Source: a virus
Taxonomy: Duplodnaviria; Caudoviricetes
Reading direction: 5' to 3' (one strand)
Length of the DNA stretch: 64,000 nucleotides
IMG/VR virus record: IMGVR_UViG_2513237329_000015
Location: 33,052 to 97,051 of that record
The stretch's first letter is position 1; every line of letters begins with the position of its first letter. A program made the position numbers and the translations under genes. Shown piece after piece: positions 1-64,000 of this stretch. The notes under the pieces are model-generated. The model ran no database searches and was not told where the DNA came from. It was given only the letters and a program-made list of their open reading frames with translations.

Positions 1-1
1 G

Positions 2-445
2 CTGCTGGAGGACATCAAAGCATGGCTGGGTGAAATCGGCATGAAACTGAAAGACACCTGGCAGATCTTCCGGGTGGGCTTTACGCCAAAGGTGGCAAAG
101 GCCCACGGGGACTTATCCGAGAAGAAACAGCGGCACCGCCGTCCAAGAATTCCGTCGGCATTGGGCTATCGTTTCGGGCATGGGTACACGATCCTCCGAA
201 AGCACAATCTGTTCCGACTCAAGCAAGCGCTGCACACCTACTACCACCGGCGAGACCGGAACCGGGTCATTTCTTTTAAGCGGGCATCCGGGCTGATCTC
301 AAGACTGGGGCAATTGCGTAAGTGCAACAGTCAGCGAATATTGGAGCGGTATTACCAGCCGAATACCATGCTCAATCTCAAGAAAGTCGTCCGAAGGGAA
401 TGTCGGCGGCTACAACGATTATATCCGCCTTATCGGGCGGCCTGA
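2..445 (+). CDS. Reverse transcriptase, C-terminal part (DGR-like), truncated by window start
   Basis: Frame is open from base 2: LLEDIKAWLGEIGMKLKDTWQIF...LGYRFGHGYTILRK, resembling RT motifs 6-7 and the basic thumb; YxDD not in window. Confidence 0.7.
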   Translation: MLEDIKAWLGEIGMKLKDTWQIFRVGFTPKVAKAHGDLSEKKQRHRRPRIPSALGYRFGHGYTILRKHNLFRLKQALHTYYHRRDRNRVISFKRASGLISRLGQLRKCNSQRILERYYQPNTMLNLKKVVRRECRRLQRLYPPYRAA

Positions 446-459
446 AAGGAGTGGCACCT

Positions 460-789
460 ATGAAAGTACAGGGAATGGTCGATCCGGGGAAGTTCACCGT
501 GGAGCAGATCCCGGGAACCAACCGAAGCCTTGTGCGGCTGTTTCAAAATGTAAAACCGGCAGAAACCGAGGAGTTCACCGGATATGAGTACGACGAGTAC
601 CACGTGGAGGTGGAAACCTGGGACGGGATTGTCCGGAACGTCCGGGACAACTATGAGGAGTTCCTGAAGAAAGGCATGGACAATGAGATCGACCTCAGCA
701 ACGAGGCTCTGTATCGTGCTCAGAAAGAGCTGGCGTCCTATGTGGAACTGGCCAATGCGATTCGGGAAGGAGTGAACGGAGTTGACTGA
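460..789 (+). CDS. Phage hypothetical protein
   Basis: AAGGAG RBS, ATG at 460, overlaps next gene. Confidence 0.7.
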   Translation: MKVQGMVDPGKFTVEQIPGTNRSLVRLFQNVKPAETEEFTGYEYDEYHVEVETWDGIVRNVRDNYEEFLKKGMDNEIDLSNEALYRAQKELASYVELANAIREGVNGVD

Positions 790-1267
790 CAAGGATTTTG
801 TGCTGACCACTATGCGGGAATACGGCATGCGCCGGGCCCAGGATTTGCAGGAGACCTCCGAGGGCATGACGGGCACCGAACTGTACGAGAAAGAGGATTA
901 TATTCCAGACTTCTCTGCCGCGGTCGCCAAGAAGAACATGCTGGAGCGCAAAGCCGGCAAGACGGACGGGTTCCTGTGTCGGTCTTCTGCGGGGCGTATT
1001 GTGCGCCTTATCCAAAACTACAACAGCGACACCTACCCCCAGGAGCCGGAGGAACTGCCCGCCCAGTGGGGGTTCTACTGGTCGGACGATCCTAAGAAGG
1101 CCCCCCCCTTCGTCGCCATGTCTACGAGCCCGTACAACACCGGGGATTGTTGCACCCACAACGGCCATGTGTGGCGATCCGGGCAGGACAACAACGTATG
1201 GGAGCCGGGGACGGTCAACGTAAAGTGGACGGATCTTGGCACGATTGAGGAAGTCATGGGCGATTGA
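782..1267 (+). CDS. Phage tail-region hypothetical protein with CBM5/12-like C-terminus
   Basis: YNTGDCCTHNGHVWRS...NVWEPG...W motif. Confidence 0.65.
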   Translation: MTDKDFVLTTMREYGMRRAQDLQETSEGMTGTELYEKEDYIPDFSAAVAKKNMLERKAGKTDGFLCRSSAGRIVRLIQNYNSDTYPQEPEELPAQWGFYWSDDPKKAPPFVAMSTSPYNTGDCCTHNGHVWRSGQDNNVWEPGTVNVKWTDLGTIEEVMGD

Positions 1268-1390
1268 GGTCTGTGTTCGTCTAATATAGGAGGTCGAGCG
1301 ATGGTCAAAGAAAATTATGCTCTTGGCCCTCAGCATTCACGGCTCAGACTACGAAAAGCCGCCTTGGTAAAGGGGTGGTGATCGATCACA

Positions 1391-2008
1391 ATGATTGGCT
1401 ATATCGAGTATCTGAATGTGCCCGTCGCTTTAGGTCTAGCCATTATTGGCATATTTCTGGTTATGCAGATCATCGGTGAGGTTTTGGAATTTAAGGGAAA
1501 AGTCGTTCCTGAATTCGTCAAAATCCGAAAGTATTTTGCTCGTAAAAAGCAGGAGCGCCAGACCATGCAGGAAATGTCCACAACCATTCATGATGTGAAA
1601 ACTATGCTAAGCAGCGTGGAGTCCCATTACAATTCAGACAATATTGCCAAACGCGATTCCTGGATGAAGTGGGTCAATGATCGGGCAGAGGTGTATGACG
1701 AATCCATTAAAGTTCTGAAAGAAGGGCTGGATAAAAACAATGAGATCACCATGTCTCTTTACATTGAAAGCAAGCGCAGCTCGATTATAAGTTTTGCATC
1801 GTACTGCGTTTGCCCCGATAATCCGGTGACCAGAGAGCAATTCAAGCGAGTCTTTCGCATCTATGCAGAGTACGAGGAGATTATCCGGGAGAACGGTCTG
1901 CAAAACGGTGAGGTAGACATCGCCATCCGTATCATCCAGGAAGCGTATGAAAATAACTTGAGAAACAGGTCGTTTGTCGAGGATGTACGCGGGTACGGCG
2001 GCGAGTAA
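1391..2008 (+). CDS. Phage membrane-anchored hypothetical protein (lysis-region type)
   Basis: N-terminal hydrophobic helix VALGLAIIGIFLVMQII followed by coiled coil. Confidence 0.7.
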   Translation: MIGYIEYLNVPVALGLAIIGIFLVMQIIGEVLEFKGKVVPEFVKIRKYFARKKQERQTMQEMSTTIHDVKTMLSSVESHYNSDNIAKRDSWMKWVNDRAEVYDESIKVLKEGLDKNNEITMSLYIESKRSSIISFASYCVCPDNPVTREQFKRVFRIYAEYEEIIRENGLQNGEVDIAIRIIQEAYENNLRNRSFVEDVRGYGGE

Positions 2009-2056
2009 AGCTATTTATTTGCTTCTGTGCTTAAAGCGGCAGAACGGTGTAAAAAG

Positions 2057-2098
2057 AGGTGTAGGAGAGTCGGTTATTACTTGACTACTCCTACACCT
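2057..2098. terminator. Inverted repeat closing the phage-like segment
   Basis: AGGTGTAGGAG-AGTC...GACT-A-CTCCTACACCT. Confidence 0.5.
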
Positions 2099-2381
2099 TG
2101 ACCGTTCGAGCCCTGATATTGCTGGATTTTAAGTTTTTATGATAATTACCTATAAGATAAAATCTCAACTTTTATATACAAATTCAAGCCCCTCGTGCAA
2201 AGCTATAATATCTAAATATACGCACTTACCTTTCCCTGTCCCCCAATGGGGATAGAACAGGTCGGATAAACAGTCTCCCCTAAGAAAGAACTTAGAATTG
2301 GAGGCGGGCGAAATGCCTTAGTGAAAAGAAGGGTATGAACAGAGTAAGCGTATTTTGAAGTGCGAAGGGAGCTGGAGATTT

Positions 2382-5300
2382 ATGAAGGTAAAAAGATACT
2401 GGAAAAAGATCTTATCCTTGGTACTGACGTCAGCACTCCTGCTCGGCTTGTTGCCGACTGCGGCCTTTGCCTATTCCCCGGATGAAAAAACGGATATCAT
2501 TGAGTTCAAGGCTATGGTACTTGAGAATTTGACGGGCGGAACCGTATCCGAGTATCAGTACCTGACCACCGACAATACATTTTACAGCGACATCAATATG
2601 AATGGCTATACGGATGAAGATGGCGAGTATGGCTATTCTTGGACGATGCTGTCCTATACGATTGAGAAAACGCAGCCGGTCAACCTGATGCTGTACCGCA
2701 TGAATGATGACACGGAGTATGTCTACGGCGACACGGTGAACCTCACCCACTCGGAGAGCCCAGAGGCAGATGAACCGTTTATCGGAGAGTTTATCGGATA
2801 TCTGCATGGCACCCCTCTGCTGGACGAGAACGGGGAACCGTTTATTGGTGATATTCCGGAAGAGGAGCTCCAGGAATTGATTTGGCAAGCCGTTTGGGGC
2901 GGCTTACCCTCAGAAACAATAAAGGAATATACCGCGTTTGGCTTCACCGGTGAGGAGTTGGATATCTCCAATGCGATAGATGCCCCAGAACCTACCGAGA
3001 CGCCTACGGAGCCGAAGCCCACCGAGACGCCCACGGAGCCAGAACCTACCGAGACGCCCACGGAGCCGGAACCCACCGAGACGCCCACGGAGCCGGAACC
3101 CACCGAGACGCCCGCGGAGCCGGAACCCACCGAGACGCCCGCGGAGCCGGAACCCACCGAGACGCCCGCGGAGCCGGAGCCCACCGAGACGCCTGCGGAA
3201 CCGGAGCCCACCGAGACGCCCACGGAGCCGGAACCCAGCGAGACGCCCACGGAGCCGGAACCCAGCGAGGATTCCGCAGATTCAGGACCTGGTGAAGTCC
3301 CCGCAGAACAAAAGGCAAGTGCAGCCCCTGTGATGCTGGAGTCCAGCGAGGAACCTGCAGAGCCGGAGCCCACCGAGACGCCCGCAGAGCCGGAGCCCAC
3401 CGAGACGCCTGAAGAGCCGGAGCCCACCGAGACACCCGTAGAGTCGGAGCCCACCGAGACGCCTGCGGAGCCGGAGCCCACCGAGACGCCTGCGGAGCCG
3501 GAGCCCACCGAGATGCCCGCAGAGCCGGAGCCCATCGAGACGCCCGTAGAACCTGAGCCTACTCCAGTGGAAACAGAACCACAGGTTCCCCAATATACAG
3601 AGGCCGATGTTTTGATTGACCGGGGTGCCAATGGACTGTTTCGCGCGGACACGGATGAGGGCGCCTATACTAAGAACTATCTCCTCTGGGATGGTCTGAT
3701 CGAAACAGAAGATGGCGCTCTTACATACTGCAATCTTGAGAGCGGAAATTATGTTATTGTCATGCAGCCTACCACTCCGGGGGCGGAAAAGTACAGGAGC
3801 TTCCTGGCTTTTTCGCAGAATTCTGAGCGGCAGGATCAGTTCCTGAACTCGGACGCTTGGAGCGAGCTGGAGGCGATGGCGGAAAAATACGGTTGGACAG
3901 TTGACCCCGTGGACCTGTTGACCGGAAGCTTCAAGTGGGAATACCAGGATCTGGCGCTTTACGGGAAAGACGATCTTCCGTTTATCCGGTATTATAACTC
4001 GTCCGATTTTGAGGATGACCATGGCCTCGGCCTAGGCTGGAGCAGCAACTATACCGCATTTTTGGATATTGAGAATCTCTTTGTCCGGGCCATCCTGCCA
4101 AACGGCAGGGAGCTCTATTTCAACCTCAACTTCGACGATACCTTCCGGCCGGTGGGAGACTGCACGCTGGAGTGGGCTGGCGGGGAGTTCCTGTTGAAGA
4201 ACACCAGTGATGGGACAAGCTATGCCTTCACAAAGGAAGGTGATCTGGCACGGATCGACTATTTGAATGGGAATACCGTGCAGTTTAGCTATACTGGCGA
4301 TCAGCTTACCGAAATCTCGAATGCCTCCGGCAGCCTTTTGCTGGAGTACACTGGCGGACACATATCCAGAATTACGGACAGCACAGGCCGCAGTATCACC
4401 CTCACCTATGACGGCGATTACCTGTCCCAGGTGGATAATCCAGACGGAAACAGCTTCTCTTATACATATGAGGACGGCTGCTTGACCGAGGTTTCCAACC
4501 TAAAGGGCGAGGTGTATGTCCAGAACGTGTATGATTCCCAGGGACGAGTCGTGCACCAGGAAGTCGCCAACATGGGTGTATTCGACTTCACGTATGATAC
4601 GGACAACCGGGTCAATACCTGCACAGGTACAGACGGCTACCTGCTGGAAATCCACTACGATGAGTTGGGACGGATTACCCGGAGCACAAATGCGGAGGGG
4701 ACTGCCCGCATCACCTACAATGAGGAAAATCAGGTAACCAGTGAGACAGACCGCGAGGGCAACACCACCCGCTATACTCACGACGAGGCGGGGAATATCT
4801 CCCGCATCACCTATCCGGACGGCACGACGGAGGACTTTGTCTATAATGAAGACCGGCTGGTTACGGAGTTTACCGACCGGAACGGCATTACCAGTTCCTA
4901 TACATATGATGACAAGGGTAACGCTACCAGCCTGACCGACGGCCGCGGCAACACAATTTCCTGTGAGTATGACGCTATGGGCAATATGCTCACTCAGACA
5001 GATGCCGAAGGGAATACGACTACCTACACCTACGACGCGGTGGGAAACTGTACCTCAGTAAGGGATGCCCGCGGCAATCAGACCACTATGGAATATGACA
5101 GACAGGGCCGCCTGCTCTCCCAGATAGATGCCCAGGGCAACACCACTTCCTATGAGTATACCGATGCGGGTAAGCTCGTAAAAATGACGGACGCCCAGGG
5201 CAACGTGCAGAACTACACCGTAGACGGCAATGGCTTCAATACCAGCGAGAGCGACTGGCTGGGAAACACTACAACCAGTGAGCGCAATGCCCAGAACCAG

Positions 5301-8300
5301 GTCACAAAGATCACGGATCCGCTGGGCAACGCCACGACCTACTCCTATGATGACCGGGGCAATATGACTGTGGCCACTGACGCCAACGGGCATTCCACCA
5401 CCTATACCTACGATGCCGCGGGGCGTATGCTCTCCATGACAACCTCCAATGGCGGTACCTGGAGCTATGGCTATGACAACGAGGGGCGGCAGATCTCCGC
5501 CACCGATCCCGCCGGCGGGACCACTACGACCCATTATGACAGTACCGGCCGCACTACTTCTACCACTGACGCCCGTGGTGCTGAGACCTCTTACACCTAT
5601 GACGGTGTGGGAAATACCATCCAAACCAAAGATGCACTGGGCAACAGCACTGTGATGGAATATGACGCCAATGGCAACTTGATCTCCCAGACCGACCGCA
5701 CCGGCGCCCAAACGACCTATACCTATGACGCCAACAACCGTATGGTCAGCAGCACGGATGCGTTGGGCCAAGTTACACAGTATAGCTATGATGAGGTAGG
5801 AAATCTGATCTCTACCACTACCCCGGAAGGGAATAAATCCTCCGCGGAATATGACGATCTGAACCGGGCAGGCTCCTCTACCGACGCTCTGAGCCGCGTG
5901 ACCGCGCAGGAATATGACAGCTTGGGCCGTGTGATCAGGACCACCTATGCCGACGGCTCTAGTGTGTCCTATACTTACGATGCCAACGGGCAGGTGCTCA
6001 CTGCTACGGACGAAATGGGGGGCGTGGTATCCTATACCTACGATGCCAATGGCCGTATGCTCACTACTACCGATCCCATGGGCGGCGTTACCAGTACCAC
6101 CTATGATGCGGTAGGTAATGTGCTCAGCGAAACAACCCCCATGGGCTTCACAACCACCTATACCTACGACGGGGACAACAATGTAGCCGCCGTCACCGAT
6201 GCCAATGGTGCTGCGACCTCCTATACCTATGACGCCATGGATCGGGTGAGCACCGTGACCGACCCCATGGGAGGCACCACCAGCTACACCTATGATGCCG
6301 CTGGCAATCAGAGCACGATCACCGACGCAGAGGGCGGAGTGACCCGCTATGAGTATGACCTGCTGGGCCGCACCACTTCCATGACCGATGCCCGCGGCAA
6401 TACCTGGATCTACGAATACGACAATGAGGGCCGAGCCACTGCGACTGTGGATCCGTTGAACTACTCCACATCCAAGAGTTACGACGCCATTGGCCAGCTT
6501 GTCAGCGAGACGGATGCCAACGGCAACACCTGGACCTACACCTACGATAAGGACGGCCGGCAGACATCTCAAACTGACCCGCTGGGCAATACGACGACAT
6601 ATGCCTACGACGCGGTGGGCAACCTCCTCACCAGCACCACGGCGTTGGGGCGAACCACCAGCTATACCTACGATGCCCGGAACCGCAAGACCAGCGAGAC
6701 CGATCCTATGGGCCATGTGATCACCTTCTACTACGATGCCCTGGGGCGGCTGGTTGGAGCGGACAATAAGGATGGAACGCATGTCTCCACCACCTATGAC
6801 GCCAACGGGAATACCCTGACTACCACGGACGAAGAGGGCTATGTGGTCTCCTATGTCTATGACCTGGACGGCCGTATGACGGAGATGACCAATGCCCGTG
6901 GGTACAAGACCTCCTATACCTACGACGCGGTGGGCAATCAGATTTCCATCACCGATGCCAAGGGTGGTGTGACCAGCTCCGTCTATGATGCCAATGGCAA
7001 TCTGACCTCTGAGACTGATGTGCTGGGCAATACGACCACTTATACCTATGACAAGCTGGGCCGGCTGCTCACCATCACCGATCCCAAGGGCGGCGTGACG
7101 GCCTCGGAGTATGATGCCAACGGCAATCTGGTCAAGGCCACCGATGCGGAGGGCCATGTCATTACCTATACCTATGATGCGCTCAACCGCCTGAGCAGCT
7201 ACGTGGACACCGAGGGCTACACCCACTCCTATACTTACGACGGCAACGGCAACGTTCTCACAGAGACCGACGGCCGGGGCAACACGACTACCTATACCTA
7301 TGACGGCCTGAACCGGCAGGTGGGTATGACTGATGCCGAGGGCGGTGTGTCCTCCAACACCTACGATGCCGACGGCCGCCTGATCCAGACAACCAATGCG
7401 GAAGGCGCTGTGACCAAGTATATCTACGATGACTGCGACCGCGTGGTGGAGATGATCGACGCTCTGGGCAACTCCACCAAGTACACCTATGACGCGATGG
7501 ACCGGGTGCTCACCGTGACAGACCCGCGCGGCGGCGTGACCACTTATACCTACACGGACCGCGGCGACGTGGCCACCGAGACCGATGCCGAGGGCTACAC
7601 CGTCTCCTATGAGTACGACGGCAATCACAATATGGTGAAGAAGACCACCGTGGACGGCGACACCACCTATGTCTATGACGAGCTGGACCGGCTGATCTCC
7701 ACCACCACCCCGGACGGCAAAACCGAAAATATCGAGTACGACGGCAAGGGACAGGTGACCGCTTCCACCGATAAGGGCGGACACACCACGAAGTATGTCT
7801 ATGACGCTGCCGGCAACGTGATCCAGACCATCGACGCCAAGGGCAATGTTGCGGCCTTTGAGTATGACCTGATGGGCAACCTCACAAAGGTCACCCTGCA
7901 TCGTGTGGATACCCAGGACGGCGTGGACGAGTATGAGGTCACCCTGTATGAGTACGACGGCCGGGGCCTCGTCACCAAGGTTGTGGATGCTCTGGGCAAC
8001 GTGACCACCACGGAGTACGACGGCAACGGCAATATCGCAAAGGTCACCGATGCGGACGGATATGTGACGGAATATACCTACAATGCCCTTGATATGGTGA
8101 CGCATATCAACTATAACGGGGGCAAAGAGGTGTCCTATCAGTACAATGCCGTTGGCGACCTGGTGCAGATGGACGATTGGACGGGTACCAACACCTTTGA
8201 GGTGGATCTGCTCAACCGAATCACTGCGGTCACCAATGAGAAGGGCAACAAGGTTACCTATGAGTATGATGCCACTGGAAACCAGACCAGAGTAGGCTAT

Positions 8301-10667
8301 CCTGACGGTACCAGTGTGACCAAGACCTATGATTTGGTGGGCAACCTGGAGAGCGTCGTGGAAAGCGACGGCCGAACCACCACCTACCAGTACGACGGGA
8401 TGCGGCGCTTGGTTCACATGAACTATCCGGATGGCTGGCAGGAGGACTACACCTATGACGCCGTTGGCCAGATCCTGAGTATCTATGACACCGATCCCAC
8501 CGGACAGGACATGAAGCAGCAGAAGAACAAGTTCGAGTACGACGCCTGCGGCAACATGACCTATGAGTATATGCGGGGCAACGGCACCGGAGGGGCTACC
8601 ACAGAGGTGTTCTACACTTATGATGAGCTCCATCAGGTGGTGACGGCAAAGGAGAACTACGGCAACAAAACGCGCACCTACCAGTATGACAGCCTGGGCA
8701 ACCTGACCTATGAGACCAACAGCAACAATGTCCAGTACGACTATAAGCTCAACAATCTCAACCAACTGGTGGAAAAGACCTACAGCAAGGGCAAGGAGCA
8801 TACGGTCTATACCTACGATGGCCGAGGCAACCTGGTCGAGGAGGAGTACGGGAAGAACAAAAAGACCGCCACGGTCGGCGCGTACACCTTCGATGAGACG
8901 AACCGGATGGTGCTGGGCGTCAACGCCGACAGCGAGAGCAGCGCCTATACCTTCAACGGCCTGGGGGCGCTGGTGGAGCAGACCTGGACGATCAAGAAGA
9001 ACAGCTACGGCTACCACGACGGTTCTGAGACGGCTGCGCTGACTGCTCAGGGAGGAGCGGCGGAGACTGAGAGCGGGGCCGATGCGGAGGCGCAGGCCGC
9101 GGCTCCGGCTCCTGACACCGGTACGGCTCTTTTGGATGAGCTGGATGCCATGGGCGACCCGGCCGCTGCTCTGGATGCAGAATTGGGGATCATGCCCTTG
9201 AAGAACGACCACAGCGATAAGAAGCCGGACGATAAGCCCGGCCACAAGCCGAACCAGATGATCACCGTGGTCAAGCAGTTCTTCCCGGATTACACCCGGG
9301 AGACCCTGGACCCGCTGGTGGAGAACGAGGTGGGCGGCCTGGAGTACCGGTATGTCTATGGCAATGAGCGCCTGAGCGTCAACATCACCGGAATCGAGAA
9401 CGGCGCGGGGAGCATTGTGGAGAACGGCAACCAGGTACGGCTCTACTACCACCAGGATCTGCGCGGTACGGTGGACTACCTGACCAGCCCGGTGAGCCAG
9501 AAGATCGAGAGCTGGACACACTACAACGAGTGGGGCGAGATCACCCACAATGCGGTACTCAAGTGCGGCCAGCGGCAGCTCGACCTGGTGAAGAACTACA
9601 CCGGTCATGAGTATGACGCGGTGCTCAACCTCTACTTTGCCAAGGCCCGCTTCTACGACGCGGAGAACCGGCGCTTCATCTCCATGGATCCGGTAAAGGG
9701 TTCAGTCAAGGATCCGATCTCCATGGTGCAGTATCTGTATGTTAAGAACGCTCCTCTGATCTATACTGATCCCACAGGAGAAAAATATTCTCTTGCGCAG
9801 GGAACTGTAGCCCATGCGGAGATTACGGCTTACATTAAAAGTATTGAGCCCACTGCGGAAGGTGGAGTGAAGATAGTTGGACTCACCAGGACAAAGTCTG
9901 GCCGTGGATTTGCAGACATAATCATCAAAAATGGAGGAAACCATGATGTCTATGAAATAAAGTCCGACCAATATGAGTTTTTGGGAAGATATAATGCCGC
10001 TGCTATTAACCAGTTGGACTCTTATGTCAACGCAATAACCAACTATCCAGTAGAAAATGCCAACTATTATCCAGCTAGAAAGGGCACAAAGGTGATTCCA
10101 ACTCCGGTATATCTTCCCTACCTTTTGGATCGAACAAAAGTAATACGTGTATATACAAAATACAACAAGTATCCTGGTCTCATTTTTTACGAGATTATGA
10201 AAGCACCGCAGAATAAGCAAGTTGTTGCGGAGGAGTCCTTTGTTACAGCTTCGCTACTGCAAACGGTAAGCTACTATGGAATGGTTACATGTGAGTACCC
10301 ACCAGCCTATTACCAAGATTACATTAATGTTGATTCTTATTTGGATCAACAAATGAATGATGATATTCAAGCATGGCTTGATGGTGCAACCGTTTCAACA
10401 TATACCGAAGGGCTTAATATTTATACTAAGATAGTATATGCAGATGGTACCGAGGTTTACCGTTATGAGGGGCTGGGAGTTCCTTTTTTGACAACTACTC
10501 CTAAGCTAAGCGGTAGTGAATTGCTCACAATTAGAGAGGGTGGAACTTATAACCAACTACAAGGCTGGGCGTCATCTGCAAAAGAAGCATTTAATTTGCA
10601 AAAAGCCGCATCGACAGTCCCGGTGCTACCGCTTCCTGGAGGAGGCGTAGTCGTACCGGTAGTCTGA
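2382..10667 (+). CDS. Secreted Rhs/YD-repeat polymorphic toxin (signal peptide, Pro/Glu/Thr repeats, DUF6531-like domain, YD repeats, Rhs core, putative PD-(D/E)xK nuclease tip)
   Basis: Signal peptide MKVKRYWKK...TAAFA; DPVDLLTG...GLGWS; dozens of YTYDAxG repeats; core end PLIYTDPTG (~9753-9779) followed by a GC drop; tip GFADIII...VYEIKS. Confidence 0.92.
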   Translation: MKVKRYWKKILSLVLTSALLLGLLPTAAFAYSPDEKTDIIEFKAMVLENLTGGTVSEYQYLTTDNTFYSDINMNGYTDEDGEYGYSWTMLSYTIEKTQPVNLMLYRMNDDTEYVYGDTVNLTHSESPEADEPFIGEFIGYLHGTPLLDENGEPFIGDIPEEELQELIWQAVWGGLPSETIKEYTAFGFTGEELDISNAIDAPEPTETPTEPKPTETPTEPEPTETPTEPEPTETPTEPEPTETPAEPEPTETPAEPEPTETPAEPEPTETPAEPEPTETPTEPEPSETPTEPEPSEDSADSGPGEVPAEQKASAAPVMLESSEEPAEPEPTETPAEPEPTETPEEPEPTETPVESEPTETPAEPEPTETPAEPEPTEMPAEPEPIETPVEPEPTPVETEPQVPQYTEADVLIDRGANGLFRADTDEGAYTKNYLLWDGLIETEDGALTYCNLESGNYVIVMQPTTPGAEKYRSFLAFSQNSERQDQFLNSDAWSELEAMAEKYGWTVDPVDLLTGSFKWEYQDLALYGKDDLPFIRYYNSSDFEDDHGLGLGWSSNYTAFLDIENLFVRAILPNGRELYFNLNFDDTFRPVGDCTLEWAGGEFLLKNTSDGTSYAFTKEGDLARIDYLNGNTVQFSYTGDQLTEISNASGSLLLEYTGGHISRITDSTGRSITLTYDGDYLSQVDNPDGNSFSYTYEDGCLTEVSNLKGEVYVQNVYDSQGRVVHQEVANMGVFDFTYDTDNRVNTCTGTDGYLLEIHYDELGRITRSTNAEGTARITYNEENQVTSETDREGNTTRYTHDEAGNISRITYPDGTTEDFVYNEDRLVTEFTDRNGITSSYTYDDKGNATSLTDGRGNTISCEYDAMGNMLTQTDAEGNTTTYTYDAVGNCTSVRDARGNQTTMEYDRQGRLLSQIDAQGNTTSYEYTDAGKLVKMTDAQGNVQNYTVDGNGFNTSESDWLGNTTTSERNAQNQVTKITDPLGNATTYSYDDRGNMTVATDANGHSTTYTYDAAGRMLSMTTSNGGTWSYGYDNEGRQISATDPAGGTTTTHYDSTGRTTSTTDARGAETSYTYDGVGNTIQTKDALGNSTVMEYDANGNLISQTDRTGAQTTYTYDANNRMVSSTDALGQVTQYSYDEVGNLISTTTPEGNKSSAEYDDLNRAGSSTDALSRVTAQEYDSLGRVIRTTYADGSSVSYTYDANGQVLTATDEMGGVVSYTYDANGRMLTTTDPMGGVTSTTYDAVGNVLSETTPMGFTTTYTYDGDNNVAAVTDANGAATSYTYDAMDRVSTVTDPMGGTTSYTYDAAGNQSTITDAEGGVTRYEYDLLGRTTSMTDARGNTWIYEYDNEGRATATVDPLNYSTSKSYDAIGQLVSETDANGNTWTYTYDKDGRQTSQTDPLGNTTTYAYDAVGNLLTSTTALGRTTSYTYDARNRKTSETDPMGHVITFYYDALGRLVGADNKDGTHVSTTYDANGNTLTTTDEEGYVVSYVYDLDGRMTEMTNARGYKTSYTYDAVGNQISITDAKGGVTSSVYDANGNLTSETDVLGNTTTYTYDKLGRLLTITDPKGGVTASEYDANGNLVKATDAEGHVITYTYDALNRLSSYVDTEGYTHSYTYDGNGNVLTETDGRGNTTTYTYDGLNRQVGMTDAEGGVSSNTYDADGRLIQTTNAEGAVTKYIYDDCDRVVEMIDALGNSTKYTYDAMDRVLTVTDPRGGVTTYTYTDRGDVATETDAEGYTVSYEYDGNHNMVKKTTVDGDTTYVYDELDRLISTTTPDGKTENIEYDGKGQVTASTDKGGHTTKYVYDAAGNVIQTIDAKGNVAAFEYDLMGNLTKVTLHRVDTQDGVDEYEVTLYEYDGRGLVTKVVDALGNVTTTEYDGNGNIAKVTDADGYVTEYTYNALDMVTHINYNGGKEVSYQYNAVGDLVQMDDWTGTNTFEVDLLNRITAVTNEKGNKVTYEYDATGNQTRVGYPDGTSVTKTYDLVGNLESVVESDGRTTTYQYDGMRRLVHMNYPDGWQEDYTYDAVGQILSIYDTDPTGQDMKQQKNKFEYDACGNMTYEYMRGNGTGGATTEVFYTYDELHQVVTAKENYGNKTRTYQYDSLGNLTYETNSNNVQYDYKLNNLNQLVEKTYSKGKEHTVYTYDGRGNLVEEEYGKNKKTATVGAYTFDETNRMVLGVNADSESSAYTFNGLGALVEQTWTIKKNSYGYHDGSETAALTAQGGAAETESGADAEAQAAAPAPDTGTALLDELDAMGDPAAALDAELGIMPLKNDHSDKKPDDKPGHKPNQMITVVKQFFPDYTRETLDPLVENEVGGLEYRYVYGNERLSVNITGIENGAGSIVENGNQVRLYYHQDLRGTVDYLTSPVSQKIESWTHYNEWGEITHNAVLKCGQRQLDLVKNYTGHEYDAVLNLYFAKARFYDAENRRFISMDPVKGSVKDPISMVQYLYVKNAPLIYTDPTGEKYSLAQGTVAHAEITAYIKSIEPTAEGGVKIVGLTRTKSGRGFADIIIKNGGNHDVYEIKSDQYEFLGRYNAAAINQLDSYVNAITNYPVENANYYPARKGTKVIPTPVYLPYLLDRTKVIRVYTKYNKYPGLIFYEIMKAPQNKQVVAEESFVTASLLQTVSYYGMVTCEYPPAYYQDYINVDSYLDQQMNDDIQAWLDGATVSTYTEGLNIYTKIVYADGTEVYRYEGLGVPFLTTTPKLSGSELLTIREGGTYNQLQGWASSAKEAFNLQKAASTVPVLPLPGGGVVVPVV
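2985..3270 (+). repeat. 27-bp coding tandem repeat (EPTETP[T/A]EP), about 10 copies
   Basis: GAACCCACCGAGACGCCC[A/G]CGGAGCCG units. Confidence 0.9.
3351..3573 (+). repeat. Second block of the same 27-bp repeat, about 8 copies
   Basis: GAGCCCACCGAGACGCC...GAGCCG units. Confidence 0.9.
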
Positions 10668-10672
10668 ATTAT

Positions 10673-10702
10673 AATGCTGGCCGTCTTCGGACGGCCAGCA
10701 TT
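10673..10702 (+). promoter_or_regulatory. Perfect 13-bp hairpin with C(UUCG)G loop between toxin and immunity genes
   Basis: AATGCTGGCCGTC-TTCG-GACGGCCAGCATT, no U-tract. Confidence 0.7.
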
Positions 10703-10723
10703 GGAAAAGGGTGTGATCGAAAA

Positions 10724-11527
10724 ATGAACCTAAAGCGAATTATTGAAACGGAATTGGAGCCTACCCTATTCTCGTTGGGTTACAAAAGAGGAAATTGGGG
10801 GCAGGGGTGGTATCAGTATAAAAATGACGAAGCAGGGATTAGCATTGAATATCACGTAGCGCGTGTGGGGCAACAATTTACAAGAGGCATCGAGGTCGAT
10901 TTTCATGTCTACAGTCTGGCGGGGAAGTGGTTCAGCTTGTCGGACTTTCCGGGAGAGTCTCCCATATATTATGATACACAAGCAGAGCTGGATCGCAAGT
11001 TGAGGCATGCATTTGATGCTACGGTAAATATCGTTTTGCCCTACATACAGGACATGAAAAAGTATGCTGTTCCGGATCCCTGTTCGGAAGATTACCAAGC
11101 TCTTGCAAACTGTCCGATGCAGCGGGCAGAGCGTTTTTCTTCCCAATACCATATTCCGATGATACCTGAACGAACGACGCTCATACAACTTAATTCTATA
11201 CTGAAGTCAATCCGTCCAACGAATTTATCCGAGTTACGAGACTCATTTCGAGCGAATTATGAAACGCTGATCAATATGGCGGCTTTTTACGGCACGCTAT
11301 TTGTCAAAAAAGCTCCACGCTTTTGTTGGGGGTGGGCTCCGCTGATACCGCCAGATGATCCGATTTATCCGCTTATAGCACCAGAGACAGAGCGATTTGT
11401 GATTCTTGAAGTAGGTAACCCTGATTTTGGGCCAAGTGAAAGGATTGATGCCCTGTCATTTTCTGTACAGGTGTGGAACTATGTGGAAACAAAGAGGAAC
11501 CAATTTACCTCCGTTGCACTTATGTGA
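10724..11527 (+). CDS. Probable cognate immunity protein
   Basis: Directly follows the Rhs tip, low GC like the tip, no signal peptide. Confidence 0.65.
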   Translation: MNLKRIIETELEPTLFSLGYKRGNWGQGWYQYKNDEAGISIEYHVARVGQQFTRGIEVDFHVYSLAGKWFSLSDFPGESPIYYDTQAELDRKLRHAFDATVNIVLPYIQDMKKYAVPDPCSEDYQALANCPMQRAERFSSQYHIPMIPERTTLIQLNSILKSIRPTNLSELRDSFRANYETLINMAAFYGTLFVKKAPRFCWGWAPLIPPDDPIYPLIAPETERFVILEVGNPDFGPSERIDALSFSVQVWNYVETKRNQFTSVALM

Positions 11528-11766
11528 AGAAGAGCACGGCCTTACTCCGGAGCAATATAAAGCTGCCACAGAGTACGCAACTGCCAGCGAACGCGGTAAT
11601 TACTATATCCAGGCGTTCATAGATATTTTGAAGAAGAACCCCAAGATCTGAGCGTTTTGGAATGGTATCTTTAGAAAACACATAGCATCGGCATGTCGCT
11701 GGGAGATTTCCTCTCAGCGACATGCCCTCAGTTTTGGTTTTGTATCCATATTTCGGGGAGGTCATT

Positions 11767-13587
11767 ATGAGAAAAGGTAATTTGCTGCTGTGCGGAATAG
11801 TCGCTGTGGCAATGCTAGCGCCGTCATGCCAGGCCATCGCTCCTGATGTGGAATACAAGCGGCTTCCTGATTGGAATTGCCTAGAAGGACTGGAGTCTTA
11901 TACCGAAGAAAACGGCGCTATAGTTCCAGTTCTACATGTGGGCGGTAATTGGAAATGTAATTTTGCAAACCAATGGGGGGAATTACTTGTAGAAGGGGTT
12001 TTTGACGATTTCGGCGAATTCTCGGAGGGTCTGGCTTTGGTGCGTGTGGGTGATACATTCGGGTATATTGACACGCTTGGGACAATGGTGATCCAACTGC
12101 CTGAAGATGCCTCATATTGTGGAGACTTCCATAACGGGCGCGCTTTTATCAAAGGAAGAGATGGGGATAGGTACTATATCGACAGGACGGGAGAAATCAT
12201 CTATCGCAGTCCAGAGGATGTTTTTTTAGCGGCGGAATTTGATGAACATGGGATCGCACCGGCCAAAGATCTCCAGAGCGGCTTATACGGATATTATAAC
12301 CAAGACGGCTATTGGGAGATCCCTCCGCAGTATGAGACGACCTATTCTTTTGAGGGGGATTATGCGTTTTTCCGCGAGGACGGAAAAGGCGGAATAATGG
12401 ATCGCAGTGGGGCTATCATTCTTCCACCTAAGTATTCGATCGTTTATACGCTTTCGGAAGGGGATCCCGCACTATTTGGTATCTGTGAGACTCGGGATGA
12501 AAAACAGCTCTATGGCTTAGCAGATTCGAACGGCACGATTCTGATAGAACCTCAAGACAAATGGACGTATAGCGTTCCGATGTATTCGTGCGGGTATTGT
12601 GTGGTTAACTATCGATATCGCCAATATGATCCAGAGTCGGGTGATTATACGGACAGTTCTCCCAACAGTCTTATTGATGAGAAGGGCAATGAGATTCCCC
12701 TGCCGTATGAGGTTACAGATAGCCAATTCTACGATGGTTTTCTTCTGGTCAGGGATCCGGAAAGGACGGCATATCTCAATACAGACTTGGAGGAAGTTCT
12801 TTCGCTGGATATATCATTTGAGGAATATTCCGCAAGTCCTCTCATCGACGGTATTGTTGCTGTAACCAAAGATATCGGCAGTCACACCTATGTGATTGAC
12901 CAGGATGGAGAACTTATTTGTGAAATGACGGACAGCCGCCTCCATGATGATTTTGGGGTATTTTCAGAAGGGACTTGCTGGGCTCGAACGGTCAGTGAAA
13001 CAGAGGGAGGCTCTTTTTTATACTTCGATCCCCGCCTGAAAGACTATACCAGTCCCTGGGCGGCGGCGGAGATGGATCGTGCTCAGGCGGCGGGGCTGGT
13101 GACGGAGAGCAACGACAGCTATTTCACGTTCCGCATCACGCGGCGGCGGTTCGCGGAGCTGATGGCCAATCTGGTGGAAAAGACGACCGGCCGGAGCATC
13201 ACCCCGGCGCCGGAGGGCACCTTCTCGGACACCGACGATCTATGGGTGCGCAAGGCCGCCGCGCTGGGGCTGGTCAACGGCCTGGACGACGGCCGCTTCA
13301 GTCCCAACGGCTACATCAACCGCGAGCAGCTGGCCGTCATGCTGCATCGGACGATTGAGTACCTGGAGGACGAGACCGGCCGGAGCGTGCTCGCAGACGC
13401 CGGCGGCCTGGAAAGCTTCACCGATGCCGGACAGGTCTCCGGCTGGGCGGCGGACTCCCTGGCGGCCCTCACCGCCTCCGGTATCCTCCAGGGTACTTCC
13501 AGCGCCACCCTCTCCCCCAAGGACACCACTACCGTGGAGCAGGCCATTCTCCTCACTCTCCGAGCCTATCAGGAGTTTTCTAAATAG
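11767..13587 (+). CDS. Secreted WG-repeat protein with C-terminal SLH domains
   Basis: Signal peptide; FSEGLALV...FGYID repeats; SLH motifs FSPNGYINREQLA, LSPKDTTTVEQA. Confidence 0.88.
   Translation: MRKGNLLLCGIVAVAMLAPSCQAIAPDVEYKRLPDWNCLEGLESYTEENGAIVPVLHVGGNWKCNFANQWGELLVEGVFDDFGEFSEGLALVRVGDTFGYIDTLGTMVIQLPEDASYCGDFHNGRAFIKGRDGDRYYIDRTGEIIYRSPEDVFLAAEFDEHGIAPAKDLQSGLYGYYNQDGYWEIPPQYETTYSFEGDYAFFREDGKGGIMDRSGAIILPPKYSIVYTLSEGDPALFGICETRDEKQLYGLADSNGTILIEPQDKWTYSVPMYSCGYCVVNYRYRQYDPESGDYTDSSPNSLIDEKGNEIPLPYEVTDSQFYDGFLLVRDPERTAYLNTDLEEVLSLDISFEEYSASPLIDGIVAVTKDIGSHTYVIDQDGELICEMTDSRLHDDFGVFSEGTCWARTVSETEGGSFLYFDPRLKDYTSPWAAAEMDRAQAAGLVTESNDSYFTFRITRRRFAELMANLVEKTTGRSITPAPEGTFSDTDDLWVRKAAALGLVNGLDDGRFSPNGYINREQLAVMLHRTIEYLEDETGRSVLADAGGLESFTDAGQVSGWAADSLAALTASGILQGTSSATLSPKDTTTVEQAILLTLRAYQEFSK
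13375..13587 (+). repeat. 213-bp near-identical direct repeat (second copy 15242-15454) encoding the last SLH domain
   Basis: Both proteins end TGRSVL..AGGL.SFTDAGQVSGWAADSLAALTASGILQGTSSATLSPKDTTTVEQAILLTLRAYQEFSK. Confidence 0.92.
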
Positions 13588-13660
13588 GTTGGACGGGGCA
13601 GGGCGCGAAATATATCTGCGCTCTGCCCCAATAGAAATGCAGGAAAGATGGGGATTTACT

Positions 13661-15454
13661 ATGAAACGACGGTTAATAGGATTTCTTCTGTCATGTGCCA
13701 TGCTTCTTCCTCAAAGCATGGTATGGGCAAGCGCATCCGGGCCTGCACTTGATATTTCCTGGATTGAGTTGCCATCTTCTGCCGCTTGGGATGTTATAGC
13801 TGACGATATTACCGCTGGCCCTGTCTGTTTTGCGCACGATGACCCTTTTGAGATGAGTCAATACTATGACTTGTCGGGTAAGCCTGTCGAAACCGGCTTT
13901 GCCTACAGACCGGGCGACTACTATTTTTCCTGTGGATTGGGAGTGATCGAGCGGGACGGGAAATACGGTTATATCGATGCCGAGGGGAATTTAGTGATCG
14001 ACTGCATCTATGATGCTGGCTACACATTTGAGGATGGCTTGGCTCTGGTGGAGAAGGACGGGGAAGAGTTGCTGATCGATGTGTCCGGAAAAACCTTCAT
14101 GAACCTAAGCGAACGCCAGCTAAATGCCTATTCGGGCTTTTCGGAAGGGTTCTGCGCAGTGAGCTCTGAGGCAGAGGGAGAAAACTGGGGATTAACCGGC
14201 TACATAGACAAAAATGGAGAGCTTGCAGTCCCGATGCGTTACATGTCTGCTTTCGATTTCCACGATGGAATTGTTGTTGTGCGGGAATATTATGACGGGA
14301 AGGGCAGCACTGGAGCAGTGGACAAAGAGGGGAATGTCATTATCCCCTGTGAATATGACGATGTAGAAAACTATACCGCTAATAAGAACTACCTCATTGC
14401 AACAGATGAGACACGGAGCGATATTTATCGCAGAGACGGAACGCTTTTACATTCGTTTCCGAAATCCCAATATGATAGGGTCAGAATAGGAGAAATAAAC
14501 GACCTGATTTTTGTTGAAAAGAACTACAGGTGTGGCTGCTTAGATATGGACGGCCAAGAAATAGTTCCTATGATGTATTATGTCCTTCAAGAATCGGGAA
14601 TTGATGGGGGCTTAATAGCGCAGAAGGTTCCGTATCAAACTCCTGCTGGCACAAATATGTGGGGAACCATTGCCCTTGATGACGAGATGGCGTTCGTCCC
14701 ATTTCCTGATGAAGCTGCATATGTCGGATTTCCTTTTTCTGAAGGCAGTATTGTAGTAAAACAACAGTCAACCGGAAAATATGGCTATATGGATCAGACA
14801 GGTGCCTGGGTCGTTCCTCCCCAATTTGATCAGGCAAAGTCCTTTGAGAATGGGTACGAGCTGGTTTGCCAGGATGGCAGAATTGGCATTCTGAAAAATC
14901 CTCTTGATCTTCCCAGTCCATGGGCCGCCGGTGCTGTAAGCACAGCCCGGGAACTGGGCCTGTTGCCTCGACAAGTCGATAGTTGCTATACCACAGCGAT
15001 AACACGTCAGCACTTTTCTGAACTTATGGTTTGTCTGGTGGAAACTGCTGACGGCAAGAAAATAGATGCAAGGTCAGTCCTTCCATTTACAGATACTGCG
15101 GATATTGCAGCAAGAAAAGCCTATGCAGCAGGTATCGTAACCGGAACTGGAGATGGAACGACCTTTTCACCAGATGCCTCTATCACCAGAGAACAGATGG
15201 CGGCGATGCTGTACCGGGCCATTCAATACATCCAGAAGCAAACCGGCCGGAGCGTGCTCACAGAGGCCGGCGGCCTGGACAGCTTCACCGACGCCGGACA
15301 GGTCTCCGGCTGGGCGGCGGATTCCCTGGCGGCCCTCACCGCCTCCGGCATCCTCCAAGGTACTTCCAGCGCCACCCTCTCCCCCAAGGACACCACCACT
15401 GTGGAGCAGGCGATTCTCCTCACCCTACGGGCCTATCAGGAGTTTTCTAAATAG
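13661..15454 (+). CDS. Second secreted WG-repeat protein with SLH domains
   Basis: MKRRLIGFLLSC signal peptide; KYGYID, FSEG repeats; FSPDASITREQMA. Confidence 0.88.
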   Translation: MKRRLIGFLLSCAMLLPQSMVWASASGPALDISWIELPSSAAWDVIADDITAGPVCFAHDDPFEMSQYYDLSGKPVETGFAYRPGDYYFSCGLGVIERDGKYGYIDAEGNLVIDCIYDAGYTFEDGLALVEKDGEELLIDVSGKTFMNLSERQLNAYSGFSEGFCAVSSEAEGENWGLTGYIDKNGELAVPMRYMSAFDFHDGIVVVREYYDGKGSTGAVDKEGNVIIPCEYDDVENYTANKNYLIATDETRSDIYRRDGTLLHSFPKSQYDRVRIGEINDLIFVEKNYRCGCLDMDGQEIVPMMYYVLQESGIDGGLIAQKVPYQTPAGTNMWGTIALDDEMAFVPFPDEAAYVGFPFSEGSIVVKQQSTGKYGYMDQTGAWVVPPQFDQAKSFENGYELVCQDGRIGILKNPLDLPSPWAAGAVSTARELGLLPRQVDSCYTTAITRQHFSELMVCLVETADGKKIDARSVLPFTDTADIAARKAYAAGIVTGTGDGTTFSPDASITREQMAAMLYRAIQYIQKQTGRSVLTEAGGLDSFTDAGQVSGWAADSLAALTASGILQGTSSATLSPKDTTTVEQAILLTLRAYQEFSK

Positions 15455-15501
15455 ATTGGTACCTGGAAGGAGTAATTATTCTATAGAAAGAAGGGGAAAT
15501 T

Positions 15502-15855
15502 ATGTTACCCCTTAAAGCGAGAGAGAAGTCCTTTAGCAATGTACGTTCTTTTGCTGGGGCATCTGGCGGCTCACCTGACAATTTTTATAGAAGGGTGAAC
15601 GTAACGGTCCACCACGGTCAAGAAGAATATTTGTATCGAGGAATCTATATGAGCATCGGCTATCAGTATAACTATATGGATTATAAAGTAGAGTTAATTT
15701 GGGAGGATGATACCAGTCAACCGAATTATGAGGACATCGGGTTACACGGAGAATATTCAACAAACTGGCAGGAGTTCTCATTCTCTGGAGGTAGATTGTC
15801 TTTTACAGACGGCGATAATCAGGTAAGCGTGTTTGTTGGAGATACAGCGAGCTGA
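15502..15855 (+). CDS. Hypothetical protein (start could be 15649); possible orphan immunity gene
   Basis: Low-GC ORF with GAAGGGG RBS. Confidence 0.5.
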   Translation: MLPLKAREKSFSNVRSFAGASGGSPDNFYRRVNVTVHHGQEEYLYRGIYMSIGYQYNYMDYKVELIWEDDTSQPNYEDIGLHGEYSTNWQEFSFSGGRLSFTDGDNQVSVFVGDTAS

Positions 15856-15938
15856 TGGTGATGCCGGCGGCTGCCTGACCTGGCGCAATTTGGGGCATCT
15901 CCTACGAGCGGAGAAAAGCGATAAATGGATCGCAGGAG

Positions 15939-15976
15939 GAAGAAACTGGCGAGGCTTTTGCCTAGCCAGTTTCTTC
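15939..15976. terminator. Hairpin ending the Rhs locus
   Basis: GAAGAAACTGGC-GAGGC-TTTT-GCCTA-GCCAGTTTCTTC. Confidence 0.6.
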
Positions 15977-16050
15977 GCGATGAAATGAGCATCTCTCCCT
16001 TCTAGACCTATATGACAGATACGGGGGGGAGAGCTTTTATTAAATTGCAG

Positions 16051-16281
16051 TTGGAAAAACTCCGCCTATACAGGAGAGGAAAGAGCTGATAGAATAAAGG
16101 CGTATTCTAGGTCAGAGCAAGATTAAGGGCGGAGTAAGTTAGGGCGGAACGGCGTGGAAGGAGGGTGAAGTCTGCCCTCTGCCGGACAGCTACGACCTGG
16201 AAAATTGAATCTGGACATGAATGACTGTAATTGCCTTTTGGGGTGGTTGCGGTCTTTTTTTGTCCCCAAATAGGAAAGGAG
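16051..16281 (+). promoter_or_regulatory. Duplicated promoter + structured leader + intrinsic terminator, copy 1
   Basis: TATACA(16067)-N17-TAGAAT(16090) with extended TG; terminator stem 16223-16254 + T7; RBS GAAAGGAG; near-identical to 38496-38725. Confidence 0.85.
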
Positions 16282-16286
16282 AATGA

Positions 16287-19200
16287 ATGGCGCAAAGCAG
16301 ACTGATTGAACTAAGCTATTTTGACCCGCACACATCCATCCGCCTGACCACCTATGCGGATACCATCGTGACCGACTACAGTTCCCCAAACCGTATCATC
16401 AGCGCAGTCCGGTTCGGTGGATATCCAGAGGTAGTAAAGGCAATGTCGGACGCGATCTACGGCGGAGCAACCATCGACGTATGTTCAAACGGTGAGACCC
16501 TGCATCTGGACACGCTTCCCAAGGGCTACCGAAGGCAGCTCTCCCACGACGGCATGTACGCTGCGGCCACTCTTATGGCCAACGACGACGCGCAATCCCT
16601 GGATCAGCTAAAGGAGGACACCGCAGAAGATGACTCCCTCGAAGAGAGCAAGCCGCGTAAATGCTATATCTTCTGCCCAGCCGGGGATCAGGACAGGCTT
16701 TTTGAAGAAGTGGATCGGAAAACAGCGGCTCCGCTGATTCCAGAATTTCGGGACTATGTCCTGCAGGAGCTCATCCGCCGGGGAGAGCTGAGAAGGATGG
16801 AGGTATTCTCCGTCAAGGAGAAGATGGATGCCTGGGTTCTCTCTCTGCTGCCGGAGGATAAAAATGTGGTACAGGTGCTGGAGGATGGCCTGAAAACCGG
16901 ACAGATTGCTATACCAGGGGCGACGCCCGGAATGCCGGATGGTTTTGCTCAGGTAGAAAATGTTACCGACTATCTTAGCACCTACGGTATCACGGTCGCC
17001 GACCGTATCCGAAAACAGTTTATCCCCCTGTTTGACCCGGCCTCCGAGCCGCTGTCGGACGAAGTGCTGGACATCAACCGCTATATTCAGCAGAAGGCTG
17101 GATATTCCCTTTATGATGCACAGCTTGCTGTGGCCGAAGCGACCAAGCGCCAGCTTCAGCGCTGCGGCACGGCCTTGATTGTGGCAGAATGTGGAAGTGG
17201 AAAAACGAAAATTGGTACAGATGCTTTGGGTGCCCTCTATGGGCTTGGGGCTGCACAGGGCGGCAAGAAGACCTTCAACCTGGTCATGGCCCCGTCACAT
17301 GTCACAAAGAAGTGGGTGCGTGAGATCGGCGAGACTCTGCCCAACACCTTTGCCATGGTGGTAAAAAGCATCACAGACCTCAACCGGCTTTATGATATGT
17401 ACCAGAACTGTCCTCAGAGTGTTTTTGCGGTGTTCAGCAAGGAGCGCGCCCGGGACGGCTATATGCGCTATCCCGCTGTTCAGTGGAATTGCAGAAAAAA
17501 AGCGTTTCTCTGTCCAGACTGCATGGAACCGGTTGAAATGGAGATCAGCGAGGATGGCACCAGGTACACGGTCAACGCCGACCAGTTTTTCTTTCAGAAG
17601 GAGCACAAAAGGAACCACAAATGCCGCCGTTGCGGCGCAGTTCTCTGGGCACCGGTAGTCCCTGGGAGGCAAATCGACTGGATCAAGATCCCAGAGTATG
17701 GCTGGATCTACCGTTACAGGGCAGGCAAGCATCTCATGCGCACCCAAAACGAGGCGGTATTGGATCAGCTTACCCAAATTGCCGCATTCCCGGAGCAGAG
17801 CTATCCGGTGAGGGGAGCAAAGCGCAGGTTTCCGCTGAGCACCTACATCAAAAGGAAAATGCGCGGACAGATCGATGCAATTCTTTGTGATGAACTGCAT
17901 CAGTACAACAATGCAAGCGGTCAAGGTGACGCCATGGCGGAGCTGTTTGGCGTCTGCAGGTATTATATCGGCATGACTGCCACCTTGATTAACGGGTACA
18001 GCAGCGGCATCTTCCACCTGCTTTACCGTCTGCTCCCCGGCCTGATGCTCAAGGACGGGAAGCGATATCGAAAACCGGGCGACTTTGATGCTGAGTACGG
18101 CGTTGTAGAGAACACCTACGAAATCAAAGATGCAGCCTACAACTCCAATCGAAGGGCCATAAAAAGGAAAACTAAGAGCCGCCAGCTTCCAGGCGTATCC
18201 CCGCTGGTATACTCACGCTTCCTGCTGGAGTATACCTCCTTCCTATCACTTTCCGATATGGGGAAGGATTTGCCGGACTACGAGGAGATCCCGGTCCCAC
18301 TGGATATGCCCGAAGCGGTTTACAGCAGCTACGAAAAGATTGAACATGAGCTTCGGATGGTTTTGAAGACAGACCGAAAGGCGGCGCAAAAGATTCTCTC
18401 TGCCTATCTTAACCTTCTGACCGTCTATCCGGATCAGCCTTACGATCAGCCTGCCATAATACACCCCATTGAGGGGACGGTCATTGCAGAACCGCCCAAC
18501 ATGGCATCCTTTGAGGACATTCTGCCCAAAGAGGAAAAGACACTGGAAATTGTCCGGGAAAAGCTCGCAGCAGGAGAACGGGTGCTCATCTATACCAGTT
18601 GGACCCGGACCGACTCACAGAAAAAACTGCTGAAGCAACTCCATCAGGAGGGCATCTGCGCAGAGATCCTGAAACCCAGCGTCCCCACCGAAAAGCGGGA
18701 GGAATGGGTGGAAAAGCGTGTCCGGTTCGGACTACAGGTACTCATTACCAATCCATCCGTAGTAGAAACCGGGCTCGATTTGAATGCCTTTACGACCCTG
18801 ATCTTCTACTCGATAGGCTACAACCTCTTCACGCTCCGGCAGGCGTCGCGCCGCTCATGGCGTATCAATCAGAGCGCGCCGAGGGTCGAGGTCTATCTGC
18901 TCTATTATGCCAATACCATCCAAGCCAAGGCCGTGAAGCTGATGGCCTCCAAGCTGGCGGTGGCCGGCATTATTGAGGGCACCTTCTCGGAGGAGGGCCT
19001 GTCCGCCATGAGCGATGTGCGGGACCTGACCTCCCAGATGGCCAAGGAGCTCTCACTCGGCATCAAGGACAACGTGGAGGATATTGCCGCGGCGTTCAAG
19101 AAAATGGCGGTCATCAACCCGGGGCGAGAGAATAGACAAAAGCAGCCCGTACAGACCGCGGCGGGCTCCGAGGTATTCTCTATGCCTGCTGTGGAGCATC

Positions 19201-19367
19201 CCGCCGCATCCGGCACACCGGGCGGCATCCGCGCAGTGGAATCCCAGCAGCGACGGATGCTCTATGAAGGCCTGCTGCAAAAAAGAATGGAAGAACAACA
19301 AAAACGCAGGAAAAAGCAGCGCACAGTGGACGAAAACCAACTGTCGCTCTTTGGGCCTGCCGCTTGA
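16287..19367 (+). CDS. Superfamily 2 (SNF2/DEAD-like) helicase with Zn ribbon and C-terminal beta-clamp-binding motif
   Basis: Walker A ECGSGKT, DELH, TAT, ETGLDL, QASRRSWRI; CPDC...CRRC; ends ENQLSLFGPAA. Confidence 0.88.
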   Translation: MAQSRLIELSYFDPHTSIRLTTYADTIVTDYSSPNRIISAVRFGGYPEVVKAMSDAIYGGATIDVCSNGETLHLDTLPKGYRRQLSHDGMYAAATLMANDDAQSLDQLKEDTAEDDSLEESKPRKCYIFCPAGDQDRLFEEVDRKTAAPLIPEFRDYVLQELIRRGELRRMEVFSVKEKMDAWVLSLLPEDKNVVQVLEDGLKTGQIAIPGATPGMPDGFAQVENVTDYLSTYGITVADRIRKQFIPLFDPASEPLSDEVLDINRYIQQKAGYSLYDAQLAVAEATKRQLQRCGTALIVAECGSGKTKIGTDALGALYGLGAAQGGKKTFNLVMAPSHVTKKWVREIGETLPNTFAMVVKSITDLNRLYDMYQNCPQSVFAVFSKERARDGYMRYPAVQWNCRKKAFLCPDCMEPVEMEISEDGTRYTVNADQFFFQKEHKRNHKCRRCGAVLWAPVVPGRQIDWIKIPEYGWIYRYRAGKHLMRTQNEAVLDQLTQIAAFPEQSYPVRGAKRRFPLSTYIKRKMRGQIDAILCDELHQYNNASGQGDAMAELFGVCRYYIGMTATLINGYSSGIFHLLYRLLPGLMLKDGKRYRKPGDFDAEYGVVENTYEIKDAAYNSNRRAIKRKTKSRQLPGVSPLVYSRFLLEYTSFLSLSDMGKDLPDYEEIPVPLDMPEAVYSSYEKIEHELRMVLKTDRKAAQKILSAYLNLLTVYPDQPYDQPAIIHPIEGTVIAEPPNMASFEDILPKEEKTLEIVREKLAAGERVLIYTSWTRTDSQKKLLKQLHQEGICAEILKPSVPTEKREEWVEKRVRFGLQVLITNPSVVETGLDLNAFTTLIFYSIGYNLFTLRQASRRSWRINQSAPRVEVYLLYYANTIQAKAVKLMASKLAVAGIIEGTFSEEGLSAMSDVRDLTSQMAKELSLGIKDNVEDIAAAFKKMAVINPGRENRQKQPVQTAAGSEVFSMPAVEHPAASGTPGGIRAVESQQRRMLYEGLLQKRMEEQQKRRKKQRTVDENQLSLFGPAA

Positions 19368-19379
19368 TTATCAGGAGGA

Positions 19380-21251
19380 ATGACACATATGAATGAGAAC
19401 TGGTCCTTACATCTGACCTTGTTGAACAACCGGACAGGACAAAAGATAGGGGCAAATTATCCCAAAAACAAATACGAGATTCTGGAAATGCTAGACCGCT
19501 GCCAAATCCCTTATGGGAGTGGCGACTATGCCCATCTGGCAGTTCCATTTCCTGATGGGACACCGGATAGCCTGCAATTAAAATTGGCTGGTGTGATTGA
19601 AAATGAGCATTGCCCTCCAAGCATTCGACAGGTAAATTTTCTGGCGGAGCAGCTCCAGCGGATGTCGGCGGAGAGCCGCGAGGCGCTAAAGCAGGAGCTT
19701 ACGGATATGCCCATGGCTGTTATTACGGATGTGATCCGCATTGCTGGCCGTTTGCTCTCGGAGCTGCCTCTTCCTCAGACCATTGACCTGTCTGAGCGGG
19801 CCGTCCTTCTGACAGAGCAGGAGCCTTATTTCCGGCTTAACGTGGCGGCCCTGGAATCAGAGAGCACGGAGGACGGAGTTTGGCTTGACCTTCCCATGAA
19901 AAATGGAGCGCTAGAACAGCTCATGCTTCATCTGGATGTTCAAGACACTGATGAACTTGAGATCCGGGGCCTTTCCGGGGTTGTGTCGCCGGACGATTTG
20001 GAACTCGGGGAGTATGAAATATTCCTTGCTGATATTCATGATTATGATGCTTTTGCCCGGACGCTGATGGAGTGTGTTCCTGTTCATGCGATGGCAAAGT
20101 ATAAGGCGCTTTTACTGGCCCGACCGACATCCATCCAAGGGGCAACCAAGCTGGCTACGCGACTGAGCTGTTATGAGTTTTTCCGTTACGCAGAGTTGCA
20201 GGACTTGCTTCAGGAACACAAACTCCACATGGACTGTAGAACTTTGGCGGATCATCTGAATTTTGATGAGACGAATTACGGCTTCATACGTTACAGGCTG
20301 GGACACAACCTGGATGTGGAACTAGATACGATCCGTTTAATGGAAAACACCAAAACGGAGGATGCCTTCTGGAATGCAACGAAATACCTGTTTGGGAGGA
20401 ATTCCCCTGATTCCTTTCAACGGTGGATTGCTTTCGTTGACAGGCAGGTGGAGTCTAACCAATATGCGGACAATTTTCCTTCCGCTTTTCCGCCCAACCC
20501 TGCTTTTACGGCTCAGTTTTGGCTGGGCTCTCTGCTTGCGGCGTTTTATCAGGTCGCAGAGCAGTATGGCGATGAGATTGCCTTTAAGATCTGGAGTTGT
20601 CCGTATTGTTATCCGCCCCATCAACTTCTTGCCCTGGCGGAGCACCTGAAAGAGGGTGGAATGATCGAGGGCGTGGCTCAGAAGGACTTCGGGCCGGACG
20701 GCCTGCCCCTGCCCTTCCCCATGCTCGCGGATGTGCTACCCACTGACAGCCCCTATTGGGAGGAAGATCCGGCCGCGGCTGTGGAACGGATACATCAGGA
20801 ACAGATTGCACAGAACAGAGCCCAACTCCGCACGGATCTGGCGTCTGGCACCCGGCAGCTCTGGGATTTGGAACAGGAGCTGCAAGGCCGCGCCGGAACG
20901 TTTCCGGGCTGGCTGCAGGGAGCCTACGAGGTGAACGAGGACTTTGAACAGTCTCTGGGGGAGGTAATCGCGGAGCTCTGTGAAACTTTCCAGGAGATCA
21001 AGCGCCGGTATGGAATTGAAATCGCCAGGGAGCTCTATAACGAGCACCCCGTGATTTTGAGCTCAGAGCTTCCAGGGGCGGCCCAGTTTCTCAGCATGGG
21101 CGGTTCCTGCAGTGGGGCTGCGGAGCTGGCCGGCGTCGGGTTCTTCATGCCGGAGGAAGATATCACGGAAGCTGAAATGGCACGGGCCGCAGCGTACATG
21201 AACGCCGGCGGCAATGCCAGTGAAGTCTATAAGGCAATCGAGCAGAACTGA
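19380..21251 (+). CDS. Acidic hypothetical protein, possibly with an ArdA-like antirestriction segment
   Basis: GVWLDLP...KYKALL segment resembles Clostridial ICE ArdA-like proteins. Confidence 0.5.
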   Translation: MTHMNENWSLHLTLLNNRTGQKIGANYPKNKYEILEMLDRCQIPYGSGDYAHLAVPFPDGTPDSLQLKLAGVIENEHCPPSIRQVNFLAEQLQRMSAESREALKQELTDMPMAVITDVIRIAGRLLSELPLPQTIDLSERAVLLTEQEPYFRLNVAALESESTEDGVWLDLPMKNGALEQLMLHLDVQDTDELEIRGLSGVVSPDDLELGEYEIFLADIHDYDAFARTLMECVPVHAMAKYKALLLARPTSIQGATKLATRLSCYEFFRYAELQDLLQEHKLHMDCRTLADHLNFDETNYGFIRYRLGHNLDVELDTIRLMENTKTEDAFWNATKYLFGRNSPDSFQRWIAFVDRQVESNQYADNFPSAFPPNPAFTAQFWLGSLLAAFYQVAEQYGDEIAFKIWSCPYCYPPHQLLALAEHLKEGGMIEGVAQKDFGPDGLPLPFPMLADVLPTDSPYWEEDPAAAVERIHQEQIAQNRAQLRTDLASGTRQLWDLEQELQGRAGTFPGWLQGAYEVNEDFEQSLGEVIAELCETFQEIKRRYGIEIARELYNEHPVILSSELPGAAQFLSMGGSCSGAAELAGVGFFMPEEDITEAEMARAAAYMNAGGNASEVYKAIEQN

Positions 21252-21263
21252 TAGGTTGGAGGT

Positions 21264-22379
21264 ATGGCTATGAATGTAACCGTAAACCGGGCCGAATTTC
21301 TGGCGGCGGCAAAGCGGGCGGCATCGGTTGCTCCGCTCTCATCCCCGCTGGAGCCGCTGAGAGGTATCCTGCTGGAGACCGACCGCAGGGAAGGATGCCT
21401 GACTATCAGCGCCACCAACCTGGAGGTTTCTCTTGTCCAAACCATCCCGTGCACCTCTCTGGACGTCGACGCCCTGGTACTCAATGCCCGGCTTCTGGAA
21501 GGGATGCTCGACAAACTGGAGGAAGACAGCGTGACGCTGATCCGTGTGGAGCAGCAACCGGTGGTTTTACTCACCAGCGGCCTTGCCACCTATAGGATAG
21601 GGGTATGGGAGCGCGGCCTCTTCCCGCAAATCGAATCGCCCTATCCGGCGGATACCGTCCTGGTCACTGGAATCCCTGCCATGACCAAGCGCACCATATT
21701 TGCGGTGGGAGAGAAGAAAAATACGCCCCTGCTGCGCTGCGTAAACCTCATGTTTACGCCGAACGGCCTGAAAGCGGTGGGCAGCAACGGAAGCTGTGTG
21801 GTCAGCGCGAAGGGGGACAGCCAGAGTACCGGCAACATCAGCTTGCTTGTGCCGGCATCTTCTCTGGGCAAGCTGGCCCACATGTGTGAGGATACGGATG
21901 AATTCCGGGTCGGAACCACTGGAGACCATATCGTTTTCTTCCGGGACGGACTTCTGTTCAGCGCACGGCTCATGTCCGGCCGGTATATCAATACCGAACA
22001 GCTCATCTCCTCTCTGGTCAACACCTTTACTGTTTTTACCGATGTGACCGATCTGCGTGATGGCCTTTATACCGCCTGCTCTGTGGAAGCGGATGGGAAG
22101 GTCATGCTGCACTTTGAGGGGGACCGGCTCATATTCCGCTGCGACGGCGTCTACGGCAGTGCGGTTTCCCAGATCGACGTGATCCCGTTGAGAGGGACGC
22201 CCCAGGGAGAGTTCTGGTATCTGACCCGTCCGCTCCTGACGTGCCTGGATGCACTTTCCGGTACGGTCCAGCTTGGCACGGCGCAGGGCGGTCTGCTGAC
22301 CATCTCCACTGAGGACGCTTTTTATATGCAAAACGGAGTGCGCCCGCCCAGTGAGCAGCAGTCCTCTAAGGCGGCCTGA
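21264..22379 (+). CDS. DNA polymerase III beta-clamp paralogue 1 (divergent)
   Basis: 371 aa; VNRAEFLAA...LRGILLE...LTISATNLEVSL; ARLMSGRYIN. Confidence 0.8.
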   Translation: MAMNVTVNRAEFLAAAKRAASVAPLSSPLEPLRGILLETDRREGCLTISATNLEVSLVQTIPCTSLDVDALVLNARLLEGMLDKLEEDSVTLIRVEQQPVVLLTSGLATYRIGVWERGLFPQIESPYPADTVLVTGIPAMTKRTIFAVGEKKNTPLLRCVNLMFTPNGLKAVGSNGSCVVSAKGDSQSTGNISLLVPASSLGKLAHMCEDTDEFRVGTTGDHIVFFRDGLLFSARLMSGRYINTEQLISSLVNTFTVFTDVTDLRDGLYTACSVEADGKVMLHFEGDRLIFRCDGVYGSAVSQIDVIPLRGTPQGEFWYLTRPLLTCLDALSGTVQLGTAQGGLLTISTEDAFYMQNGVRPPSEQQSSKAA

Positions 22380-22382
22380 CCG

Positions 22383-23225
22383 ATGGGTCTCAAAATACTG
22401 AGCTGCGGCGCGGGGATGCAGAGCACCGCTATGGCGCTCATCAGCTGCGCGCAGGTAGACGGCCCGGTGGAACACCCGGAGGTTCCGCGGTACGACGCCG
22501 TGATTTACTGTGATCTGGGGATTGAACCGGAGTGGGTTGCCAGACAGGTCGCCTTTCTGGAGGATGCCTGTACCAGACAGGGGATACCCTTTTACATTCT
22601 GAAAAGCGACCTTTATCAAGATTATATGGAAAACTTCGGCGTCAGGCGGGTGGCCGGTATGCCCTTCTGGACGCTGGATGAAGACGGAAAGGCCGGGAAA
22701 ATACACCGGCGGGCCTGCACGATCGAGTACAAGATCCTCATGATCCAAAAATTTGTCCGGTACAGACTTCTGGGCTACCAGCTATATCAGAGGCTGGCCC
22801 GGAAGGACATAGGGGCCCATGAACTGCACATCGGCTTCTCTTACGAGGAGGCTAACCGCTCATTCCCCAGTCATCACAAAATGTTCAAGAACAGATTTCC
22901 ACTCATCGAGATGAAGTGGCAGCGGAAGGACACCTATGCCTATAACCTGGACGTATGGGGGCTGGACACTAAGGCCAGCGCCTGCTGTATCTGCCCTTAT
23001 CATCAAAATTATTTTTTCCAGTATTTGAAGGAGCATTACCCCCGGCATTATCAAAATGTCGTAGATTTCGACAATATGCTGGAGAATATGCAGCCCCCAA
23101 GCCCGATCCGTAACCGTGTATTCCTGTCCCGGTCCAGAAAGCGCATCCGGGATCTCCGACCGGAGGACTGCGATGACGCGCAGACCTTCGATTATCAGGG
23201 AAGGCGGATATGGAACGGCTTTTGA
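22383..23225 (+). CDS. PAPS-reductase-like / adenine nucleotide alpha-hydrolase family protein
   Basis: ILSCGAGMQST PP-loop variant, CTIEYKI, IGFSYEE, FPLIE, SACCICPY. Confidence 0.75.
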   Translation: MGLKILSCGAGMQSTAMALISCAQVDGPVEHPEVPRYDAVIYCDLGIEPEWVARQVAFLEDACTRQGIPFYILKSDLYQDYMENFGVRRVAGMPFWTLDEDGKAGKIHRRACTIEYKILMIQKFVRYRLLGYQLYQRLARKDIGAHELHIGFSYEEANRSFPSHHKMFKNRFPLIEMKWQRKDTYAYNLDVWGLDTKASACCICPYHQNYFFQYLKEHYPRHYQNVVDFDNMLENMQPPSPIRNRVFLSRSRKRIRDLRPEDCDDAQTFDYQGRRIWNGF

Positions 23226-23242
23226 ATGAAGCGAAAGGAGGG

Positions 23243-23647
23243 ATGCGATTGGGACATTCCGGCATCTGCCGCTACTGCGGCGGCAAGATCCGCGTCGTAC
23301 CGGCCGAACAGATCTACGGCAAGGCCGCGGCGGAGCGGTTAAACCTGCAAACCGAGTATATCCACCAGTGCCAGAACTGCAATGCGAGGGTCGGCTGCCA
23401 CAAGGGTACCAAGCGTCCGCTGGGCTCTGTAGCCAACGAGACGCTGCGGCTCAAGCGCATGGAGACGCACCACGTTTTTGACAGTTTCTGGCGCAGGAAG
23501 GGTATGACGCGTACCCAGGCTTACCGATGGCTGGCGAAGAAACTGGATTTACCCGTGAAGCGCACCCACATCGGGGGCTTTGAGATGGACCAGTGCCAGA
23601 TGACCATCGACCTGTGTAACGTGGAAGAAGAAATGGAGGCTGTTTGA
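23243..23647 (+). CDS. DUF3268-like zinc-finger protein
   Basis: CRYCGG...CQNCNARVGCH...PLG...AYRWLA...HIG. Confidence 0.75.
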   Translation: MRLGHSGICRYCGGKIRVVPAEQIYGKAAAERLNLQTEYIHQCQNCNARVGCHKGTKRPLGSVANETLRLKRMETHHVFDSFWRRKGMTRTQAYRWLAKKLDLPVKRTHIGGFEMDQCQMTIDLCNVEEEMEAV

Positions 23648-23780
23648 ATGCGGGAATAAAGAGCTGATATTGAACAGCGGATCTTGACACAGAAGCCAAG
23701 GCAGAATATCCGGGAACAGGGGGGCAGACCAGCTCGGCAGCGGCCGGGCTGGTCCGCCTTCTCATTTGAAAAGAGGTTTT

Positions 23781-24062
23781 ATGAAACTTTATAAAATCAT
23801 TGACACTGTGATCCCCTATATGTGGAACACCCCCTGCAAAATTGCAATCTTTACCGACGGAAGGCGCATGAAGATCTATGAAAAGGTATTTCCCCGCTGT
23901 GCGTCTGGGTCGGCTTCCTGGGTTCGGCATCTCGGCCTGGAGGAACGGTTCCGCACGCCGCAGGCGGTGGAGGTATATCTCTCAGAGATTGAGAACGAGA
24001 CCGCCAAGGCGGTCAAACAGTACATTGCTGAAAAGACGCGGCAGACAAAGGAGGCACAATGA
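23781..24062 (+). CDS. Hypothetical protein
   Basis: AAGAGG RBS; in operon. Confidence 0.6.
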   Translation: MKLYKIIDTVIPYMWNTPCKIAIFTDGRRMKIYEKVFPRCASGSASWVRHLGLEERFRTPQAVEVYLSEIENETAKAVKQYIAEKTRQTKEAQ

Positions 24063-24063
24063 T

Positions 24064-24591
24064 ATGCACACCAATCAGGCACTGCGCGCGTATGGATGCG
24101 CGGAGTGCACCTTCTTGACGTGCCAGGGATTTGAACGCTACTGCGGAGGTTTCCCGGAAAAACGAAAGCCAAAGCGTTTTTGGAAGACCGATCCCCAGTG
24201 GAAGGCTCCGAAGTGGTGCCCACGGCGGAAAACCCCGGCCGTCTACCGTGTGTATCACTATAAGAACGACGGCTCCATGCTTCTGTCAAATGCACTTCTG
24301 CACTTTGACGGGAAAGGGCATGGCGCTACTGCATTTGTCAGCGACCGGCACTACGCTCTGGTTGCGGAGGGGACGACACAGCTTTCGGCCAGGCAGTTTT
24401 TGACATCCAGCCATCAGCAGCCGGCCTCTACCCTTCTGGACTATCCGGATCTCGTCTACGGAAATGTGGTGGAGATTGATGATGGGCTTCGCCCCTGCTG
24501 CTTTTATTACCGTAGCCATCGAAATTTCGCTGTCTGCTTTGAATTCCATCAGAGTCAATCGGAACCGCCGAGAAAAGAGGGCACGCCATGA
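24064..24591 (+). CDS. Cys-containing hypothetical protein
   Basis: GGAGG RBS; CAEC...YC...PKWCP; overlaps next gene (ATGA). Confidence 0.6.
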   Translation: MHTNQALRAYGCAECTFLTCQGFERYCGGFPEKRKPKRFWKTDPQWKAPKWCPRRKTPAVYRVYHYKNDGSMLLSNALLHFDGKGHGATAFVSDRHYALVAEGTTQLSARQFLTSSHQQPASTLLDYPDLVYGNVVEIDDGLRPCCFYYRSHRNFAVCFEFHQSQSEPPRKEGTP

Positions 24592-24953
24592 ACAAACCGC
24601 CTGCATCTGTTTCGGAACATGGGCCGGAGTTGGCGCTATATGAGTGCCGCATCCGGGAAAACGGCTGGGAAGAACCGTTCCGCTATATGCTCCTGGATCG
24701 TCTGCGGCAGGACTGCCTGTACTTTCTGGGCTTTGGAAACCGCTGTGAGCGGTGCCTCTGGGCAGGAAATATTCGAGACCAGATTGGCTATATGAAGGCA
24801 CTCTGGAACAGCTTTCCTTCGGCGGGCAAGCCGGAGTGGCTGCCCTGGGACGAGATTCTGGCTCTTGAAGCGCGTATGACAGACGATATATCGGCCGCTG
24901 GAAGTGAAGGCTTTTTACCATCGGGTACGGTTCAGTCCAAGTACCCAAAGTAA
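24588..24953 (+). CDS. LPD11-like (large polyvalent protein domain) protein
   Basis: FRYMLLDRLRQDCLYFLG...LWAG...QIGYMKALWNSF...KPEWL. Confidence 0.75.
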   Translation: MNKPPASVSEHGPELALYECRIRENGWEEPFRYMLLDRLRQDCLYFLGFGNRCERCLWAGNIRDQIGYMKALWNSFPSAGKPEWLPWDEILALEARMTDDISAAGSEGFLPSGTVQSKYPK

Positions 24954-24964
24954 GGAGGACCTGA

Positions 24965-25150
24965 TTGAAGAAACAGAGAAAACATTGTAACAACTGCCAC
25001 TATTCCTACTACCGCACGGAGGGACAGAGGGGCAAACGCCAACACTGTAACAATCCCAATTATAATTCAGCCGCTTATTCCCGCAAAATGCTGATGGAGG
25101 ACTGGGGCCGCTTCTGCCGGTTCTGGGCCCCGAGGCAGAAAAACAAATGA
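24965..25150 (+). CDS. Small Cys-rich hypothetical protein
   Basis: AAGGAGG RBS + TTG; CNNC...HC...FC. Confidence 0.55.
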   Translation: MKKQRKHCNNCHYSYYRTEGQRGKRQHCNNPNYNSAAYSRKMLMEDWGRFCRFWAPRQKNK

Positions 25151-25166
25151 AAAGGAGCGCCATCTC

Positions 25167-25535
25167 ATGAAAAACAACTATTCTATCGCCGAGCGCAACC
25201 GTATCGTAGAGGAACATCTCTGGTGCATCGACCGGGTTATCCGCAAGAACCGTTCGTTGATGCGCGCGGCGCGTCTGGACTATGATGACGTGTACCAGCA
25301 GCTCTCCATCCGGCTCATTCGGGCCGTCGCGGGCTTCGATCCCCAAAAGGGTAAATTGAAGCAGCATATCTTTGCCCAGCTCCGGTTTGAGTTGCTCAAC
25401 TGCAAGCGGCCATACCGTATGTTTGGTATGACCGGCCTGCCCGCAGACTACCGCGGCAAAAAAATCATCTCGATCGAGGATTACTTGGAACGACACAGCG
25501 GAGCGGAGCCCGATGGCTTCTTCCTGTCGGCGTGA
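25167..25535 (+). CDS. Sigma-70 region-2-only protein
   Basis: RNRIVEEHL...DYDDVYQQLSIRLIRAVAGFDPQKG; no region 4 in 122 aa. Confidence 0.65.
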   Translation: MKNNYSIAERNRIVEEHLWCIDRVIRKNRSLMRAARLDYDDVYQQLSIRLIRAVAGFDPQKGKLKQHIFAQLRFELLNCKRPYRMFGMTGLPADYRGKKIISIEDYLERHSGAEPDGFFLSA

Positions 25536-25615
25536 GATGGATGTGCAGTCAGTGATGGAAACTGTTTCCACAAGTTGCTGTAAGAATAATAATATTCAAT
25601 GGAGGACATACCGCT

Positions 25616-25960
25616 ATGAGCATTCGTTTGACGCAGGTTGAGCTTCAGTCGGAAGAGGATACCGTGATTTTTCTGGCTTCGGGGTATCTGAACTGCGTGG
25701 AACAGGTCAAGCCTCTTCTGGAGGCGGAAAACTTTTTGGAGGACCACGATGGGGAGGACATTGAAGTTTCCCTGAGCCATTATCTGTACGGAGACGAAGG
25801 GCCGGCATATGACGCCGACCAGAATCACATCCGTCTGATTCAAGCTGTTGAGGACACACCGGACTGGATCGGCGAGCTTGGGAATTTTCTCTTGCAGCAC
25901 GCCCGGCTTGTGGACGAGCTGATGTTTACCATCCCGGGCCAGCCGAACGAGCAGCCATAA
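25616..25960 (+). CDS. Acidic hypothetical protein
   Basis: GGAGG RBS; D/E-rich. Confidence 0.65.
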   Translation: MSIRLTQVELQSEEDTVIFLASGYLNCVEQVKPLLEAENFLEDHDGEDIEVSLSHYLYGDEGPAYDADQNHIRLIQAVEDTPDWIGELGNFLLQHARLVDELMFTIPGQPNEQP

Positions 25961-25984
25961 CACAAAGAGGGATGTGATTCCTGT

Positions 25985-26491
25985 ATGAGCATGGTAACGA
26001 AACAGGAGATCCTTGAGTTCTGGAAAAAGCATGAGACACCGGAGGCCAAAGAGGAGCGCCGGGAAGTAGAGGCGTTGAAAAAGGACCTTCGGATTGCCCA
26101 GGACAGCATCCAGGACGCGATTGCCCGCTACCGCAAGGCCAAGCTGCGCGCCCGCAGCAAGGCTAAGGCCAGTTCGGAGGATATATTTCTCCCTCTGGAG
26201 GAGTATTCTTCCCGGACCGACATCCAAGACGCCTATGGTTACGAGATGATTTCGGAGACGGAATATGACCGCCTGATGACCCTTTGGGAGCTGCGGGAGC
26301 AATCCAGCCGGAAGGACGGATCTTACACGGATCGGGTGGTCGAGATGCTGGAAGTGGCCAGCCGGGACATCTGGGATGCCTACGGTGATCCGGTTATGGA
26401 GTACGATGAAAAAGTCTCCCGGATGCACCGGGAGGCGGAGCGGATCGCTGCGGAGAACTGGCGTCGGGAGCTGGATCACACTGCTGAGTGA
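25985..26491 (+). CDS. Coiled-coil hypothetical protein
   Basis: ORF in operon; overlaps next gene. Confidence 0.7.
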   Translation: MSMVTKQEILEFWKKHETPEAKEERREVEALKKDLRIAQDSIQDAIARYRKAKLRARSKAKASSEDIFLPLEEYSSRTDIQDAYGYEMISETEYDRLMTLWELREQSSRKDGSYTDRVVEMLEVASRDIWDAYGDPVMEYDEKVSRMHREAERIAAENWRRELDHTAE

Positions 26492-26832
26492 TGGAGGAGT
26501 CCGTGAAGTATAAAAAGATTTATAACATTTTAAAGAAGGGCGGCGCGAGCATCACCCTGGATTACAGCGGCTGGTGGAGCGCGTATTGTCCCAATAACTA
26601 TATGGCCCGGAATAGACCTCTGTGGATCGTGGCCGAAGTCCCCCATCTTCATCTGAGACTGTGGATCACACATGAATTTGGCACGCTGAGGGTAACGACA
26701 GCGGACACCGCGCAGCCTTCCGACAGCCGTGCTTATCATGACTCCCAGATCCGCAGGACCTTCCGCAACCAGCGGGAAATGGCGGAGTATTTGGAGACGA
26801 TGCTGTGCCGGAACAGAAAGGAGGCCGTATGA
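26488..26832 (+). CDS. Hypothetical protein
   Basis: Coupled ORF. Confidence 0.65.
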   Translation: MMEESVKYKKIYNILKKGGASITLDYSGWWSAYCPNNYMARNRPLWIVAEVPHLHLRLWITHEFGTLRVTTADTAQPSDSRAYHDSQIRRTFRNQREMAEYLETMLCRNRKEAV

Positions 26833-27170
26833 AACTCTATTTTTCCACGATCCGGATCGCGCTCCCTAATACGGAAGTCTTGACCTACTGGGAGAGCGGA
26901 CACCCGGATGAGTACGATGTCCAGGAGCTCTTTGCCCGCAGCGCCCGCTATCATACCGTGGCAGAGCTGCTGACAGAGACGGCGGAGGTCGCAGTTTCCC
27001 ACTATATCTATGAAACGGAGAGCCCCGGGCCGGATGCGGTGGCGGAGCAGAGCCACTTCGATCTGCTGGACGCCTATAACGAGCTGGCCCGCCGGCACCG
27101 TCGGGCCCGGTTTGAGCATCGGGAGGATGTCTGCAAGGTACGAACATTCAGCCTTCACCTGGAACTATGA
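26829..27170 (+). CDS. Hypothetical protein
   Basis: AAGGAGG RBS, ATGA overlap. Confidence 0.65.
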   Translation: MKLYFSTIRIALPNTEVLTYWESGHPDEYDVQELFARSARYHTVAELLTETAEVAVSHYIYETESPGPDAVAEQSHFDLLDAYNELARRHRRARFEHREDVCKVRTFSLHLEL

Positions 27171-27182
27171 CGGAGGGATAGA

Positions 27183-28190
27183 ATGGATCACAGACGAACG
27201 ATTTCGCCGGCCTACTATGAAAAAATGGCTGAGGCCAAAGCTGTCTTTTGTTCTTACTGTACGCTTGGCGCAATGCTGTTTTGGGAAGACTGCGAGGGCT
27301 GCAAAATACAAAGGATGTTTCATGCAGTCCAGAGAACGATTAAGGAGGAAATGCCTCCCAAAGAACAGGGTGCCATAGTGCAGGAACAAAACACCTATGA
27401 GGGAATAGATCTGCCGCGGGAAATGATTGAGAGCATCGGTAAAGGTCCTGCCACTGAAGGTGGCTTCCGCACCTCGCCGGAATTTATCATTTGGGAGGAC
27501 GGTATGTACGAGGCGTTCCGGCTCCAGCTTGTGGAGGAGAAGACTGGCCTGCCTGACTTCGCCGGAACGGATGACCTGCCGCCTACCCAATCCACACTGT
27601 ACTATCTGAGGGTTATTTGTGTGGAACGCGGACAACGGACCATCATGGAAGCGATTCAGATTTGGGATACCAGCTATGCAAATGTCCGGAAGGAGATAAA
27701 GTCTGTTGTGGACCGACGTTTGCAACAATCAGTGGACAGCCTCTGGGGCATTGAAGCACTCCCTTTTCTGAAGCAATATCTGCTCTATCCCTATGCTCCG
27801 GAAGATCTGGCCGAGGAGCTGCTGAAGGAGTTGGCCAATCAGTCGGAAGCCGGGGGAGACACCGCCGGTTTTGTGTCTACGCAGGAGCATTTCCTGGCTG
27901 CTCCGAGGAATATGCGGGGTCTCCAGGATTCCTCCCTGATCCAGAATGCCCATGTCAGCCTAAGCCGGCAGGCCGGGAGCGGACACCCCCGGCATTTCCT
28001 GAAGGTCCGCAATACAATCCCCCCGAGGTTTACCAGCCTGCTGGAGATACGGGAGGCAAATGCGGCGGCCATTCAAAAAGAGCTGGAACGGCTATTAGGC
28101 TACTTGGCCGAGGTGGAACGGCTCAGGAACCCTCTTGCTCCTTCGGGCGGGGCAGCCGCTACAGGGGAAGGTCAGGGAAATGCACACTGA
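27183..28190 (+). CDS. Hypothetical protein
   Basis: GGAGGG RBS; 335 aa. Confidence 0.65.
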   Translation: MDHRRTISPAYYEKMAEAKAVFCSYCTLGAMLFWEDCEGCKIQRMFHAVQRTIKEEMPPKEQGAIVQEQNTYEGIDLPREMIESIGKGPATEGGFRTSPEFIIWEDGMYEAFRLQLVEEKTGLPDFAGTDDLPPTQSTLYYLRVICVERGQRTIMEAIQIWDTSYANVRKEIKSVVDRRLQQSVDSLWGIEALPFLKQYLLYPYAPEDLAEELLKELANQSEAGGDTAGFVSTQEHFLAAPRNMRGLQDSSLIQNAHVSLSRQAGSGHPRHFLKVRNTIPPRFTSLLEIREANAAAIQKELERLLGYLAEVERLRNPLAPSGGAAATGEGQGNAH

Positions 28191-29043
28191 TCCATACACA
28201 ACGCCATGGGCGGGACTTCATGCGTTCATCGTTCATTTGGGCCCGCAGAGCTGTCGGTGTCCCGGACTGCTGAGCGAGGCGGCCTTTGACCGCGTGATGG
28301 ACGCACTCAACTGGAGAATGCCCTACCATCTTCGGGCCTTTCACTGTTCGAGCCCGGAGACGGCGGCGGCAAATCCCGTGCTGCGGGCCATGCCGGAATT
28401 TACGGAGCCGCTGGAAGCTGTGCTGTTCACAGCCCCTGCAGCGCCCATGCGTCTGAAAGACAAGCGGCGCAAGCAGACGCTATCGGTACGCAGCAAGTAC
28501 GGCGACTATGCGCTTGCGGAAACGGAGGACGGCTATGGCCGCCTGTACCGCGTGGATGGGACCACCTCCAGCCTGATCACCAGGCTGGAGGCGCATCCCA
28601 TCACGATTCAGGAGGCCGGCGCCTATGTGGAGGCACACCACCGCCACAATGCAGGACCGAAGTTTCACAAGTTCTCCCTCTGCCTCCGGGCCCCGGGAGA
28701 ACCGGAACCGGTAGGTGTGGCGATTGCCAGCATACCCAAGGCCCGCCGCCAGATGGATGGCGTGACATTGGAGATCAACCGTTGCTGCACCGACCCACGC
28801 TATGCGGACGTGTGCAGCAACCTCTACGCCCGCACGATCCGGATTGGCCGGGAGATGGGCTACACCCGCTTTCTGACCTATACCCTGCCGGAGGAGAGCG
28901 GGAGCAGCCTGCGGGCGGTGGGATTCCAGCTGGACGGTACCGTACACGGTTCCTCTCACGGCTGGGATTCTCCGTCCCGTCCCCGTACTGCCGGACGGTA
29001 TCCGTCCGGTGATAAGCTCAGATGGGTGCTTTTGGCCCCATAA
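28180..29043 (+). CDS. XF1762/Mom-like GNAT-fold protein with N-terminal extension
   Basis: YVEAHHRH...VGVAI...P.AR..DGVTLEINRCC...CSNLY...TYTLPEESGSSLRAVGF. Confidence 0.75.
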   Translation: MHTDPYTTPWAGLHAFIVHLGPQSCRCPGLLSEAAFDRVMDALNWRMPYHLRAFHCSSPETAAANPVLRAMPEFTEPLEAVLFTAPAAPMRLKDKRRKQTLSVRSKYGDYALAETEDGYGRLYRVDGTTSSLITRLEAHPITIQEAGAYVEAHHRHNAGPKFHKFSLCLRAPGEPEPVGVAIASIPKARRQMDGVTLEINRCCTDPRYADVCSNLYARTIRIGREMGYTRFLTYTLPEESGSSLRAVGFQLDGTVHGSSHGWDSPSRPRTAGRYPSGDKLRWVLLAP

Positions 29044-29109
29044 CCAAACAACAGACCGGAGGTGGCCTTCCAGGGTTCGGAAGGCCGCCCCGCGAAAGGA
29101 GAATTTAAT

Positions 29110-29619
29110 ATGTCAATCTGTATTATCCATCTGTCCGATGGAAAAGTGGCCGGAGTCTACAGCAATACGCATGAACCCATGGAGGTAATGGTCATGGAGC
29201 GCGACGGCCCGCGGATGACCGAGGAGCAGCAGGCCCGGTACCGCGCATTTCAAACCATGGTGAAGTACGGCCTGGTCATGGACTGGCAGAATCCGCCTTA
29301 TCCTGTGCCGTGTGCTCCAGAATTTGCGCCTAATCTTCTGGATGAGCTGCTTGTCAGGCCGAAGGACGGCACAGCGGACAGGGAACGTCAAAGACTGGAG
29401 CTGTCCTACGCTATGGGCTATCTCGCGGCGCAGAGGAAGCTGCGGGAGACGCTGGAGCGTTTTACCCGCACGGGCCGGACGGTTATGGAGGAGTTCCCGT
29501 CGGAAATCCGGGATTTCTTTGGAAAGTACCAGGATGATCAGCTCAAGGTATTTCTGGAGTTGTGCGCGGAGGCGAACGGTACAGATGCCGCTGGGAGAAA
29601 GGAGTGCGTGAATGGATAA
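29110..29619 (+). CDS. Hypothetical protein
   Basis: GAAAGGAG RBS. Confidence 0.65.
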   Translation: MSICIIHLSDGKVAGVYSNTHEPMEVMVMERDGPRMTEEQQARYRAFQTMVKYGLVMDWQNPPYPVPCAPEFAPNLLDELLVRPKDGTADRERQRLELSYAMGYLAAQRKLRETLERFTRTGRTVMEEFPSEIRDFFGKYQDDQLKVFLELCAEANGTDAAGRKECVNG

Positions 29620-30709
29620 GCCGTGTTCCTGCAAGGCGATGTACCGCCATGACTGGTCCAGTATCCATGAGCATTGCAAGCGATACTTTATACCTGTAGG
29701 CTGGGGCTACTGTGAGACGCCGAAGCATGGTATCCGGCCCTCCCTGATTTTGCAGGGGCGATGCAAAGCATGCGGCGGTTCCATCGAGATGGGCTATCCG
29801 GTTCCGGCCGCCTGTGAGGACGATGGGGAACGGTATCATTTCCTGTTCCGCCAACTTCAAACCTGGCGGCCATATGCTAATCTGTCAGAGAATGTATTGC
29901 CAGCGGCGGCGGAACGCCTTGCCTGGTATGAGGAGCAGGAGGAACGGACCACTGATGGGTGGGCTCAGTTGCTGCTGGATCTCCTCCCGGAAGCCGAAGC
30001 TCCCTATGCCCGTCTGTGGCTGTCCGGCTATCGGAAACGGCAGGAGGAGCAGTGGCGGGGAGCATGGCCCATTGGCTCCGTGGCACGGTTCAAGCAGGAA
30101 GCCCCTATCCATGTAACCCCATATATCGGATACGGACAAGGACGGGACATCACCGCCCGCCCTATGCAGGAAATGAAGGTGGTCAATGTCCATGCTTGTC
30201 CCGAGGGCGTTATTTACTCCGGCCTCATTAAAGTGGAACGGGAAACCTTCTACATAGAAGAAGTAAAGGACGCCCTGCTTTATTCGCAGGAGGAATGGGA
30301 GGCACTACTCCCGGAACTGGAAGCTGAGCCCTCACCCCTTTTATTCCGGAGTAGTTTTAAAGCTCAGTTCCCGCCGCAGCCGGTGGAACGATACTACGTT
30401 CTGGCTGAGGAGTGCGGCTTTTTCGGGGAGAAAAAAGAGCTGCACCTCTTGGCTGCATCCGCCTCCGTAGATCTTTTGAAAGACCAGATCAGTCGGGAAA
30501 TTGCTCGCCTTACCACAGCAGATTTGCTGTCGGTTGGCGCCGCATTTATGCCGCTGGAGGTGGAGTCGCCTGAGTCTGAGGATTACAGCTACAGGTACAT
30601 AGAGATAGGCGGTTCGCTTACATATTATATCAGTCCGGTTCCTGTCCTCGCTATGGAGGCTATTTCGCCTCGTGAGCAAGGGTCGGGAGTTGAAGGCCAT
30701 ATATCCTGA
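29612..30709 (+). CDS. Hypothetical protein
   Basis: AAGGAG RBS; 365 aa. Confidence 0.65.
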   Translation: MDKPCSCKAMYRHDWSSIHEHCKRYFIPVGWGYCETPKHGIRPSLILQGRCKACGGSIEMGYPVPAACEDDGERYHFLFRQLQTWRPYANLSENVLPAAAERLAWYEEQEERTTDGWAQLLLDLLPEAEAPYARLWLSGYRKRQEEQWRGAWPIGSVARFKQEAPIHVTPYIGYGQGRDITARPMQEMKVVNVHACPEGVIYSGLIKVERETFYIEEVKDALLYSQEEWEALLPELEAEPSPLLFRSSFKAQFPPQPVERYYVLAEECGFFGEKKELHLLAASASVDLLKDQISREIARLTTADLLSVGAAFMPLEVESPESEDYSYRYIEIGGSLTYYISPVPVLAMEAISPREQGSGVEGHIS

Positions 30710-30762
30710 TGTGTTATGTTAAAGTCAATCGGAAACCGGCTGCTGATCTGGAGGTATTGAAT

Positions 30763-31263
30763 ATGAGCATCTGGAAGGCAAGAATACAGGCCTTTGTGAG
30801 TATCTGCGCCGGATGGCTTTGCCGCCATACCGGACGCCACGCGCATGCGGACACTTTGTCCACGGTACAGCCCACACAGGATGAGTATGCGGCGGAGCGG
30901 GAGATGAACCGAAAAAGAATCTGTGAATTGGAGGGGCTTCTGGCTCAGATGCAGAAGGAATGCTGCACACTGAAAAAACGGCTGAGCAGCCAGCGTGAGC
31001 TTATCGCGCCCCTTCTCCAGAAGTCGGACGACGAACTCCGCAAGGCCGTCGCTTATGATTGTTCCAGGTCTCAGGACGGCAAGCATTGGGAAGTCGTGAC
31101 GGAATACTGCTGCCTGGGTGGCTGTGACATGGGAATCTACTCATTTGACCGGGAACGGGACGCGCTGCTGTTTGCGGCGCTTCTGTCCGCCCTGGGCCAC
31201 AAGCCCTCCCATAATACCGCCTGTTCTGCCTGCTATGCAGAATATAGGAAGGACTGCGTCTGA
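30763..31263 (+). CDS. Cys-rich coiled-coil hypothetical protein
   Basis: GGAGG RBS; CCLGGC...CSAC. Confidence 0.6.
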   Translation: MSIWKARIQAFVSICAGWLCRHTGRHAHADTLSTVQPTQDEYAAEREMNRKRICELEGLLAQMQKECCTLKKRLSSQRELIAPLLQKSDDELRKAVAYDCSRSQDGKHWEVVTEYCCLGGCDMGIYSFDRERDALLFAALLSALGHKPSHNTACSACYAEYRKDCV

Positions 31264-31278
31264 GAAAGGTGATTCTTG

Positions 31279-31587
31279 ATGTTGGATAAAAGCAAGAGGA
31301 GCAAAATAGCCAGCTTTGTCGCCTGCTGCCAAAAGGCAAAAGCGGAAGGGATTCAGATCTTTCGCCCCGTCCTAGGGGAGGCAGGGCCGTATGAGGTCAA
31401 GGCCTTTGTAGAGCCACCGCGGGAGGATTCCGATTGGGTCTATCTGGATGCCTGGACGGCTTCGGTGGTGTGCATGGTCTATGATGCGTTGACCGGAGAG
31501 AAGCGCGAGCATTTTTCCCAGCTCCCCCCGCTCAAGGCGATCCGCGTGAGCTGGGAGATCTTTAACGCGATCAAAGGAAAAAGCTGA
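31279..31587 (+). CDS. Hypothetical protein
   Basis: AAAGGTG RBS. Confidence 0.6.
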   Translation: MLDKSKRSKIASFVACCQKAKAEGIQIFRPVLGEAGPYEVKAFVEPPREDSDWVYLDAWTASVVCMVYDALTGEKREHFSQLPPLKAIRVSWEIFNAIKGKS

Positions 31588-31609
31588 TGCCGGAAGGAGA
31601 ACGAACATT

Positions 31610-32986
31610 ATGAGCTTACGGGAAAAAATGCTGGCCGTCATGGCCGATATGAACGAGCAGGTGGTGGAACGGGAGGAGCTGATCGAGGCGATCGCCATTG
31701 CGCTCCTGACCCGTAAGAACCTGTTTATTTTGGGCGCTCCTGGACAGGCCAAGAGCTTTGCCATCAACCAATTTCGTGCCCGAATCACCGGAGCGCGCCA
31801 GTTTGAACGCCTCCTCACCAAGCAGACAGATGAGGACCAGCTTTTCGGCCGCGTGGATCTGGCAAGCCTTATCCCCGGCGGAGTATCCCAGGCAGTTTTA
31901 GAGCAGGATCTGTATTACCGGGAGCTGCAGGCGCACCTGACCGGCGCCATGGAGCAATTCCGACAGCAAGACGGTGATACAAGCGCCGCCGAGGCGCTTC
32001 AGGCCGCTCAGGAACAGCTCTCCAGCTATACAAAGGCGCTGGGGCAGCTCCATGCCGGAACGCCATGCGTGAATACCACAGACAAGATCCCGGAAGCGGA
32101 TATTATAATGTTGGACGAGATCTTCAAATGTAACGATGGTGTGCTGAACTCTTTGCTGACCGCGCTTAATGAGCGCAAATACACCAACGAAGGCCGTACA
32201 TACTCCATCCCCGCAGTCTCCTTCTTTGCCGCCTCCAATGAGGTACCGAATTTCAACGACCCACAGGAAAAAATCCTGGAGGCCCTCTATGACCGCCTGG
32301 ACCTGAAGGTGGTGACGGCGGATATCGCCGAGCGGGACAACCGGCTGGCCATGCTGCGGAAAAAGCAGAGTGGAACGGCTGGAAATATTGCAGCCACAAT
32401 CACGCTGGATGAACTGAAAGCCATGCAGAGAGAAGCAGCAGCGCTTCCTGTGCCGGACTCCGTCCACGAGCTGGCAGACGATATCCTCTGTGCGCTGCGG
32501 GAAAACGGCATCCGGGTGTCCGACCGAAAGTATCTCAATTATGCGCCGGTGGCCCAGGCCAAGGCGTGGCTGTCCGGCCATGCCGCGGTGATGCCGGAGG
32601 ATCTGCTGGCCCTGAAAAATTATCTCTGGGATGCGCCCCAGGACCGGGAGACGGTGGAGCAGACGCTCCGCCGTATGTGCATCAATCCTATGCAGGACAA
32701 AGCCAACAACATTCTGGCAATGGCTCTGGAGGCACAGGATGAATTTGATGAAATCAGGACCGGCTCCGACGACCCCAATGTGGGACGCAAAGCGTTCATC
32801 AAACTGCGCGGGGAGCTAATCCGCCTCTATGGAATGCAGCAGCAGCTTGCAGCCTCCACACAGGGGCCCAATGAAGCTGCGGTAACGGACAAGCTGCTTG
32901 AAGAGCTGGAACAGAGCAGCCGTCAGGCTCACGAGGCGGTGGGCTTCACCTACATCCCTTTGGAGCAGCAGGCCGCCCTGCAATGA
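31610..32986 (+). CDS. MoxR/RavA-family AAA+ ATPase
   Basis: GAPGQAKS, LDEIFK, LNSLLTALNER, ASNE, ALYDRL, SDR. Confidence 0.9.
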   Translation: MSLREKMLAVMADMNEQVVEREELIEAIAIALLTRKNLFILGAPGQAKSFAINQFRARITGARQFERLLTKQTDEDQLFGRVDLASLIPGGVSQAVLEQDLYYRELQAHLTGAMEQFRQQDGDTSAAEALQAAQEQLSSYTKALGQLHAGTPCVNTTDKIPEADIIMLDEIFKCNDGVLNSLLTALNERKYTNEGRTYSIPAVSFFAASNEVPNFNDPQEKILEALYDRLDLKVVTADIAERDNRLAMLRKKQSGTAGNIAATITLDELKAMQREAAALPVPDSVHELADDILCALRENGIRVSDRKYLNYAPVAQAKAWLSGHAAVMPEDLLALKNYLWDAPQDRETVEQTLRRMCINPMQDKANNILAMALEAQDEFDEIRTGSDDPNVGRKAFIKLRGELIRLYGMQQQLAASTQGPNEAAVTDKLLEELEQSSRQAHEAVGFTYIPLEQQAALQ

Positions 32987-33080
32987 TCGTTTACGAGCAG
33001 ATAACTTAATAACACGGAGGTCGGTGAATGACAGAGCGCCACTTGAAAATGAATTATGGAACTATTTGGAGGGGATAAAA

Positions 33081-33554
33081 ATGCTAAACAGGGCTATCAT
33101 GATGGGCCGCTTGACCCACGATCCGGAGTTGAAAACGACACAGGCAGGGACGCAGTTTTGTAGATTCTCTATCGCATGCGACCGGGACTTCAAAAACACA
33201 AGCGGCGAAAAGGAAACGGATTTCTTTGACTGTGTGGCATGGCGCAAGACGGCTGAGTTTGTCAGCCGGTATTTCGCAAAGGGACGTATGATCATTGTGG
33301 AGGGCCGGATGCAGAACCGGAGCTGGACGGACAAAGAAGGAAATAAACGGCGCAGCACCGAGATCATCGTTGATGCCGCCCACTTCGGCGACTCCAAGCC
33401 CAAGGGGGAAGATGGCGAGCCCCCGGAGCCTCCGGCGGGAGGCGGGGACGGCTTCGGGTTCCCCGGCGGCTTTAACCCAGATCTGAGTGGAGTCGGGGGC
33501 GGTGTGGGCTCTGATTTTGGGGCTGACGGTGACGACGGCGAACTGCCCTTCTAG
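33081..33554 (+). CDS. ssb: Single-stranded DNA-binding protein
   Basis: MLNRAIMMGRLTHDPELK...; acidic tail DDGELPF. Confidence 0.95.
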   Translation: MLNRAIMMGRLTHDPELKTTQAGTQFCRFSIACDRDFKNTSGEKETDFFDCVAWRKTAEFVSRYFAKGRMIIVEGRMQNRSWTDKEGNKRRSTEIIVDAAHFGDSKPKGEDGEPPEPPAGGGDGFGFPGGFNPDLSGVGGGVGSDFGADGDDGELPF

Positions 33555-33643
33555 CATGCTTACAATTGGAAATTCTCTGCGGCGGGGGTCTTCCCGGCCT
33601 CCGCCGCAGAGAAGCACCATATTATCGGAGGAGAATTCATTTT

Positions 33644-33946
33644 ATGGCGAAGTGTCTTATCTGCAAAGAAGATGTAACCTCTGGCTATGTGCTATGCCGG
33701 CACTGTGCCGGAAAACTGGAACCCTATACCCTGCCGCCGGAACTATCCTATTTTATTGACCAGCTCGCAGAAGAAATTGTGCTGAGCGAAACCATCCCGA
33801 CCTGCCGGCTGTGCTCTATCGGGGAGTGTCAGAGCCAGGTCGGCGGCCTTGTCTGCCGAAATGCGGTAAAGGCGTGGCTGCTGGAGCGGGCGAAGCGGTA
33901 TTTGTGTCCAAAGGCAGAGGCAAAGACGGGAGATAAACGGGAATAA
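33644..33946 (+). CDS. Small Cys-rich (Zn-binding) protein
   Basis: CLIC, CRHC, CRLC; GGAGG RBS. Confidence 0.6.
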   Translation: MAKCLICKEDVTSGYVLCRHCAGKLEPYTLPPELSYFIDQLAEEIVLSETIPTCRLCSIGECQSQVGGLVCRNAVKAWLLERAKRYLCPKAEAKTGDKRE

Positions 33947-33955
33947 AATGTTCTA

Positions 33956-34009
33956 TTGACGTGTGGAGAAGTTGTGCTATAATATAAATGTAACTAAAAT
34001 GCAGTTACA
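33956..34009 (+). promoter_or_regulatory. hicAB promoter and palindromic operator
   Basis: TTGACG-N16-TATAAT with extended TG; TGTAACT-N7-AGTTACA (33989-34009). Confidence 0.75.
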
Positions 34010-34029
34010 AATGGAGCTGAGAAAATAGA

Positions 34030-34293
34030 ATGTCAAGAATAGATACCTTGCTGAATAAACTATGTGGAAAGCCTACGCCGGCCAACTTCCGTTTTTCAGA
34101 GCTTCGGAAAGTGATGTCATATTTCGGGTATCTGGAATCGAATAAAGGCGCGACTTCTGGTTCCAGGGTTAAATTCTACCATCCAAAAACCAAAGCGGTG
34201 CTCTTGATTCACAAGCCGCACCCCGGAGATGAGATGGTAAAGGCAGCGGTGGATTCCGTAGTTAGATTTTTGAAGGAGCATGGCCATATATGA
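34030..34293 (+). CDS. hicA: HicA family toxin
   Basis: FSEL...GATSGSRVKF...IHKPHP. Confidence 0.88.
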   Translation: MSRIDTLLNKLCGKPTPANFRFSELRKVMSYFGYLESNKGATSGSRVKFYHPKTKAVLLIHKPHPGDEMVKAAVDSVVRFLKEHGHI

Positions 34294-34631
34294 AGAATAG
34301 CGACTTGCTGCATTATAAGGGATATACAGCCCGGCCGGAATATTCCGTTGAGGATCGTGTTTTTTACGGCACAATTCTGGGGATAGATGATATGGTGGAC
34401 TTTCAGTCGGAGAGCGCAAAGGATTTGGAGGAACAGTTCCATAAAGCGGTGGATGACTATTTGAAATTTTGCGCTGAGATCGGGAAAGAGCCCCAAAAGA
34501 AGTACAGTGGTTTGTTTAACGTCCGTATTCCGCCGGAACTGCACCGGGAGCTTTCGCTGCTGGCCCAGGCGGAAGGCATAAGTCTTAACAAGGCTGTAGA
34601 ACAGGCTATCCGCACCATGGTCCAAAGCTGA
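34290..34631 (+). CDS. hicB: HicB family antitoxin (RHH)
   Basis: YKGY...FHKAVDDYL...YSGLFNVRIPPELHR...SLN. Confidence 0.92.
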   Translation: MKNSDLLHYKGYTARPEYSVEDRVFYGTILGIDDMVDFQSESAKDLEEQFHKAVDDYLKFCAEIGKEPQKKYSGLFNVRIPPELHRELSLLAQAEGISLNKAVEQAIRTMVQS

Positions 34632-34720
34632 GACTGGTAAGGGGGTATTCCTTATACCTTGCCTGTTTTAATAAGTATTTAATCAAACAAAACAGACCGG
34701 CTTTGCCCGGTAAGCTCAGA

Positions 34721-34763
34721 AACATGAAGCAGTACAAACCGTACCGCTTCATGTTCTTTTTTT
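34721..34763 (+). terminator. Intrinsic terminator immediately upstream of the VWA gene RBS
   Basis: AACATGAAGC-A-GTAC-AAACC-GTAC-C-GCTTCATGTT-C-T7. Confidence 0.8.
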
Positions 34764-34781
34764 GAAAAGGAATGGTGACAT

Positions 34782-36386
34782 ATGAGAAGACCATACCGCA
34801 CGATTGGCGATGTGCTGCGCTCTCCCTGGGCAGGACTCATACCAAAGGAGGAGACGCCGCCGCAGCAGAACGACCGTGTCCTGCACTCCACAAAGCTGGA
34901 AGACCGTATTTATGCTGATCTCAGGAACGGCGACCCGGCAATGGACGCACTGGAACAGGCCGCAGGGGAAAAGCTGCGCTCTTTTCCAGCTCTGGCCCGG
35001 GATACGTACCAGTCCTTTTACTCGCTTTTACCACACCGCATTGAGGACGGGAAGTTGTCGGCAGCGGCCCGGAAATTCAATGGCCCCATTCTGGAGAATA
35101 TGCTGCAAAGCGAGGACTATCCTACGCTGAAAAGCATCTGTGAAGGCCGGGAGCTCCCAGCCTACGAGGCGGCCGCGGAATTTGCAGCCCGAGTGGGCGG
35201 CGAACTGGATCAACTTCTCGCCGGCCTGGGCGGGGAGAAGGGCGCCGTCAATACGCTGGAAAGGCTGGAGGCCGCTCAGGAAAAGGCCCAGGAAGAGCTT
35301 GCCGCACTCCTGGAGCGGATGCGCAAGAGCGGCGGGCAGAATGATGTTCTGGAACAGGCTATCATTGCCGCGGCCAATACCGCCGAGAGCAAGCAGAGGC
35401 AAGTGGAGGCGGTGAACGGGATGATTGACGTAAGTGCCGCCAGAAACAAGGATGTGGTGTCCACGCTGGTTGCGTCCGCAACGGCACAGGCAGCGGAAAA
35501 GGCGGAGGAGGTGCGGTCCATTATCGCCGCCTGGGGCAATGAGCCGGGAGATCTGAAGCGCACCGAAGCCAATACCAAGATTCTTGACCTGGTACGCCAG
35601 AGCGACGTCCTCAAAAACGTGGCGAAGTACCTAGGGCGCTTTCGGGAAATCTTTGCGCAGGGAAAGAGAAACGGCTATGCCTACGGCCGGGGGGAGACCT
35701 ATTCGCTGGAGCTTGGCAGCAACCTTTCCCGGGCGATTACCTCAGAGCTGTCCATGCTGGCCTCTCCCGCCACGCTGCCGCTGTTTCTCCAGAAATACCA
35801 GCGCAAGCAGATCAAGCAATACCAACGCCGGGAGCCTATTTATAAGGGCGCCGGGGACATCATCTGCTGTTTGGATGAATCCGACTCCACGGAAGGAGAC
35901 CTTGCCGCTTGGGGAAAGGCCGTGGCCCTGACTCTCCTGGAAATCGCGGAGGACGGCGGCCGTAAATTCGCGTTGATCCATTTTTCTGATGCAAGCTCCC
36001 TGAAGGCCGATCTGTTCCTGCCCGGCGGACTCGGGCAAGGCAAGTACAGCCCGGAGAGCAAGATGGAGGCGGCACAGACCTTCCTCGGCGGCGGGACGAA
36101 CTTCGATACGCCCATGTGGCAGGCTGTGAGCTTGATCGAACGGCAGGGATTTGAGCACGCCGACATTGTATTTATCACGGATGGAGAGTGCTGTATCTCA
36201 GAAAAATTTTTAGAGAAACTGCGTACCGCGCAGGCAGAACACCGCTTCACCATTACCGGAATCCTGCTGGATCAGGGAGAGCCTGGTATGAAGTTCAGTT
36301 TGCAGGAATTCTGTCAGAATATCTACCGAACCTCAGATCTTCTTGGAGATGATATCGTCAGGAAGCTGGTAGCGGCAAGAGTTTGA
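34782..36386 (+). CDS. ViaA-like VWA domain protein
   Basis: MIDAS motif LDESDS, GGTNF, ITDGE. Confidence 0.88.
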   Translation: MRRPYRTIGDVLRSPWAGLIPKEETPPQQNDRVLHSTKLEDRIYADLRNGDPAMDALEQAAGEKLRSFPALARDTYQSFYSLLPHRIEDGKLSAAARKFNGPILENMLQSEDYPTLKSICEGRELPAYEAAAEFAARVGGELDQLLAGLGGEKGAVNTLERLEAAQEKAQEELAALLERMRKSGGQNDVLEQAIIAAANTAESKQRQVEAVNGMIDVSAARNKDVVSTLVASATAQAAEKAEEVRSIIAAWGNEPGDLKRTEANTKILDLVRQSDVLKNVAKYLGRFREIFAQGKRNGYAYGRGETYSLELGSNLSRAITSELSMLASPATLPLFLQKYQRKQIKQYQRREPIYKGAGDIICCLDESDSTEGDLAAWGKAVALTLLEIAEDGGRKFALIHFSDASSLKADLFLPGGLGQGKYSPESKMEAAQTFLGGGTNFDTPMWQAVSLIERQGFEHADIVFITDGECCISEKFLEKLRTAQAEHRFTITGILLDQGEPGMKFSLQEFCQNIYRTSDLLGDDIVRKLVAARV

Positions 36387-36435
36387 GCAGAAGATAGAGG
36401 TATATAGTAGCATATAGTAGAAGGGAGAACTTCTC

Positions 36436-36594
36436 ATGACAGTTTATTACGAAAATGAAGCCGCCGTTGACGCCGCCCTGCAAGCGGCTAAGACGCCAGA
36501 CGATGTACGCAAGATTGCGCAGGACTTAGAAACACGCATGGCTCCTCGCCATTGGATTCAAAAGGCTTGGGACTACTATCGGTCTATGTTATAA
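36436..36594 (+). CDS. 52-aa small protein not in the ORF track
   Basis: AAGGGAG RBS; MTVYYENEAAVDAALQAAKTPDDVRKIAQDLETRMAPRHWIQKAWDYYRSML. Confidence 0.55.
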   Translation: MTVYYENEAAVDAALQAAKTPDDVRKIAQDLETRMAPRHWIQKAWDYYRSML

Positions 36595-36662
36595 TCCAGA
36601 TATATTTAGCGCCCCTCCCTATGGAGATATAGGGAGGGGCTGCGTCTTTAATGGGCGTCGTC

Positions 36663-36895
36663 GGCAGCTCCGCATTTCCGCCCTGGCAGCTCCGGGCCGG
36701 TCTGGTGTCCAGCCACTCCCATGGGGATACATCCGTCTGCGCTCCCCTCTCTTGGTGGCCACCCAGTTCCCCAGGACAGCTCTGGGCCGGCCGGGCGGCT
36801 GCCGGCCGCTCCCATGGGGAAGATGGTGCCATACTGCTCTCCCCTTCCTTGGCGGCCACCCAGCTCTCCAGGGCAGCTCTGCATTTCCTCCTCGG
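36663..36895. repeat. Imperfect GC-rich tandem repeat (~90-97 bp units) flanked by GGCAGCTC[C/T]GCATTTCC
   Basis: CTCCCATGGGGA...CTTGG[T/C]GGCCACCCAG occurs twice. Confidence 0.65.
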
Positions 36896-36928
36896 CCACT
36901 TCTGGCCGTCTCCAGTAAACCGATAGCA

Positions 36929-37108
36929 TCAGCCCTTCTGGTCGCTTCCTTCTCTTCCTTTTTTCCTCTGCTCTGTGAATACCGAAAGAATCTCCCCACT
37001 GCGATTCCGCAAAACCAGCGCATCCAGATCATCATCAATCGGCTCAAACCACAGGGTCACTTCGTCATATTCCCTTACAATGCCATACTCGATCTTAAAC
37101 TTTTTCAT
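36929..37108 (-). CDS. 59-aa small protein not in the ORF track
   Basis: GAGGGG RBS; MKKFKIEYGIVREYDEVTLWFEPIDDDLDALVLRNRSGEILSVF... Confidence 0.5.
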   Translation of the reverse strand: MKKFKIEYGIVREYDEVTLWFEPIDDDLDALVLRNRSGEILSVFTEQRKKGREGSDQKG

Positions 37109-37573
37109 GGTAGTATTCCCCTCGTATAATAAGATTTGCAGACAGTTTTAAGTGGGTCTGATTAGTTCACTTTTGAATATCAGCAGGCTTTGAGGTGCCC
37201 GTGATACAATAGCTGTAGGACAGCAGGGTCAAGTTCTTTGTATTCCTAGTTGAGCTGTAAGGTTGCTTCAAAGGAAGTCTGTCCCCCTGGCTCGGAAGTT
37301 AGCTGCAAACTCATTGACTGTTTGCCGGGGACAAGGCCGCCCTTTCAGCAATGAGGGATATCGCATTGGTCTGCCCCGGAATGATTCTAATAAGCGAGGT
37401 TGCCAGATGCTCCGGTTATCATGGGTATCTCAAAGCCTGCTGGCCTGAAATCTCCATATGGTGAAATTCAATCATCGAATAGGACGGAACGCATTTAATA
37501 AGCAAGAAAAGAGATAAAACGAAGCCGATAAAAAATGAGGGACTCGTGTTGATAGCACAGGCTCCTTCATTAT

Positions 37574-38266
37574 TCATTTGAATCCAAACACATACCCGGA
37601 ACCGTGGATGGTCCGAATATATTCTTTATCGCTTGGCGGAAGCCCGAGCTTTTTCCGGATTGAGCAGATATGGTTGGAAATGCTCTCTCCTCCACAGTAA
37701 GCAGAATCTTTCCACAGAACCTCATAAATATGATCTCTGGAAAAAATATTTCCACGATTACTGGCCAGCAGATATAGGATTCTAAACTCCTGTGTTGTGA
37801 GTTCAATGGGGCTCCCAAACAGCTTCACTTCCTGGCTGGAAGGGTCCAGAAATAGGCCTTTATAAACAATTTCACCTTTTCGAACACCTGGGGAGACCAT
37901 CCTTATGTCCAGGCGCTGCAGCATAACTGAAATTGCGGCTGCACACTCCGCCGGGTCCTCGGATGCCACACACATGTCAAAGCCACGGCGGTAAAACTCG
38001 GTTCGGGCCTCCCTATTCAAGATCGGATAGAGCAGCAACAGGGTTCCCTTTGCGTTCTTCAAATCAAGCAGCTTGTTCAGAAGCGGGGCACTCCCTGAAA
38101 CACTCCCACTCATTGCAACCAAATCTATCTCCTCGGAGTAGAGCATGGGAGATGCGGTGCGCTCGTTGTGAGCCGTTGAAAAAGTAATCTGTGTTCCGGC
38201 TATGAGGCATTCTATTTGTGCAATGCGGGAGATTTCATTATCAATTAAGAATACATGCTTTCCCAT
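37574..38266 (-). CDS. Orphan OmpR-family regulator with degenerate receiver domain
   Basis: Winged helix LTTQEFRILYLL...IYEVLW...HICSIRKKL...IRTIHGSGY; phosphoacceptor position reads DLVAMS. Confidence 0.85.
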   Translation of the reverse strand: MGKHVFLIDNEISRIAQIECLIAGTQITFSTAHNERTASPMLYSEEIDLVAMSGSVSGSAPLLNKLLDLKNAKGTLLLLYPILNREARTEFYRRGFDMCVASEDPAECAAAISVMLQRLDIRMVSPGVRKGEIVYKGLFLDPSSQEVKLFGSPIELTTQEFRILYLLASNRGNIFSRDHIYEVLWKDSAYCGGESISNHICSIRKKLGLPPSDKEYIRTIHGSGYVFGFK

Positions 38267-38495
38267 AGCTGGCTGTGTTCTCCCAAAGGCTTATAGCTAA
38301 ATTCACTCAAATGCAAACAATGACCTCTACAGCTTTATAGGCGCCCCCTCAAGGATAGGCCCGTCTGAGGGGGGCTCGGCGAGATACACCGCAGACTTCC
38401 GACAGAAACGGTGTTCTCTATTTTTGCTTTTGTCCAGCCATCATTATAAGGGCTATGCCGAAAAACGTCAAATTTAGGTGTATAGCTCGTTTTGA

Positions 38496-38725
38496 TTGGA
38501 AAAACTCCACCTATACAGGAGAGAAAAGGGCTGATAGAATAAAGGCGTATTCTAGGTCAGAGCAAGATTAAGGGCGGAGTAAGTTAGGGCGGAACGGCGT
38601 GGAAGGAGGGTGAAGTCTGCCCTCTGCCGGACAGCTACGACCTGGAAAATTGAATCTGGACATGAATGACTGTAATTGCCTTTTGGGGCGGTTGCGGTCT
38701 TTTTTGTCCCCAAATACGAAAGGAG
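38496..38725 (+). promoter_or_regulatory. Duplicated promoter + structured leader + intrinsic terminator, copy 2
   Basis: TATACA(38512)-N17-TAGAAT(38535); terminator from 38668; RBS GAAAGGAG. Confidence 0.85.
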
Positions 38726-38733
38726 CTTTCCAT

Positions 38734-40269
38734 ATGAGTGAGCAGAACAGCACCGGCTGGCCGTTTGGTCAGGCAGCAGGCGAAGGACTTGACATCAGCG
38801 CCATCTTTGGTACTGGAACCGCAGATCCAGACCGAAATCCATTTGACCCCACAGGAGCGGCCTCTGCTCCCGCGGCATCTGTTACGCCGCCCCCTGCGGC
38901 GCCTGTCACGCCGTCCCCCGCAGCGCCTGTCACGCCGCCTCCTGCGGCGCCTGTCACGCCGCCTCCTGCGGCACCTGTCATGCCGCCCCCTGCGGCACCT
39001 GTCACACAGCCCCCCGCGGCACCTGTCACACAGCCCCCTGCGGCGCCTGTCGCGCAGTCCCCTGCGGTGCCTGTCGCGCAGTCCCCTGCGGCGCCTGTCG
39101 CGCAGTCCCCTGCGGCGCCTATCGCGCCGCCCCCCGCGGCGCCTGTCACGCAGTCTCCTGTGGAGGCTGAACAACCCGCCAATCCCATTGAAGCGGCGTT
39201 TGCCAAGCAGGAAATGGCAAACGCCCAGCAAAACCTTCTGGAGAAAAAGCCCATCTTCTGCCACAAGGGGGCCAAAGAACCCATCGAAGATCCCACGATT
39301 ACCTTTGAGGAGTTGCGCATCTGCAAGGCTGAGGACTTTGTGGATTTGGAAGAGGGCAAAACTGTCTCCTGGTCAATGGAATACGGCGGCATCCGAAAGG
39401 AAGTCAAGGACCCCAAGGGGACGACCATCGCCGCTATGAAGCAGAGCATTGAGCGGTCCCGCGAGTTCCTGGAGGCCCTGAAAAAGTCCAAGGACAAGAA
39501 TCCGGACTGCTTGGTGAGACCCAAGGTTATCATGAAGACTAAGGGCATTCTCTCTCCTTACAAAGCCCACTGTGAGTCTCTGGAGGAGGCCAGGAAGTCG
39601 GACAAAGTGATCTGTCTCGTCCCCTCCGGAGACGGAAAGCTCTATGAGGTGCGCAAGCTGGAACAGGGGGAATTTATCGCCCCAGCGAAGAAAGCGTCTG
39701 AGTTTCAGGTGGTCAAGGCCGGGTTTACCCCGGCTTTGCCCCTGATCCCCATGGCGCTGATCGGGCAGATCACCGCCTTCTTCCGCTCCTTCATGCGGGA
39801 AAACGAGGAGAACGAGGCACTGGCGCTTATCTATTGGGATAAGGTCGAGCAGCGGTTTTTCGCCTATGTGCCCCCGCAGGTTGTATCCACAGGGGATGTC
39901 GAGGCGGATCTCCGTGACTGCCCTTATGACGATGATACCCGGTACATCCGCTACGCAGACCTTCATAGCCACAATTCGATGGAGGCATTTTTCTCCCCAA
40001 AGGATGACCAGGATGAGCAGGGCACCGGCCTCTATCTTGTTATGGGACAGGTAAACCGCTTCTTCCCGGAGCTGCGGGCGCGGTTCTCCTGCAATGGTTC
40101 TTTTGTGGAGATCGATCCCGGAGCGATTATCGAGGGCCTGACTCAGCCATTCCCGGAGGAGTGGAGCGGGCATGTGAAGCGGCGGAAAGACCGCGGCCAG
40201 GCCAAGCCGATCCGGACGACCTACCGGCACTTACGGCCATACACCGAGTTCCCGGAGGTGGAGCCATGA
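38734..40269 (+). CDS. Pro/Ala repeat region + putative Ubl (ending TKG) + JAB/MPN metalloprotease (PRTRC C/A-like fusion)
   Basis: JAMM residues ENEALA...DLHSHNSMEAFFSPKDDQDE; central KPIF...EDPTITFEELR...F.DL...MKTKG. Confidence 0.8.
   Translation: MSEQNSTGWPFGQAAGEGLDISAIFGTGTADPDRNPFDPTGAASAPAASVTPPPAAPVTPSPAAPVTPPPAAPVTPPPAAPVMPPPAAPVTQPPAAPVTQPPAAPVAQSPAVPVAQSPAAPVAQSPAAPIAPPPAAPVTQSPVEAEQPANPIEAAFAKQEMANAQQNLLEKKPIFCHKGAKEPIEDPTITFEELRICKAEDFVDLEEGKTVSWSMEYGGIRKEVKDPKGTTIAAMKQSIERSREFLEALKKSKDKNPDCLVRPKVIMKTKGILSPYKAHCESLEEARKSDKVICLVPSGDGKLYEVRKLEQGEFIAPAKKASEFQVVKAGFTPALPLIPMALIGQITAFFRSFMRENEENEALALIYWDKVEQRFFAYVPPQVVSTGDVEADLRDCPYDDDTRYIRYADLHSHNSMEAFFSPKDDQDEQGTGLYLVMGQVNRFFPELRARFSCNGSFVEIDPGAIIEGLTQPFPEEWSGHVKRRKDRGQAKPIRTTYRHLRPYTEFPEVEP
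38868..39160 (+). repeat. 24-bp coding tandem repeat (PAAPV[T/A][P/Q][P/S]), about 12 copies
   Basis: CCTGCGGCGCCTGTCACGC.G.C. units. Confidence 0.9.
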
Positions 40270-41033
40270 GGTTTCCCACCGATGTCCCGGTCAAGCTTGT
40301 GATGCTGGGAACTGGCGGGACCGGCGGGCACGCCGCCCCCCACCTCTACCGGATGCTGCACGCATTGAACCGGCCCGCACGGTTTATCCTCTGCGACGGG
40401 GACCTGGTGGAAGCGAAAAACCTTATCCGACAGAATTTTGCGCCCGCCGACCTGGGGCAGAACAAGGCCAGGGTGTTAGCTGAGCGGTATGCCTCCGTGT
40501 TTGGGATGAAGGCGGAATATGTGCCCTCCTTCGTGGAGACACGGGAGGAGCTGATGCGTCTGATCCGGCCCGGCATCTGGGAGATCAAGGAAGGTCCTTA
40601 TCTCTATAAGCTCAAGCGGGAAATGGTGCTTCTGCTGGGCTGTGTGGACAACAACAAGTCCCGGAGGCTCTGCCACGAGGCGTTCTGCCAGTCGCAAGAC
40701 CTGGTCTATATTGACAGCGGGAATGAGGAGTTCTCCGGCCAGGTGGTCTGCGGGGTGCGGCGGAATGGGCGTACCATCTTTAAGCCCGTCGGCGGGATCG
40801 CCCCTGAAATTTTGAAGGCGCAGGACCGTTTTCCCTCGGAGATCAGCTGCGCAGAGGCGGCCCAGGCGGACCCGCAGAGCATGGCGGCCAATATTATGGC
40901 GGCTACCGTAATGGTGGATATGGTCTACAATATCCTGGCCCATGGGCGCAGCCGCGTCCGTGTTACAGAGTTTTCCACACAGACGGCAAAAATGCAAACA
41001 ACTTTAGAAAGTGCAAAGAGGGTGGCAGCATGA
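40266..41033 (+). CDS. ThiF/E1-like adenylyltransferase (PRTRC-type)
   Basis: GTGGTGG, DGDLVEAKNLIRQNF, GCVDN, DSGN, putative catalytic ISCAE. Confidence 0.9.
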   Translation: MRFPTDVPVKLVMLGTGGTGGHAAPHLYRMLHALNRPARFILCDGDLVEAKNLIRQNFAPADLGQNKARVLAERYASVFGMKAEYVPSFVETREELMRLIRPGIWEIKEGPYLYKLKREMVLLLGCVDNNKSRRLCHEAFCQSQDLVYIDSGNEEFSGQVVCGVRRNGRTIFKPVGGIAPEILKAQDRFPSEISCAEAAQADPQSMAANIMAATVMVDMVYNILAHGRSRVRVTEFSTQTAKMQTTLESAKRVAA

Positions 41034-42127
41034 AAACCATCGTTGACGCGAAGCCATTTTCCGACGCGCTGGCAAACGCCTGTACGGTGCCGCGCAAGTC
41101 CAGGATTCCCTGCCTGAACGAGGTCTACGTCCACGCATACCCGGACAAGTGTATCCTGGCCGCCACAGACCTGACGACATGGTTTATCACAGAAATCCCG
41201 GCCCAGGGGGATGAATTTTCCTTCATTTTTTCCCGAAGCTGCGTTGCGGAGAAAGCCAGCCGGTACTTCTGCGGAGAACTGGTCATGGAGTATGACGTGC
41301 TGGAGAACGAAAAGCGTCCCCGCTCCCGGCTCACCATGCGAAATGGCGCCCGGACCTGCGAATTTGAAGCCAGTTCCGGAGAGGACTACCCCGATCTGCC
41401 CAATGAGGACGGCGCCCCTCTGTTTTCTGTTCAGGCCGGCCGGCTTATGGACCGGATCAAGCGCACCGGATATGCGGCCGAGAAGCCTTCGGCCCATGCC
41501 CGGCCAATCGGCAGCTGCATCCAGTTCAGCGGCAACAGTATTTTTGCCCTGGACGGCCGCCGGATGGCATGGGACACCGATGAAAGCCTTACAGCGCCGC
41601 GGGAGTTCGGCCTCCAGCTGGACTTTCTGGCCCACTTGAAGGTGTTTGGCGAGGCCCGGGTGGATTTCCTCTGGGGAGCGCACTACCTTCAAGTCACAGA
41701 CGGGCGCACGCATCTGTTTTCTCAGCACCGTGAATTATCCGTATTCAACTTCCAGGGAGCAATCCCCCAACGATACGCCGAGCAGTTCACAGTCAGTCCC
41801 AAAGAGTTCCTGCGGGAGCTCACCTACCTAAAGGGTCTCCTTCCCAAGAGGGCAAAGCCGTATGTCTATTTCCACAACGGTACGCTCACAGCGCTGGCCT
41901 CCGGGGAGAAATACCGGACCGCCATATCAATTTCGGGAGAGACGGATTTGACCGTCGGTTTCGATTTGGTCTACATGATGGATGCTTTAAAACAGTTTTC
42001 CGGTAAACCCCGGGTCACGGTGAAGTTCGGCGGAGGGATGTCTCCCATTGTGGTCGGGGCAGAGAACCGCAGCGACCACGCACTGGTACTCCCCGTCTGG
42101 GTAAAGAGTGATGCAGATGTGGCGTAA
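41030..42127 (+). CDS. Beta-clamp paralogue 2 (divergent)
   Basis: 365 aa; LAATDL, DYPDLP, ALDGRRMA, GFDLVYMMDAL, SPIVV, LVLPV. Confidence 0.8.
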   Translation: MKTIVDAKPFSDALANACTVPRKSRIPCLNEVYVHAYPDKCILAATDLTTWFITEIPAQGDEFSFIFSRSCVAEKASRYFCGELVMEYDVLENEKRPRSRLTMRNGARTCEFEASSGEDYPDLPNEDGAPLFSVQAGRLMDRIKRTGYAAEKPSAHARPIGSCIQFSGNSIFALDGRRMAWDTDESLTAPREFGLQLDFLAHLKVFGEARVDFLWGAHYLQVTDGRTHLFSQHRELSVFNFQGAIPQRYAEQFTVSPKEFLRELTYLKGLLPKRAKPYVYFHNGTLTALASGEKYRTAISISGETDLTVGFDLVYMMDALKQFSGKPRVTVKFGGGMSPIVVGAENRSDHALVLPVWVKSDADVA

Positions 42128-42214
42128 CGTACCGAAAATAGAGCGACAGAAGGAAAAGACACAGCCGAATGCCGTGCCCTCGGCCAGAAATTGATTGACA
42201 GGAGTGTAAGAACT

Positions 42215-42595
42215 ATGAAAACCGTCTATATTCCCAAAGGACATACCGTGTGCTATGAGTCCCTGGAAACGGAGCATCTTGTAGTAGAGGGGTGCCTGAA
42301 GACCACCTGCGGCGTCAAGGCCAAGACCATCACGGGCGGCGGCGTGCTCAGCGCCGGCACCACCTCTGCGGATGTAATCTGCCTGGACGAGCTGGAGACC
42401 GGCTCTGTCTTCTGCCGCCGCCTGCTCGCCAGGCGGGTCCAGACGCCGGAGCTGTTCGCTTCGGACAGCGCAGCGGTATCCTGTTTCCTCTCCGCGGCCT
42501 ATGTGGAGACCGGCAAGTTGACCGTGTCCATCAGCGAGACCGACGAGGTGAAGGCTGACGAGGTGATTCACCTCAAACCAAAAAACGCGGTATGA
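42215..42595 (+). CDS. Beta-strand-rich hypothetical protein (bactofilin-like beta helix?); possibly frameshift-fused to next ORF
   Basis: AGGAG RBS; V/T/G-rich; ends just after A-AAA-AAC. Confidence 0.55.
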   Translation: MKTVYIPKGHTVCYESLETEHLVVEGCLKTTCGVKAKTITGGGVLSAGTTSADVICLDELETGSVFCRRLLARRVQTPELFASDSAAVSCFLSAAYVETGKLTVSISETDEVKADEVIHLKPKNAV

Positions 42596-42963
42596 TCGCC
42601 ACGCTTCTGCTCTCCGCGCTGCGTTCCTTCTGGACCGGTCTCACGGCCCGGAACGGCTGGTATGAGCCGATGGACGCGGACTATATGCCAGCGGAATCCG
42701 TACCGGAGGCCGCCGGCCAGTCTGGTGCCGTACCGGAGGTCAATGCCGATACGGCGCATATCCTGGCGACTGACGCAAAACCGGAGGCGGGACAGACTCC
42801 GGAAGCAGAGGACGAGCCGGATGAAGAGCTCAACCGCGTGATCGGCCTGTTCAAGCTGGCCCGGGAATCCGGCTATACGCTCCGTCTCATCCCCGGCACT
42901 CCGGAGGAAAACGCGCCTGCATTTAATTTTCAGGAGCAGCGTGTCATTCCTCCCGCGGCATGA
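42592..42963 (+). CDS. Acidic hypothetical protein (possible C-terminal half of the previous gene)
   Basis: No clear RBS; lies in the -1 frame of the previous ORF. Confidence 0.5.
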   Translation: MIATLLLSALRSFWTGLTARNGWYEPMDADYMPAESVPEAAGQSGAVPEVNADTAHILATDAKPEAGQTPEAEDEPDEELNRVIGLFKLARESGYTLRLIPGTPEENAPAFNFQEQRVIPPAA

Positions 42964-42967
42964 GCGC

Positions 42968-43177
42968 ATGCGGGAGGTTGCCTATGAGGAGCGGCGCGTC
43001 CTGACGGTAGATGGAAAGGCCGTGCTCCAGATCCGAGCCTGCCGGGGGATGCTCCAGCCGGACGGTACGCTCCGTCTGCTGGCATATGCCGGCCGCCGGT
43101 GTCTGCTTTCTCAGGCGGAGACCGGCGCTGCCTCAGCGGGACAGAATACGACCACGAAAAAACGCGCGGCGGCTTGA
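42968..43177 (+). CDS. Small hypothetical protein
   Basis: Fills the operon gap; weak RBS. Confidence 0.4.
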   Translation: MREVAYEERRVLTVDGKAVLQIRACRGMLQPDGTLRLLAYAGRRCLLSQAETGAASAGQNTTTKKRAAA

Positions 43178-43266
43178 ACCGCCCGCGTGGAAGGCCGGGA
43201 AGCAGCAGGCTTCCCGGCCTTCTCAACGTTTGAAATAAAATGATTGAGAATGTGGAGGAAGCAAAT

Positions 43267-43716
43267 ATGTCGAACAAGTCTCAGGAACTCAATATGCGCC
43301 GTCTCGCCGCGCTGCTCAGTCAGGATCTCAGCTACATCGGAGGAGAACGGGAGTGTGGTCCGAATGGGGCCAAGCGAACCTTCCTGAACGTGGGGAAAAC
43401 CTTCCTGCGGGCCTTGGCAAAGGATCTCTGCCTGCATGATGTGACGGTCCGATCCAACGCCGGTGGGATCGCCGTATCCGGTGAATGCTGCCTTTACGGA
43501 ATGTGGGAAAACAACGGCATCTTTATTGAGATCTCTCAAAGCTGCTGCAGCTGGGTTGGGCCGGTCCTGTACCGTACCATCCGGAACGCCCACGACCACA
43601 AGGGCGGGCACAGCCGGTATCTGAGTTTGAACGATTTGAAAAAGTGCTCCTACAATGAGGTCTTGGAGTGTTTTTCCTCCTTGCGGAAGGGGTACGGCTG
43701 TGAGCGGGCCGCTTGA
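43267..43716 (+). CDS. Hypothetical MGE protein
   Basis: GGAGG RBS; SNAGGIAVSGE motif. Confidence 0.7.
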   Translation: MSNKSQELNMRRLAALLSQDLSYIGGERECGPNGAKRTFLNVGKTFLRALAKDLCLHDVTVRSNAGGIAVSGECCLYGMWENNGIFIEISQSCCSWVGPVLYRTIRNAHDHKGGHSRYLSLNDLKKCSYNEVLECFSSLRKGYGCERAA

Positions 43717-45112
43717 GGAGCGGGATGAGCAGCAGTTCTACGCCTCCGAACGGCTCAAGGACTGCCAGCACATGATTCTGCGTATGGCGCAGTCCCTGGT
43801 GGTGCAGAGGGCCAGGGTTGAAAAGGCCCGTAGCGCCGGCCTTGCCGCCGCCCGGGACGCCTATTCTGATCTGCAGGAGGTGCGCGGCTATCTGCTGGAA
43901 GCGCTCTCCGACGTCCGGCCCTGTCTCATGGAGGTGGAGGAGTACAAGCTGGCTGCTGCCGCGGGACAACTCCACGCGGGGCTTGCACACTTCGATCTGA
44001 TGTCAACGGCTTATAAGCCGGTCTATGACGCACTCTGCGGCTTTGCTGGTTCTCTTCCAGTCAGCGGTACCACCAATGCCGCCGTGGTCGGACGGCTTAT
44101 GAACAATATCAAGCTGGGGTATTACCCCACCGACCCGGACAATATCGCACTGCTGCTCCGGGGTATTCAGTTCCCGGAGGGTGTTACCACCAACCTCCTT
44201 GATCCCTGCTGCGGCTGCGGGAAGGCCCTGCGGCAGCTCGCCGAGGGGAACAACTGCTTTGCCTACGGCGTGGAGCTGGACGAAAGCCGCGCCGGGGAGG
44301 CGCAGACCCGCCTGCACCGTGTAGGCTTCGGCAGCTTTTTCTTCAGCCGGATCAGCCGTGAGGCGTTCCATCTGCTGTTTCTGAATCCGCCTTATCTGTC
44401 CGTACTCAATGGCAGCGGCGGGCAGTCCCGGCATGAAAAGCGGTTTCTCATTGAGAGCATCGGCCACCTAACCTATGGGGGCCTGCTGGTCTATGTGATC
44501 CCCTATTACCGCCTTACCCCGGACATCTGCCGTATCCTGATGGACAATTTTGAGGCTCTCTCTGTCTGGCGCTTTACCGATGGGGAGTTCAAGCGGTTCA
44601 AGCAGGTGGCCGTCCTGGGCCTTCGGAAGCGGAGAGAGACGGAGCCGCCGGATACCCTGTGGCTGGAGCAGTACGCGGTCTCCCCCGCATCCATCCCCAG
44701 CATTTCAGACCTGCCGGAGCACCGGTATGCGCTTCCAGCTTACCCCCTGGAGGTCACGACCTTCATGGGCGAGAGATTCAATCAGAAGGAGCTGGAGCAG
44801 CAGCTCAAGCGATCCAACAGCTTTCAGCAGCTTATGGCCCGCAGCGAACTGGACAACGATGTAAAACGGCCGCCGCTCCCGCTCTCCATCGGGCAGATCG
44901 GCCTTGTGGGCGGCTCCGGTATGATCAACGGGCTCGTCCGGTGCAATTTTCCACACGTCATAAAGGGACGCATTGTCAAAGTGATCCGGACGGAGACGGA
45001 GGAAAAATTCAGCGCTGAAGGTAAACACCTGGGATCGGAGATCCGCGAGACAATCGCCAACAAAATGATCTTCAATGTTCTGACGCCTAACGGATTTAAA
45101 TCCCTGGCATAG
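43700..45112 (+). CDS. DUF6094-like SAM-dependent DNA amino-methyltransferase
   Basis: GYYPT, LDPCCGCG, GVELD, FLNPPY. Confidence 0.85.
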   Translation: MSGPLEERDEQQFYASERLKDCQHMILRMAQSLVVQRARVEKARSAGLAAARDAYSDLQEVRGYLLEALSDVRPCLMEVEEYKLAAAAGQLHAGLAHFDLMSTAYKPVYDALCGFAGSLPVSGTTNAAVVGRLMNNIKLGYYPTDPDNIALLLRGIQFPEGVTTNLLDPCCGCGKALRQLAEGNNCFAYGVELDESRAGEAQTRLHRVGFGSFFFSRISREAFHLLFLNPPYLSVLNGSGGQSRHEKRFLIESIGHLTYGGLLVYVIPYYRLTPDICRILMDNFEALSVWRFTDGEFKRFKQVAVLGLRKRRETEPPDTLWLEQYAVSPASIPSISDLPEHRYALPAYPLEVTTFMGERFNQKELEQQLKRSNSFQQLMARSELDNDVKRPPLPLSIGQIGLVGGSGMINGLVRCNFPHVIKGRIVKVIRTETEEKFSAEGKHLGSEIRETIANKMIFNVLTPNGFKSLA

Positions 45113-45122
45113 CGAGGAGGAA

Positions 45123-45410
45123 ATGATGTTATTTACGGAAACGTCCGGACGGTTCTCACCTGGCCGTCTTATCGCGAGCGAAGACCTGCTAGCATGTGTG
45201 GCAAAAGAAGAGCTTCTAAACGCCTATTGCCATCACCTGAATTGCGACTGGGGTGACGTCCCGGATTCAGTTCAGCAGAGCAACGATTATGCACTTAGCC
45301 ACGGCGAGGCTCTGCTCTCTGTCTATACATCAACCGGCGGAATCCGGTTTTTGATCGTCACGGAGGCGGACCGGTCGGCCACGACCTGTTTACTTCCAGA
45401 AGAATATTAA
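45123..45410 (+). CDS. Conserved small plasmid/ICE protein
   Basis: H..CDWGDV...N..AL..G..LLSVY...IVTEADRSATTCLLPEEY. Confidence 0.8.
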   Translation: MMLFTETSGRFSPGRLIASEDLLACVAKEELLNAYCHHLNCDWGDVPDSVQQSNDYALSHGEALLSVYTSTGGIRFLIVTEADRSATTCLLPEEY

Positions 45411-45427
45411 GAAACGAGGTATGCTAT

Positions 45428-45997
45428 ATGGCTATGACAGCGCTTCCTCTGGCGTTCATTGTTCCGGCTGAGGAGCTTCCCGCAGACGACCGCACGGCGC
45501 AGGGCGCCGTATGGTCTACTGTGGCCAGCCTGCTTCAGTCTGGCCTTGGCAGAAAATTCTCCAAATTCTATCCCCAGCTCCGACTGGAACAACAGGGAGG
45601 TTACGCCCCCTTCGGCGTGGTTCTCGGCCGAGCTGCCCCGCCCCTGTTTCGGGAGCTCTACCGTAAGGCGCTGGACAGGCAGGCTGGCGCGATCATGCAC
45701 CATACGCTGAACACGCTGTCCCGCTTGAATCCAGATCAATTTTTTGAGGAGGACGGTACCATCGTCTGTCCGGCCGTTATAGATGGCAGCGATCCTGACC
45801 TGATGTTTCACGGCCTCTGGCATCTGGCGATGCAGCAGGGCGAGATTCTTCCCGACTGCGGTGTTTACCATGTCGCGCAGAAACGGGCGTCTATTGAACC
45901 GAAGGAAGTGCAGCAGACGCTGGCGCACCCCGAACGTTATGCCCTCTGCATGGTCTGCCTGGAGCCGCCGGAGGTGCCGTGTGATGATGAGATTTGA
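45428..45997 (+). CDS. Hypothetical protein
   Basis: GAGGT RBS; overlaps next gene. Confidence 0.65.
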   Translation: MAMTALPLAFIVPAEELPADDRTAQGAVWSTVASLLQSGLGRKFSKFYPQLRLEQQGGYAPFGVVLGRAAPPLFRELYRKALDRQAGAIMHHTLNTLSRLNPDQFFEEDGTIVCPAVIDGSDPDLMFHGLWHLAMQQGEILPDCGVYHVAQKRASIEPKEVQQTLAHPERYALCMVCLEPPEVPCDDEI

Positions 45998-46283
45998 CCC
46001 GGAGCAGTTCTTCCGGCTTTTGCAGCAGCTTCCGCCCAGCCAGCCCATGTCGGAACCGGCGGAGCACAGCGCCTACCTCCAGCGGGAGGTATTCGACAGG
46101 CTGAAGAACCACGAGCTCATCGATCTGACAAAGCTGGACTGGGATGCGTTCGACCTCAGCCACGTGACGCCGGAGGACTATGAGCACAGGTACAAAATCA
46201 ACCAGTCGAACTGGCTGCAGGGCTTTAACAGGATGCTTCAAGGCATAGAGCCTGCGGCGCTGGAAAAGCAGGTATTCTTCTGA
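45984..46283 (+). CDS. Hypothetical protein
   Basis: GGAGGTG RBS. Confidence 0.6.
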   Translation: MMRFDPEQFFRLLQQLPPSQPMSEPAEHSAYLQREVFDRLKNHELIDLTKLDWDAFDLSHVTPEDYEHRYKINQSNWLQGFNRMLQGIEPAALEKQVFF

Positions 46284-46294
46284 GGAGGGGGACA

Positions 46295-46837
46295 ATGTAC
46301 GACTACGATGACTACGAAGAGGATGTACTTCTGGTGCTGCGCGTACTGAAATACCTGCACGGCGTACAGACCAGGGAGGAATTTCTGAAAACACTCAACC
46401 ATTGCACAGAGGCAGGGATGGATGAGCTGTATGAGCTGGCAGATACCTTCACCTGGGAGCTTTTCCCCGCAGCGGTATTTGATATAGATGAAGAATGGGA
46501 TGCCACAACGATGTCCTTCTCTCATCCCAATATAGACTGCTATCTGTCTTTGACCGGCCGGCTGGACACCACACATGGGCACAGGCTTGCCCTTCGGAAA
46601 CGCCTGGAGGACATCGCGCTGTATTTCTGCATGGTGACGGACTCAGTGACAGGAGTGCAGTTCTCCCCTATGGACGAATCGACCTGCGTAAAGCTGCGGT
46701 TCTCTCCGGACTGCTGCGATACGCTGGGCTTTGCCAATTCCATGGTGGATCTGCTGCGCTATCTCGACCGGGAAAACCGGCGCCTGGAGAAGCTGTGCCT
46801 GGAACAGCAAAATGAAAGTGATAAGGAGGCGGCCTGA
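46295..46837 (+). CDS. Acidic hypothetical protein coupled to the E2 gene
   Basis: GAGGAGG RBS; TGATG overlap. Confidence 0.7.
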   Translation: MYDYDDYEEDVLLVLRVLKYLHGVQTREEFLKTLNHCTEAGMDELYELADTFTWELFPAAVFDIDEEWDATTMSFSHPNIDCYLSLTGRLDTTHGHRLALRKRLEDIALYFCMVTDSVTGVQFSPMDESTCVKLRFSPDCCDTLGFANSMVDLLRYLDRENRRLEKLCLEQQNESDKEAA

Positions 46838-47526
46838 TGGCTCGGCCAGAAAACAGAGATTATACGCGGGACTCCTGCATCCGGTGGTCCCCGGAACGGG
46901 GTTTGCTCATTGTGGAGGAGAAAAAGGAAGATGGGGTGATATCCTGTCAGCAGATTGACCCGTTTGACCTCTATTGTGCGCTCAACGAGGGTTATAACAA
47001 CAAGGATTTTCTCTCCAGCGGCTTCCTGCCGGAGCACTGCCTTTCCGTGGCAATGAACGGCTCGGAGCGGTACTTTGTGCTGTGGAACCCGGAGCTGCGG
47101 GCCGATCTGACCTATTTGAATACGGAGTACCCGGACTTCCCGCTCCCCCGGCTGGTGTTCGGTATCCGCATGCTGAACACCGGACGGATCGCGGAGTGTT
47201 CCATCGGCGTTGCAGCGGATGAATCCCCAAGGCCGGAGACGGCGATGTATGAGTATCCGTTCTCCAACGTTCATCCGGACCGGAAGCTGTGTGCGGGCAA
47301 TAACGTCCTGCCCAGATACAAAAATATCCTGAGCATGAAGCACTTTCCCCGCTATGTGCTGGGCCTGCCGGACAACGATGATCTGTACGACCGGGAGCAC
47401 AACCGCCTCGGACTTGGCCATGCCGAGCTGATGGAACACCTGAAGGACAAAGACCCCGCGTATTACTACACGGATGTTCTGGTGCCCCGCGGCGACACCC
47501 TAGGGGACTTTATCATTGGGAGGTAA
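46837..47526 (+). CDS. Prokaryotic E2 family D protein (PRTRC B-like)
   Basis: SGFLPEHCL, FPLPRLVF, YPFSNV...LCAGN with putative catalytic Cys. Confidence 0.78.
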   Translation: MARPENRDYTRDSCIRWSPERGLLIVEEKKEDGVISCQQIDPFDLYCALNEGYNNKDFLSSGFLPEHCLSVAMNGSERYFVLWNPELRADLTYLNTEYPDFPLPRLVFGIRMLNTGRIAECSIGVAADESPRPETAMYEYPFSNVHPDRKLCAGNNVLPRYKNILSMKHFPRYVLGLPDNDDLYDREHNRLGLGHAELMEHLKDKDPAYYYTDVLVPRGDTLGDFIIGR

Positions 47527-47529
47527 GGC

Positions 47530-48576
47530 ATGGAACAACGAACCGCCAAACAGATCCAGGAGGCCCTGGCAAAGCCCTTCGCAGCGGGCGACCTGGAATG
47601 GAGGCTGCAAAAGGCATATCCCCAGGAGATGCGCGGCATCGCCGTCCCTTATGTGACCAACCGGGCCATTCAGTACCGGCTGGACGACGTGGTGGGCGTG
47701 GAAAACTGGTACAACAGATTCAAGCCCTGGCATAAGTTCGTTGCCAAGGTACCGGGCAAGGAGGACTACCGAAAGCTGGAGGACAAGGAGATTATCTCCC
47801 AGCTCTGCGGCATCGCCATCTACTTTGCCGAGCGCAAGGAGTGGGTCTGCAAGTGGGACGGCGCCGAGCTTTCCGAGATCGAGCCTGTAAAGGGCGGCCT
47901 CTCCGACAGCATGAAGCGGGCGGCCTACCAGTGGGGCATCGGCCGGGTCCTCTACGACATGAACACAGTATGGGTCGATATTGAGAAGAAAGGGAAGACC
48001 TGGTTCATCCGGGACGACCAGCGCCAGAAGCTGGACAACGCATACCTCAAGCTGCTTGACCGGCTGGGCCTGAAGCCCATGCCCGCAGGCGGGACCGAGG
48101 CACTGCTGGTGCCCAAGGACATCCCGGAGCAGGAGGAAGACGGAGCGCCCCCCGACGCACCGGGCTCTGTCCAAAGCACCCCGGTCCCGGAGCAGAAGCC
48201 GGGCGCGGCCTGTTCCACGCAGCCGGCCGCACCATCTGCGGCCCCAAAGGGCAGCACGGCCAAGGCTGAACAGGCGCAGGTCAGCTCTGCCGCAGGAAGT
48301 CGCTCCCGCACACCATCGTCCGCGCCCTCTCAAAACACGTATGAGTACCGGGTGGCGGCGTCCAAGGTACAGAAGGGGATGAATACGGTCAACACGCTGG
48401 TGCGCCTGGAGGCGGCCGACGGGAAACAGGTGGACGCCTTCGCCCCCGGCGAGCATCACGCCCTGACTGTGGGAACGCTGCTGACTGGCGTGCGTCTGTC
48501 CGTCCGCCGGCAGGACACCGTTGTGTTCTATGTGCTGGAGGACTACCGGATCGCAACAGCCCCCCAGGCGGCGTAG
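47530..48576 (+). CDS. Rad52/Rad22-family single-strand annealing protein
   Basis: LAKPF...LEWR...YVTNRAIQYRLDDVVG..NW...KGGLSDSMKRAAYQWGIGRVLY. Confidence 0.88.
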   Translation: MEQRTAKQIQEALAKPFAAGDLEWRLQKAYPQEMRGIAVPYVTNRAIQYRLDDVVGVENWYNRFKPWHKFVAKVPGKEDYRKLEDKEIISQLCGIAIYFAERKEWVCKWDGAELSEIEPVKGGLSDSMKRAAYQWGIGRVLYDMNTVWVDIEKKGKTWFIRDDQRQKLDNAYLKLLDRLGLKPMPAGGTEALLVPKDIPEQEEDGAPPDAPGSVQSTPVPEQKPGAACSTQPAAPSAAPKGSTAKAEQAQVSSAAGSRSRTPSSAPSQNTYEYRVAASKVQKGMNTVNTLVRLEAADGKQVDAFAPGEHHALTVGTLLTGVRLSVRRQDTVVFYVLEDYRIATAPQAA

Positions 48577-48623
48577 GAATCTGTGATAAATATTTGAGAA
48601 AATTTTTGGAAGGGAGACGCGCT

Positions 48624-50502
48624 GTGAAAAAAAATAGAGCAATTCTACATCACGGAGCTGACACTCGCCGGATTTAAGAACTACCTGGAGCCGACCACCT
48701 TTGTTTTCGGCAATCCGACGGTCATCACCGGTGGAAATGGCCAGGGCAAATCCACCCTTGCCGACGCGGTCGCCTTCGCAGTCACCGGCCTTCCCTTTTT
48801 TGGGGAGCGCGGCATCGACCGGCTTTACAATGACGCCATGAAACAGCAGATGGAGTTGTCGGTCCGGCTGCGGTTTGTGGACCAGGACGGCGCGGCGCAT
48901 GAGCTGTACCGTCTCCGGAAAAACAGCCGCATGGTCATCACCTATGACGGCTATGACATCCGACAGACCGACCTTACGGACATGTTCGGGGAACGCGATG
49001 TGTTCCTCTCCATTTTCAACCCGCTCTATTTCATCGAGGTATTGGAGGACGATGGGAAAAACCTTCTGGAGCGGTATCTGCCGGTGATCCCCCATGAGAC
49101 GGTTCTCTCACAGCTCTCCGAACACGTACAGGAGAGTCTGAAGGACGAGGAGATCCTGTCCCCGGAGGTCTATCTCAAGAGGAAGCGGGAACAGATCCGT
49201 GAGCTGGAGGAACAGATCATCTATCTCACCGGGCAGAAGGATCTCACCTGCCTTCAGGGCCGGGAGTCCAGCAAGGCGTCGGCTTCCCTGAATGAACAGC
49301 TCCAGTCTCTCCAGGAGGAGGCCGGTCATTTAGAGCAGAAACGCTTTTCCGGTCTGGAACCGAAGGAGATGGAACGACAGCTTGTAGAGCTGAGCCGACA
49401 ATACGACGAAACATCCCGCGACCTTCGGAGCGCGGAGCGTTTTTCCGAGATCGACGGGCAGATTTCAGAGTTGACCCAAAAAGTTGCCGCCCGGCAAGCG
49501 GAGTCCTACCAGTCAAAATTTTTGCAGCCTTTGGCTGATATCTCGGCCCGTGTCAGTGAGTTGGGACGGCGATATAAACAGGAGCTGCACAACTTCCAGT
49601 CCTTTGCACCCGGCGTATGCTGCCCTACCTGCCATCGCCCCATCACGGAGGCGGCGCTGGAAGAGGTCCGCGCTGAGACAGAGAAATTTGTCCAGGCGCT
49701 CATTGCACAGGGCAAAGAGCAGCAGGCTCAATTCGCAGAGCTGAAAGCGCTGGACCAGCAGGCAGCGGAAACCTTTGTGCAGTTCAAGCAGGATGATCTG
49801 AGGGCCTGGTCGGAGGAACTGGAACGCCTACGGAGTCAGCGCCGGGAACTGGAGGAGGACCGCCGGGGTGAGGAACAGCTGGAAACATTAAGGGAACAGA
49901 TCCAGGAGCTGACCTCTGCGCTGGAATACGGCAATCTGACACAGGCGGGTTATGACCGCCTGAAAGAGTGCAAGGAGGAGATCCGGGAACTGGAGGCTAA
50001 GATCGAAGCGAATCAGACTACGGCTGGATGGACGGAGGCGGAGTTTGACGCCCAGATCGAAAATACCAGAAGCCAGATCACAGAACTCAGGGAGAAGATC
50101 TCAGATGCAATCATCTACATCAGCAAGCGCACAGAACTGACCTTTGCCCCTCTAAAGCTGAACCGGGTGGCCATTTCCCTCTACGACATTGTAAAAAGCA
50201 CAGGAGAGCGCAAGGACGCCTTCCGTTTTACCTACCAGGCGGAGGGCTGCACGAAGGGCCGCCTCTATAAGTGCCTCTCCCACTCCGAGCGGCTGCGGGC
50301 CGGCATGGAGGTGTCCGAGATGGTGAAGCGGCTGACCGGGCGGAATTACCCGGTATTTGCGGATGACATGGAATCCATTGAGGATTTGTCGAACGTAAAG
50401 CCCACCGGGCAGGTCATCATGGCCAGGGTTGTTCCCCATGCTCCCCTCTCCGTCCAACCGCTCCAGCCCATCCAGGCATCTGCTCAGGCACAGGCGGCAT
50501 GA
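48624..50502 (+). CDS. SMC/Rad50(SbcC)-like ATPase with Zn hook; GTG start out of frame by one base at an A8 run
   Basis: In-frame upstream extension IEQFYITELTLAGFKNY...GGNGQGKST; coiled coil with CPTC; LSHSE, VFADDMES. Confidence 0.82.
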
Positions 50503-50529
50503 GCCGCATGGGGCGCCTGACACACGGGC

Positions 50530-51588
50530 ATGACCTATGAGAAACTTCCGATCGTGGACGCGGCCAGACGGTGCGGGCTGATGCTGGACGCCCGGACGTT
50601 GCGGCGCGAGGAGATCGAGGCGGCCTGCCCCTTTTGCGGCGACCACGGGCCAGGGAAATACCATTTAAGTCTCAACACCAGCACCGACCAATACCGCTGC
50701 AACCTCTGCGGCGCCCGCGGCAACAGTGTCACGCTGTACGCAAGGCTGCATGGGATCGGCAATAAAGAGGCGTACCGGGCGCTGGCGGAGGGCTCAAAAA
50801 TCTATCCGATGCCGCATCCGCCGGCGTCCCCAAAAACAGAGCGGCAGCCACTTGCGCTTGCGCAGCGGCACGCCGCCTACACCACAATGCTGGAGCACCT
50901 CGTACTGCTGGACCAGCACAGGGAGAACCTGCTGGAACGGGGGCTCTCAGAGGAACGCATCCAGCAAAACCAATACCGCAGCATGCCGGAAACGGAACAG
51001 GGGAGGCGGCTTCTCGCCGCCCTCCTCCGCTCCGGCGGACAGGAGCTTCAGGGGCTCCCCGGCTTCCGTACCCGCTATGGAGAGTGGACGCTCAGCGGCC
51101 CCAAAGGTTTTTTGATCCCGGTACGTGACAGGGACGGTCTCATTCAAGGGCTCAAAATCCGTCTGGACGACGCCGGCAAGCCGGACCGAAAGTACCGCTG
51201 GCTGTCCACACGGGGCGCCCCCAACGGAACCAGGAGCTATTCCTGGGTCCATGTGACAGGGGACACCAGTCGGAAACGGGCCTATCTGACCGAAGGGCCG
51301 CTCAAGGGGGATGTGGCGTCTTTCCTGGGGAGCGACGCGCTCTTCGTGTGCATTGGCGGCGTCAACGCCATCGGCGGCCTTCGGAAAACGCTGGAGGGTC
51401 TGAAGGTCAGGGAGGTCGTGGAGGCCATGGATTCAGACCAGATGACCAATCCTCACGTGAGAGGCGCGGTTCTCGCCATGCGGAAGGAGGTACAGCGTAT
51501 CCCCGGCATCCGCTATTATAAATACACCTGGGACCCGGCTTACAAGGGTGTGGACGACTATCTTCTCAGCCGCACGGCGATGAGATAA
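50530..51588 (+). CDS. CHC2 zinc finger + TOPRIM (DUF3854-like) primase
   Basis: CPFC...CNLC...GN; IPVRD; KYRWLS; LTEGPLKG; DSD; KGVDDYL. Confidence 0.85.
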   Translation: MTYEKLPIVDAARRCGLMLDARTLRREEIEAACPFCGDHGPGKYHLSLNTSTDQYRCNLCGARGNSVTLYARLHGIGNKEAYRALAEGSKIYPMPHPPASPKTERQPLALAQRHAAYTTMLEHLVLLDQHRENLLERGLSEERIQQNQYRSMPETEQGRRLLAALLRSGGQELQGLPGFRTRYGEWTLSGPKGFLIPVRDRDGLIQGLKIRLDDAGKPDRKYRWLSTRGAPNGTRSYSWVHVTGDTSRKRAYLTEGPLKGDVASFLGSDALFVCIGGVNAIGGLRKTLEGLKVREVVEAMDSDQMTNPHVRGAVLAMRKEVQRIPGIRYYKYTWDPAYKGVDDYLLSRTAMR

Positions 51589-51763
51589 ATATGAGCTAAC
51601 TTCCGGTTCAGGAGAACGGACTCATTTTGAAGCAGCCCTGCGGCTCAACGAGGAGGAAAAGAGCTTGCCACTGCTGTCCTACAGCCATTGTATCACGGGC
51701 ATCTCATAGCCTGCTGATACCTGATGTTATTGACTTTTTATTTAGTATACAAGGAGGATATCC

Positions 51764-52381
51764 ATGTTGAACGAAAATACTCTGGTAAAGGTGACTGCGT
51801 CGGAGGACCGCATTTCCTTCCGGACAGTCAGCCGAAGCTATAAATCCCCGCATCGCTTTGTAATTCTGCGCAGCGCCCTGAAACGGTTGGCCGATGAAAG
51901 CTGTATGGTATCCGATCTCAGCTCCTTTGCCAGTCTTTGGCATGTTCAAGGGACCAACGATCTGCACATCTGCTTCTCATGGCTCTCCGATCACAACGGC
52001 ACGTTAAGCGGACGGAAAGAGCTGATACGGCTCCCGTTTTGTGAAACGATGCGCTTTCTCCACGACAGCATTTCCCCCGACGGCCCGAAAGAGCGGGCGT
52101 TTCTGTCTTTCGGTCGGCTCGCAGACCCCTGGTTACATTTTGACGCGCCGAACAATTTGAAAAATGTCCTGGCGGTTCCGTTGCTGCGCCGGAGGCTGGT
52201 TCGCTTTTTGCGCGATCATTTTCACTGGAGGAATGGAGGCGAAGTTCGATTTTTCGATGACTGTGATCCGTTCAGCTTCACCTTTCGGGAGTATCTGCCA
52301 GGAAGAACGGGTCTGTGCGGCGGCGTCGTCCTGCACAGAGAAGAAGACCTGAAAAACGCGTACTACTCTTTGCACACATAA
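51764..52381 (+). CDS. Hypothetical MGE protein
   Basis: AAGGAGG RBS; ends GGVVLH...YSLHT. Confidence 0.7.
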   Translation: MLNENTLVKVTASEDRISFRTVSRSYKSPHRFVILRSALKRLADESCMVSDLSSFASLWHVQGTNDLHICFSWLSDHNGTLSGRKELIRLPFCETMRFLHDSISPDGPKERAFLSFGRLADPWLHFDAPNNLKNVLAVPLLRRRLVRFLRDHFHWRNGGEVRFFDDCDPFSFTFREYLPGRTGLCGGVVLHREEDLKNAYYSLHT

Positions 52382-52432
52382 CCGTTAACAGACAAACCAT
52401 AATCATCAACTTTGAAAGGGGCAATCAGCTTT

Positions 52433-53407
52433 ATGGGAAACCTGTTTCATATGAACGACTTTGTGGCCGCCTCCCAGGGAGACGCCCAGAATATGCTGGG
52501 GAAGTTCCTCTACTTTTCCCTGTCAAACCTGCTGGTGGAAAAGGCGCAGCTCTCCGAGCTGTGCGAGAGCATGGGTATCTCCTATTCTGGCGGCACCCGG
52601 CTTTCGGTGGCTGACGCCTTCCGCTCCGCCACCGGGGACATCAAGGAGCGCAAGCCCGTCACGGTTGCCGGCGAGACAAACATTTACCTCGTCTATTGCC
52701 GGGACAACAAGCACACGGCGGATGCGCTCTCACGGGAATTGGTGAAGGAGACGCTGAACCAGAAGACCAACCGCTATGAGAAGCTGGCCAACATCACCTG
52801 CGACCGGAAGGATGGGCAGATCTACTGTACCAACATCGTAATGGACCCGGATATTGACGTGCAGGCCCGCTGCCGTCAGGCGGAGGAGCTGTTCGAGCTC
52901 TATCAGCGGTGCGCCAACCGCAAGCAGATCGAGACCATCTGTGCAAACTTCCTGCGGGAAATGGAGGCCACCAAACTGAGCATCAACGGACACCTGTACT
53001 TTGTTCCCAGAAGTCACATGGAGAAGGTGGATATCTTCGAGGATTTCATCGGGCTGCTGGGGGGCATGAACCGGAACAATACCCCTCTTGTCGTCAACAG
53101 CTTTTACATCATTGACGACGAAAAACAGCGCAGCAAGATGGCTGAGGAGTTCTACAATGCGGTCAAAAAAGAGATCACCGAGTATCAGGAGCGGTGCGAC
53201 TACTTCATCAAGAGCAACTGTCAGAGCCCGGCCGTGATGGAACGCTGGGTTTTGAAGGTGCGCGGCCTGGAGGAGCGCAAGCGCCACTATGAGGAGATCC
53301 TCCGCCGGGAGTTGAATGGGCTGGATGAGGAGTTCTCTACGCTGAAGCTGCTCTCACAGGAGCTTCAGGTGAGGGCGAATGCCATCCACCTTCAAAAGGC
53401 AGCCTAA
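52433..53407 (+). CDS. DUF6744/DUF3150-like protein
   Basis: LGKFLYFS, DAFRSAT, GHLYFVP, C-terminal coiled coil. Confidence 0.6.
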   Translation: MGNLFHMNDFVAASQGDAQNMLGKFLYFSLSNLLVEKAQLSELCESMGISYSGGTRLSVADAFRSATGDIKERKPVTVAGETNIYLVYCRDNKHTADALSRELVKETLNQKTNRYEKLANITCDRKDGQIYCTNIVMDPDIDVQARCRQAEELFELYQRCANRKQIETICANFLREMEATKLSINGHLYFVPRSHMEKVDIFEDFIGLLGGMNRNNTPLVVNSFYIIDDEKQRSKMAEEFYNAVKKEITEYQERCDYFIKSNCQSPAVMERWVLKVRGLEERKRHYEEILRRELNGLDEEFSTLKLLSQELQVRANAIHLQKAA

Positions 53408-53485
53408 AAATCAAAGAGCTTAGATTGCATAGGGGGCTGGGCCATTATGGCCAGCCCCCTGCGCTTACATGGAGGGAAACTGATA

Positions 53486-53728
53486 ATGAAGCATATTTCA
53501 ATCACATATCACATGAGCCGGGAAGGTGAAATCGCGGAAACCTGCATCATCCTCCCTATGGAGGACCAGATTGCCTCCGATATTCTGGAGCATCAGGAGA
53601 AAAGCCGGCACGTCAGGGAGGACGGCTGTGGTACTATCGCAGTCAGGACCATTTTGACGTGTCTTGCGGAATTGCAGGGCTATACGGATGCCAGCTTCTG
53701 CATGGCCATGGAGGCAGAATTATGGTAG
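53486..53728 (+). CDS. Hypothetical protein
   Basis: GGAGGG RBS. Confidence 0.55.
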   Translation: MKHISITYHMSREGEIAETCIILPMEDQIASDILEHQEKSRHVREDGCGTIAVRTILTCLAELQGYTDASFCMAMEAELW

Positions 53729-53789
53729 AGACTGAGCTTCCCTGGACTTCGGCAAAGCATGTGGTGCGGTTAAAGAGGGCGGAACACAG

Positions 53790-54185
53790 ATGAAGCTATA
53801 CCGTTTTGAACTCGCCTTTATGGGCGAAATGCAGAATGTCGGCTTTCTGCATGGGCTGAACGATATTGGTCTTGATGCTGAAACCGAACGTCAGATGCTG
53901 GCCCCATTCGATAAACTCCCACGCAAATTCCTCGGAAACAGTGCAAATGTTTCCTTCTGGTTTACGGTGGATGGGCTTCATAGATATTTACCTGCCATTC
54001 AGATGTTGGAGAAGGAAATAGAGCCGGATGGCTGGAATCTTTTATATGCAACTATAGATATATCCGAAGATGGGTTGACAGTGGCTAAGTATCAGGATTC
54101 AGAGCAGATTGCGTTTCCCAAAGAGTTTGTGCAAACCCAATCAATAGAATTTCAGGAGATATCAGACTTTAGCGAAAGACCATAA
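53790..54185 (+). CDS. Hypothetical protein (lower GC)
   Basis: ORF with AGAGGG RBS. Confidence 0.6.
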   Translation: MKLYRFELAFMGEMQNVGFLHGLNDIGLDAETERQMLAPFDKLPRKFLGNSANVSFWFTVDGLHRYLPAIQMLEKEIEPDGWNLLYATIDISEDGLTVAKYQDSEQIAFPKEFVQTQSIEFQEISDFSERP

Positions 54186-54281
54186 TAATAAAAACAGCTG
54201 ATACAATGACCTGATTCTATATGGAGAAATCCTCAAGACATAGATACTAAGATATTCAAATGCGATACCAGGGGGCACAGT

Positions 54282-54653
54282 ATGGAAACAACCTACCAAA
54301 TTGACCGCAACAATTTGATGAGAGACGAGGATATATTACTTGCAATCAACAGCCGATGTCAGGATCCGATCTCCGACCAGAATACTATTGCTGAAATTAC
54401 CTGGTTTGGGACAGACCGGGAAATATTCTTAGAAGTTCATATTGAGCCATTTAATCCGAAGCTAATGATCAGCCATCCCGAGAAATATGAGTCCATAAAA
54501 ATATGGAGCGTCCCGTACAGTTGGGATCATTTCGATGGTCGTCCTGATGGAGTTGAGGCATTGAAAGAGGTGCAAAAGGAAGGACGGCGCATATATTTTG
54601 CGTTGAGAAGAAAAACCAAAATTCAATTGAAGAGAAACCTGTCGCAAAAATAG
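54282..54653 (+). CDS. Hypothetical protein (lower GC)
   Basis: ORF with AGGGGG RBS. Confidence 0.6.
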   Translation: METTYQIDRNNLMRDEDILLAINSRCQDPISDQNTIAEITWFGTDREIFLEVHIEPFNPKLMISHPEKYESIKIWSVPYSWDHFDGRPDGVEALKEVQKEGRRIYFALRRKTKIQLKRNLSQK

Positions 54654-54693
54654 GATAGAGTATTCTTTGGGCAATTTCAGATGGAGGGATCAA

Positions 54694-55071
54694 ATGATTA
54701 TGGAGCGTTTCAAGAAAGCAGCCAATATCCAGCGCGGTGCGAAGTATAAGGGAGGTCTGGATAAATTACCTGCTGAGGCGGAGATATTCACCTCAGAGAC
54801 ATTCCGCTATGAGGCTGCAAAGCCTGGAGACTATGTTGTAGAAGCGGTGGTGGACGAAGCGATAAATTGTTTGCCTCCGGCCTTCCTCTCAAGTGCATGC
54901 GCACAGATGGGGTGCCCCTATAGTCATCGGGAGGACCCGAAAACCGGCCGGTGGCGTGCAACTTACGCTACTTTCAAGCGATGCCCCGATGTACCTGGCA
55001 TCTGGGAATACTGTGGGCATTGCTTTCAGGGCGAGACGGTGGAACGCGGCCAAGATCCGATCTGCTGCTGA
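54694..55071 (+). CDS. Hypothetical phage/ICE protein
   Basis: GGAGGG RBS; NCLPP...QMGCPYSH...YATF...WEYCGHC. Confidence 0.65.
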   Translation: MIMERFKKAANIQRGAKYKGGLDKLPAEAEIFTSETFRYEAAKPGDYVVEAVVDEAINCLPPAFLSSACAQMGCPYSHREDPKTGRWRATYATFKRCPDVPGIWEYCGHCFQGETVERGQDPICC

Positions 55072-55148
55072 AAGACTTGTGCTTTGAAATATGGGGAGAC
55101 AAAGCTATGCCGGCACCTGTTTTTATGAGGAGAAAATAACGTAAAAAA

Positions 55149-55266
55149 GGGGATGTCCGCCGGACATCCCCCCCTTCTGTAAAATGGAAAAGGCTATTTC
55201 TAGAATTGCGATTTTTATGAAGGCCCAGTACCTCAGTTTGTATGAACTAGGGTACTGGGCCTTTTT
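55149..55266. terminator. Two tandem hairpins ending the second gene run
   Basis: GGGGATGTCC-GCC-GGACATCCCC; AAGGCCCAGTACC...GGTACTGGGCCTT-TTT. Confidence 0.75.
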
Positions 55267-55562
55267 GTGGTTTGACCATATATTTAGACAGCAGCAGTTT
55301 GCGGTGAAACGGTACATTTCGTGCTGCGCTGCATTAGCGGTGTCAAATTATGGAGAAAACAGTCGTTAAGTTGAAAAAATAAAGAAGAAATTATTACATT
55401 TCCCATATAAATATACGCTATTGTTTTCTTGGCGGATTCGATCCTTTTTTACATCTTTAGAAAGACTACTCATAATTTCAGCAAATTGCTTTCACTTATA
55501 AAAGTGTGATCTTCTTTAAGCCCAATAGATAGAAGCAGGAAAAGGAGAAAGCGAGGGAAATT

Positions 55563-56069
55563 ATGAAGGAAATGCAGGACAAAATCGTGAAACTGTTGGA
55601 AGGGCATACCTTTCGGGAAAAGAAAATCGCCTTGCTGCGCCATGAATGGTACCACCCCAATCAGGTGACACCCGAGGAAATGCTGGAGGCAATGGCCTAT
55701 TCCAGAAATACAGACGGCGGTGCGCCGGTCTGCGGGCATATCTCGGACAAGACCTATCATATCGCTTTGAACTATGAGGATCAGGCTGCGCGTCAGAACC
55801 GTGAACAGATTGAGACCATCTCAACCGATTTGGAGCGGCTGGAACGGGTCCAATATCGTCTGGGCTATTGTGTGTCTCAGCTCCCCAAGCCGCTGTCAAC
55901 GATCATACAGGAATTATATATCAGGGGAAAGGAGCGGAAAGATATCATTCTGGAACTCGGCCTGAGTGAGAGCACATTCCGAAGGTACCGCCAGAAAGCA
56001 ATCGAAGATCTGGCTGAGATGTACCTGGCACTGCAAAGCGCCGGCGTTGTACTGGAGTGGGACGACTGA
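55563..56069 (+). CDS. Sigma region-4 / ArpU-RinA-like HTH regulator
   Basis: CVSQLP...IIQELYIRG....DIILELGLSESTFRRYRQKAI. Confidence 0.72.
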   Translation: MKEMQDKIVKLLEGHTFREKKIALLRHEWYHPNQVTPEEMLEAMAYSRNTDGGAPVCGHISDKTYHIALNYEDQAARQNREQIETISTDLERLERVQYRLGYCVSQLPKPLSTIIQELYIRGKERKDIILELGLSESTFRRYRQKAIEDLAEMYLALQSAGVVLEWDD

Positions 56070-56142
56070 ATTTTGAACGCGGACTGACCGCTGAGTGGCG
56101 AAAAATGAAATAATTTTGGTCTTCCATTGAAAGATATTCATG

Positions 56143-56275
56143 TGTTATAATTAAGCTACCAAAAGAGGATGTTTCGGAGGCCGGTGTGCTTCTGAAACAT
56201 CTTCTTTTGGTATCACCAGACTGTCAAAAAAGAGTGCTCTCCGGGTGTATTTCCGGGGGGCATTTCCTTTTGTCC
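56143..56275 (+). promoter_or_regulatory. Extended -10 promoter followed by two long hairpins
   Basis: TGTTATAAT; ~24-bp stem TACCAAAAGAGGATGTTTCGGAGG/CTTCTGAAACATCTTCTTTTGGTA; second stem with U-rich tail. Confidence 0.6.
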
Positions 56276-56347
56276 AGGAGATGGCCGTCATAGCCGGCTG
56301 CTCCGCTTCATATCGTTAAATACATATGGGACAAGGAGGAGATTACC

Positions 56348-56611
56348 ATGCGGGACGGGAAAATCTCAACGGAAGAATATCAAAAGTTAAAAGACATGGA
56401 CATTCGGGAGATCGACCCGGCTGCGGCTGCGGATATCCGCGGCATCACGGTGAACCCCGACCTCTCGCCCGCCGAGCGCCTGTTGGACGTGGCGCGGCAG
56501 ATGAATGGGAACCCCTTCGTCTACCGCTGCGGCGATCTTTTGGTTAAGACCAGCTTTACCGGCACGGCTTCCCTCCAGTCAGTGTTGGAAGAGTGCCTGG
56601 AAAAGTTCTGA
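56348..56611 (+). CDS. DUF6870-like small protein typical upstream of recombinase triplets
   Basis: DIREID...DIRGITVNPDL...NPFVYRCGDLLVKTSF...SLQ. Confidence 0.75.
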   Translation: MRDGKISTEEYQKLKDMDIREIDPAAAADIRGITVNPDLSPAERLLDVARQMNGNPFVYRCGDLLVKTSFTGTASLQSVLEECLEKF

Positions 56612-56621
56612 GGCGGCCGAC

Positions 56622-56954
56622 ATGCGGAACGATTCAGTTGCGGCCGGTTTCACAAGCAGCCTGATTTTCCATAAAGACGGTTCCGTAACGGCCCGGTATG
56701 GCTATGACCGTGCGGTACGGCTCCTTTACGAATATGAACGTTCCGGTGTCGCTCCGGAGGATGCCGAAACAGGACGGCGCAGGACTTCCTGGGAGCGATA
56801 TACCATGAAAACGCCAAACGGAGATATTTGCGCCCGGCGCGGCTGGGAGTGTGTGCTGGGCCGCCTGTTCTGCTATGAGCGGTCAAAACTGACGCCGGAG
56901 CAGTGGCGGGAACAATACGGCACGGTGGAGGAGAACGCCGTGCAGCCATTCTAA
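56622..56954 (+). CDS. Hypothetical protein with internal duplication
   Basis: LYEYERSGVAPE / LFCYERSKLTPE. Confidence 0.55.
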   Translation: MRNDSVAAGFTSSLIFHKDGSVTARYGYDRAVRLLYEYERSGVAPEDAETGRRRTSWERYTMKTPNGDICARRGWECVLGRLFCYERSKLTPEQWREQYGTVEENAVQPF

Positions 56955-56968
56955 AGGACAACGCCGCT

Positions 56969-57008
56969 AAAACTCGCGCTTTACATGGAGCGGAAAAGAT
57001 GATATAGT
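56969..57008 (+). promoter_or_regulatory. Promoter of the recombinase operon
   Basis: TTTACA-N17-TATAGT with extended TG. Confidence 0.65.
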
Positions 57009-57098
57009 GAATGCGGACTAAATCAGAATAAGGATTTTTGCTTCATGATCTTTTCTGGCTTATGACCGCATTTGCGGAATCAGTCAGGAGGTATTTTC

Positions 57099-58730
57099 AT
57101 GGAGCTTTTTTATTGCTATGCCTACGGCCGGCTCTCGAAAGAGGACGGCGATAAGATAGAGAGCGACAGCATCAAAAACCAACGGGACCTGATCCACAGC
57201 TATATCGGACAGCACCCGGAGCTGAAGCTGGTGATGGAGGGCTACGATGACGGCTACACCGGCACCAACTTTGAACGTCCCTGTTTTAAGGAGATGCTGG
57301 AGGCGGTCAAAGAACAGAAGGTCAACTGCGTCATTGTCAAGGATCTCTCCCGTTTCGGCCGTGAGTACATTGAGGCGGGCCGGTATATTGAAAAACTGTT
57401 CCCAGCCCTGGGCGTGCGCTTTATCGCCATCAACGACGGTTATGATACCGCCCATCTGGACGCCTCCAGCAGCCTGATCCTGCCCTTCAAAAATCTGATC
57501 AACGACTCCTACTGCCGGGATACGTCCATCAAGGTACGCAGCCACTTTGACGTCAAGCGGCGCAATGGGGAGTTCATCGGCTCCTTCGCCGCCTACGGCT
57601 ATTCCAAAGACCCGGAAAATAAAAACAGATTAGTCGTGGACCCCGAGGCCGCCGACGTGGTGCGGGAGATCTTTGCCCGGCGGATCTCCGGTATGAGCTG
57701 CCAGGCCATTGCCGATGAACTCAACACCCTGGGCGTCCCCTCTCCTATGGAGTACAAGCGGAGCAGGGGCATGAAATATAAGTCCGGCTATCGGGTCCAC
57801 AATAAAACCAGGTGGTCGGCCACGGCTGTGCGGCGCATTCTGCAAAACGAGGTCTATCTTGGCGTCATGGAACAGGGAAAGCGCACCACGCCTAACTATA
57901 AGGTCAAAACCGTCGTTTATAGGCCGCCCGAAGAGTGGATGCGCGTGGAGGATACCCATGAGGCCATCATCAGCCGGGAGGACTTTGACCTTGCGGCCCG
58001 CCTGATGCGGACGGATACCCGCACAGCCCCCGGGAAAAAGGCGGTGCATCCGTTCGCGGGGATTCTCTGCTGCGGGGACTGCAAGGGCGGCATGGTGCGC
58101 AAGACCACCTATTATGACGGCAAAACCTACCACTATTATGGCTGTATTACCCATCGCTCCGATACCGCTGCCTGTTCGCCCCACACCATCAGCGAGGCCA
58201 AGCTGGAGCAGGCCGTGCTGGAGGGGGTCAATCTCCATATCCGCACCGTGATAGAGCTGAATGGGGCGCTGGAAGCCATTGCCCGCCGGCCGTTGCAGAA
58301 GGTAGCGGCGGAGAAGCTGGATAAACGACTGGAGGCGCTGCGCCAGGAACTGGTCACAAAGCAGGACATCCGGGACTCCCTCTATCGGCGCTATGCCTCT
58401 GGAGAAGTTTCCAGGGCTGACTTTCACGAGTTCAAGCGCATTTTTACCCGCGATTGCGAGGAGGTTGAGCGGGCCATTGAGGCCCAGCAGCAGGAACTTG
58501 ACCGGATGCTGGAGAGCAGTACCCCGGACAGTCCATGGATTCAGCACTTCAAGCAGTTTGGGCAGTTGGAAACGCTGAATCGGGAGGTCCTGGTACGCCT
58601 GGTGGAGCGGATTCTGGTCTACGAGGGCGGACGCATTGAGATCGTGTTCCGTTACCAGGAGCAGTTTGCCAACGCTATGATCTTCGCATCGGAAGAAACG
58701 GCCCGTCAGCCGCTGAGAGAGGCGGTGTAA
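57099..58730 (+). CDS. Large serine recombinase 1
   Basis: YGRLSKED, DDGYTGT, KDLSRFGR, Zn ribbon. Confidence 0.95.
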   Translation: MELFYCYAYGRLSKEDGDKIESDSIKNQRDLIHSYIGQHPELKLVMEGYDDGYTGTNFERPCFKEMLEAVKEQKVNCVIVKDLSRFGREYIEAGRYIEKLFPALGVRFIAINDGYDTAHLDASSSLILPFKNLINDSYCRDTSIKVRSHFDVKRRNGEFIGSFAAYGYSKDPENKNRLVVDPEAADVVREIFARRISGMSCQAIADELNTLGVPSPMEYKRSRGMKYKSGYRVHNKTRWSATAVRRILQNEVYLGVMEQGKRTTPNYKVKTVVYRPPEEWMRVEDTHEAIISREDFDLAARLMRTDTRTAPGKKAVHPFAGILCCGDCKGGMVRKTTYYDGKTYHYYGCITHRSDTAACSPHTISEAKLEQAVLEGVNLHIRTVIELNGALEAIARRPLQKVAAEKLDKRLEALRQELVTKQDIRDSLYRRYASGEVSRADFHEFKRIFTRDCEEVERAIEAQQQELDRMLESSTPDSPWIQHFKQFGQLETLNREVLVRLVERILVYEGGRIEIVFRYQEQFANAMIFASEETARQPLREAV

Positions 58731-58733
58731 GCG

Positions 58734-60458
58734 ATGGCGAGAAAGTCACGCAAGGACCTGATTCGTGCGGAAAACAGCGGGCAGACCGCTGTGGCCGTAC
58801 AGTCCAAGCCGTGCCCTGAGCCTGCTCCAACTTATTTGGCTGTAGGGTATGCCCGACTGTCCATCTTTGAAACAAGGGACCGCGCCGACAGCGAGGCGCT
58901 GCAAAATCAAAAGGAGCTGCTCCGGCAGTACATAGCGAACGCTCCGGACCTGCAGCTCGTTGGCATTTTTGAAGATAATGGGCAAACCGGCACCAACTTT
59001 GACCGGGCCGGTTTTGAGACAATGATGGAGACTGTCCGAAGCGGCAAGGCCAACTGTATTGTAGTGAAGGACCTCTCGCGCTTTGGCAGGGACTATGTAG
59101 AGGCCGGCAATTACCTGGAGCACATTTTCCCGTTCATGGGCGTGCGCTTCATCTCCATCTCGGATGGCTATGACAACGCCGACGCCACGACCGCCGATTG
59201 TTTGACCGTAGCACTGAAAAATATGGTCAATCAAATGTATTCCAAGGATATTTCCCGCAAATCCGGCTCGGTACTGCGGGAAAAGATCCGGCGCGGAGAG
59301 TTTATCGGCGCATTTGCTTCCTATGGATATAGGAAAGATCCAGCGGATGGACACCGCATTGTCGTCGACCCGGAGGCCGCAGGGGTGGTACGCGAGATCT
59401 TCCGGCGTAAGCTGGAGGGCCAGGGTGACACCGCCATTACCCGCTGGTTGAATGCGGCCGGAGTGCCCTCTCCCGGCTGCTACCGCTACCAGAAGGGCAT
59501 CATCCTGGATAAACGCTTTGCCCGGTACAAGCCGTGGCTGGTCCAGTCCGTCAAGGATATTCTGCGCAATGAGGTCTATTTGGGCCGCATGGTACAGGGG
59601 AGGCGGCGCTCGGAGTTTTACGCCGGGCGGCCGGACAAACGGCTGCCGCGGGACGAGTGGACGGTCGTGGAAAACACTCATGAGCCGATTATCAGCCGGG
59701 AGGATTTCGACGCGGTACAGGCCATATGCGTGGAGAGAAACGCCGCCTACCGCGCGCGGCTCGGAAAATATGACCATCTGGGAAAGCGTGAAAATATCCT
59801 CAAGGGTTTGGTCTATTGTTCTGACTGTGGACGAACTATGGTGCGCTACAAGCAGGTCTCTCACGGCAAGAACGTGTCCTATTACTATCTTTGCCCCAGC
59901 TATGCCGCCATGCTGGAACAGAGCGGGTGCAGCTACAAGTTTCTGCCGGAGGATTTTCTGCTGGATTCGTTGGAACAGGTCATTCAGAAGGAGATCGAAC
60001 AGGCTGTGGATATGACCGCCTTGGCAAAGCGTTTGTCAGCAAGAGTGTCCGGCAAAACGGACCAGGGCGCTATGATGTTGAAAAAATTAAACGCGCAGCT
60101 TGAGCGTGTAGAGGAAACACGCAGGAATGCCATGCGGGACTACCTCGGTGGACAGATGGAGCAGACGGACTATGAACTGCTGAAGGAGTGCTGCTTGGGA
60201 GAAGCGGAGGAATTGAAGAAGCAGATATTTGACCTGCGGGAGCAGCAGCGGTACCAGGCGGAAACGCTGACGGAGAAAAACCCGTGGCTCGCCGCGTTTG
60301 GAGGGCTGGGCCGCCCCTTCCATCTGACAAAGGAGCTGGCCGCTTCCCTGATTGAGCGCGTCACCATCTATGGGAATAACCGGGTGGAAATCCTTCTCCG
60401 CTTTCGCGATGAACGGGAACAACTGCTGGCCGCAGCGGGAGAGGAGGAGGCTGTATGA
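58734..60458 (+). CDS. Large serine recombinase 2
   Basis: YARLS, DNGQTGT, KDLSRFGR. Confidence 0.95.
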   Translation: MARKSRKDLIRAENSGQTAVAVQSKPCPEPAPTYLAVGYARLSIFETRDRADSEALQNQKELLRQYIANAPDLQLVGIFEDNGQTGTNFDRAGFETMMETVRSGKANCIVVKDLSRFGRDYVEAGNYLEHIFPFMGVRFISISDGYDNADATTADCLTVALKNMVNQMYSKDISRKSGSVLREKIRRGEFIGAFASYGYRKDPADGHRIVVDPEAAGVVREIFRRKLEGQGDTAITRWLNAAGVPSPGCYRYQKGIILDKRFARYKPWLVQSVKDILRNEVYLGRMVQGRRRSEFYAGRPDKRLPRDEWTVVENTHEPIISREDFDAVQAICVERNAAYRARLGKYDHLGKRENILKGLVYCSDCGRTMVRYKQVSHGKNVSYYYLCPSYAAMLEQSGCSYKFLPEDFLLDSLEQVIQKEIEQAVDMTALAKRLSARVSGKTDQGAMMLKKLNAQLERVEETRRNAMRDYLGGQMEQTDYELLKECCLGEAEELKKQIFDLREQQRYQAETLTEKNPWLAAFGGLGRPFHLTKELAASLIERVTIYGNNRVEILLRFRDEREQLLAAAGEEEAV

Positions 60459-62086
60459 TGATTGCGAAATACATCCGGCTATCTTCTGCCGATGAGGATG
60501 CCCGGTATGGTGATAAACCGGAGAGCAACAGTGTGACCCATCAGCGTATGCTCTTAAACCGCTATCTGGAGACGCATCCGGAGTTTGAAGCATATCAGGT
60601 CTTGGAGTTTCAGGATGATGGACGTAGCGGCACCAACTTTGAACGGCCCGGGATCAAGGCGATGCTGGAGATGGTGCGCCGTCGGGAAATTGACTGCGTC
60701 ATCGTCAAGGATTTTTCGCGCTTTGGCCGTAACTATGTGGAGGTGGGCAACTATCTGGAGCAGGTATTCCCCTTCCTCGGTGTCCGTTTCATTTCTGTCA
60801 ACGACGGCTACGACAGCAAAGACTATCCTTATGGCGTGGCAGGCGACATCAACAACGGCTTGCGGAATCTGATTAACGAACTCTACAGCCGGGATCTCTC
60901 GCAAAAGGTTAAAGACTCGTACCGGCAGTACACCAAACGTGGTCAATGCGTTTCTGCCTACCCCATTTACGGCTATGTTAAATCACCGGCGGACCGCCGG
61001 CTGCTGATTCCGGACCCGGAAGCGGCGGATATTGTCCGGCGCATATTTGAACGCTGCAATGCCGGAGAGGGGCCGACGCAGATTGCTTCGGGATTAAATC
61101 GGGATGGGGTTCCCACTCCTTCCCAAAGAAAGCGTGACCTCGGCTCGAAGCGGCAGCTATGGAACTCCGCAAGGCTTCAGAACGAATGGAGTGATAAGGC
61201 TATTACGCGTATCCTCCGCGACGAAAGGTATACCGGCAAGCTGATTGGCATTAAGACGACCCGCACGGAACTGGGCAATCAAAAATCATCCAGGAAGCAG
61301 TCTGAAGAGGACTGGATCGTAGTGCCCGGCACATTTGAGGCTATCGTTTCACAGGAGACATTTGACGAAGCGCAAAGGCAGCTTGAGACGCTGCGGCGGC
61401 ATTCGGGTAAGCGGGAAACAAACACCCCTGCGGTCCATCTGTTTTCACGTAAGCTCAAATGCGGGCACTGTGGCCTCGCTCTCGGCAGACACGTGGTAGA
61501 CCTCGGCGTTTATTACCACTGTGAAAGGCGAGCCTGGAACAGCGGAGCCACCTGTCTGGGCGCCCGGCTTTTTGAGGATGATTTGATCCGCACGGTGCTG
61601 GCTTCGATCCGTTTTCAGGCGAGGCTTGCGGGGAAAGCAGAAAAACGGCTGGATAAACTGGAGAACGCCGAACGTAGGGAACGGGAATCGCTCTGGGAGC
61701 AGCGGCGGCGCATTCAAATGAAACTGGATCATCTGACAACGCAGAAGGCGGAGGCTTTCCTGTTGTTCAACCAAGGGGATTTGACCCAGAAAACCTATGA
61801 TGCAAAGTGCGCCAAACTGGATAAGACAATACTTGAGCAGCGTACAAAGCTGCTGGACATGAGTGGGACGCAGACCGGCACACAGGATGGCGCCGTGCTG
61901 CATTGCAGGGAGGATATTGCCAGATTAAAAGAACTGAGTAATCTGCGCACACTCAACAGGCAGACGGTAGAGAAGCTGATCCAGAGCATACGGGTATATG
62001 ATGGGAAACGGATTGAGATTGTCTGGAATTTTAGTGATAGTTATATGAAGCTGCTTACTGGGGAGGAACAAAATCATGAGGGATAA
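60455..62086 (+). CDS. Large serine recombinase 3
   Basis: YIRLS, DDGRSGT, KDFSRFGR. Confidence 0.95.
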   Translation: MMIAKYIRLSSADEDARYGDKPESNSVTHQRMLLNRYLETHPEFEAYQVLEFQDDGRSGTNFERPGIKAMLEMVRRREIDCVIVKDFSRFGRNYVEVGNYLEQVFPFLGVRFISVNDGYDSKDYPYGVAGDINNGLRNLINELYSRDLSQKVKDSYRQYTKRGQCVSAYPIYGYVKSPADRRLLIPDPEAADIVRRIFERCNAGEGPTQIASGLNRDGVPTPSQRKRDLGSKRQLWNSARLQNEWSDKAITRILRDERYTGKLIGIKTTRTELGNQKSSRKQSEEDWIVVPGTFEAIVSQETFDEAQRQLETLRRHSGKRETNTPAVHLFSRKLKCGHCGLALGRHVVDLGVYYHCERRAWNSGATCLGARLFEDDLIRTVLASIRFQARLAGKAEKRLDKLENAERRERESLWEQRRRIQMKLDHLTTQKAEAFLLFNQGDLTQKTYDAKCAKLDKTILEQRTKLLDMSGTQTGTQDGAVLHCREDIARLKELSNLRTLNRQTVEKLIQSIRVYDGKRIEIVWNFSDSYMKLLTGEEQNHEG

Positions 62087-62429
62087 GAAAAATAGACTCC
62101 GTGTAGCAATCTATATGAGGGTGGCGCAGAAGGAACAATGCGAAGAAGCCGTGACGGCTATGAAAAGCCAGGAGGCGGTACTTGAGCAGATCACGCAGAA
62201 TAGCGGCAATGTAATTGTTGGGCGCTTTGAGGATTACGGAAGCGGGATAGATTACAGAAGGCCCGGGCTTTGCGCCGCACTGGAAATGGTAAAGAGCGGA
62301 CAAGCCGACGCCCTTTTGATGAAAAACGAGAACCGCTTGGGAAGGAATGTAAGCGAAAACTTACGTCTGGTCGCAGCTCTGCGTAAGACTGGAAGAAGAA
62401 TCTTTTTTGCAGACAATTTGATTTGGTAA
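62076..62429 (+). CDS. Stand-alone resolvase catalytic-like domain lacking the active Ser
   Basis: VAIYMRVA (Ser to Ala), DYGSG, RPGL, NRLGR. Confidence 0.8.
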   Translation: MRDKKNRLRVAIYMRVAQKEQCEEAVTAMKSQEAVLEQITQNSGNVIVGRFEDYGSGIDYRRPGLCAALEMVKSGQADALLMKNENRLGRNVSENLRLVAALRKTGRRIFFADNLIW

Positions 62430-62433
62430 CGAG

Positions 62434-62467
62434 TGAACGAGAGAGGCGTCCCTGCCTCTCTCGTTCA
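62434..62467. terminator. Perfect hairpin after the recombinase cluster
   Basis: TGAACGAGAGAGGC-GTCCCT-GCCTCTCTCGTTCA. Confidence 0.7.
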
Positions 62468-62584
62468 GCATATTTATTTTTTGTCTATCGTGAACACAGG
62501 AGGGCTCCAGTGTTTAGGATAGACTAAAAAAGATCGGTGTTTTTCTGGCGCTGAGAAAAAGTCGAATAATCTTTCTGTTTTCTC

Positions 62585-64000
62585 TTGACACTTTCGGACG
62601 AGGGCCTGTCAGGCACCACCCTCCGCCGGCCCAGATTCGCCGAGCTGCTCCGGCTGGCCCGGTCGGGGGCGGTGGATCTGATTCTCACCAAGGAGGTGTC
62701 CCGCTTCGCCCGCAACACGGTGGACGCCCTCCAGGTGACCCGGCGGCTGAGGGAACAGGGGGTGGGGGTAATTTTCCTCAGCGACGGCATTGACACCCGG
62801 GACAACGACGGGGAGTTCCGCCTTACCATCATGGCCAGCGTGGCCCAGGAGGAGAGCCGTAAGATCTCCGAGCGCACCCGCTGGGGGCAGCTCCAGGCCA
62901 TGCGGCGGGGGGTGGCCTTCGGCAACGACACGGTGTACGGCTATGCGCTGCGGGGCGGGGCGCTCACCATCCGGCCGGAACAGGCGGAGGTGGTGCGGGA
63001 GGTGTACCGCAAGTGTCTGGAGGAGGGTAAAGGGGCCCACACCATTGCCCGGGAGCTCACCGAGGCGGGGGTGGCCCCGCCCCTCCGGGCGGACGGGGCG
63101 TGGTCGGCCGCCATGATACTGCGGCTGCTCCACAACGAGAAGTATTGCGGCGACCTGCTCCAGAAAAAGTACCGCACCGTGGACCATCTGACCCACCGGA
63201 AGGTGGTCAACCGCGGGGCGGAGGAGCAGTTCCGCCTGGAAAACCACCACCCGGCCATTGTCAGCCGGGCCCAGTTTGCCGCCGTCCAGGCCGAGCTGGC
63301 CCGGCGCGCGGGGTTGGCGGGGGAGAGGAGCCGCTTTTCCGCCCGCTACTGGTATTCCGGCAAGCTGGTGTGTGGGGCGTGCGGCGGGCGCCTCACCGCC
63401 AAGCGCACCCGGCGTCCCGATGGGCGGGAGTACCTGCGCTTCGTTTGCCGGGGACGGGGAACGGGATGCGCCATGAGGGCGGTACCGGGAGACGTGCTGA
63501 CCGCCTGTGTCCGCCACGTGCTGGGCGAGGTGGGACTGCCTCTGGGGGCGATGGCCGCGGAGGTACTGGCGTCGGCCCGGCCGGCGGGGGCGGAGTGCGG
63601 GGCGGCGGCTCTGCGGCAGGCCCTCCGCCGTCAGGAGGCCCGCCGGGCCAGGGCACTGGACGCCTTTCTGGACGGGACCCTCAGCCGGGAAGAGCTGGCG
63701 GCGCTCACTGCCCGGAGCGAGGCGGAGCGGTCCCGGCTGGCCCGGCGGCTGGCCGACCTGGAAATGGCGGGGGCGGAACGGCCGGAGCGCCGCGCCGCCC
63801 TGCTGGACTGGCTGGCGGGAGAGCTGGCCGGGGGCGAGGCGGTGCTGGACGCGGCGGTAAAGCGGGTCACGGTCCAGGCCGACGCCCTGCTGGTTGAGCT
63901 GGAGGAGCTGCCCCTGTGCTTCCGTGTCCGGGCGCAGGCCGGCGGGCGGGGGGCGGCGCGGCGGGTTGAGGTGACCGAGTGTACCCCCCTCCCGCGCTGA
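62585..64000 (+). pseudogene. 3' portion of a GC-rich large serine recombinase gene interrupted by the element
   Basis: Begins at DEGLSGT with no YxRVS; KEVSRFARN, AQEESRKISER; GC far higher than the element. Confidence 0.8.

Follow-up and report, generated by a model that had tools for sequence, protein, structure and literature searches.

Two copies of a ~230-bp cassette, each made up of a promoter, a leader and a terminator, head two long gene runs in a 64-kb stretch of phage DNA (the window, meaning the whole stretch analysed). This arrangement raises the question of what kind of element the cassette is, and of how the genes behind it might be transcribed with a strong terminator standing directly before the first of them. 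The window makes up the right two-thirds of a 97-kb record that is classed as a provirus and is an Oscillospiraceae prophage; the left 12 kb of the record encodes a terminase large subunit, a portal, a head maturation protease, a major tail protein and a tape-measure/endolysin-like protein. The two cassettes head both non-structural operons of this temperate phage.

Twin cassettes and the genes behind them

A repeat search of the window recovered the pair at 16051-16269 and 38496-38714, with a spacing of 22,445 bp. Pairwise alignment showed near-identity over 16051-16281 versus 38496-38725, starting exactly at 16051/38496 between unrelated flanks and stopping just past the ribosome-binding site. 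The duplicated ~230-bp unit of the preliminary description, with its three promoter differences, is thereby borne out: upstream of the -10 box the copies differ at 16064 (G/A), 16079 (G/A) and 16084 (A/G). Positions 16096-16243 are identical in both, and the one substitution in the transcribed part is at 16244 (T/C); the U-run is T7 versus T6, and a further change lies at 16273 (G/C). The exchange at 16244 is the single change that had been placed between the -10 box and the end of the terminator stem and, as stated there, it turns the stem pair G16225-U16244 into a G-C pair in copy 2. The first 21 nt of the unit occur at two sites only in the window, where none would be expected (100 shuffles).

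The cassette begins with an imperfect palindrome, GTTGGA-N5-TCCGCC (16050-16066, no strand assigned), which has its centre near -45, abuts the -35 hexamer and is likely an operator for a dimeric DNA-binding protein. The palindrome in the window is degenerate; most relatives have 6-8-bp arms at the same position upstream of the -35 hexamer, typically TAGTTGR-N5-9-YCAACTA, with lineage variants such as GGTGGA/TCCACC, CTTGCGG/CCGCAAG and ACCTGAA/TTCAGGT. A consensus scan placed the promoter at 16067-16095 on the plus strand (a -35-like TATACA, a 17-nt spacer and the extended -10 element TGaTAGAAT) and a 14-pair hairpin followed by T7 at 16223-16254, with a matching promoter (38512-38540) and hairpin (38668-38699) in copy 2. 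Transcription is predicted to start near G16102; both TGnTAnAAT and the GTATT start (GUAUU in the RNA) are kept across the family. Counted from the predicted start and including the U-run, the leader RNA spans ~160 nt (16102-16261, plus strand) and scores 139.7 bits with R1, a covariance model that we built from 41 sequences, while that of copy 2 (38547-38705, plus strand) scores 137.6 bits.

Within the leader of copy 1, on the plus strand throughout, the 5' strand of helix P1 (UUCUAGGUC, 16105-16113) pairs with its 3' strand (GACCUGGAA, 16194-16202). A purine-rich array of three units occupies 16109-16149 (AGGTCAGAG at 16109-16117, AGGGCGGAG at 16126-16134 and AGGGCGGAA at 16141-16149). Helix P2 (16150-16184) joins CGGC at 16150-16153 to GCCG at 16181-16184 and encloses hairpin P3, whose strands GGGUG (16163-16167) and UGCCC (16173-16177) flank the loop AAGUC. 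An extended terminator hairpin follows at 16213-16265, comprising GGAC (16213-16216), an A-rich flank, the 14-pair stem (16223-16254), U7 (16255-16261) and GUCC (16262-16265); the ribosome-binding site (GGAAAGGAG) and helicase ATG lie at 16273-16289. Copy 2 has its palindrome and promoter at 38495-38540 (ATTGGA-N5-TCCACC, TATACA at 38512-38517, TAGAAT at 38535-38540), units at 38554, 38571 and 38586, P1 between 38550-38558 and 38639-38647, the terminator stem at 38668-38699 with U6 at 38700-38705, and the ribosome-binding site and JAB-gene ATG at 38717-38736, all on the plus strand. A conserved leader peptide was considered and rejected: relatives lack an ATG for the 18-codon open reading frame that, in the window, crosses the terminator.

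The first gene after copy 1 encodes a 1026-aa SF2 helicase (16287-19367, plus strand), and run 1 further includes genes for a beta-clamp paralogue, DUF3268 and LPD11 proteins, a sigma region-2 fragment, a MoxR ATPase and SSB. Copy 2 is followed by a gene for a 511-aa JAB-domain protein (38734-40269, plus strand), and then in run 2 by genes for ThiF/E1, a second clamp, a DUF6094 methyltransferase, a prokaryotic E2, Rad52, a primase-like protein, DUF6744 and a sigma region-4-like activator, before three to four serine recombinases. The cassette thus has the make-up and the position that had been proposed for it, at the head of both gene runs, and the same holds in every related element examined. 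The start codons at 16287 and 38734 lie 25-28 nt past the U-run, and in the family 20-30 nt always separate the terminator from the start codon, a gap that holds no promoter. Consensus scans thereby uphold the earlier placing of a strong terminator ~25-30 nt ahead of the first start codon with no room for another promoter.

From this anatomy, we infer that both operons would depend on read-through. The preliminary description had put ~20 kb and ~16 kb of genes under such dependence, of which the second figure stands for run 2. Run 1, on the other hand, would be one read-through unit over ~17 kb only and not to its end, because a near-consensus, strong sigma-70-type promoter (TTGACG-16-TGnTATAAT, 33956-33983) lies inside it, ahead of a HicB-like gene. 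This promoter and the HicB/RHH antitoxin-like gene after it (33956-34631 in the window) probably belong to a HicAB cargo module that carries a promoter of its own.

The surroundings of the cassettes hold several further features. Transcribed divergently from copy 2, and ~25 bp from its palindrome, is a gene for an OmpR-type winged-helix protein (Trans_reg_C, 37574-38266, minus strand) with a near-consensus promoter at 38471-38443 on the minus strand; relatives are without Trans_reg_C at that site and have a vWA gene directly ahead of leader 2. A 62-nt inverted repeat, 90% complementary, lies at 37178-37239 and 51658-51719 of the window, and the 14.4 kb between its arms holds Trans_reg_C together with copy 2 of the leader and the greater part of run 2. 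Since each arm holds an extended -10-like TGATACAAT, the arms may represent another promoter in duplicate, one copy directed rightward and the other antisense into the end of run 2; alternatively, the arms may be the ends of an invertible segment. Two sigma-like open reading frames (25167-25535, 122 aa with sigma region 2 only; 55563-56069, 168 aa and region-4/DUF1492-like) and two divergent beta-clamp paralogues (21264-22379 and 41030-42127) together recall T4 late transcription with gp55, gp33 and gp45. Upstream of copy 1, two paralogous WG-repeat proteins with SLH domains (11722-15454 of the window) have a common 278-nt repeat at 87% identity, and a 2770-aa YD/RHS-repeat protein precedes them at 2355-10667. 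The upstream neighbours of leader 1 are not conserved in relatives, with YpsA in one and a Cro/C1 helix-turn-helix protein in another.

A structured leader family in Oscillospiraceae phages

The helicase has more than 1100 relatives at ~70% identity, several of them named as Oscillibacter, and is also found on ten viral contigs. Single-protein locus searches returned almost nothing; it was alignment-based searches that found the loci. With one genome per species, such a scan gave 106 confirmed loci in Oscillospiraceae, Flintibacter, Pseudoflavonifractor, Lawsonibacter and other hosts, and a scan of metagenomes gave at least 481, mostly from the human gut. By blastn, some 50 of 80 retained loci carry the leader right in front of the helicase ATG, at 68-77% identity. 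Searches with blastn of the unit against phage and plasmid collections yielded no match, and when viral contigs were scanned for the double repeat as an exact pattern, the only matches were chance ones in high-G+C DNA.

Cultured carriers of such elements include Flintibacter muris DSM 110149 with at least two, Bengtsoniella intestinalis BP47G with two of different repeat types, and Pseudoflavonifractor sp. 60. Applied to five carrier genomes, R1 detected four to five copies in four of them. In these four genomes eight elements could be resolved, and all eight have one copy ahead of the helicase gene and the other ahead of the JAB gene, a placement kept in one element with divergent operons and in another whose operons are 65 kb apart. 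The cassette was found in about 5% of the genomes sampled from the host family; among 150 further genomes of that family, six carry the leader, four of them in two copies; three of these four pairs share a contig and a strand, and the same-contig pairs lie 13-19 kb apart. Given this recurrent pairing before the helicase and JAB genes across related elements, duplication is, on comparative grounds, a designed feature of the phage family and not an accident of one genome.

Helicase relatives outside this family, and less regular forms of the leader, were also seen. Those of Lachnospiraceae (L045-L051, L057) are without this leader and have a different one instead, consisting of a promoter-like region, a ~45-aa hydrophobic open reading frame (MKL.ENILKAAAALIA...) and a terminator just before the helicase ribosome-binding site; this type is single-copy in Acetatifactor muris. 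One locus (L098, G005:C3:150248-150399) is a third, partial copy with a palindrome, promoter and units that match the element of that genome; it has no terminator and adjoins serine recombinase genes on another contig. Upstream of the helicase in L078 and L083 are more distant variants that R1 missed, which keep the GUA(C/U)UUUAGG start, AGGU(C/A)GGAG units, a GGGGCC..GCGCCCC hairpin and the terminator, with ~130 nt extra before the ribosome-binding site in L083.

The preliminary description had not recognised the leader as a known riboswitch and had called for an Rfam search. At gathering thresholds, none of the 4227 models of Rfam 15, among them riboswitches, C4 antisense RNA, EAR and the DUF3268 motif, matched within the 64-kb window. 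Permissive E-values on 15950-16350 produced chance matches only (E at least 2), and the leaders of eight related loci were likewise without an Rfam match.

Comparison among relatives argues for a conserved fold. The minimum-free-energy fold of the window sequence contains the TTCTAGGTC/GACCTGGAA helix, as had been described (z = -2.6 against shuffles). In an unbiased MAFFT alignment, P1, P2, P3 and the terminator together have 86.4% of cells paired, versus 38-50% when the partners are slid by one to three columns; double changes are seen at 19 pairs, and none of the five measures is reached by any of 500 shuffles. A model-fitted alignment of 52 distinct sequences, which leans toward the structure, gives 87.5% paired and 23 double-change pairs. 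RNAalifold applied to the MAFFT alignment returned the terminator only, and the upstream helices were specified and counted by hand. These counts support P1, P2, P3 and the terminator, which is the covariation that the earlier account had asked for.

Single helices bear individual marks of compensation. P1 varies as GUAUUUAGG/CCUAAAUAC in L042 and UGUAUUCC/GGGAAUACA in L027, undergoes a U-A to C-G exchange at column pair 20/129 in the L020 group, and is recovered by single-sequence folds in most lineages. Double changes occur at all five P2 pairs; P3 is 87-89% paired, and the terminator is 90-94% paired, with double changes at 9-10 pairs. Furthermore, four relatives have 50-80 nt of extra hairpins inserted after P3 with P1 and P3 retained. 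Judged by this comparative record, the leader represents a new family of structured RNAs, absent from Rfam and showing good covariation.

One structural proposal found no support. Two AGGGCGGA repeats had been put forward as alternative partners of TCTGCCCT, suggesting a switch. In the window the repeats can pair with C-rich 3' segments, and the minimum-free-energy fold there contains these pairings. However, in the unbiased MAFFT alignment the repeat-2 helix has 4 compensatory cells, compared with 19 in P2, and the repeats are no more complementary to the 3' segment of their own sequence than to that of another lineage. For duplexes of the repeat region with the segment 3' of P3, the mean energy is -12.8 kcal/mol when both come from one sequence, -11.7 when they come from different lineages and -10.5 for shuffles, so that repeat covariation seen by eye is not demonstrated. 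In addition, leaders folded short of the 3' half of the terminator (53 sequences) revealed no consistent partner for its 5' half. With no conserved antiterminator and few double changes, there is no evidence for a self-contained switch.

These results bear on whether the leader could be a metabolite riboswitch whose expression platform is the terminator. Its folded 5' domain, with a terminator between it and the gene, is the arrangement that this would call for. We nevertheless consider it very improbable, because the number of repeat units varies from two to four and their sequence is element-specific; moreover, the terminator has no conserved antiterminator overlapping it, large inserted hairpins are accommodated and Rfam has no match.

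Repeat array, terminator and proposed read-through

The array consists of two to four tandem AGGNNRGA units, ~15 nt apart and starting from about +8, with the first unit within P1. Of 52 unique leaders, 46 have AGGNNRGA two to three times with a spacing of 14-17 nt, whereas 0.056 occurrences are expected per 75 nt. In one relative, L011, there are 3.6 copies of a 15-nt unit at 97% match; TRF left the degenerate three-unit array of the window itself uncalled. A unit number that varies (2, 3 or 4) is more in keeping with modular binding sites than with a ligand pocket.

Copies within one element are 77-99% identical, whereas lineages differ from one another at 45-60% identity. Variants of the palindrome and of the repeats are common to both copies of an element and differ between elements, even between co-residents of one host. 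Thus, in genome G002, one element has GATAGGTGCAA-type arms with AGGGAGGAGCAGAG/AGGAUAGAGCAGAG units, and the other has TAGTTGAA arms with three AGGUCGGAGCAAAG units. Concerted, element-specific variation within one host suggests element-encoded partners rather than host factors, and is what immunity or specificity determinants would be expected to show.

Such partners could equally read the repeats as DNA, which tells against assigning them to an RNA-binding factor. The tandem units may be duplex sites for a repressor roadblock, for the loading of a Q-like factor in the initially transcribed region, or as origin iterons, with the same protein or a partner of it binding the palindrome. Direct repeats at +8 to +50 do evolve in concert with the upstream palindrome, replication genes lie downstream, and the right arm of the window's palindrome, CTCCGCC, reads in reverse complement as the repeat core GGCGGAG. 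The order of promoter, ~160-nt terminated leader and long operon is, moreover, that of lambda PR'-tR'. This arm-repeat similarity, however, fails in other lineages, the first unit belongs to P1 with its compensatory changes, and a 14-17-bp period sets successive sites on different faces of the double helix. Orientation to the operon is also fixed even where the operons are divergent, and a Q-family protein was not found in the 97-kb record. We regard DNA-site function as unlikely, if still worth weighing.

The hairpin behind the array has the features of an intrinsic terminator, namely a G+C-containing stem of 14 pairs, compensatory changes and a U-run of 6-7 U directly after it. The two cassette terminators are the strongest plus-strand terminators in either run, and no other strong one lies inside the runs. 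In Bacillus subtilis, terminators with stems of 14-15 bp resisted processive antitermination by conAn (PMC10325885), and the 14-pair stem of the cassette falls in this resistant length class.

A stem of this length suggests efficient termination, and the ~160-nt terminated RNA may itself be the product, a small RNA acting in trans from two loci as an immunity RNA or as a sponge for a protein. The immunity RNAs of P4 (CI) and P1/P7 (C4) derive from the leader of the operon that they control. A promoter followed by a strong, long-stem terminator yields a discrete, well-folded RNA, the A-rich linker before the terminator hairpin is as in many small RNAs, and repeated single-stranded purine motifs are available with which a sponge could titrate an RNA-binding protein; in principle, the G-rich repeats are also complementary to the C-rich 3' segments. 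That complementarity is not lineage-specific, though, and Rfam models gave no match. Furthermore, the unit always sits 20-30 nt before the start codons of the same two operons, in the orientation of the operon and with no other promoter. We therefore rate a small RNA as a minor contender, improbable as the main function.

The terminator is itself part of a longer hairpin, in which the U-run pairs with the A-rich 5' flank and which has a closing helix in all 50 unique sequences, as GGAC/GUCC, GAAC/GUUC or GACAC/GUGUC. In the chimera control for this helix, GUCC proved to be shared by most lineages. In one metagenomic sequence (L136:1005-1190), GUUCUUGUUC replaces the U-run and is perfectly paired with the 5' flank GAACAAGAAC, and this long perfect hairpin would probably not terminate. 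Paired U-runs of this kind invite the idea that the leader is a constitutive 5' stabiliser and attenuator, in which the paired 5' end and the Shine-Dalgarno-like purine motifs would guard long operon mRNAs from 5'-to-3' decay, the terminator would merely lower output and RNase III might cut the extended hairpin. Bacillus offers models for such stabilisers in STAB-SD and in 5' hairpins. The use of the extreme 5' end in P1, the GGAGG-like cores of many units and of the 5' strand of P3, the closure of the ~25-bp hairpin in all 50 sequences and the L136 exchange all speak for this idea. Units without GGAG in some lineages, for example AGGUAAGAU, speak against it, as does the element-specific concerted variation, which is unexpected of a site that pairs with the constant tail of 16S rRNA, and we rate it as quite improbable.

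The cassette would most likely work as a transcription checkpoint. In the mechanism that we rank first, the palindromic operator beside the -35 hexamer would set initiation at an extended -10 promoter of host type. The leading ~100 nt of the RNA would then fold, with the extreme 5' end pairing ~90 nt downstream in P1, enclosing P2 and P3 and leaving the purine array of two to four units largely single-stranded. The long-stem terminator would follow ~20 nt after the folded domain, directly before the ribosome-binding site, where by default polymerase would halt and release a ~160-nt RNA. The operons would be transcribed only when an element-specific factor drives polymerase to read through, and this factor would most likely be an oligomeric, phage-encoded protein that reads the repeat array on the nascent RNA. 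The start site, termination and read-through are all deduced from sequence, as are the factor itself and its nature. Factor-dependent read-through is placed first because the placement, orientation and pairing of the cassettes follow the operons, the array resembles the sites of multimeric proteins and specificity co-varies. Default termination relieved by an element-specific factor that binds the array is nonetheless a tentative preference, to which we give a little short of an even chance.

The search for a factor was confined to the 97-kb record and its proteins. NusG paralogues (PF02357) and HutP (PF09021) are absent from the record, as are the Q families PF06530 and PF03589 at E up to 0.1, a level at which divergent Q-like proteins could escape. 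PHROGs and Pfam scans of ~50 open reading frames produced no RNA-binding candidate, most small frames having no family match. Read-through by a dedicated factor is also weakened by the lack of strong internal plus-strand terminators that would need processive antitermination, by the variable gene content upstream of leader 1, and by the resistant length class of the stem (PMC10325885).

Relation to known control elements

Phage HK022 provides the nearest case of duplicated leader RNAs. Its putL and putR are two similar cis-acting RNAs located past two early promoters, where they govern terminator read-through; each is ~70 nt with two stem-loops and binds the beta' zinc-binding domain (PMC9378689). 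The likeness to the cassettes lies in two copies per element heading operons, in the window and in eight related elements. The P1-P3 domain might by analogy be a put-like, factor-independent RNA which binds polymerase in cis and suppresses the terminator and later pauses, in which case only transcripts begun at the cassette promoter would be extended. Such a domain folds before the terminator is made, and it would account for a record in which no protein factor was found. Put, on the other hand, has no repeats and no adjacent terminator, whereas here a nested P1-P2-P3 domain of ~100 nt with two to four purine units takes the place of two adjacent stem-loops in a V shape, a terminator follows directly, the sequence is element-specific and the host is a Firmicute. 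Host polymerase would demand a constant surface, in contrast to the element-specific sequence and number of the repeats, and constitutive read-through would render a conserved strong terminator pointless. The chance that the domain works in the manner of put seems to us slim.

Lambda offers two other parallels, which with putL/putR are the closest analogies for the proposed read-through. In the N/nut system, one type of recognition site, as nutL and nutR at PL and PR, heads two operons, and P3, as a short G+C stem with a pentaloop, resembles boxB. In the Q system, a constitutive promoter and a terminated leader of 150-200 nt (PR'-6S-tR') precede a long operon, a layout that the cassette reproduces with its ~160-nt leader and operons of ~17 and ~16 kb. 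The differences are that the record yielded no N-like or Q-family gene, that no boxA was found, that the recognition element here is a tandem array and not a single hairpin, and that the genes behind it serve replication, recombination and ubiquitin-like functions rather than late ones.

Firmicutes also supply a parallel, in the conjugation operon of pLS20, where a long leader with an intrinsic terminator precedes the first gene of a very long operon (PMC13401043, PMC8191782). The cassette shares this position just ahead of a very long mobile-element operon, and its stem has the length of conAn-resistant terminators, 14 bp or more (PMC10325885). The cATT zipper attenuator of pLS20, by contrast, needs an upstream segment complementary to the terminator, and the cassette has no conserved one. 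An attenuator of the zipper type (PMC13401043) is no fit, because the 5' end sits in P1 and nothing complements the terminator; the unit is, moreover, duplicated here.

Oligomeric regulators that bind several copies of a short RNA motif are likewise known, among them TRAP (GAG/UAG), HutP (NAG) and, in sponge RNAs, CsrA (GGA). The cassette resembles their targets in its evenly spaced purine motifs within a terminator-ended leader, and if the units are read as NAG triplets, several lineages show a 7-8-nt period. The array departs from all three in period and motif, in lying clear of the terminator and in being element-specific, and HutP is absent from the record. Systems built on NusG paralogues (RfaH/ops, LoaP) differ in that the record has no PF02357 protein; the repeat core GGCGGAG bears what we take to be only a loose resemblance to ops.

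The cassette is thus of a kind known by its anatomy, a phage leader-terminator control element, with an architecture that is new: the 5' end closes a domain that carries a tandem purine array of element-specific sequence, the unit is deployed twice, and the terminator is set inside a longer hairpin. It is conceivable, although we hold it to be doubtful as a whole, that these features make up a phage antitermination system in which a 5' tandem-repeat RNA and an element-specific RNA-binding factor license passage of a long-stem terminator twice per genome. Such a system would fire the replication and ubiquitin-like operons together, would have diverged in specificity so that co-resident prophages avoid cross-activation, and would be common in human-gut Oscillospiraceae.

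If a dedicated factor does read the array, it would represent a new class of antitermination beside N, Q, put, RfaH/LoaP and conAn, and would offer orthogonal, specificity-diversified terminator switches for synthetic biology in anaerobes. Even if the leader should prove to be a small RNA or a stabiliser, it would still be a new structured RNA family absent from Rfam. To our knowledge, very little is known about the timing of gene expression in temperate phages of the dominant gut Firmicutes. Fronting ~33 kb of replication, recombination and ubiquitin-like genes, the cassette provides a compact, conserved and experimentally tractable handle on that timing.

Follow-up and report, generated by a model that had tools for sequence, protein, structure and literature searches.

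Organization of the locus

The window, that is, the whole stretch of 64,000 nucleotides analyzed here, belongs to a 97-kb phage genome, and the block at 16287-53407 holds the replication, repair and ubiquitin-like genes of a gut-bacterium prophage. All window genes described below lie on the plus strand. The block opens with an SF2 helicase gene (16287..19367; Pfam Helicase_C and ResIII), the product of which ends in NQLSLFGPAA, a clamp-binding-like QLSLF motif being followed by two residues and then by the terminal tail. In 119/120 homologues a conserved ENQLS[I/L]F precedes a terminal [A/V]A, and Val stands at −2 in 75 of the 120. The β-clamp paralogue 1 (21264..22379; Pfam DNA_pol3_beta) ends in SKAA, and 67 of 80 full-length representatives, which were taken from 50%-identity clusters and are 23-55% identical, carry Ala-Ala (AA) after a Lys-rich tail.

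The next part of the block encodes a JAB (JAMM) protein distantly related to PRTRC_A (38650..40269; Pfam Prok-JAB), which has no AA tail here and has one in 14/56 orthologues, and an E1-like ThiF adenylyltransferase (40161..41033, with the true start probably at 40266; Pfam ThiF), which ends in RVAA and is AA-ended in 30/40 orthologues. The β-clamp paralogue 2 (41030..42127; dnaN-like by Pfam and NCBIfam) ends in DVA here, and its orthologues are AA-ended in 24 and A-ended in all of 28 cases. Two overlapping ORFs, 42191-42595 and 42592-42963, differ in frame at 42592 and together span 42191..42963; the second ends in PPAA, and relatives carry the pair as a single gene, the fused orthologues of 214-282 aa being AA-ended in 35/38. 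A small protein of 69 aa (42968..43177) ends in RAAA, and ten orthologues share no invariant residues other than two Gly and the terminal AA. It is followed by a protein of unknown function ending in ERAA (43240..43716; 16/18 orthologues AA-ended) and by a DUF6094 methyltransferase (43655..45112; Pfam DUF6094, E 8e-177), which is untagged, as are all 59 of its orthologues.

Another protein of unknown function (46295..46837) ends in KEAA, all 21 orthologues end in AA, and the last codons of its gene are overlapped by the GGAGG of the following E2 gene. The E2-like protein (46837..47526; Prok-E2_D, PF14460), a distant relative of PRTRC_B, has AA-ended orthologues in only 2/74 cases. The Rad52-family annealing protein (47530..48576; Pfam Rad52_Rad22), which possesses a C-terminal OB-like domain, ends in PQAA and is AA-ended in 114/120 homologues and 69/71 orthologues. 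The SbcC/Rad50-like protein (48838..50502; PHROG 77, SbcC-like) ends in AQAA, and its 60 orthologues comprise 46 ending in AA, six in AG and six in AS. The primase-like protein (50530..51588; Pfam Zn_ribbon_DnaG, PHROG primase) ends in TAMR here; 24/54 orthologues are AA-ended, and in many of the others one or two residues follow the AA. The DUF6744 protein (52412..53407; Pfam DUF6744, E 2e-113) ends in QKAA and is AA-ended in 43/47 orthologues. Outside the module, the 3' end of a DGR reverse transcriptase (RT) gene (41..445) encodes YRAA, and a 912-aa tail protein encoded upstream of the window (genome positions 29063-31801) ends in PPKAA.

Frequency and conservation of the terminal Ala-Ala

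Based on our own ORF set, 12/93 ORFs of the phage genome end in AA, whereas the frequency of AA dipeptides inside the ORFs, 0.0122, predicts 1.14 (binomial p 1.9e-9). All eleven AA termini listed in an earlier sequence-only reading of this DNA are present, and the enrichment above chance that it had claimed is real and stronger than it had stated. The AA-ended ORFs amount to 10/45 at 16287-53407 (p 1.6e-10) and to 2/48 outside it, the latter not being significant (p 0.12), and 8 of the 12 sit in a 17-gene module that contains E1, E2 and JAB. The excess of terminal Ala is limited to the last two positions, with 18 Ala at −1 and 24 at −2, and positions −3 to −9 of the same ORFs hold 4-8 each. 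An equal frequency genome-wide had been named as an observation that would undo the claim, and the frequency is not equal: AA termini occur on 4/651 (0.6%) of the chromosomal genes of two host chromosomes carrying the module, and on 331/631 (52%) of the module proteins at 79 loci.

These 79 loci are related modules from Oscillospirales genomes, with E2 identities of 40-64%, and across them ten families are nearly always AA-ended. The tag carriers are about ten unrelated DNA-transaction families, including the helicase, the two clamps, Rad52, the SbcC-like and primase-like proteins, DUF6744, E1 and several unknowns. The −3 and −4 residues vary while the terminal AA stays; at −3, K, Q, E or R predominate where ssrA has Leu, and the tails are frequently Lys/Arg-rich, variable in length and low in complexity. 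The terminal Ala is encoded by all four GCN codons and followed by all three stops, which argues for selection on the residues. A terminal [A/V]-Ala-COOH following a short polar or basic flexible tail is a selected protein-level tag. The accessibility of the tails was judged from two AF2 models, those of the 69-aa protein and of the Rad52 C-terminal domain, in both of which the tail has no secondary structure. In the former, a three-stranded sheet is followed by a disordered tail (tail pLDDT <50); in the latter, the final block has a mean pLDDT of 67 and the last six residues are without secondary structure.

The E1/E2/JAB proteins and comparison with other elements

The catalytic motifs of E1, E2 and JAB are intact. 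The JAB motifs E389, H439-x-H441 and S449-x-x-D452 are kept in 57 sequences, the G-x-G-G-x-G-G loop, RQN, D163 and three Cys of E1 are conserved, and so is C152 of E2. The best NCBIfam matches of the three proteins are families of PRTRC, the ParB-related, ThiF-related cassette (row 6d in Iyer et al. 2006, PMC1779556), which likewise combines a ThiF-like E1, an E2-like protein B and a JAB protein A on mobile elements. In contrast to PRTRC, the window module is set among clamp, Rad52, SbcC and primase genes. The scores are 91.8 bits for ThiF against PRTRC_ThiF (cut-off 144.75), 49.2 bits for JAB against PRTRC_A (cut-off 101.8) and 35.3 bits for E2 against PRTRC_B (cut-off 131.45); since all three lie far under the curated cut-offs, the proteins are distant relatives of these families rather than members. 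No NCBIfam match to the ubiquitin-like protein C (β-grasp) was found in the module. Two candidates for a β-grasp protein were rejected on the basis of their AF2 models, the 69-aa protein, the only small conserved one in the module, because of its three-stranded sheet and the Rad52 C-terminal domain because of its all-β OB-like fold. In a canonical PRTRC cassette from Cupriavidus, no clear bias towards AA is seen.

Among other elements, phage lambda has 7/64 AA-ended proteins (portal B, Bet, Ea10, Ral, NinB, NinC and NinG; p 1e-5) and no E1/E2/JAB. A phage-like plasmid of B. thuringiensis has 10/104 (p 2e-12), among them RecA, RuvC, dUTPase and a helicase; the tags extend across at least 75 kb and also sit on metabolic enzymes distant from E1. 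The plasmid carries a distant E2_D and ThiF module, the E1 of which is ~32% identical. AA tails are not a general phage habit, since the replication modules of 19 other Rad52-bearing phages (~5/522 AA-ended), phage Mu (0/50) and B. thuringiensis phage 0305phi8-36 (0/66) show no bias. Of the E1-bearing elements, Bacillus phage KLEB27-3 has 0/64 AA-ended proteins, Acinetobacter phage ME3 has 1/69, which is no enrichment, and the plasmids of C. baratii, C. perfringens and Lysinibacillus have none each. The tail is module-restricted in Oscillospirales, present on one E1-bearing Bacillus plasmid, absent from five other E1-bearing elements and present in lambda without those enzymes.

Possible functions of the tails

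Among native proteins, RecN and the N-terminal fragment of LexA bear ssrA-like ClpX C-motif-1 degrons; ssrA tags that end in LVA also work, and Firmicutes have RqcH Ala-tails. In the case of MuA, ClpX reads a basic C-terminal tail (C-motif-2) and remodels a stable DNA complex. The free C-terminal Ala-Ala of C-motif-1 is present on the 12 genome ORFs and on the 331 tailed module proteins; clpX is above the cut-off in all three carrier host genomes, and the tmRNA tags end in LCAA and ALAA in two of the three. For recognition by ClpXP, no determinant matters more than Ala-Ala-COO- (PMC7652416). In sigma-AntA, 67/71 orthologues keep AA, and ClpXP degrades the protein only if AA is present (PMC7142297); references cited in PMC5442325 give SOS repair proteins, RecN among them, as substrates of ClpXP. 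The same bias on recombination and nucleotide-metabolism proteins of lambda, which lacks E1/E2/JAB, and of the B. thuringiensis plasmid also speaks for ClpX. On these grounds the AA tail could well be a ClpX-class C-terminal tag, a reading that we place just short of an even chance. The host AAA+ unfoldase ClpX, together with ClpP, would then be the reader and would bind Ala-Ala-COO- in its axial pore, just as it handles the ssrA tags and RqcH Ala-tails that the host itself makes. The targets would be proteins forming long-lived, potentially toxic DNA complexes, which may acquire a short half-life or undergo ClpX-driven disassembly, and their activity could be confined to the period of module transcription. 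We infer ClpX as the reader, degradation or remodeling as the outcome and, as the sequence-only reading had proposed, a "timer". Its ClpX degron is still the best-supported explanation, whereas it had overlooked the tails as a conserved hallmark of a PRTRC-like E1/E2/JAB module.

Like degrons of the sigma-AntA type, the module tails are flexible stretches whose final Ala-Ala, bearing a free carboxylate, is kept across orthologues, and like native ssrA-like degrons they are found on DNA-damage and repair proteins in hosts that possess clpX. However, sigma-AntA is one regulator, in contrast to the roughly ten unrelated families tagged in the mobile module, and ssrA-like degrons have Leu or Val at −3, where the module tails usually have a polar or basic residue. 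MuA is another phage protein of DNA transactions, and its C-terminal tail, too, is basic and closes with small hydrophobic residues, but these are AI, not AA. The basic tails of the module proteins recall its C-motif-2. Should ClpX indeed read the tails as tags, an entire mobile replication/recombination module would hard-wire its own instability, which would be a new way for a prophage to restrict dangerous DNA-transaction proteins to a short time window, and dozens of natural substrates would be at hand for ClpX specificity studies in gut Firmicutes.

ClpX by itself leaves unexplained why the tails are concentrated in a module of enzymes that act on C-termini and that has no evident ubiquitin-like substrate, and we know of no described precedent for the tagging of half a module including its E1. 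The tails are borne by E1 itself and almost never by E2 (2/74) or the methyltransferase (0/59), and this makes a serious rival of the proposal, in our judgment an unlikely one overall, that the AA tail may be a substrate handle of the module's own E1/E2/JAB, in a form of Cap2/Cap3 "cGASylation" with many substrates. After adenylation of its C-terminal carboxylate by the ThiF-like E1, the tailed protein would move on to the E2 cysteine and be joined by its C-terminus to a target amine, and the JAB peptidase would reverse the conjugation or expose the tail. This proposal is consistent with the presence of all three enzymes with intact motifs, the failure to find a β-grasp protein, the location of most genome tails inside the module, the AA tails being its only conserved small-residue C-termini, and the half of the primase-like orthologues in which AA precedes one or two extra residues, as in ubiquitin precursors; on the B. 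thuringiensis plasmid, too, the distant E2_D/ThiF module lies among AA-tagged proteins. Type II CBASS with Cap2/Cap3 offers a precedent, in which E1, E2 and a JAB peptidase likewise act without a β-grasp modifier on a folded enzyme whose disordered tail closes with a small conserved residue, Gly or Ala (PMC10097602; bioRxiv 10.1101/2022.03.31.486616). Conservation of that residue is limited to CD-NTases whose operons include Cap2 and Cap3, and CD-NTases that end in Ala do undergo conjugation (PMC10097602). Unlike in that system, the E1 and E2 of the module are two distinct proteins from the PRTRC / Prok-E2_D lineage, the candidate substrates are many rather than one, the conserved residues are two Ala rather than one Gly or Ala, and the association of AA with E1/E2/JAB is not exclusive. 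Against the handle stand the AA bias of lambda without these enzymes, the lack of AA enrichment on the five other E1-bearing elements and the wide spread of tags on the Bacillus plasmid, away from its E1. The Val at −2 of many helicase homologues is bulky for an E1 adenylation channel, and ten different "modifiers" within one system would be unprecedented. If the tails are handles, instead of or in addition to ClpX tags, they would reveal the substrates that have long been missing for bacterial ubiquitin-like systems of the PRTRC type and extend the "cGASylation" principle to many proteins. The two systems might even be coupled, although this seems decidedly improbable: AA would be a ClpX degron, and E1/E2/JAB would reversibly cap or conjugate the same C-terminus, so that removal or restoration of the free carboxylate toggles the replication/recombination set between stable and unstable, and a prokaryotic ubiquitin-like system would mask C-degrons rather than add them.

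A different reader, encoded by the element or the host, could instead dock on the tail, which would assemble or localize proteins without destabilizing them; a clamp, a PDZ-type or tail-specific protease, or a virion-packaging or transfer factor would be candidates. The helicase tail following the clamp-binding-like QLS[I/L]F, the frequent Lys/Arg-rich tails and the fact that most tagged proteins are components of DNA complexes speak for docking, but searches with Pfam, PHROGs and NCBIfam revealed no candidate reader domain in the module, the clamps themselves bear the tail, and the same tail occurs on unrelated enzymes of lambda and the Bacillus plasmid, which renders docking rather improbable. 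It is very improbable that the tails are functionless by-products of composition or of nucleotide constraints at gene junctions, such as Shine-Dalgarno sequences, ATGA overlaps and termination context. The sequence-only reading had ascribed some endings to an overlapping ribosome-binding site, and six E-A-[V/Q/A]-stop endings in the window are indeed explained by the GGAGG Shine-Dalgarno of an overlapping downstream gene; in addition, GCA is over-used as the last codon (0.42 vs 0.19 internally) and ATGA overlaps occur in 4/7 lambda cases. As that reading had also held, however, no overlapping Shine-Dalgarno context is seen at the tails of the helicase, Rad52 and DUF6744 (its ORF 52433), nor at the SbcC-like, RT and tail-protein termini. 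Rad52, DUF6744 and the helicase keep the tail despite variable or long downstream gaps, and Shine-Dalgarno plus ATGA context sets only two of the six bases. The E2 and methyltransferase families are almost never tailed in the same operons, and composition-matched host genes reach 0.6%. Together with the use of all Ala codons and stops, these observations largely refute the by-product reading.

Whether ClpX or the E1/E2/JAB enzymes read it, the tail serves as a simple sequence marker for the functional core of widespread gut elements. The DUF6744 gene is AA-ended in five further genomes, and in four of these an E2_D match lies 4-5 kb away.

Ala-Ala termini in the contig

The window makes up the final 64 kb of one 97,051-bp contig (56% GC) from a phage or prophage. 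It is closely related to prophages found in gut Oscillospirales, among them Oscillibacter, Flavonifractor, Lawsonibacter and Ruminococcaceae. In total, 93 ORFs were called with a self-trained codon model and gaps were filled by hand; uncertain start sites have no effect on the finding below because only the stop codon matters. The sequence-only reading had listed eleven proteins with a C-terminal Ala-Ala (AA) tail, proposed as an ssrA-like ClpXP degron and thought to exceed chance. All eleven termini were confirmed, and a twelfth belongs to a 912-aa tail protein upstream of the window, which ends in PPKAA. The excess was borne out, since 12 of 93 ORFs end in AA, where the frequency of the AA dipeptide inside the proteins would predict 1.14 (p = 1.9e-9). 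It lies in the region 16287-53407, where 10 of 45 ORFs are AA-ended (p = 1.6e-10), and the other 48 ORFs include two such termini, which is not significant. Over the 93 ORFs, Ala occurs 18 times at position -1 and 24 times at -2, and 4-8 times at each of -3 to -9. This confinement of the Ala excess to the last two positions led us to reject composition as its cause.

Overlap with a ribosome-binding site had been offered for some of the endings, and six E-A-V, E-A-Q or E-A-A endings are indeed accounted for by the GGAGG Shine-Dalgarno sequence of an overlapping downstream gene. In line with the sequence-only reading, the termini of the helicase, Rad52 and the DUF6744 protein (52433) lack this context, and so do those of the SbcC-like protein, the reverse transcriptase (RT) and the tail protein. 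Every Ala codon and every stop codon is seen at the tails, which points to selection on the residues; the one codon used in excess is GCA at the last position. At -3 and -4, K, R, Q and E predominate. A nucleotide motif or ribosome-binding-site by-product was rejected as a general cause on account of this codon use, and because the tail follows the protein family and is not a feature of host genes. A junction or composition artefact is largely excluded and highly improbable.

Conservation of the tail across protein families

Conservation in homologues was checked for the Rad52-family protein, in which AA is kept in 114 of 120 sequences of about 50% identity while the preceding residues vary. 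Three syntenic viral contigs, with Rad52 identities of 49, 43 and 32% and GC contents of 55, 53 and 44%, carry 7/18, 6/21 and 5/23 AA termini, respectively. In 19 other phage contigs, which have only the Rad52 N-domain in common, about 5 AA termini were counted in about 522 ORFs.

Eighty loci were then retrieved from named bacterial genomes via the E2 gene (40-64% identity), and their ORFs were assigned to the window families by BLASTP. Among these, AA ends were found in 69/71 Rad52, 43/47 DUF6744, 30/40 E1 and 24/28 clamp 2 proteins (all 28 of the last end in A), in 46/60 SbcC-like proteins (plus six AG and six AS), and in the families named after their window starts 42191 (35/38), 43240 (16/18) and 46295 (21/21), as well as in all six members of the family of the 69-aa small protein (42968-43177), in which the final AA are the only invariant non-Gly residues. 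The JAB protein is AA-ended in 14/56 loci, E2 in 2/74, and the DUF6094 methyltransferase (0/59) and the 45123 (0/18) and 45428 (0/34) families in none. The primase-like protein (50530-51588) ends in AA in 24/54, and many others have AA plus one or two residues; about half of its orthologues end in AATM, AAAM, AAI, AAAK or AAAQ, which resembles ubiquitin precursors, which need trimming.

Outside this module, in an earlier plus-strand ORF run that matched no phage record by megablast, the SF2 helicase (16287-19367) ends in [A/V]A in 119 of 120 homologues, after a conserved ENQLS[I/L]F and two residues. Clamp 1, a beta-clamp paralogue (21264-22379), ends in AA after a Lys-rich tail in 67 of 80 full-length representatives of 50%-identity clusters, which are 23-55% identical to the query. 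The helicase end (19338-19367) also fits the beta-clamp-binding consensus QL[S/D]LF, which suggests that the helicase may dock on one of the phage clamps.

In 79 loci, AA ends occur in 331 of 631 assigned module proteins and in 21 of 493 flanking ORFs, many of which we read as divergent module genes adjoining E2. Two module-carrying host chromosomes, Massiliimalia and Clostridium leptum (400 kb each), gave 4 AA ends in 651, close to the composition expectation, so the module frequency is not a genome-wide one. AA-ended ClpX degrons are already known for single proteins; the literature searched held no account of a whole module tagged across some ten unrelated families, with the tail kept down to 23-30% identity.

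The E1/E2/JAB module

The gene order in the module (38650-53407) is JAB/JAMM protein, ThiF-like E1, beta-clamp, several genes of unknown function, DUF6094 methyltransferase, Prok-E2_D, Rad52-family, SbcC-like, primase-like and DUF6744. This arrangement matches operon type 6d (Ubl/JAB/E1/E2) of Iyer et al. 2006 (PMC1779556). The best NCBIfam matches of JAB, E1 and E2 are PRTRC (ParB-related, ThiF-related cassette) proteins A, ThiF and B, with scores far under the cut-offs. Across orthologues, E1 conserves the nucleotide loop, RQN, an Asp and three Cys, E2 keeps Cys152, and JAB keeps the motif E...HxH...SxxD. No functional study was found in the literature searched for Prok-E2_D, PF14460, DUF6744 and PRTRC.

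No ubiquitin-like protein or beta-grasp fold was found in the module. Two candidates for a hidden ubiquitin-like domain were rejected: the 69-aa protein, which folds as a three-stranded sheet and has a disordered tail, and the Rad52 C-terminal domain, which is an OB-like barrel. The latter (48310-48576; all-beta, about 70 aa) has Teb1, RPA70N, PriB and SSB as its best, weak matches, which suggests a fused ssDNA-binding module. The E2 and Rad52 genes are adjacent, with three bases between them, and two database proteins (P0054 and P0101, 525-564 aa) that join Prok-E2_D and Rad52 domains are probably read-throughs or fusions of these neighbours. In relatives, one gene of 214-282 aa corresponds to ORFs 42191-42595 and 42592-42963, which here lie in different frames with an ATGA overlap; the gene has been frameshifted or split, or else the shift is programmed. 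In the JAB protein (38650-40269), near-identical P-P-A-A-P-V-T repeats extend over a long stretch of the N-terminal third; orthologues of this protein from other loci are far smaller, at 318-500 aa. In the sub-lineage of Flintibacter porci and Flavonifractor sp. An306, E2 and JAB are AA-ended too. The latter has a truncated module of E2, Rad52, SbcC and primase only, with tails kept, and no E1 was found in its genome with the query used.

Distribution of the tail in other elements

Plasmids and phages searched with the window E1 were compared. Among those with E1/E2/JAB genes, a B. thuringiensis phage-like plasmid (36% GC; E2_D and ThiF) has 10 AA termini in 104 (expectation 0.33; p = 2e-12), Bacillus phage KLEB27-3 has 0/64, Acinetobacter phage ME3 1/69, and the C. 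baratii, C. perfringens and Lysinibacillus plasmids none; the Cupriavidus PRTRC cassette shows no clear bias on a high Ala background. Among those without these genes, phage lambda (NC_001416) has 7/64 (p = 1e-5), and B. thuringiensis phage 0305phi8-36 (0/66) and phage Mu (0/50) have none. Phages as a whole thus do not share the AA bias, and elements with E1/E2/JAB are not alone in having it. No protein common only to AA-positive elements was found in the sampled regions.

The AA-ended proteins of the B. thuringiensis plasmid are a SLOG protein, Thg1-like, RecA, dUTPase, DEAD helicase, RuvC, PRPP synthetase, NAPRTase and an excision endonuclease; the PRPP synthetase and NAPRTase orthologues of KLEB27-3 are untagged. 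This plasmid is HD1002 plasmid 3 (235 kb), and its ten AA-ended proteins lie within 75 kb (54-129 kb), with Ala making up only 5.6% of residues. In lambda, the AA-ended annotated proteins are portal B, Bet, Ea10, Ral, NinB, NinC and NinG; four of these seven genes have an ATGA overlap with the next gene, and the GeneMark ORF 29118-29285 is AA-ended as well.

DUF6744 is rare (7 of 400 Clostridia genomes), and in four of the five best-matching genomes an E2_D match lies 4-5 kb away, so that the tail is not separable from the E1/E2/JAB genes by this route. Of 50 E2 loci, 4 lack E1 within 10 kb; two of them have E1 elsewhere in the genome, and one is a recently truncated module with tails.

Possible readers of the tail

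Reading by a universal host factor, ClpX, is favoured, tentatively and at somewhat below even chances, mainly by the lambda result and by the occurrence of tags on the Bacillus plasmid on metabolic and repair enzymes that lie far from E1; the [A/V]A consensus and what is established about the biochemistry agree with this. RecN has the terminus LAA. AA-ended degrons related to the ssrA tag occur on native proteins and on RqcH Ala-tailed products (PMC7652416), Sigma-AntA keeps AA in 67 of 71 orthologues and is degraded by ClpXP only with AA (PMC7142297), and, according to references listed in PMC5442325, ClpXP substrates include RecN and other SOS proteins. All three carrier hosts examined have clpX, and the tmRNA tags of two of the three end in LCAA and ALAA.

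Conjugation, in which the module's own E1, E2 and JAB would act on the tail, appears unlikely, but it is kept in consideration by the concentration of tags in a module with predicted C-terminus-directed enzymes and no visible modifier. Type II CBASS offers a parallel: the CD-NTase C-terminus is kept as Gly/Ala only in operons with Cap2 and Cap3, and the CD-NTase is adenylated and conjugated despite the absent beta-grasp fold (PMC10097602; bioRxiv 10.1101/2022.03.31.486616). The same concentration of tags is the ground for a coupled model, quite improbable in our estimate, in which the tail would be both a ClpX degron and a target of E1/E2/JAB. Another docking reader of the tail is improbable.

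Elsewhere in the window, RAYQEFSK and a TAG stop close both ORF 11722-13587 and ORF 13355-15454; the two are overlapping or tandem paralogues and show weak similarity to an S-layer-homology protein of a Lysinibacillus plasmid.

Follow-up and report, generated by a model that had tools for sequence, protein, structure and literature searches.

A probable PRTRC-related ubiquitin-like conjugation cassette, with its modifier fused to the JAB peptidase, in the early operon of a gut Oscillospiraceae prophage

The window analyzed here, a stretch of 64,000 nucleotides (positions 33,052 to 97,051 of the IMG/VR record IMGVR_UViG_2513237329_000015), comes from a provirus of 97 kb, which is complete and has terminase, portal and tail genes and a DGR; the provirus record is rated 100% complete. 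The features under study are listed in Table 1, and upstream of the cassette lie the terminase, portal, protease and tail genes. The carrier is a prophage of gut Oscillospiraceae, i.e. a temperate phage. A reading of the carrier as a conjugative element was rejected given these phage genes and the provirus record.

Table 1. Features of the cassette, its operon and the sister gene run (positions in the window)
Feature	Position	Strand	Evidence or remark
Promoter/leader repeat, copy 1	16051..16269	+	heads the sister gene run
Sister gene run	16051..22379	+	leader copy 1, SNF2-type helicase, 623-aa protein, clamp paralogue 1
SNF2-type helicase	16287-19367	+	C-terminus ...NQLSLFGPAA
Clamp paralogue 1	21264-22379	+	solved clamps E 1.5e-11; dnan E 3e-16
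Promoter/leader repeat, copy 2	38496..38714	+	219-nt direct repeat, upstream of the Ubl-JAB gene
Ubl-JAB fusion protein, 511 aa	38734..40269	+	profile, fold and alignment evidence
Ubl-JAB: N-terminal short motif	38758-38811	+	first part of the fusion
Ubl-JAB: Pro/Ala-rich 24-nt repeats	38821-39204	+	
Ubl-JAB: NPF	38836-38844	+	after the N-terminal motif
Ubl-JAB: predicted beta-grasp Ubl domain	39226-39546	+	residues 165-271, end K-G
Ubl-JAB: JAB-N and JAMM peptidase	39547-40266	+	
E1-like ThiF adenylyltransferase, 255 aa	40266..41033	+	ATG overlaps the Ubl-JAB stop (ATGA)
Beta sliding-clamp paralogue 2, phage type, 365 aa	41030..42127	+	ATGA overlap with E1
Two ORFs, 134 and 123 aa	42191..42963	+	no family match; core gene after E1
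Conserved 158-aa protein, ends -AA	43240..43716	+	conserved in relatives
DUF6094 methyltransferase	43655..45112	+	PF19587 E 8.5e-177; kept in relatives
Four small conserved genes: 95, 189, ~98 (45987-46283) and 180 aa	45123..46837	+	no family match
E2-like protein (Prok-E2_D), 229 aa	46837..47526	+	profile and alignment A5
Rad52/22-family annealing protein	47530..48576	+	PF04098 E 7.9e-14
SMC/Rad50-like ATPase	48623..50502	+	Rad50 model E 6e-8
Primase-like protein	50530..51588	+	CHC2 zinc finger E 4.7e-4; dnaG E 2.2e-6
DUF6744 protein, end of the conserved run	52412..53407	+	PF20529 E 2.5e-113

All gene features described in an earlier note on this DNA were recovered. The genes for Ubl-JAB, E1 and clamp 2 are indeed joined by consecutive ATGA overlaps, both of which (at 40266 and 41030) were read directly in the sequence, and the E2 gene is followed directly by the Rad52-like, Rad50-like and primase genes (46837-51588). 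We also observed the leader that was said to be shared with a sister run carrying a second clamp and a helicase ending in QLSLF: the two copies are 96% identical across 219 nt, without a match to any Rfam family, and the helicase ends in QLSLFGPAA. The cassette region is probably the first half of an early operon for replication and recombination, carried by a temperate Oscillospiraceae phage.

Among the remaining genes of the operon, the slot occupied here by two short ORFs after clamp 2 holds a single ORF of 221-242 aa in two relatives (L001 and L003). In the SMC/Rad50-like gene the Walker A motif precedes the first ATG in frame (48838); the start is probably a GTG at 48623, which is shifted out of frame by one base at an A8 run, and the relatives of this gene match SMC_N and AAA_23. 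About ten early protein families were seen to have a conserved C-terminal -Ala-Ala.

For the product of the JAB gene, the match to PRTRC_A had an E-value of 4.5e-13, and the match to Prok-JAB (E 9.4e-5, 22.7 bits) fell slightly below the 25-bit cut-off. The JAMM motif reads HSHNSMEAFFSPKD. In an alignment of 30 sequences the pattern E...HxHx7SxxD is invariant (E197, H247-S-H249, S257 and D260), and Foldseek placed 8tyx_B, a bacterial Ubl-deubiquitinase complex of the Bil type, first for the JAB domain. The JAMM active site of a Ubl-conjugation cascade is thus present, by its invariant residues and by the JAMM fold matches. The protein is represented by more than 840 clusters at 90% identity, which are ~65-70% identical.

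The 'missing' Ubl of the cassette is, judging by the structural model, a beta-grasp domain fused ahead of JAB, with a disordered tail on its N-terminal side and the peptidase on the other. The AlphaFold model of this domain (pLDDT 88, pTM 0.78) has the order beta-beta-alpha-beta-beta-alpha-alpha-beta. In VIA-align, all 50 of the top 50 matches were ubiquitin-like beta-grasp domains aligned over residues 3-107 with Z scores of 5.5-6.8, which are moderate values, so that the weight lies in the uniformity of the hit list and not in its strength. Foldseek placed ubiquitin, NEDD8 and UBL domains on top. By sequence the domain matched neither Prok_Ub nor any Pfam family, and it gave no profile match to protein C of phage Dina. 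Its C-terminal K106-G107 is invariant in 30 sequences, and the alignment with a stand-alone PRTRC_A-like protein of a Bacillus jumbo phage begins only one residue past this K-G junction. In the predicted structure confidence is low for the linker past Gly271, and the JAB site is seen without the tail docked in it. A search for natural proteins with Ubl and JAB cleanly separated found none; the short forms were broken copies. The N-terminal motif of the fusion protein resembles the C-terminal peptide of host FtsZ.

The ThiF-type protein matched PF00899 (E 1.1e-13) and PRTRC_ThiF (E 4.1e-26), matched the CBASS Cap2 and 6A-MBL models weakly, and has MccB among its nearest solved relatives by sequence. 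Alignment A4 (23 sequences) showed invariant G15-x-G17-G18-T-G20, D44, R55-Q-N57, K67, D128-N129, R133 and C195; these residues provide both an adenylation site and a candidate catalytic cysteine. The C-terminal tail reads ...RRKAA. The E2-like protein scored above the cut-off of the Pfam model Prok-E2_D (31.9 bits vs 25; E 1.3e-7), and alignment A5 (25 sequences) showed an invariant YPFSN144V...C152, i.e. a catalytic cysteine with an upstream asparagine eight residues apart. The spacing of Asn and Cys in the classical HPN...C motif is also eight. A variant element (L005/L006) keeps E2 with all invariant residues, without Ubl-JAB and E1; E2 may therefore act outside the cascade, or this element may be decaying.

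Both clamps score under the dnaN equivalog cut-off and are therefore paralogues and not the host dnaN; no pairwise similarity was detectable between them. The matches of clamp 2 to TIGR00663 (E 5.6e-15, positions 1-365 of 367), to solved clamps (E 1.4e-6, residues 19-355) and to phrog_947 'DNA polymerase processivity factor' (E 2.1e-27, positions 3-367 of 368), as well as the match of clamp 1 to solved clamps, agree with a three-domain DnaN architecture in both.

The conservation of the cassette was surveyed in 61 related Oscillospiraceae loci, 50 of which could be scored for clamp 2. Ubl-JAB and E1 were adjacent in every locus extending past the JAB gene, and the E2-Rad52-SMC-primase run was found downstream wherever the sequence of the relatives reaches far enough. 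The arrangement is kept in dozens of relatives at 40-70% protein identity; the hosts are Oscillibacter, Lawsonibacter, Flintibacter, Bengtsoniella and their relatives. Clamp 2, however, followed E1 in 26 of the scorable loci and was absent from 24, where E1 is followed directly by the next operon gene. On the E1 tree this corresponds to at least eight gains or losses, some of them between near-identical E1s. Therefore, the cassette is not tied to clamp 2 and works without it; clamp 2 is a phage processivity factor, an accessory gene in a variable operon slot. A close homologue of clamp 1 was present in all five clamp-2-less genomes that were searched. Conservation of the clamps in relatives, on which the earlier note had staked its proposal, thus held only by half for clamp 2, and it held for clamp 1 in the five genomes searched. 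What stands of that interpretation is a PRTRC-like E1, E2 and JAB among replication and recombination genes, with two clamps, the QLSLF helicase, the shared leader and no ParB; clamp 2 as a fixed partner of E1 does not.

The closest known arrangement is the PRTRC cassette, operon type 6d of Iyer, Burroughs and Aravind 2006 (PMC1779556), covered by NCBIfam models TIGR03735-03741. The two share an N-terminally extended JAB, a ThiF-type E1, an E2 of the Prok-E2_D/PRTRC_B kind and a Ubl with a single conserved terminal Gly, as well as a ThiF gene right behind JAB, an order also seen in Ralstonia phage Dina; both occur on mobile DNA, phages included. On the other hand, the phage Ubl is fused to JAB and has no Prok_Ub sequence match, and the phage E2 lies 5.8 kb from E1, with other conserved genes between them, and adjoins Rad52. 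All NCBIfam scores were below the cut-offs: 49.2 bits vs 101.8 for JAB against TIGR03735 (PRTRC protein A), over the C-terminal 127 model positions only; 91.8 vs 144.75 for E1 against TIGR03736 (PRTRC ThiF), which was still the best-scoring model for E1; and 35.3 vs 131.45 for E2 against TIGR03737 (PRTRC protein B). PRTRC proteins D, E and F were not found by NCBIfam models in the other ORFs of the run, and PF14454 (Prok_Ub) had no match in six frames of the whole provirus, so protein C was not found as a small free gene. The statement that no ParB is recognizable was borne out, as PF02195 matched nowhere in a six-frame search of the entire 97-kb provirus. Given these scores and the absence of ParB and of proteins D, E and F, we regard the phage cassette as a distant relative of PRTRC.

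Bacillus jumbo phage vB_BauM_KLEB27-3 likewise has a PRTRC_A-like JAB directly upstream of ThiF (gp195/gp194). Its ThiF is 33% identical to E1 (E 3e-32), and the JAB-N and JAMM region of its JAB aligns at 95.6% probability; it differs in having no fused Ubl, and the annotation lists neither clamp, E2 nor Rad52 closer than 8 kb. The BilABCD bacterial ubiquitination system (bioRxiv 10.1101/2023.09.26.559546; 10.1101/2023.09.04.556158) comprises the same four activities, Ubl, E1, E2 and JAB DUB, and its DUB pre-processes the Ubl to expose Gly; BilC cuts even a Ubl-GFP fusion in this way (bioRxiv 10.1101/2023.09.26.559546). Bil, however, is a host defence island of separate genes with a multidomain eukaryote-like E1, while the phage set consists of a minimal 255-aa ThiF and a Ubl-DUB fusion in a phage early operon.

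We estimate a probability of about 0.6 that the region encodes a complete four-part PRTRC-related ubiquitin-like conjugation system with the modifier fused to JAB; self-cleavage, conjugation and the targets are what we infer beyond the folds, the catalytic motifs and the gene order. In such a system the JAMM peptidase would cleave the fusion protein to which it belongs right behind the invariant Lys-Gly (Gly271), yielding a modifier made of the N-terminal tail and the Ubl domain. The ThiF-type E1 would adenylate Gly271 and hand the modifier on, probably via Cys195, to Cys152 of E2, which would attach it to lysines of the targets. The JAB domain may also remove it.

With respect to the targets, the proposal of the earlier note that the cassette reversibly modifies the element's own clamps or repair proteins (here clamp 1, clamp 2, Rad52 or the SMC/Rad50-like protein) during phage replication, analogous to PCNA ubiquitylation, is rather unlikely, although it leads the alternatives. 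It draws on the translational coupling of E1 and clamp 2, on the Rad52, SMC-like and primase genes that follow E2 in relatives reaching far enough, on the clamp 1 homologues in the clamp-2-less genomes and on the leader common to both gene runs. The frequent absence and turnover of clamp 2 argue against it, and being neighbours in a phage early operon says as much about when genes are expressed as about which products are physical partners. The likeness to eukaryotic PCNA ubiquitylation or SUMOylation, a clamp gene adjoining Ubl-conjugation genes, is an analogy only; clamp 2 is dispensable in half of the relatives, and clamp modification is a candidate role. Somewhat less probable is a take-over of the host in which the FtsZ-like motif guides the modifier to host proteins that bind the FtsZ peptide (the divisome anchors FtsA and SepF, possibly ClpX), or simply occupies them, and so alters division or proteolysis in lytic growth. 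The motif [LF]D[IFV]x[AKE][IV]F[GNQ] is kept at the N-terminus of Ubl-JAB with or without clamp 2, while FtsZ of the host lineage ends in ...DPFDDIFKIFN, ...FDSIFKIFN or ...FDDILKIFE. In open frames totalling 734,273 residues a regular expression derived from the motif matched only 37 Ubl-JAB N-termini and two FtsZ C-termini, and a Pro/Ala-rich linker follows the motif, similar to the FtsZ sequences read. Still, the motif is short, the expression was partly shaped after FtsZ had been seen, the motif is N-terminal in Ubl-JAB and C-terminal in FtsZ, and in the three cases compared it did not co-vary with the FtsZ of each host.

The Bil system tags the tail protein of an invading phage with Ubl, and a prophage-borne anti-phage system of this kind, acting in superinfection exclusion, would agree with the weak matches of E1 to CBASS Cap2 and 6A-MBL, with the Bil-type DUB as the best fold match of JAB and with the related operon families predicted or shown to be defence systems. 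We consider it improbable, since there is no compact island (eight or nine conserved non-defence genes separate E2 from E1), the set belongs to the operon core throughout the family and has a leader in common with the helicase run, and PADLOC had no model match for JAB or E2. It is very improbable that E1 activates the conserved -Ala-Ala C-termini of neighbouring proteins instead of the fused Ubl. Cap2 does activate the tail of a CD-NTase and MccB a peptide C-terminus; MccB is among the nearest solved relatives of E1 by sequence, and about ten families in these operons have a terminal -AA. However, the -AA ends persist in the element that lost E1 and Ubl-JAB, and E1 itself has such an end. Host tmRNA tags also end in -AA, so a degron is the simpler reading of these termini.

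To our knowledge, ubiquitin-like conjugation in bacteria has been demonstrated experimentally only in host defence, in type II CBASS and Bil, and we know of no function established since 2006 for the PRTRC-type cassettes of mobile DNA. The conjugation set described here is complete and strongly conserved, and it belongs to the core early operon that an abundant family of gut prophages carries. Some of the hosts are cultured, and the system is therefore testable: the fused Ubl-DUB permits a simple self-cleavage assay, and the conserved motif at the N-terminus offers a way towards the targets. Since clamp 2 is dispensable, the search for targets moves off the most obvious candidate. In a speculative offensive use, to which we assign a low likelihood, the self-cleaving Ubl-DUB polyprotein of this widespread phage family would free a modifier with an N-terminal tail mimicking the FtsZ C-terminal peptide. 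E1 and E2 would attach it to host proteins that bind this peptide (divisome anchors or ClpX) or to replisome proteins, while the ssrA-like -Ala-Ala on about ten early proteins would leave the early programme as a whole open to that same host protease. If this reading holds, these phages would be the first to encode a ubiquitin-like conjugation system whose targeting signal is defined and directed at the host.

The window covers bases 33,052-97,051 of an IMG/VR provirus record of 97,051 bp, rated 100% complete. Genes for a large terminase, a portal, a prohead protease, a tail protein and a reverse transcriptase occupy the 33 kb upstream of the window, together with a 3182-aa ORF that by position alone is a candidate for the tape-measure protein, while four tandem serine recombinase genes stand at the 3' end of the window. 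The reverse transcriptase is part of a diversity-generating retroelement (DGR) with a 141-nt template/variable repeat pair, in which 18 of 18 mismatches fall at template adenines; the variable repeat lies at the 3' end of the gene of a 912-aa Big_3 tail protein. Given the provirus record, the structural genes, the DGR and the recombinases, the "mobile element" of the earlier note is a temperate phage, and the ubiquitin-like (Ubl) system is located in its early replication and recombination region. PRTRC protein B of a P. vulgatus prophage was recently reported as a DGR target; here E2 was ruled out as the target, since the variable region is in the tail protein. The provirus also encodes a 2770-aa RHS/YD-repeat protein, followed by an SLH/WG-repeat protein.

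What the earlier note had observed in the two early gene runs was borne out in full. The genes of the JAB protein, E1 and clamp 2 are joined by two ATGA overlaps, both read in the sequence; the 219-nt leader upstream of the JAB gene recurs with 96% identity ahead of the sister run; and the latter carries an SNF2-type helicase gene with a second DnaN paralogue (clamp 1) two genes on. The two clamps showed no pairwise similarity to each other. A search of the leader against Rfam gave just one chance-level row, and neither the plasmid nor the phage collection contained a megablast match to the region. Pfam (E up to 5), NCBIfam, PHROGs and PADLOC had no match for the small ORFs (134, 123, 158, 95, 189, 98 and 180 aa).

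Features of the early gene runs and related loci (window positions unless a locus is named), with homologues ending in -Ala-Ala
Feature	Position	Strand	Remarks	Ending -AA
Reverse transcriptase gene end	445
RHS/YD-repeat protein	2355-10667
SLH/WG-repeat protein	13355-15454
Leader, copy in sister run	16051-16269
SNF2-type helicase			Ends NQLSLFGPAA
Clamp 1 (DnaN paralogue)	21264-22379			10/10
MoxR-type AAA+ ATPase	31610-32986			none
VWA-domain protein	34782-36386			none
OmpR-type protein	37574-38266	-	230 aa
Leader, copy before JAB gene	38496-38714
511-aa JAB-containing protein	starts 38734	+	Head of run
N-terminal motif of Ubl-JAB	38758-38844
255-aa ThiF-type E1	second in run from 38734	+		45/52
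365-aa beta-clamp paralogue (clamp 2)	third in run from 38734	+		22/22
ATGA overlaps	40266, 41030		JAB/E1/clamp 2
Nine ORFs between clamp 2 and E2		+	Eight small, without family match; one DUF6094 methyltransferase	methyltransferase, none
134- and 123-aa ORFs	42191-42963		ATGA overlap at 42592	35/37
158-aa protein				25/26
95-aa protein				none
180-aa protein				17/17
Prok-E2_D protein (E2)	end of run	+	This and next four in this order	1/35
Rad52-family protein	end of run	+		32/32
SMC/Rad50-like ATPase	end of run; 48623-48838	+	Likely GTG start 48623; A8 run 48626-48633	18/21
CHC2 primase-like protein	end of run	+
DUF6744 protein	end of run	+		3/3
-AA C-terminal codons	19362-19367, 22374-22379, 41025-41030, 42955-42960, 43708-43713, 46829-46834, 48568-48573, 50494-50499, 53399-53404
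DGR repeats	L008:11633-11773, L008:11959-12099		L008, upstream piece of provirus; contig bases 31633-31773, 31959-32099
Decayed cassette remnants	L077:4001-4940, L079:4001-6100		Other contigs
Variant element	L005:5339-18374		ParA, ParB, Bro-N and Gp49 replace Ubl-JAB and E1

Two early candidates were rejected: a 365-aa ORF from a greedy ORF call (29612-30709) has no clamp similarity and is not clamp 1, and the supposed helicase at the MoxR position is that AAA+ ATPase. The stretch between the two runs (31610-36386) also encodes an SSB ending in ..DDGELPF and a HicB-like protein; many relatives keep the MoxR/VWA pair upstream of Ubl-JAB. A gene divergent from the run, just upstream of the shared leader, codes for a candidate early-operon regulator, whose winged-helix DNA-binding domain is of the OmpR type. 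The slot of the overlapping 134- and 123-aa ORFs is filled in two relatives (L001, L003) by one ORF of 221-242 aa, which may mean a split or a frameshift of the gene in the window. In the SMC/Rad50-like gene, the Walker A motif GGNGQGKS is upstream of the first in-frame ATG, and the likely GTG start is offset from the frame by one base at the A8 run; sequencing error, true frameshifting or slippage may each explain the shift.

Homologues of the Ubl-JAB protein form more than 840 clusters with ~65-70% identity over residues 165-511. Aligned, they have a conserved motif at the N-terminus, then a Pro/Ala-rich linker that varies, then a conserved block of ~105 residues closing with an invariant Lys-Gly (the K-G junction, ending at Gly271); the JAB-N and JAMM parts come next, where E, HxH, S and D are invariant. 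The block had no sequence match in Pfam (E up to 5), NCBIfam, Prok_Ub, PHROGs or PADLOC, no usable match in an ESM Atlas look-up, and, in a profile comparison, no similarity to PRTRC protein C of phage Dina. Modelled alone with AlphaFold2 (pLDDT 88, pTM 0.78), it folds as beta-beta-alpha-beta-beta-alpha-alpha-beta. The best 50 matches of VIA-align among 48,161 chains were all ubiquitin-like beta-grasp domains (Z 5.5-6.8, over residues 3-107), including FERM F1, RA, ISG15, FUBI, ATG12 and the Rad23 UBL; Foldseek also placed ubiquitin, NEDD8 and UBL domains on top, with weak E-values. The best structural match of the JAMM part was the DUB in 8tyx, a solved bacterial complex of Ubl and DUB. With a stand-alone PRTRC_A-like protein of a Bacillus jumbo phage, the window protein aligns only beyond the K-G junction, starting at the very next residue, so the Ubl has been added N-terminally to a JAB-N/JAMM module.

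We looked for natural split forms, in which a separate Ubl would end at K-G. The short proteins recovered were truncated by contig ends or decayed (by a nonsense codon in place of the Tyr that follows K-G plus a broken E1, or by deletion); they are uninformative either way on processing. In one remnant the Ubl part is joined by deletion to a clamp fragment, beside a Tn916-type integrase; in the other the nonsense codon directly follows the junction and E1 is broken.

The E1 alignment retains the GxGGTG loop, D44, R55-Q-N, K67, D128-N and R133, with an invariant Cys195 within "ELSCAE". In E2, "YPFSNV" and Cys152 are invariant, the latter eight residues after Asn144, a distance that matches HPN...Cys of classical E2s; the E2 profile had no match among PDB sequences. 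Judged from these alignments together with the JAMM motif, Ubl, JAB, E1 and E2 all look functional and under purifying selection.

The proposal that a clamp gene is a fixed neighbour of E1 did not hold. Homologues of clamp 2 (40-45% identity) do occur on metagenomic contigs in the same gene order (Ubl-JAB, ThiF, clamp ... DUF6094 ... E2, Rad52, SMC, primase, DUF6744), the clamp alignment found just 3 loci in IMG/VR, and clamp 2 matched phrog_947, a phage processivity-factor family, with E 2e-27. We surveyed 61 loci from species-representative genomes, fetched with the Ubl-JAB alignment and nearly all from Oscillospiraceae (Oscillibacter, Lawsonibacter, Flintibacter, Pseudoflavonifractor, Bengtsoniella, Angelakisella, Anaerotruncus). 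E1 directly followed Ubl-JAB in every locus reaching past the JAB gene, and E2, Rad52, SMC and primase lay downstream in nearly all loci long enough (exceptions L024 and L043). The clamp followed E1 in 26 loci and was absent in 24, where the next conserved gene came immediately after E1 and left no space for it. A tree of E1 with 53 rows requires the clamp to have been gained or lost at least 8 times, at least 4 of these forced by well-supported branches, and some changes separate near-identical E1s (e.g., L040 vs L044). All five genomes with a clamp-2-less element that were searched had a close homologue of clamp 1, besides a weaker, host-type dnaN match; it was in or adjoining the element in G003 and G006, 13 kb away on the opposite strand in a third, and was not placed relative to the element in the other two. 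Given the 24 absences and the repeated changes, the slot beside E1 is a variable one, and the clamp gene in it is an accessory.

A variant element (L005/L006) lacks Ubl-JAB and E1. Clamp 2 is still there, every invariant residue of E2 is in place, and L005 also retains the methyltransferase and Rad52. Its replacement genes include ParA and ParB, located upstream, and RepA_N is upstream in the relatives L003 and L004; some family members may be phage-plasmids.

In the two early runs, some ten families of proteins share a -Ala-Ala C-terminus conserved in relatives (L014-L074), preceded by variable residues. At least 11 of the ~70 provirus genes end so, compared to 0.6 expected (P ~2e-11), and these ends are kept in an element without E1 and Ubl-JAB. 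The tmRNA tags of the host lineage, read by hand because the ARAGORN tag call was implausible, end in ...VAIAA and ...VAVAA. Recognition of such ends by ClpXP is well established. The simplest reading is that -AA is likely an ssrA-like degron common to phage early proteins; we found no paper describing conserved -AA ends on early phage proteins.

The Ubl-JAB N-terminus reads WPF..EGLDISAIFG..NPF before the Pro/Ala-rich linker, with LDIEKIFG and GDIEKIFN among the variants in relatives. It is similar to the peptide at the C-terminus of FtsZ in the host lineage (...DPFDDIFKIFN, ...FDSIFKIFN, ...FDDILKIFE), which suggests a possible host-directed role. A motif regex matched 37 Ubl-JAB N-termini, 2 FtsZ C-termini and no others in 734,273 residues of open frames; it was partly shaped with FtsZ already seen, so the likeness is a lead rather than a result.

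The best-supported reading is that of a working Ubl cascade whose modifier would be released by self-cleavage. A bacterial JAB DUB pre-processes its Ubl, even as a Ubl-GFP fusion (bioRxiv 10.1101/2023.09.26.559546), and self-cleavage of the fusion after Gly271 is therefore the natural expectation; the modifier would be freed at that step. Among the targets that such a cascade may have, clamp 2 cannot be an obligate one, and clamp 1, Rad52 and the SMC-like protein, all named in the earlier note, are possible. A role in defence is less likely because the genes are dispersed and have core status in the operon. The interpretation in the earlier note was partly right: replication genes do surround a Ubl system, but E1 is linked to a clamp only facultatively, and the carrier is a phage.

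For JAB, E1 and E2, the best-matching models were those of PRTRC, far below cut-offs, and ParB and PRTRC proteins D, E and F are absent from the element. Canonical PRTRC cassettes also occur in phages, e.g., in Ralstonia phage Dina (order E-C-F-B-A-ThiF), and Bacillus jumbo phages carry JAB-ThiF pairs. Compared to PRTRC, the window system has its own fused Ubl-DUB, a split layout with E2 beside Rad52, and, in one phage family, the status of a core early function; it is best called a PRTRC-related variant. The PRTRC operon type appears as 6d in a 2006 survey (PMC1779556), which did not settle its function. The system is a variant, new in form, of this known kind.

Follow-up and report, generated by a model that had tools for sequence, protein, structure and literature searches.

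The virus record IMGVR_UViG_2513237329_000015 (Duplodnaviria; Caudoviricetes) carries, in the 64,000 nucleotides analysed here (positions 33,052 to 97,051 of the record; hereafter the window), a gene that encodes a ubiquitin-like (Ubl) domain and a JAB metalloprotease in a single protein of 511 amino acids. We propose, as a fairly probable reading, that this gene encodes a pre-protein: residues 1–271 would correspond to a Ubl modifier of the PRTRC_C lineage and residues 276–511 to an active JAB protease of the PRTRC_A lineage, whose cut after Gly271 would feed the Ubl to the E1 and E2 proteins encoded by the same element. The proposal builds on the fold of the Ubl domain, its conserved glycine, the intact motifs of the JAB domain, the candidate catalytic residues of E1 and E2, a conserved gene set and a comparative pattern among relatives, all established in our analysis.

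The gene starts at the ATG at position 38734, with a ribosome-binding site (AAAGGAG) 8 nucleotides upstream, in agreement with the N-termini of homologues, and a protein identical over the 511 residues is already on record. An earlier sequence-only reading of this DNA had placed the features of the gene in the correct frame and at the correct positions: the Lys-Pro-Ile-Phe segment of the Ubl domain starts at 39247, the codons at 39538–39546 encode the Thr-Lys-Gly said to end it just before the JAB half (Gly codon at 39544–39546), and the stop codon (40267–40269) overlaps the ATG of the E1 gene at 40266 (Table 1). That reading had called the product a possible self-processing polyprotein; the order tail, Ubl, JAB stands, and the word polyprotein overstates what is a two-part pre-protein.

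Table 1. Features of the Ubl-JAB gene and of its putative partner genes (window coordinates)
Feature	Coordinates	Strand	Basis or remark
Ubl-JAB ORF, 511 aa: N-terminal tail / Ubl / linker / JAB	38734..40269	+	Proposed pre-protein
Conserved short motifs at the N-terminus of the tail: Trp-Pro-Phe, Leu-Asp-Ile..Ile-Phe-Gly stretch, Asn-Pro-Phe	38734..38871	+	Consensus of 42 homologues
24-nt tandem repeat, 11.7 copies, encoding a Pro/Ala-rich disordered spacer	38872..39151	+	
Ubl beta-grasp domain, 100 aa (residues 172-271), two-helix insert preceding the last strand	39247..39546	+	AF2, Foldseek, VIA-align, BFVD, hhalign
Lys270-Gly271, proposed C-terminal end of the mature Ubl, with the scissile bond following Gly	39541..39546	+	Conservation, drop in model confidence, variable linker
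Four-residue linker, followed by the conserved Tyr-Lys-Gly/Ala opening of the JAB module	39547..39558	+	
PRTRC_A-like JAB/JAMM metalloprotease (residues 276-511)	39559..40269	+	HMM matches, motif, fold matches
JAMM motif codons: Glu361; His411-x-His413; Ser421; Asp424	39814-39816; 39964-39972; 39994-39996; 40003-40005		
ThiF-type E1	40266..41033	+	ThiF 7e-14, PRTRC_ThiF 3e-26; ATGA overlap with the JAB gene, translationally coupled
DnaN (beta-clamp) paralogue	41030..42127	+	ATGA overlap with the E1 gene; possible functional partner
E2-like protein, Prok-E2_D / PRTRC_B-like, catalytic Cys152 kept	46837..47526	+	Prok-E2_D 1e-7 (above the Pfam cut-off), PRTRC_B 7e-9

The AF2 model of the Ubl domain (pLDDT 90.4, pTM 0.79) contains, according to DSSP, strands at residues 10–13 and 16–19, a helix at 27–35, strands at 47–53 and 56–60, helices at 68–77 and 79–87, and a last strand at 95–101. 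This order corresponds to the beta-beta-alpha-beta-beta-(alpha)-beta topology in which a mixed sheet grips a helix. Foldseek searches against the PDB returned almost exclusively ubiquitin, NEDD8 and other Ubls, with probabilities up to 0.98 and E-values of 0.03–0.1; all placeable proteins among the top 50 matches of VIA-align were beta-grasp proteins (Z 5.8–7.1), and a fold search of BFVD recovered mainly viral ubiquitin-like proteins. The scores of these searches are moderate and not convincing on their own; the beta-grasp fold that the sequence-only reading had predicted is nevertheless what the confident model and the nearly uniform ubiquitin-like matches in the three libraries point to. 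No match to either the Ubl or the JAB half was detected by phmmer among PDB sequences, and the ESM Atlas look-up of the Ubl domain gave unnamed clusters only, below 0.9.

The resemblance to PRTRC protein C noticed in the same reading appears real but is weak. When the Ubl segment alone was scanned against the Pfam and NCBIfam HMMs at E ≤ 10, only chance-level matches and no Prok_Ub or PRTRC_C were obtained, so that the domain does not belong to the PRTRC_C family (TIGR03738, PF14454) by HMM match. The alignment of 114 Ubl-domain sequences with 121 PRTRC_C sequences by hhalign had a probability of 73% (P 3e-5) over 47 columns that cover the first hairpin and the helix; the C-terminal half was left unaligned because of the two-helix insert. 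Both groups share, with identical spacing, a helix motif composed of an Arg followed seven residues on by Tyr/Phe-Pro-Glu/Ser-Leu/Phe, which is also present in Ubl-JAB fusions of Bacillaceae. The stand-alone format of PRTRC_C (about 70 amino acids, with Ala-Lys-Gly and a few more residues at the end) differs from that of the window protein, in which a 100-residue domain is preceded by a tail of 170 residues and followed by the JAB domain. The internal duplication once suggested for the Ubl segment was dropped as unproven, the similarity between its two halves being non-significant (hhalign P 1.4e-3, probability 17%). We also rejected the identification of the domain with the "JAB-N" of Iyer et al., which has a conserved Arg and Trp, as the PRTRC_A profile places JAB-N at residues 272–325, after the Lys-Gly.

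The conservation of the Lys-Gly, on which the sequence-only reading had made its idea depend, is nearly complete: Gly271 occurs in every one of 109 diverse relatives, whose identity goes down to 36%, and Lys270 in 107 of 111. Gly271 is one of about nine invariant positions of the Ubl domain, though it is located where the confidence of the model collapses. The linker that follows varies from 2 to 22 amino acids among relatives, with 3–4 residues to the first conserved JAB residue in most of them. A conserved Gly that ends the mature protein on a flexible tail is typical of conjugatable Ubls of the ubiquitin, ThiS, MoaD and PRTRC_C type, and the conservation and position of Gly271 agree with this. 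In the protein as translated, Gly271 lies within the chain, so that a cleavage is needed to expose it.

The JAB half matches the HMMs PRTRC_A (9.5e-14) and Prok-JAB (2e-5), and its fold matches include AMSH, Sst2, Rpn11 and a bacterial Ubl deubiquitinase. The JAMM motif Glu...His-x-His-x7-Ser-x2-Asp is present with exact spacing, and its residues (Glu361, His411, His413, Ser421 and Asp424) are invariant in 42 homologues; judged by this motif, the JAB domain is catalytically intact. All 20 relatives compared share with the E1 its Gly motif for nucleotide binding, Arg-Gln-Asn, the Asp within Val-Asp-Asn and both Cys162 and Cys195, and Cys152 of the E2 is conserved from the window protein to canonical PRTRC_B. 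The E2 gene lies 6.5 kb downstream, with unrelated genes between E1 and E2, and the neighbourhood of the Ubl-JAB unit encodes SSB, MoxR-VWA, the DnaN paralogue, a DUF6094 methyltransferase and Rad52. The association with dnaN recurs on Cytobacillus and Chroococcidiopsis plasmids. The absence of a free Ubl gene beside E1 and E2, already remarked in the sequence-only reading, was corroborated by family searches with Prok_Ub, PRTRC_C and ThiS, none of which matched anywhere in the 97 kb record; a single JAB was found in this record.

These partners recall the PRTRC (ParB-related, ThiF-related cassette) system, which is operon type 6d in Iyer, Burroughs and Aravind (2006) and in which protein A is a JAB, B is E2-like and C is a Ubl (Prok_Ub), together with ThiF and with ParB-family, E and F proteins. 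The window JAB, E2 and E1 have PRTRC_A, PRTRC_B and PRTRC_ThiF as best matches, the gene order JAB to ThiF is common to both systems, both are located on mobile elements, and the window Ubl ends, as PRTRC_C does, with a small residue followed by Lys-Gly. The scores are, however, below the NCBIfam trusted cut-offs (49–51 bits versus 102 for PRTRC_A, 92 versus 145 for ThiF and 35 versus 131 for PRTRC_B), the Ubl is fused to the JAB, carries a 170-residue N-terminal tail and an insert of roughly 35 residues, the E2 gene is 6.5 kb away, and no match to PRTRC ParB, E or F was detected among the ORFs scanned. By these comparisons, the system is PRTRC-like and not an equivalog. Literature searches retrieved neither a functional study of PRTRC nor any account of a PRTRC-like system with Ubl and JAB fused.

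Because the Ubl forms the front half of the JAB gene product, it probably must be cut free before E1 and E2 can use it. In the proposed mechanism, the JAB domain would cut after Gly271, on its own chain or on a second copy, to give a Ubl with a C-terminal Gly; the co-translated ThiF-type E1 would adenylate this Gly, the Ubl would be handed to the Cys of the PRTRC_B-type E2 and finally joined to a target, and the freed JAB may also undo conjugates. We infer that the Ubl-JAB protein would thus process itself, either in cis or in trans. The linker of 3–4 residues may be too short for cleavage within the chain, in which case cleavage between chains would be required.

A precedent for such a maturation is found in type I Bub systems, in which the JAB domain of BubCD was experimentally shown to cut BubAB, a fusion of Ubl and E2, immediately past a conserved Gly (PMC11601596). 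As in our proposal, the Ubl is there the N-terminal part of an enzyme of the pathway, and a JAB/JAMM protease of the same system exposes its C-terminus for the E1. Bub joins its Ubl to the E2 and its JAB to the E1; the window instead joins Ubl and JAB and encodes E1 and E2 by genes of their own, and with the JAB itself as fusion partner processing could be autocatalytic. The families also differ: Bub works through oxyester intermediates at Tyr and Ser and includes a DUF6527 protease, whereas the window E2 keeps its Cys. Type I Bub is therefore best viewed as an analogue in mechanism, of which the window system is not a member. Processing of fused Ubls had been predicted by Iyer et al. (2006; PMC1779556), who proposed that the JAB releases the Ubl at its last Gly in a fusion of the lambda-type tail assembly protein I, itself a Ubl, to a JAB in an E. 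coli prophage (their Table 1, row 5). This protein also combines Ubl and JAB in one polypeptide of a phage-like element, but it is reported as a single case, in a tail-assembly context without E1/E2 and with a Ubl of an unrelated family.

The Ubl-JAB family is very common among mobile elements of the human gut, with over 840 clusters when grouped at 90% identity and 219 when grouped at 50%. Profile scans recovered 2 loci in genome contigs and 4 in viral contigs. Ubl and JAB are encoded in one frame in all 85 scorable related loci, the fusion never being split. An exhaustive search with the Ubl domain alone revealed no stand-alone homologues except fragments. Among the five short matches that we examined, P0137 is a real JAB-less derivative of the family, seen in two runs, P0163 may be a split form of the Ubl-JAB protein, and P0228 and P0158, located at contig ends or in a disrupted context, are uninformative. 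The JAB-less derivative ends with Arg-Gly-stop directly before ThiF; the E2 region is missing from it as well, and the system may therefore be decaying.

Similar fusions recur on Bacillaceae plasmids, e.g., BCE_A0098 of B. cereus pBc10987 and a protein encoded by a Cytobacillus oceanisediminis plasmid, both annotated as hypothetical. Like the window protein, they consist of an N-terminal motif, a tail that is charged or of low complexity, a Ubl that finishes in Lys-Gly and a JAB of the PRTRC_A type (about 30–37% identical to that of the window), and they are encoded directly upstream of ThiF; E2 lies beside the fusion gene, and the Cytobacillus plasmid also has Rad52 and dnaN nearby. In Bacillaceae the two-helix insert is missing and the Ubl is shorter, the tail is rich in Lys instead of Pro/Ala, and the operon is compact. 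The Ubl part of the Cytobacillus protein aligns end to end with the window Ubl domain (P 1.4e-4).

In Clostridium and Clostridioides elements, the gene situated between those for E2 and ThiF encodes a protein whose end is exactly Lys-Gly-stop (16 of the 17 members of the Clostridium family and the Clostridioides protein); two plasmids searched in full, and three further loci searched within 8 kb, yielded no JAB. Canonical PRTRC_C proteins, which have a separate JAB, carry an extension of 2–7 residues after the Lys-Gly in about 114 of 121 sequences. Across these groups, the form of the Ubl C-terminus varies with the presence or absence of a JAB. Profile comparisons of the free Clostridium protein with the Ubl domain (P 0.07) and with PRTRC_C (P 0.005, inconsistent register) were not significant; we consider it a candidate Ubl homologue from its gene position, tail architecture and C-terminus. 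In Clostridium, in Bacillaceae and in the family of the window alike, the Ubl or candidate Ubl gene lies directly upstream of E1.

An unlikely alternative is that the Ubl is a permanent, uncleaved accessory domain that docks the protease onto E1/E2 or regulates it as a pseudo-substrate, with another molecule acting as the modifier. Ubl domains located inside the deubiquitinases USP4, USP7 and USP14 indeed stay uncleaved, and the unsplit fusion in the 85 scorable close loci is equally expected from a permanent two-domain enzyme. The very short linker past the Lys-Gly and the strong conservation of the whole Ubl domain, not of its tail alone, also agree with such a role. Accessory Ubls, however, normally lack a kept terminal Gly, searches of the element with three Ubl families revealed no other Ubl candidate for an apparently functional E1 and E2, and JAB-less relatives have a tail-plus-Ubl protein that ends with a basic residue, Gly and stop beside E1, which points to a role of the Ubl independent of the JAB.

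It is less probable still that E1 and E2 use another substrate, either a host protein of the ThiS/MoaD type or a non-Ubl C-terminus as for CBASS Cap2, and that the fused Ubl is a PRTRC_C remnant. The use of endogenous ThiS/MoaD was raised by Iyer et al. (2006) for such mobile operons, the E1-E2 of type II CBASS can conjugate a non-Ubl C-terminus, and the remote E2 gene, separated from E1 by unrelated genes, would fit this scenario. Nine invariant positions, the terminal Gly among them, over the 219 clusters at 50% identity would not be expected of a remnant, and the Ubl gene stays directly upstream of E1 from Clostridium through Bacillaceae to the window. We give very little credit to the release of the Ubl by a host or other protease, with a fused JAB that only strips the Ubl from its targets. 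The JAB enzymes of CBASS and Bil systems do mainly reverse conjugation, and the Clostridium relatives do without any detected JAB, but their Ubl candidates need no cut. A cut by the Ubl-specific protease fused beside the site is more parsimonious, and BubCD provides a direct precedent for maturation by a JAB.

The repeated linkage of Ubl-JAB genes to DnaN paralogues, Rad52, SSB and the DUF6094 methyltransferase points to the replication or establishment of the element and does not indicate an anti-phage role as in Bil and CBASS. As a long shot, the tail-plus-Ubl could be conjugated to the replication/recombination machinery of the element, the best candidate being the E1-coupled beta-clamp paralogue; in that case the conserved N-terminal motif would serve as a docking site tethered by the long flexible tail. 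Such a conjugation, if true, would be a bacterial/phage analogue of the ubiquitination and SUMOylation of PCNA, begun by an autocatalytic Ubl-protease pre-protein.

PRTRC-type (6d) cassettes are bacterial Ubl systems without biochemical or biological characterisation in the literature that we found, and those of Bacillota had appeared to be devoid of a modifier. The Ubl located inside the JAB gene completes their parts list (Ubl, E1, E2 and deubiquitinase) for a common family of gut mobile elements, and it may represent a case of a Ubl modifier synthesised together with its own protease as one self-processing protein.

The 511-residue Ubl-JAB protein consists of a tail with short conserved motifs, a Pro/Ala-rich spacer, a Ubl domain and a C-terminal JAB module. 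Its reading frame extends further upstream, as far as a TTG at 38650. The tail motifs of the window protein are Trp-Pro-Phe, a Leu-Asp-Ile..Ile-Phe-Gly stretch and Asn-Pro-Phe; the length of the spacer probably varies by gain and loss of repeats, because homologues span about 430 to 590 aa. Pfam and NCBIfam scans recognise only the C-terminal part, as Prok-JAB and PRTRC_A (profile positions 62-190 of the latter corresponding to residues about 326-459), and this PRTRC_A-like module carries a complete JAMM motif (Glu361, His411-x-His413, Ser421, Asp424), all five residues of which are invariant in 42 homologues. The coordinates read from the sequence alone proved accurate: the Ubl segment starts at 39247, and 39538-39546 encode Thr-Lys-Gly. 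A four-residue linker separates it from the conserved Tyr-Lys-Gly/Ala that opens the JAB module, and the stop codon (40267-40269) overlaps the ATG of the downstream gene (40266).

Features of the Ubl-JAB gene and its surroundings in the window
Feature	Position	Residues	Strand	Basis or remark
HicB-type antitoxin-like gene	34290-34631			between SSB and VWA genes
G+C-rich stretch	about 36600-37050			several open frames on both strands; in VWA/Ubl-JAB gap
OmpR-type winged-helix regulator	37574-38266		reverse	in VWA/Ubl-JAB gap
Ubl-JAB ORF	38734-40269	511 aa	+	ATG with AAAGGAG 8 nt upstream, homologue N-termini, protein on record
Conserved tail motifs	38734-38871	1-46	+	homologue consensus
Pro/Ala-rich spacer	38872-39151	47-140	+	24-nt tandem repeat, 11.7 copies, 88% matches
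Ubl domain	39247-39546	172-271	+	segment in question
ThiF-type E1	40266-41033		+	best match PRTRC_ThiF
DnaN paralogue	41030-42127			
E2	46837-47526		+	Prok-E2_D above Pfam cut-off; PRTRC_B 7e-9

The beta-grasp fold anticipated for this segment is borne out by structure prediction, with scores that are moderate and none convincing singly. In an AlphaFold2 model of residues 160-511, the Ubl segment has a pLDDT around 90 and confidence collapses exactly at Thr-Lys-Gly; a domain-only model built from 60 diverse sequences (pLDDT 90.4, pTM 0.79) places a hairpin, a helix, a second hairpin, two helices and a final strand in this order. In the PDB, Foldseek matched hardly anything but Ubl chains, among them ubiquitin, NEDD8 and SUMO, with probabilities of 0.9-0.98, a target-normalised TM of 0.55-0.68 and E of 0.03-0.1. 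Among the best 50 rows (Z 5.8-7.1) of a search across 48,161 chains that did not rely on Foldseek, the proteins that could be placed are all beta-grasp (Ubl, FERM F1, RA/RBD, PB1, UBX, MoaD), and a viral structure library returned mainly ubiquitin-like proteins of giant viruses. The uniformity of these matches, the topology and the sequence evidence together point clearly to a predicted beta-grasp with a two-helix insert.

Over 840 clusters at 90% identity make up the Ubl-JAB family, most of them originating in human-gut metagenomes and Oscillibacter MAGs. When the Ubl domain alone served as query of an exhaustive HMMER search, 219 clusters at 50% identity were retrieved, all of identical architecture, fragments excepted. 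As the sequence-only reading had predicted, Lys-Gly is conserved: in 114 sequences with identity down to 36%, Gly271 is present in 109/109 and Lys270 in 107/111. The other invariant positions belong to the core (Phe, Arg, Trp, Tyr, Glu, Phe, Cys, Pro), and in relatives 2 to about 22 residues separate Gly271 from the point where the conserved JAB module opens. Cys259 (39508-39510), just before the last Ubl strand, occurs in 113/114 sequences of the family and has no counterpart in PRTRC_C or in the Ubl parts of the Bacillaceae proteins described below.

The proposed resemblance to PRTRC protein C, the Ubl of PRTRC systems, holds but is weak. Direct HMM scans of the segment gave no PRTRC_C or Prok_Ub match, whereas profile-profile comparison with 121 PRTRC_C sequences yielded a probability of 73% (P 3e-5), the aligned part being the first hairpin and the helix. 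Both share an Arg followed seven residues on by Tyr/Phe-Pro-Glu/Ser-Leu/Phe. PRTRC_C proteins end in Ala-Lys-Gly plus 0-7 further residues, with an exact Gly end in about 7/121.

Plasmid matches of the E1 led to three kinds of relative. Two Bacillaceae proteins annotated as hypothetical, BCE_A0098 of Bacillus cereus pBc10987 and a Cytobacillus plasmid protein, are Ubl-JAB fusions with an N-terminal motif, a low-complexity tail, a Ubl-like part running to Lys-Gly with the same helix motif as the window's domain, and a PRTRC_A-type JAB; both genes lie immediately 5' of ThiF, with E2 adjoining. Alignment of the Cytobacillus Ubl part to the profile of the window's domain runs from end to end, the insert appearing as a gap (P 1.4e-4). 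In Clostridium and Clostridioides, plasmids carry between E2 and ThiF a gene whose product, a tail plus 70 residues, stops exactly at Lys-Gly (16/17 Clostridium family members and the Clostridioides protein). No JAB was detected on two whole plasmids of this kind, nor, for three more elements, within 8 kb; these elements also carry a DUF6094 methyltransferase and SSB. We relate the free protein to the window's Ubl domain by gene position and architecture, profile comparison giving no significant homology. The third kind, seen in two sequencing runs (L100:2056-3504 and L101:98-1546, two numbered relative loci), derives from the window's own family: the JAB half is cleanly missing, and the Ubl ORF ends in Arg-Gly-stop, six residues past Lys-Gly and 6 nt before ThiF. 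Because the DnaN-to-E2 region is lost as well, this derivative may represent a copy in decay.

The Bacillus and Clostridium tails bear Asn-Leu-Phe-x-x-Phe at the extreme N-terminus (relative loci L090:3479-3520, L002:5483-5510 and L091:4595-4620). A role as docking peptide is possible for the hydrophobic N-terminal motif, there and in the window; its likeness to clamp-binding motifs is loose, and the window has a DnaN paralogue gene beside E1.

About 45 long loci from metagenomes keep the gene order MoxR, SSB, VWA, variable gap, Ubl-JAB, ThiF, DnaN paralogue, small ORFs, DUF6094 methyltransferase, small ORFs, E2, Rad52. The E2 noticed by the sequence-only reading was recovered, and its Cys is conserved as far as canonical PRTRC_B; the E1 shows no variation at its adenylation residues or at two cysteines. 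Within 31610-36386, the MoxR AAA+ and VWA genes flank the stretch with the HicB-type gene and are kept in relatives, and the gap from VWA to Ubl-JAB (36386-38734), which measures about 1.4-8 kb in relatives, has the look of a site for cargo insertion. DnaN paralogues also occur near PRTRC-like E1/JAB modules on unrelated plasmids of Cytobacillus (with Rad52) and Chroococcidiopsis (with dnaX) (L094:1123-2247, L095:8602-9948); the sliding-clamp link therefore recurs. Within the gene run 40266-50502, 8/14 proteins have Ala as their last residue (Ala-Ala in six): ThiF, whose homologues retain the ending, the DnaN paralogue, methyltransferase, Rad52, a 554-aa protein and the ORFs ending at 42963, 43716 and 46837. 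ATGA overlaps account for only part of these endings, and a common C-terminal degradation signal is possible.

The best reading is that the JAB would cleave its own pre-protein after Gly271, either in cis or from copy to copy, and so release a Ubl bearing a long N-terminal tail, which would pass to the co-translated E1 and then to the distal E2. A conjugatable Ubl requires just such an invariant Gly, carried by a flexible tail at the domain boundary, and bacterial Ubls with long disordered N-terminal tails are already known. There is a precedent in the Bub system, where the JAB domain of BubCD was shown experimentally to cut the Ubl-E2 fusion BubAB immediately after the conserved Gly (PMC11601596), and JAB-mediated release has been proposed for fused Ubls (Iyer et al.; PMC1779556). 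Cleavage in cis is to be viewed with caution, given a linker of only 3-4 residues. We infer the cleavage, its cis or trans nature, the activation by E1 and the target.

Ubl and JAB share a single frame in 85/85 loci that could be scored, and the Ubl might alternatively be a permanent accessory domain of the deubiquitinase. A different protease might also free it, or E1 and E2 might act on a substrate other than the fused Ubl. As the sequence-only reading had noted, no free Ubl gene is visible. The whole 97 kb IMG/VR provirus record to which the window belongs has one JAB, and Prok_Ub, PRTRC_C and ThiS find no match anywhere in it. We favour self-processing after Gly271 over these alternatives.

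That a Ubl can be produced as a fusion and released by a JAB is already known as a general principle, and the PRTRC-like parts are known bioinformatically and uncharacterised. In the literature covered, which was incomplete, we came across no account of PRTRC-like systems in which the JAB itself carries the Ubl as a fusion. The finding is of practical value for annotation, because Ubl-JAB proteins are currently labelled 'hypothetical', and it offers a clear bench test.
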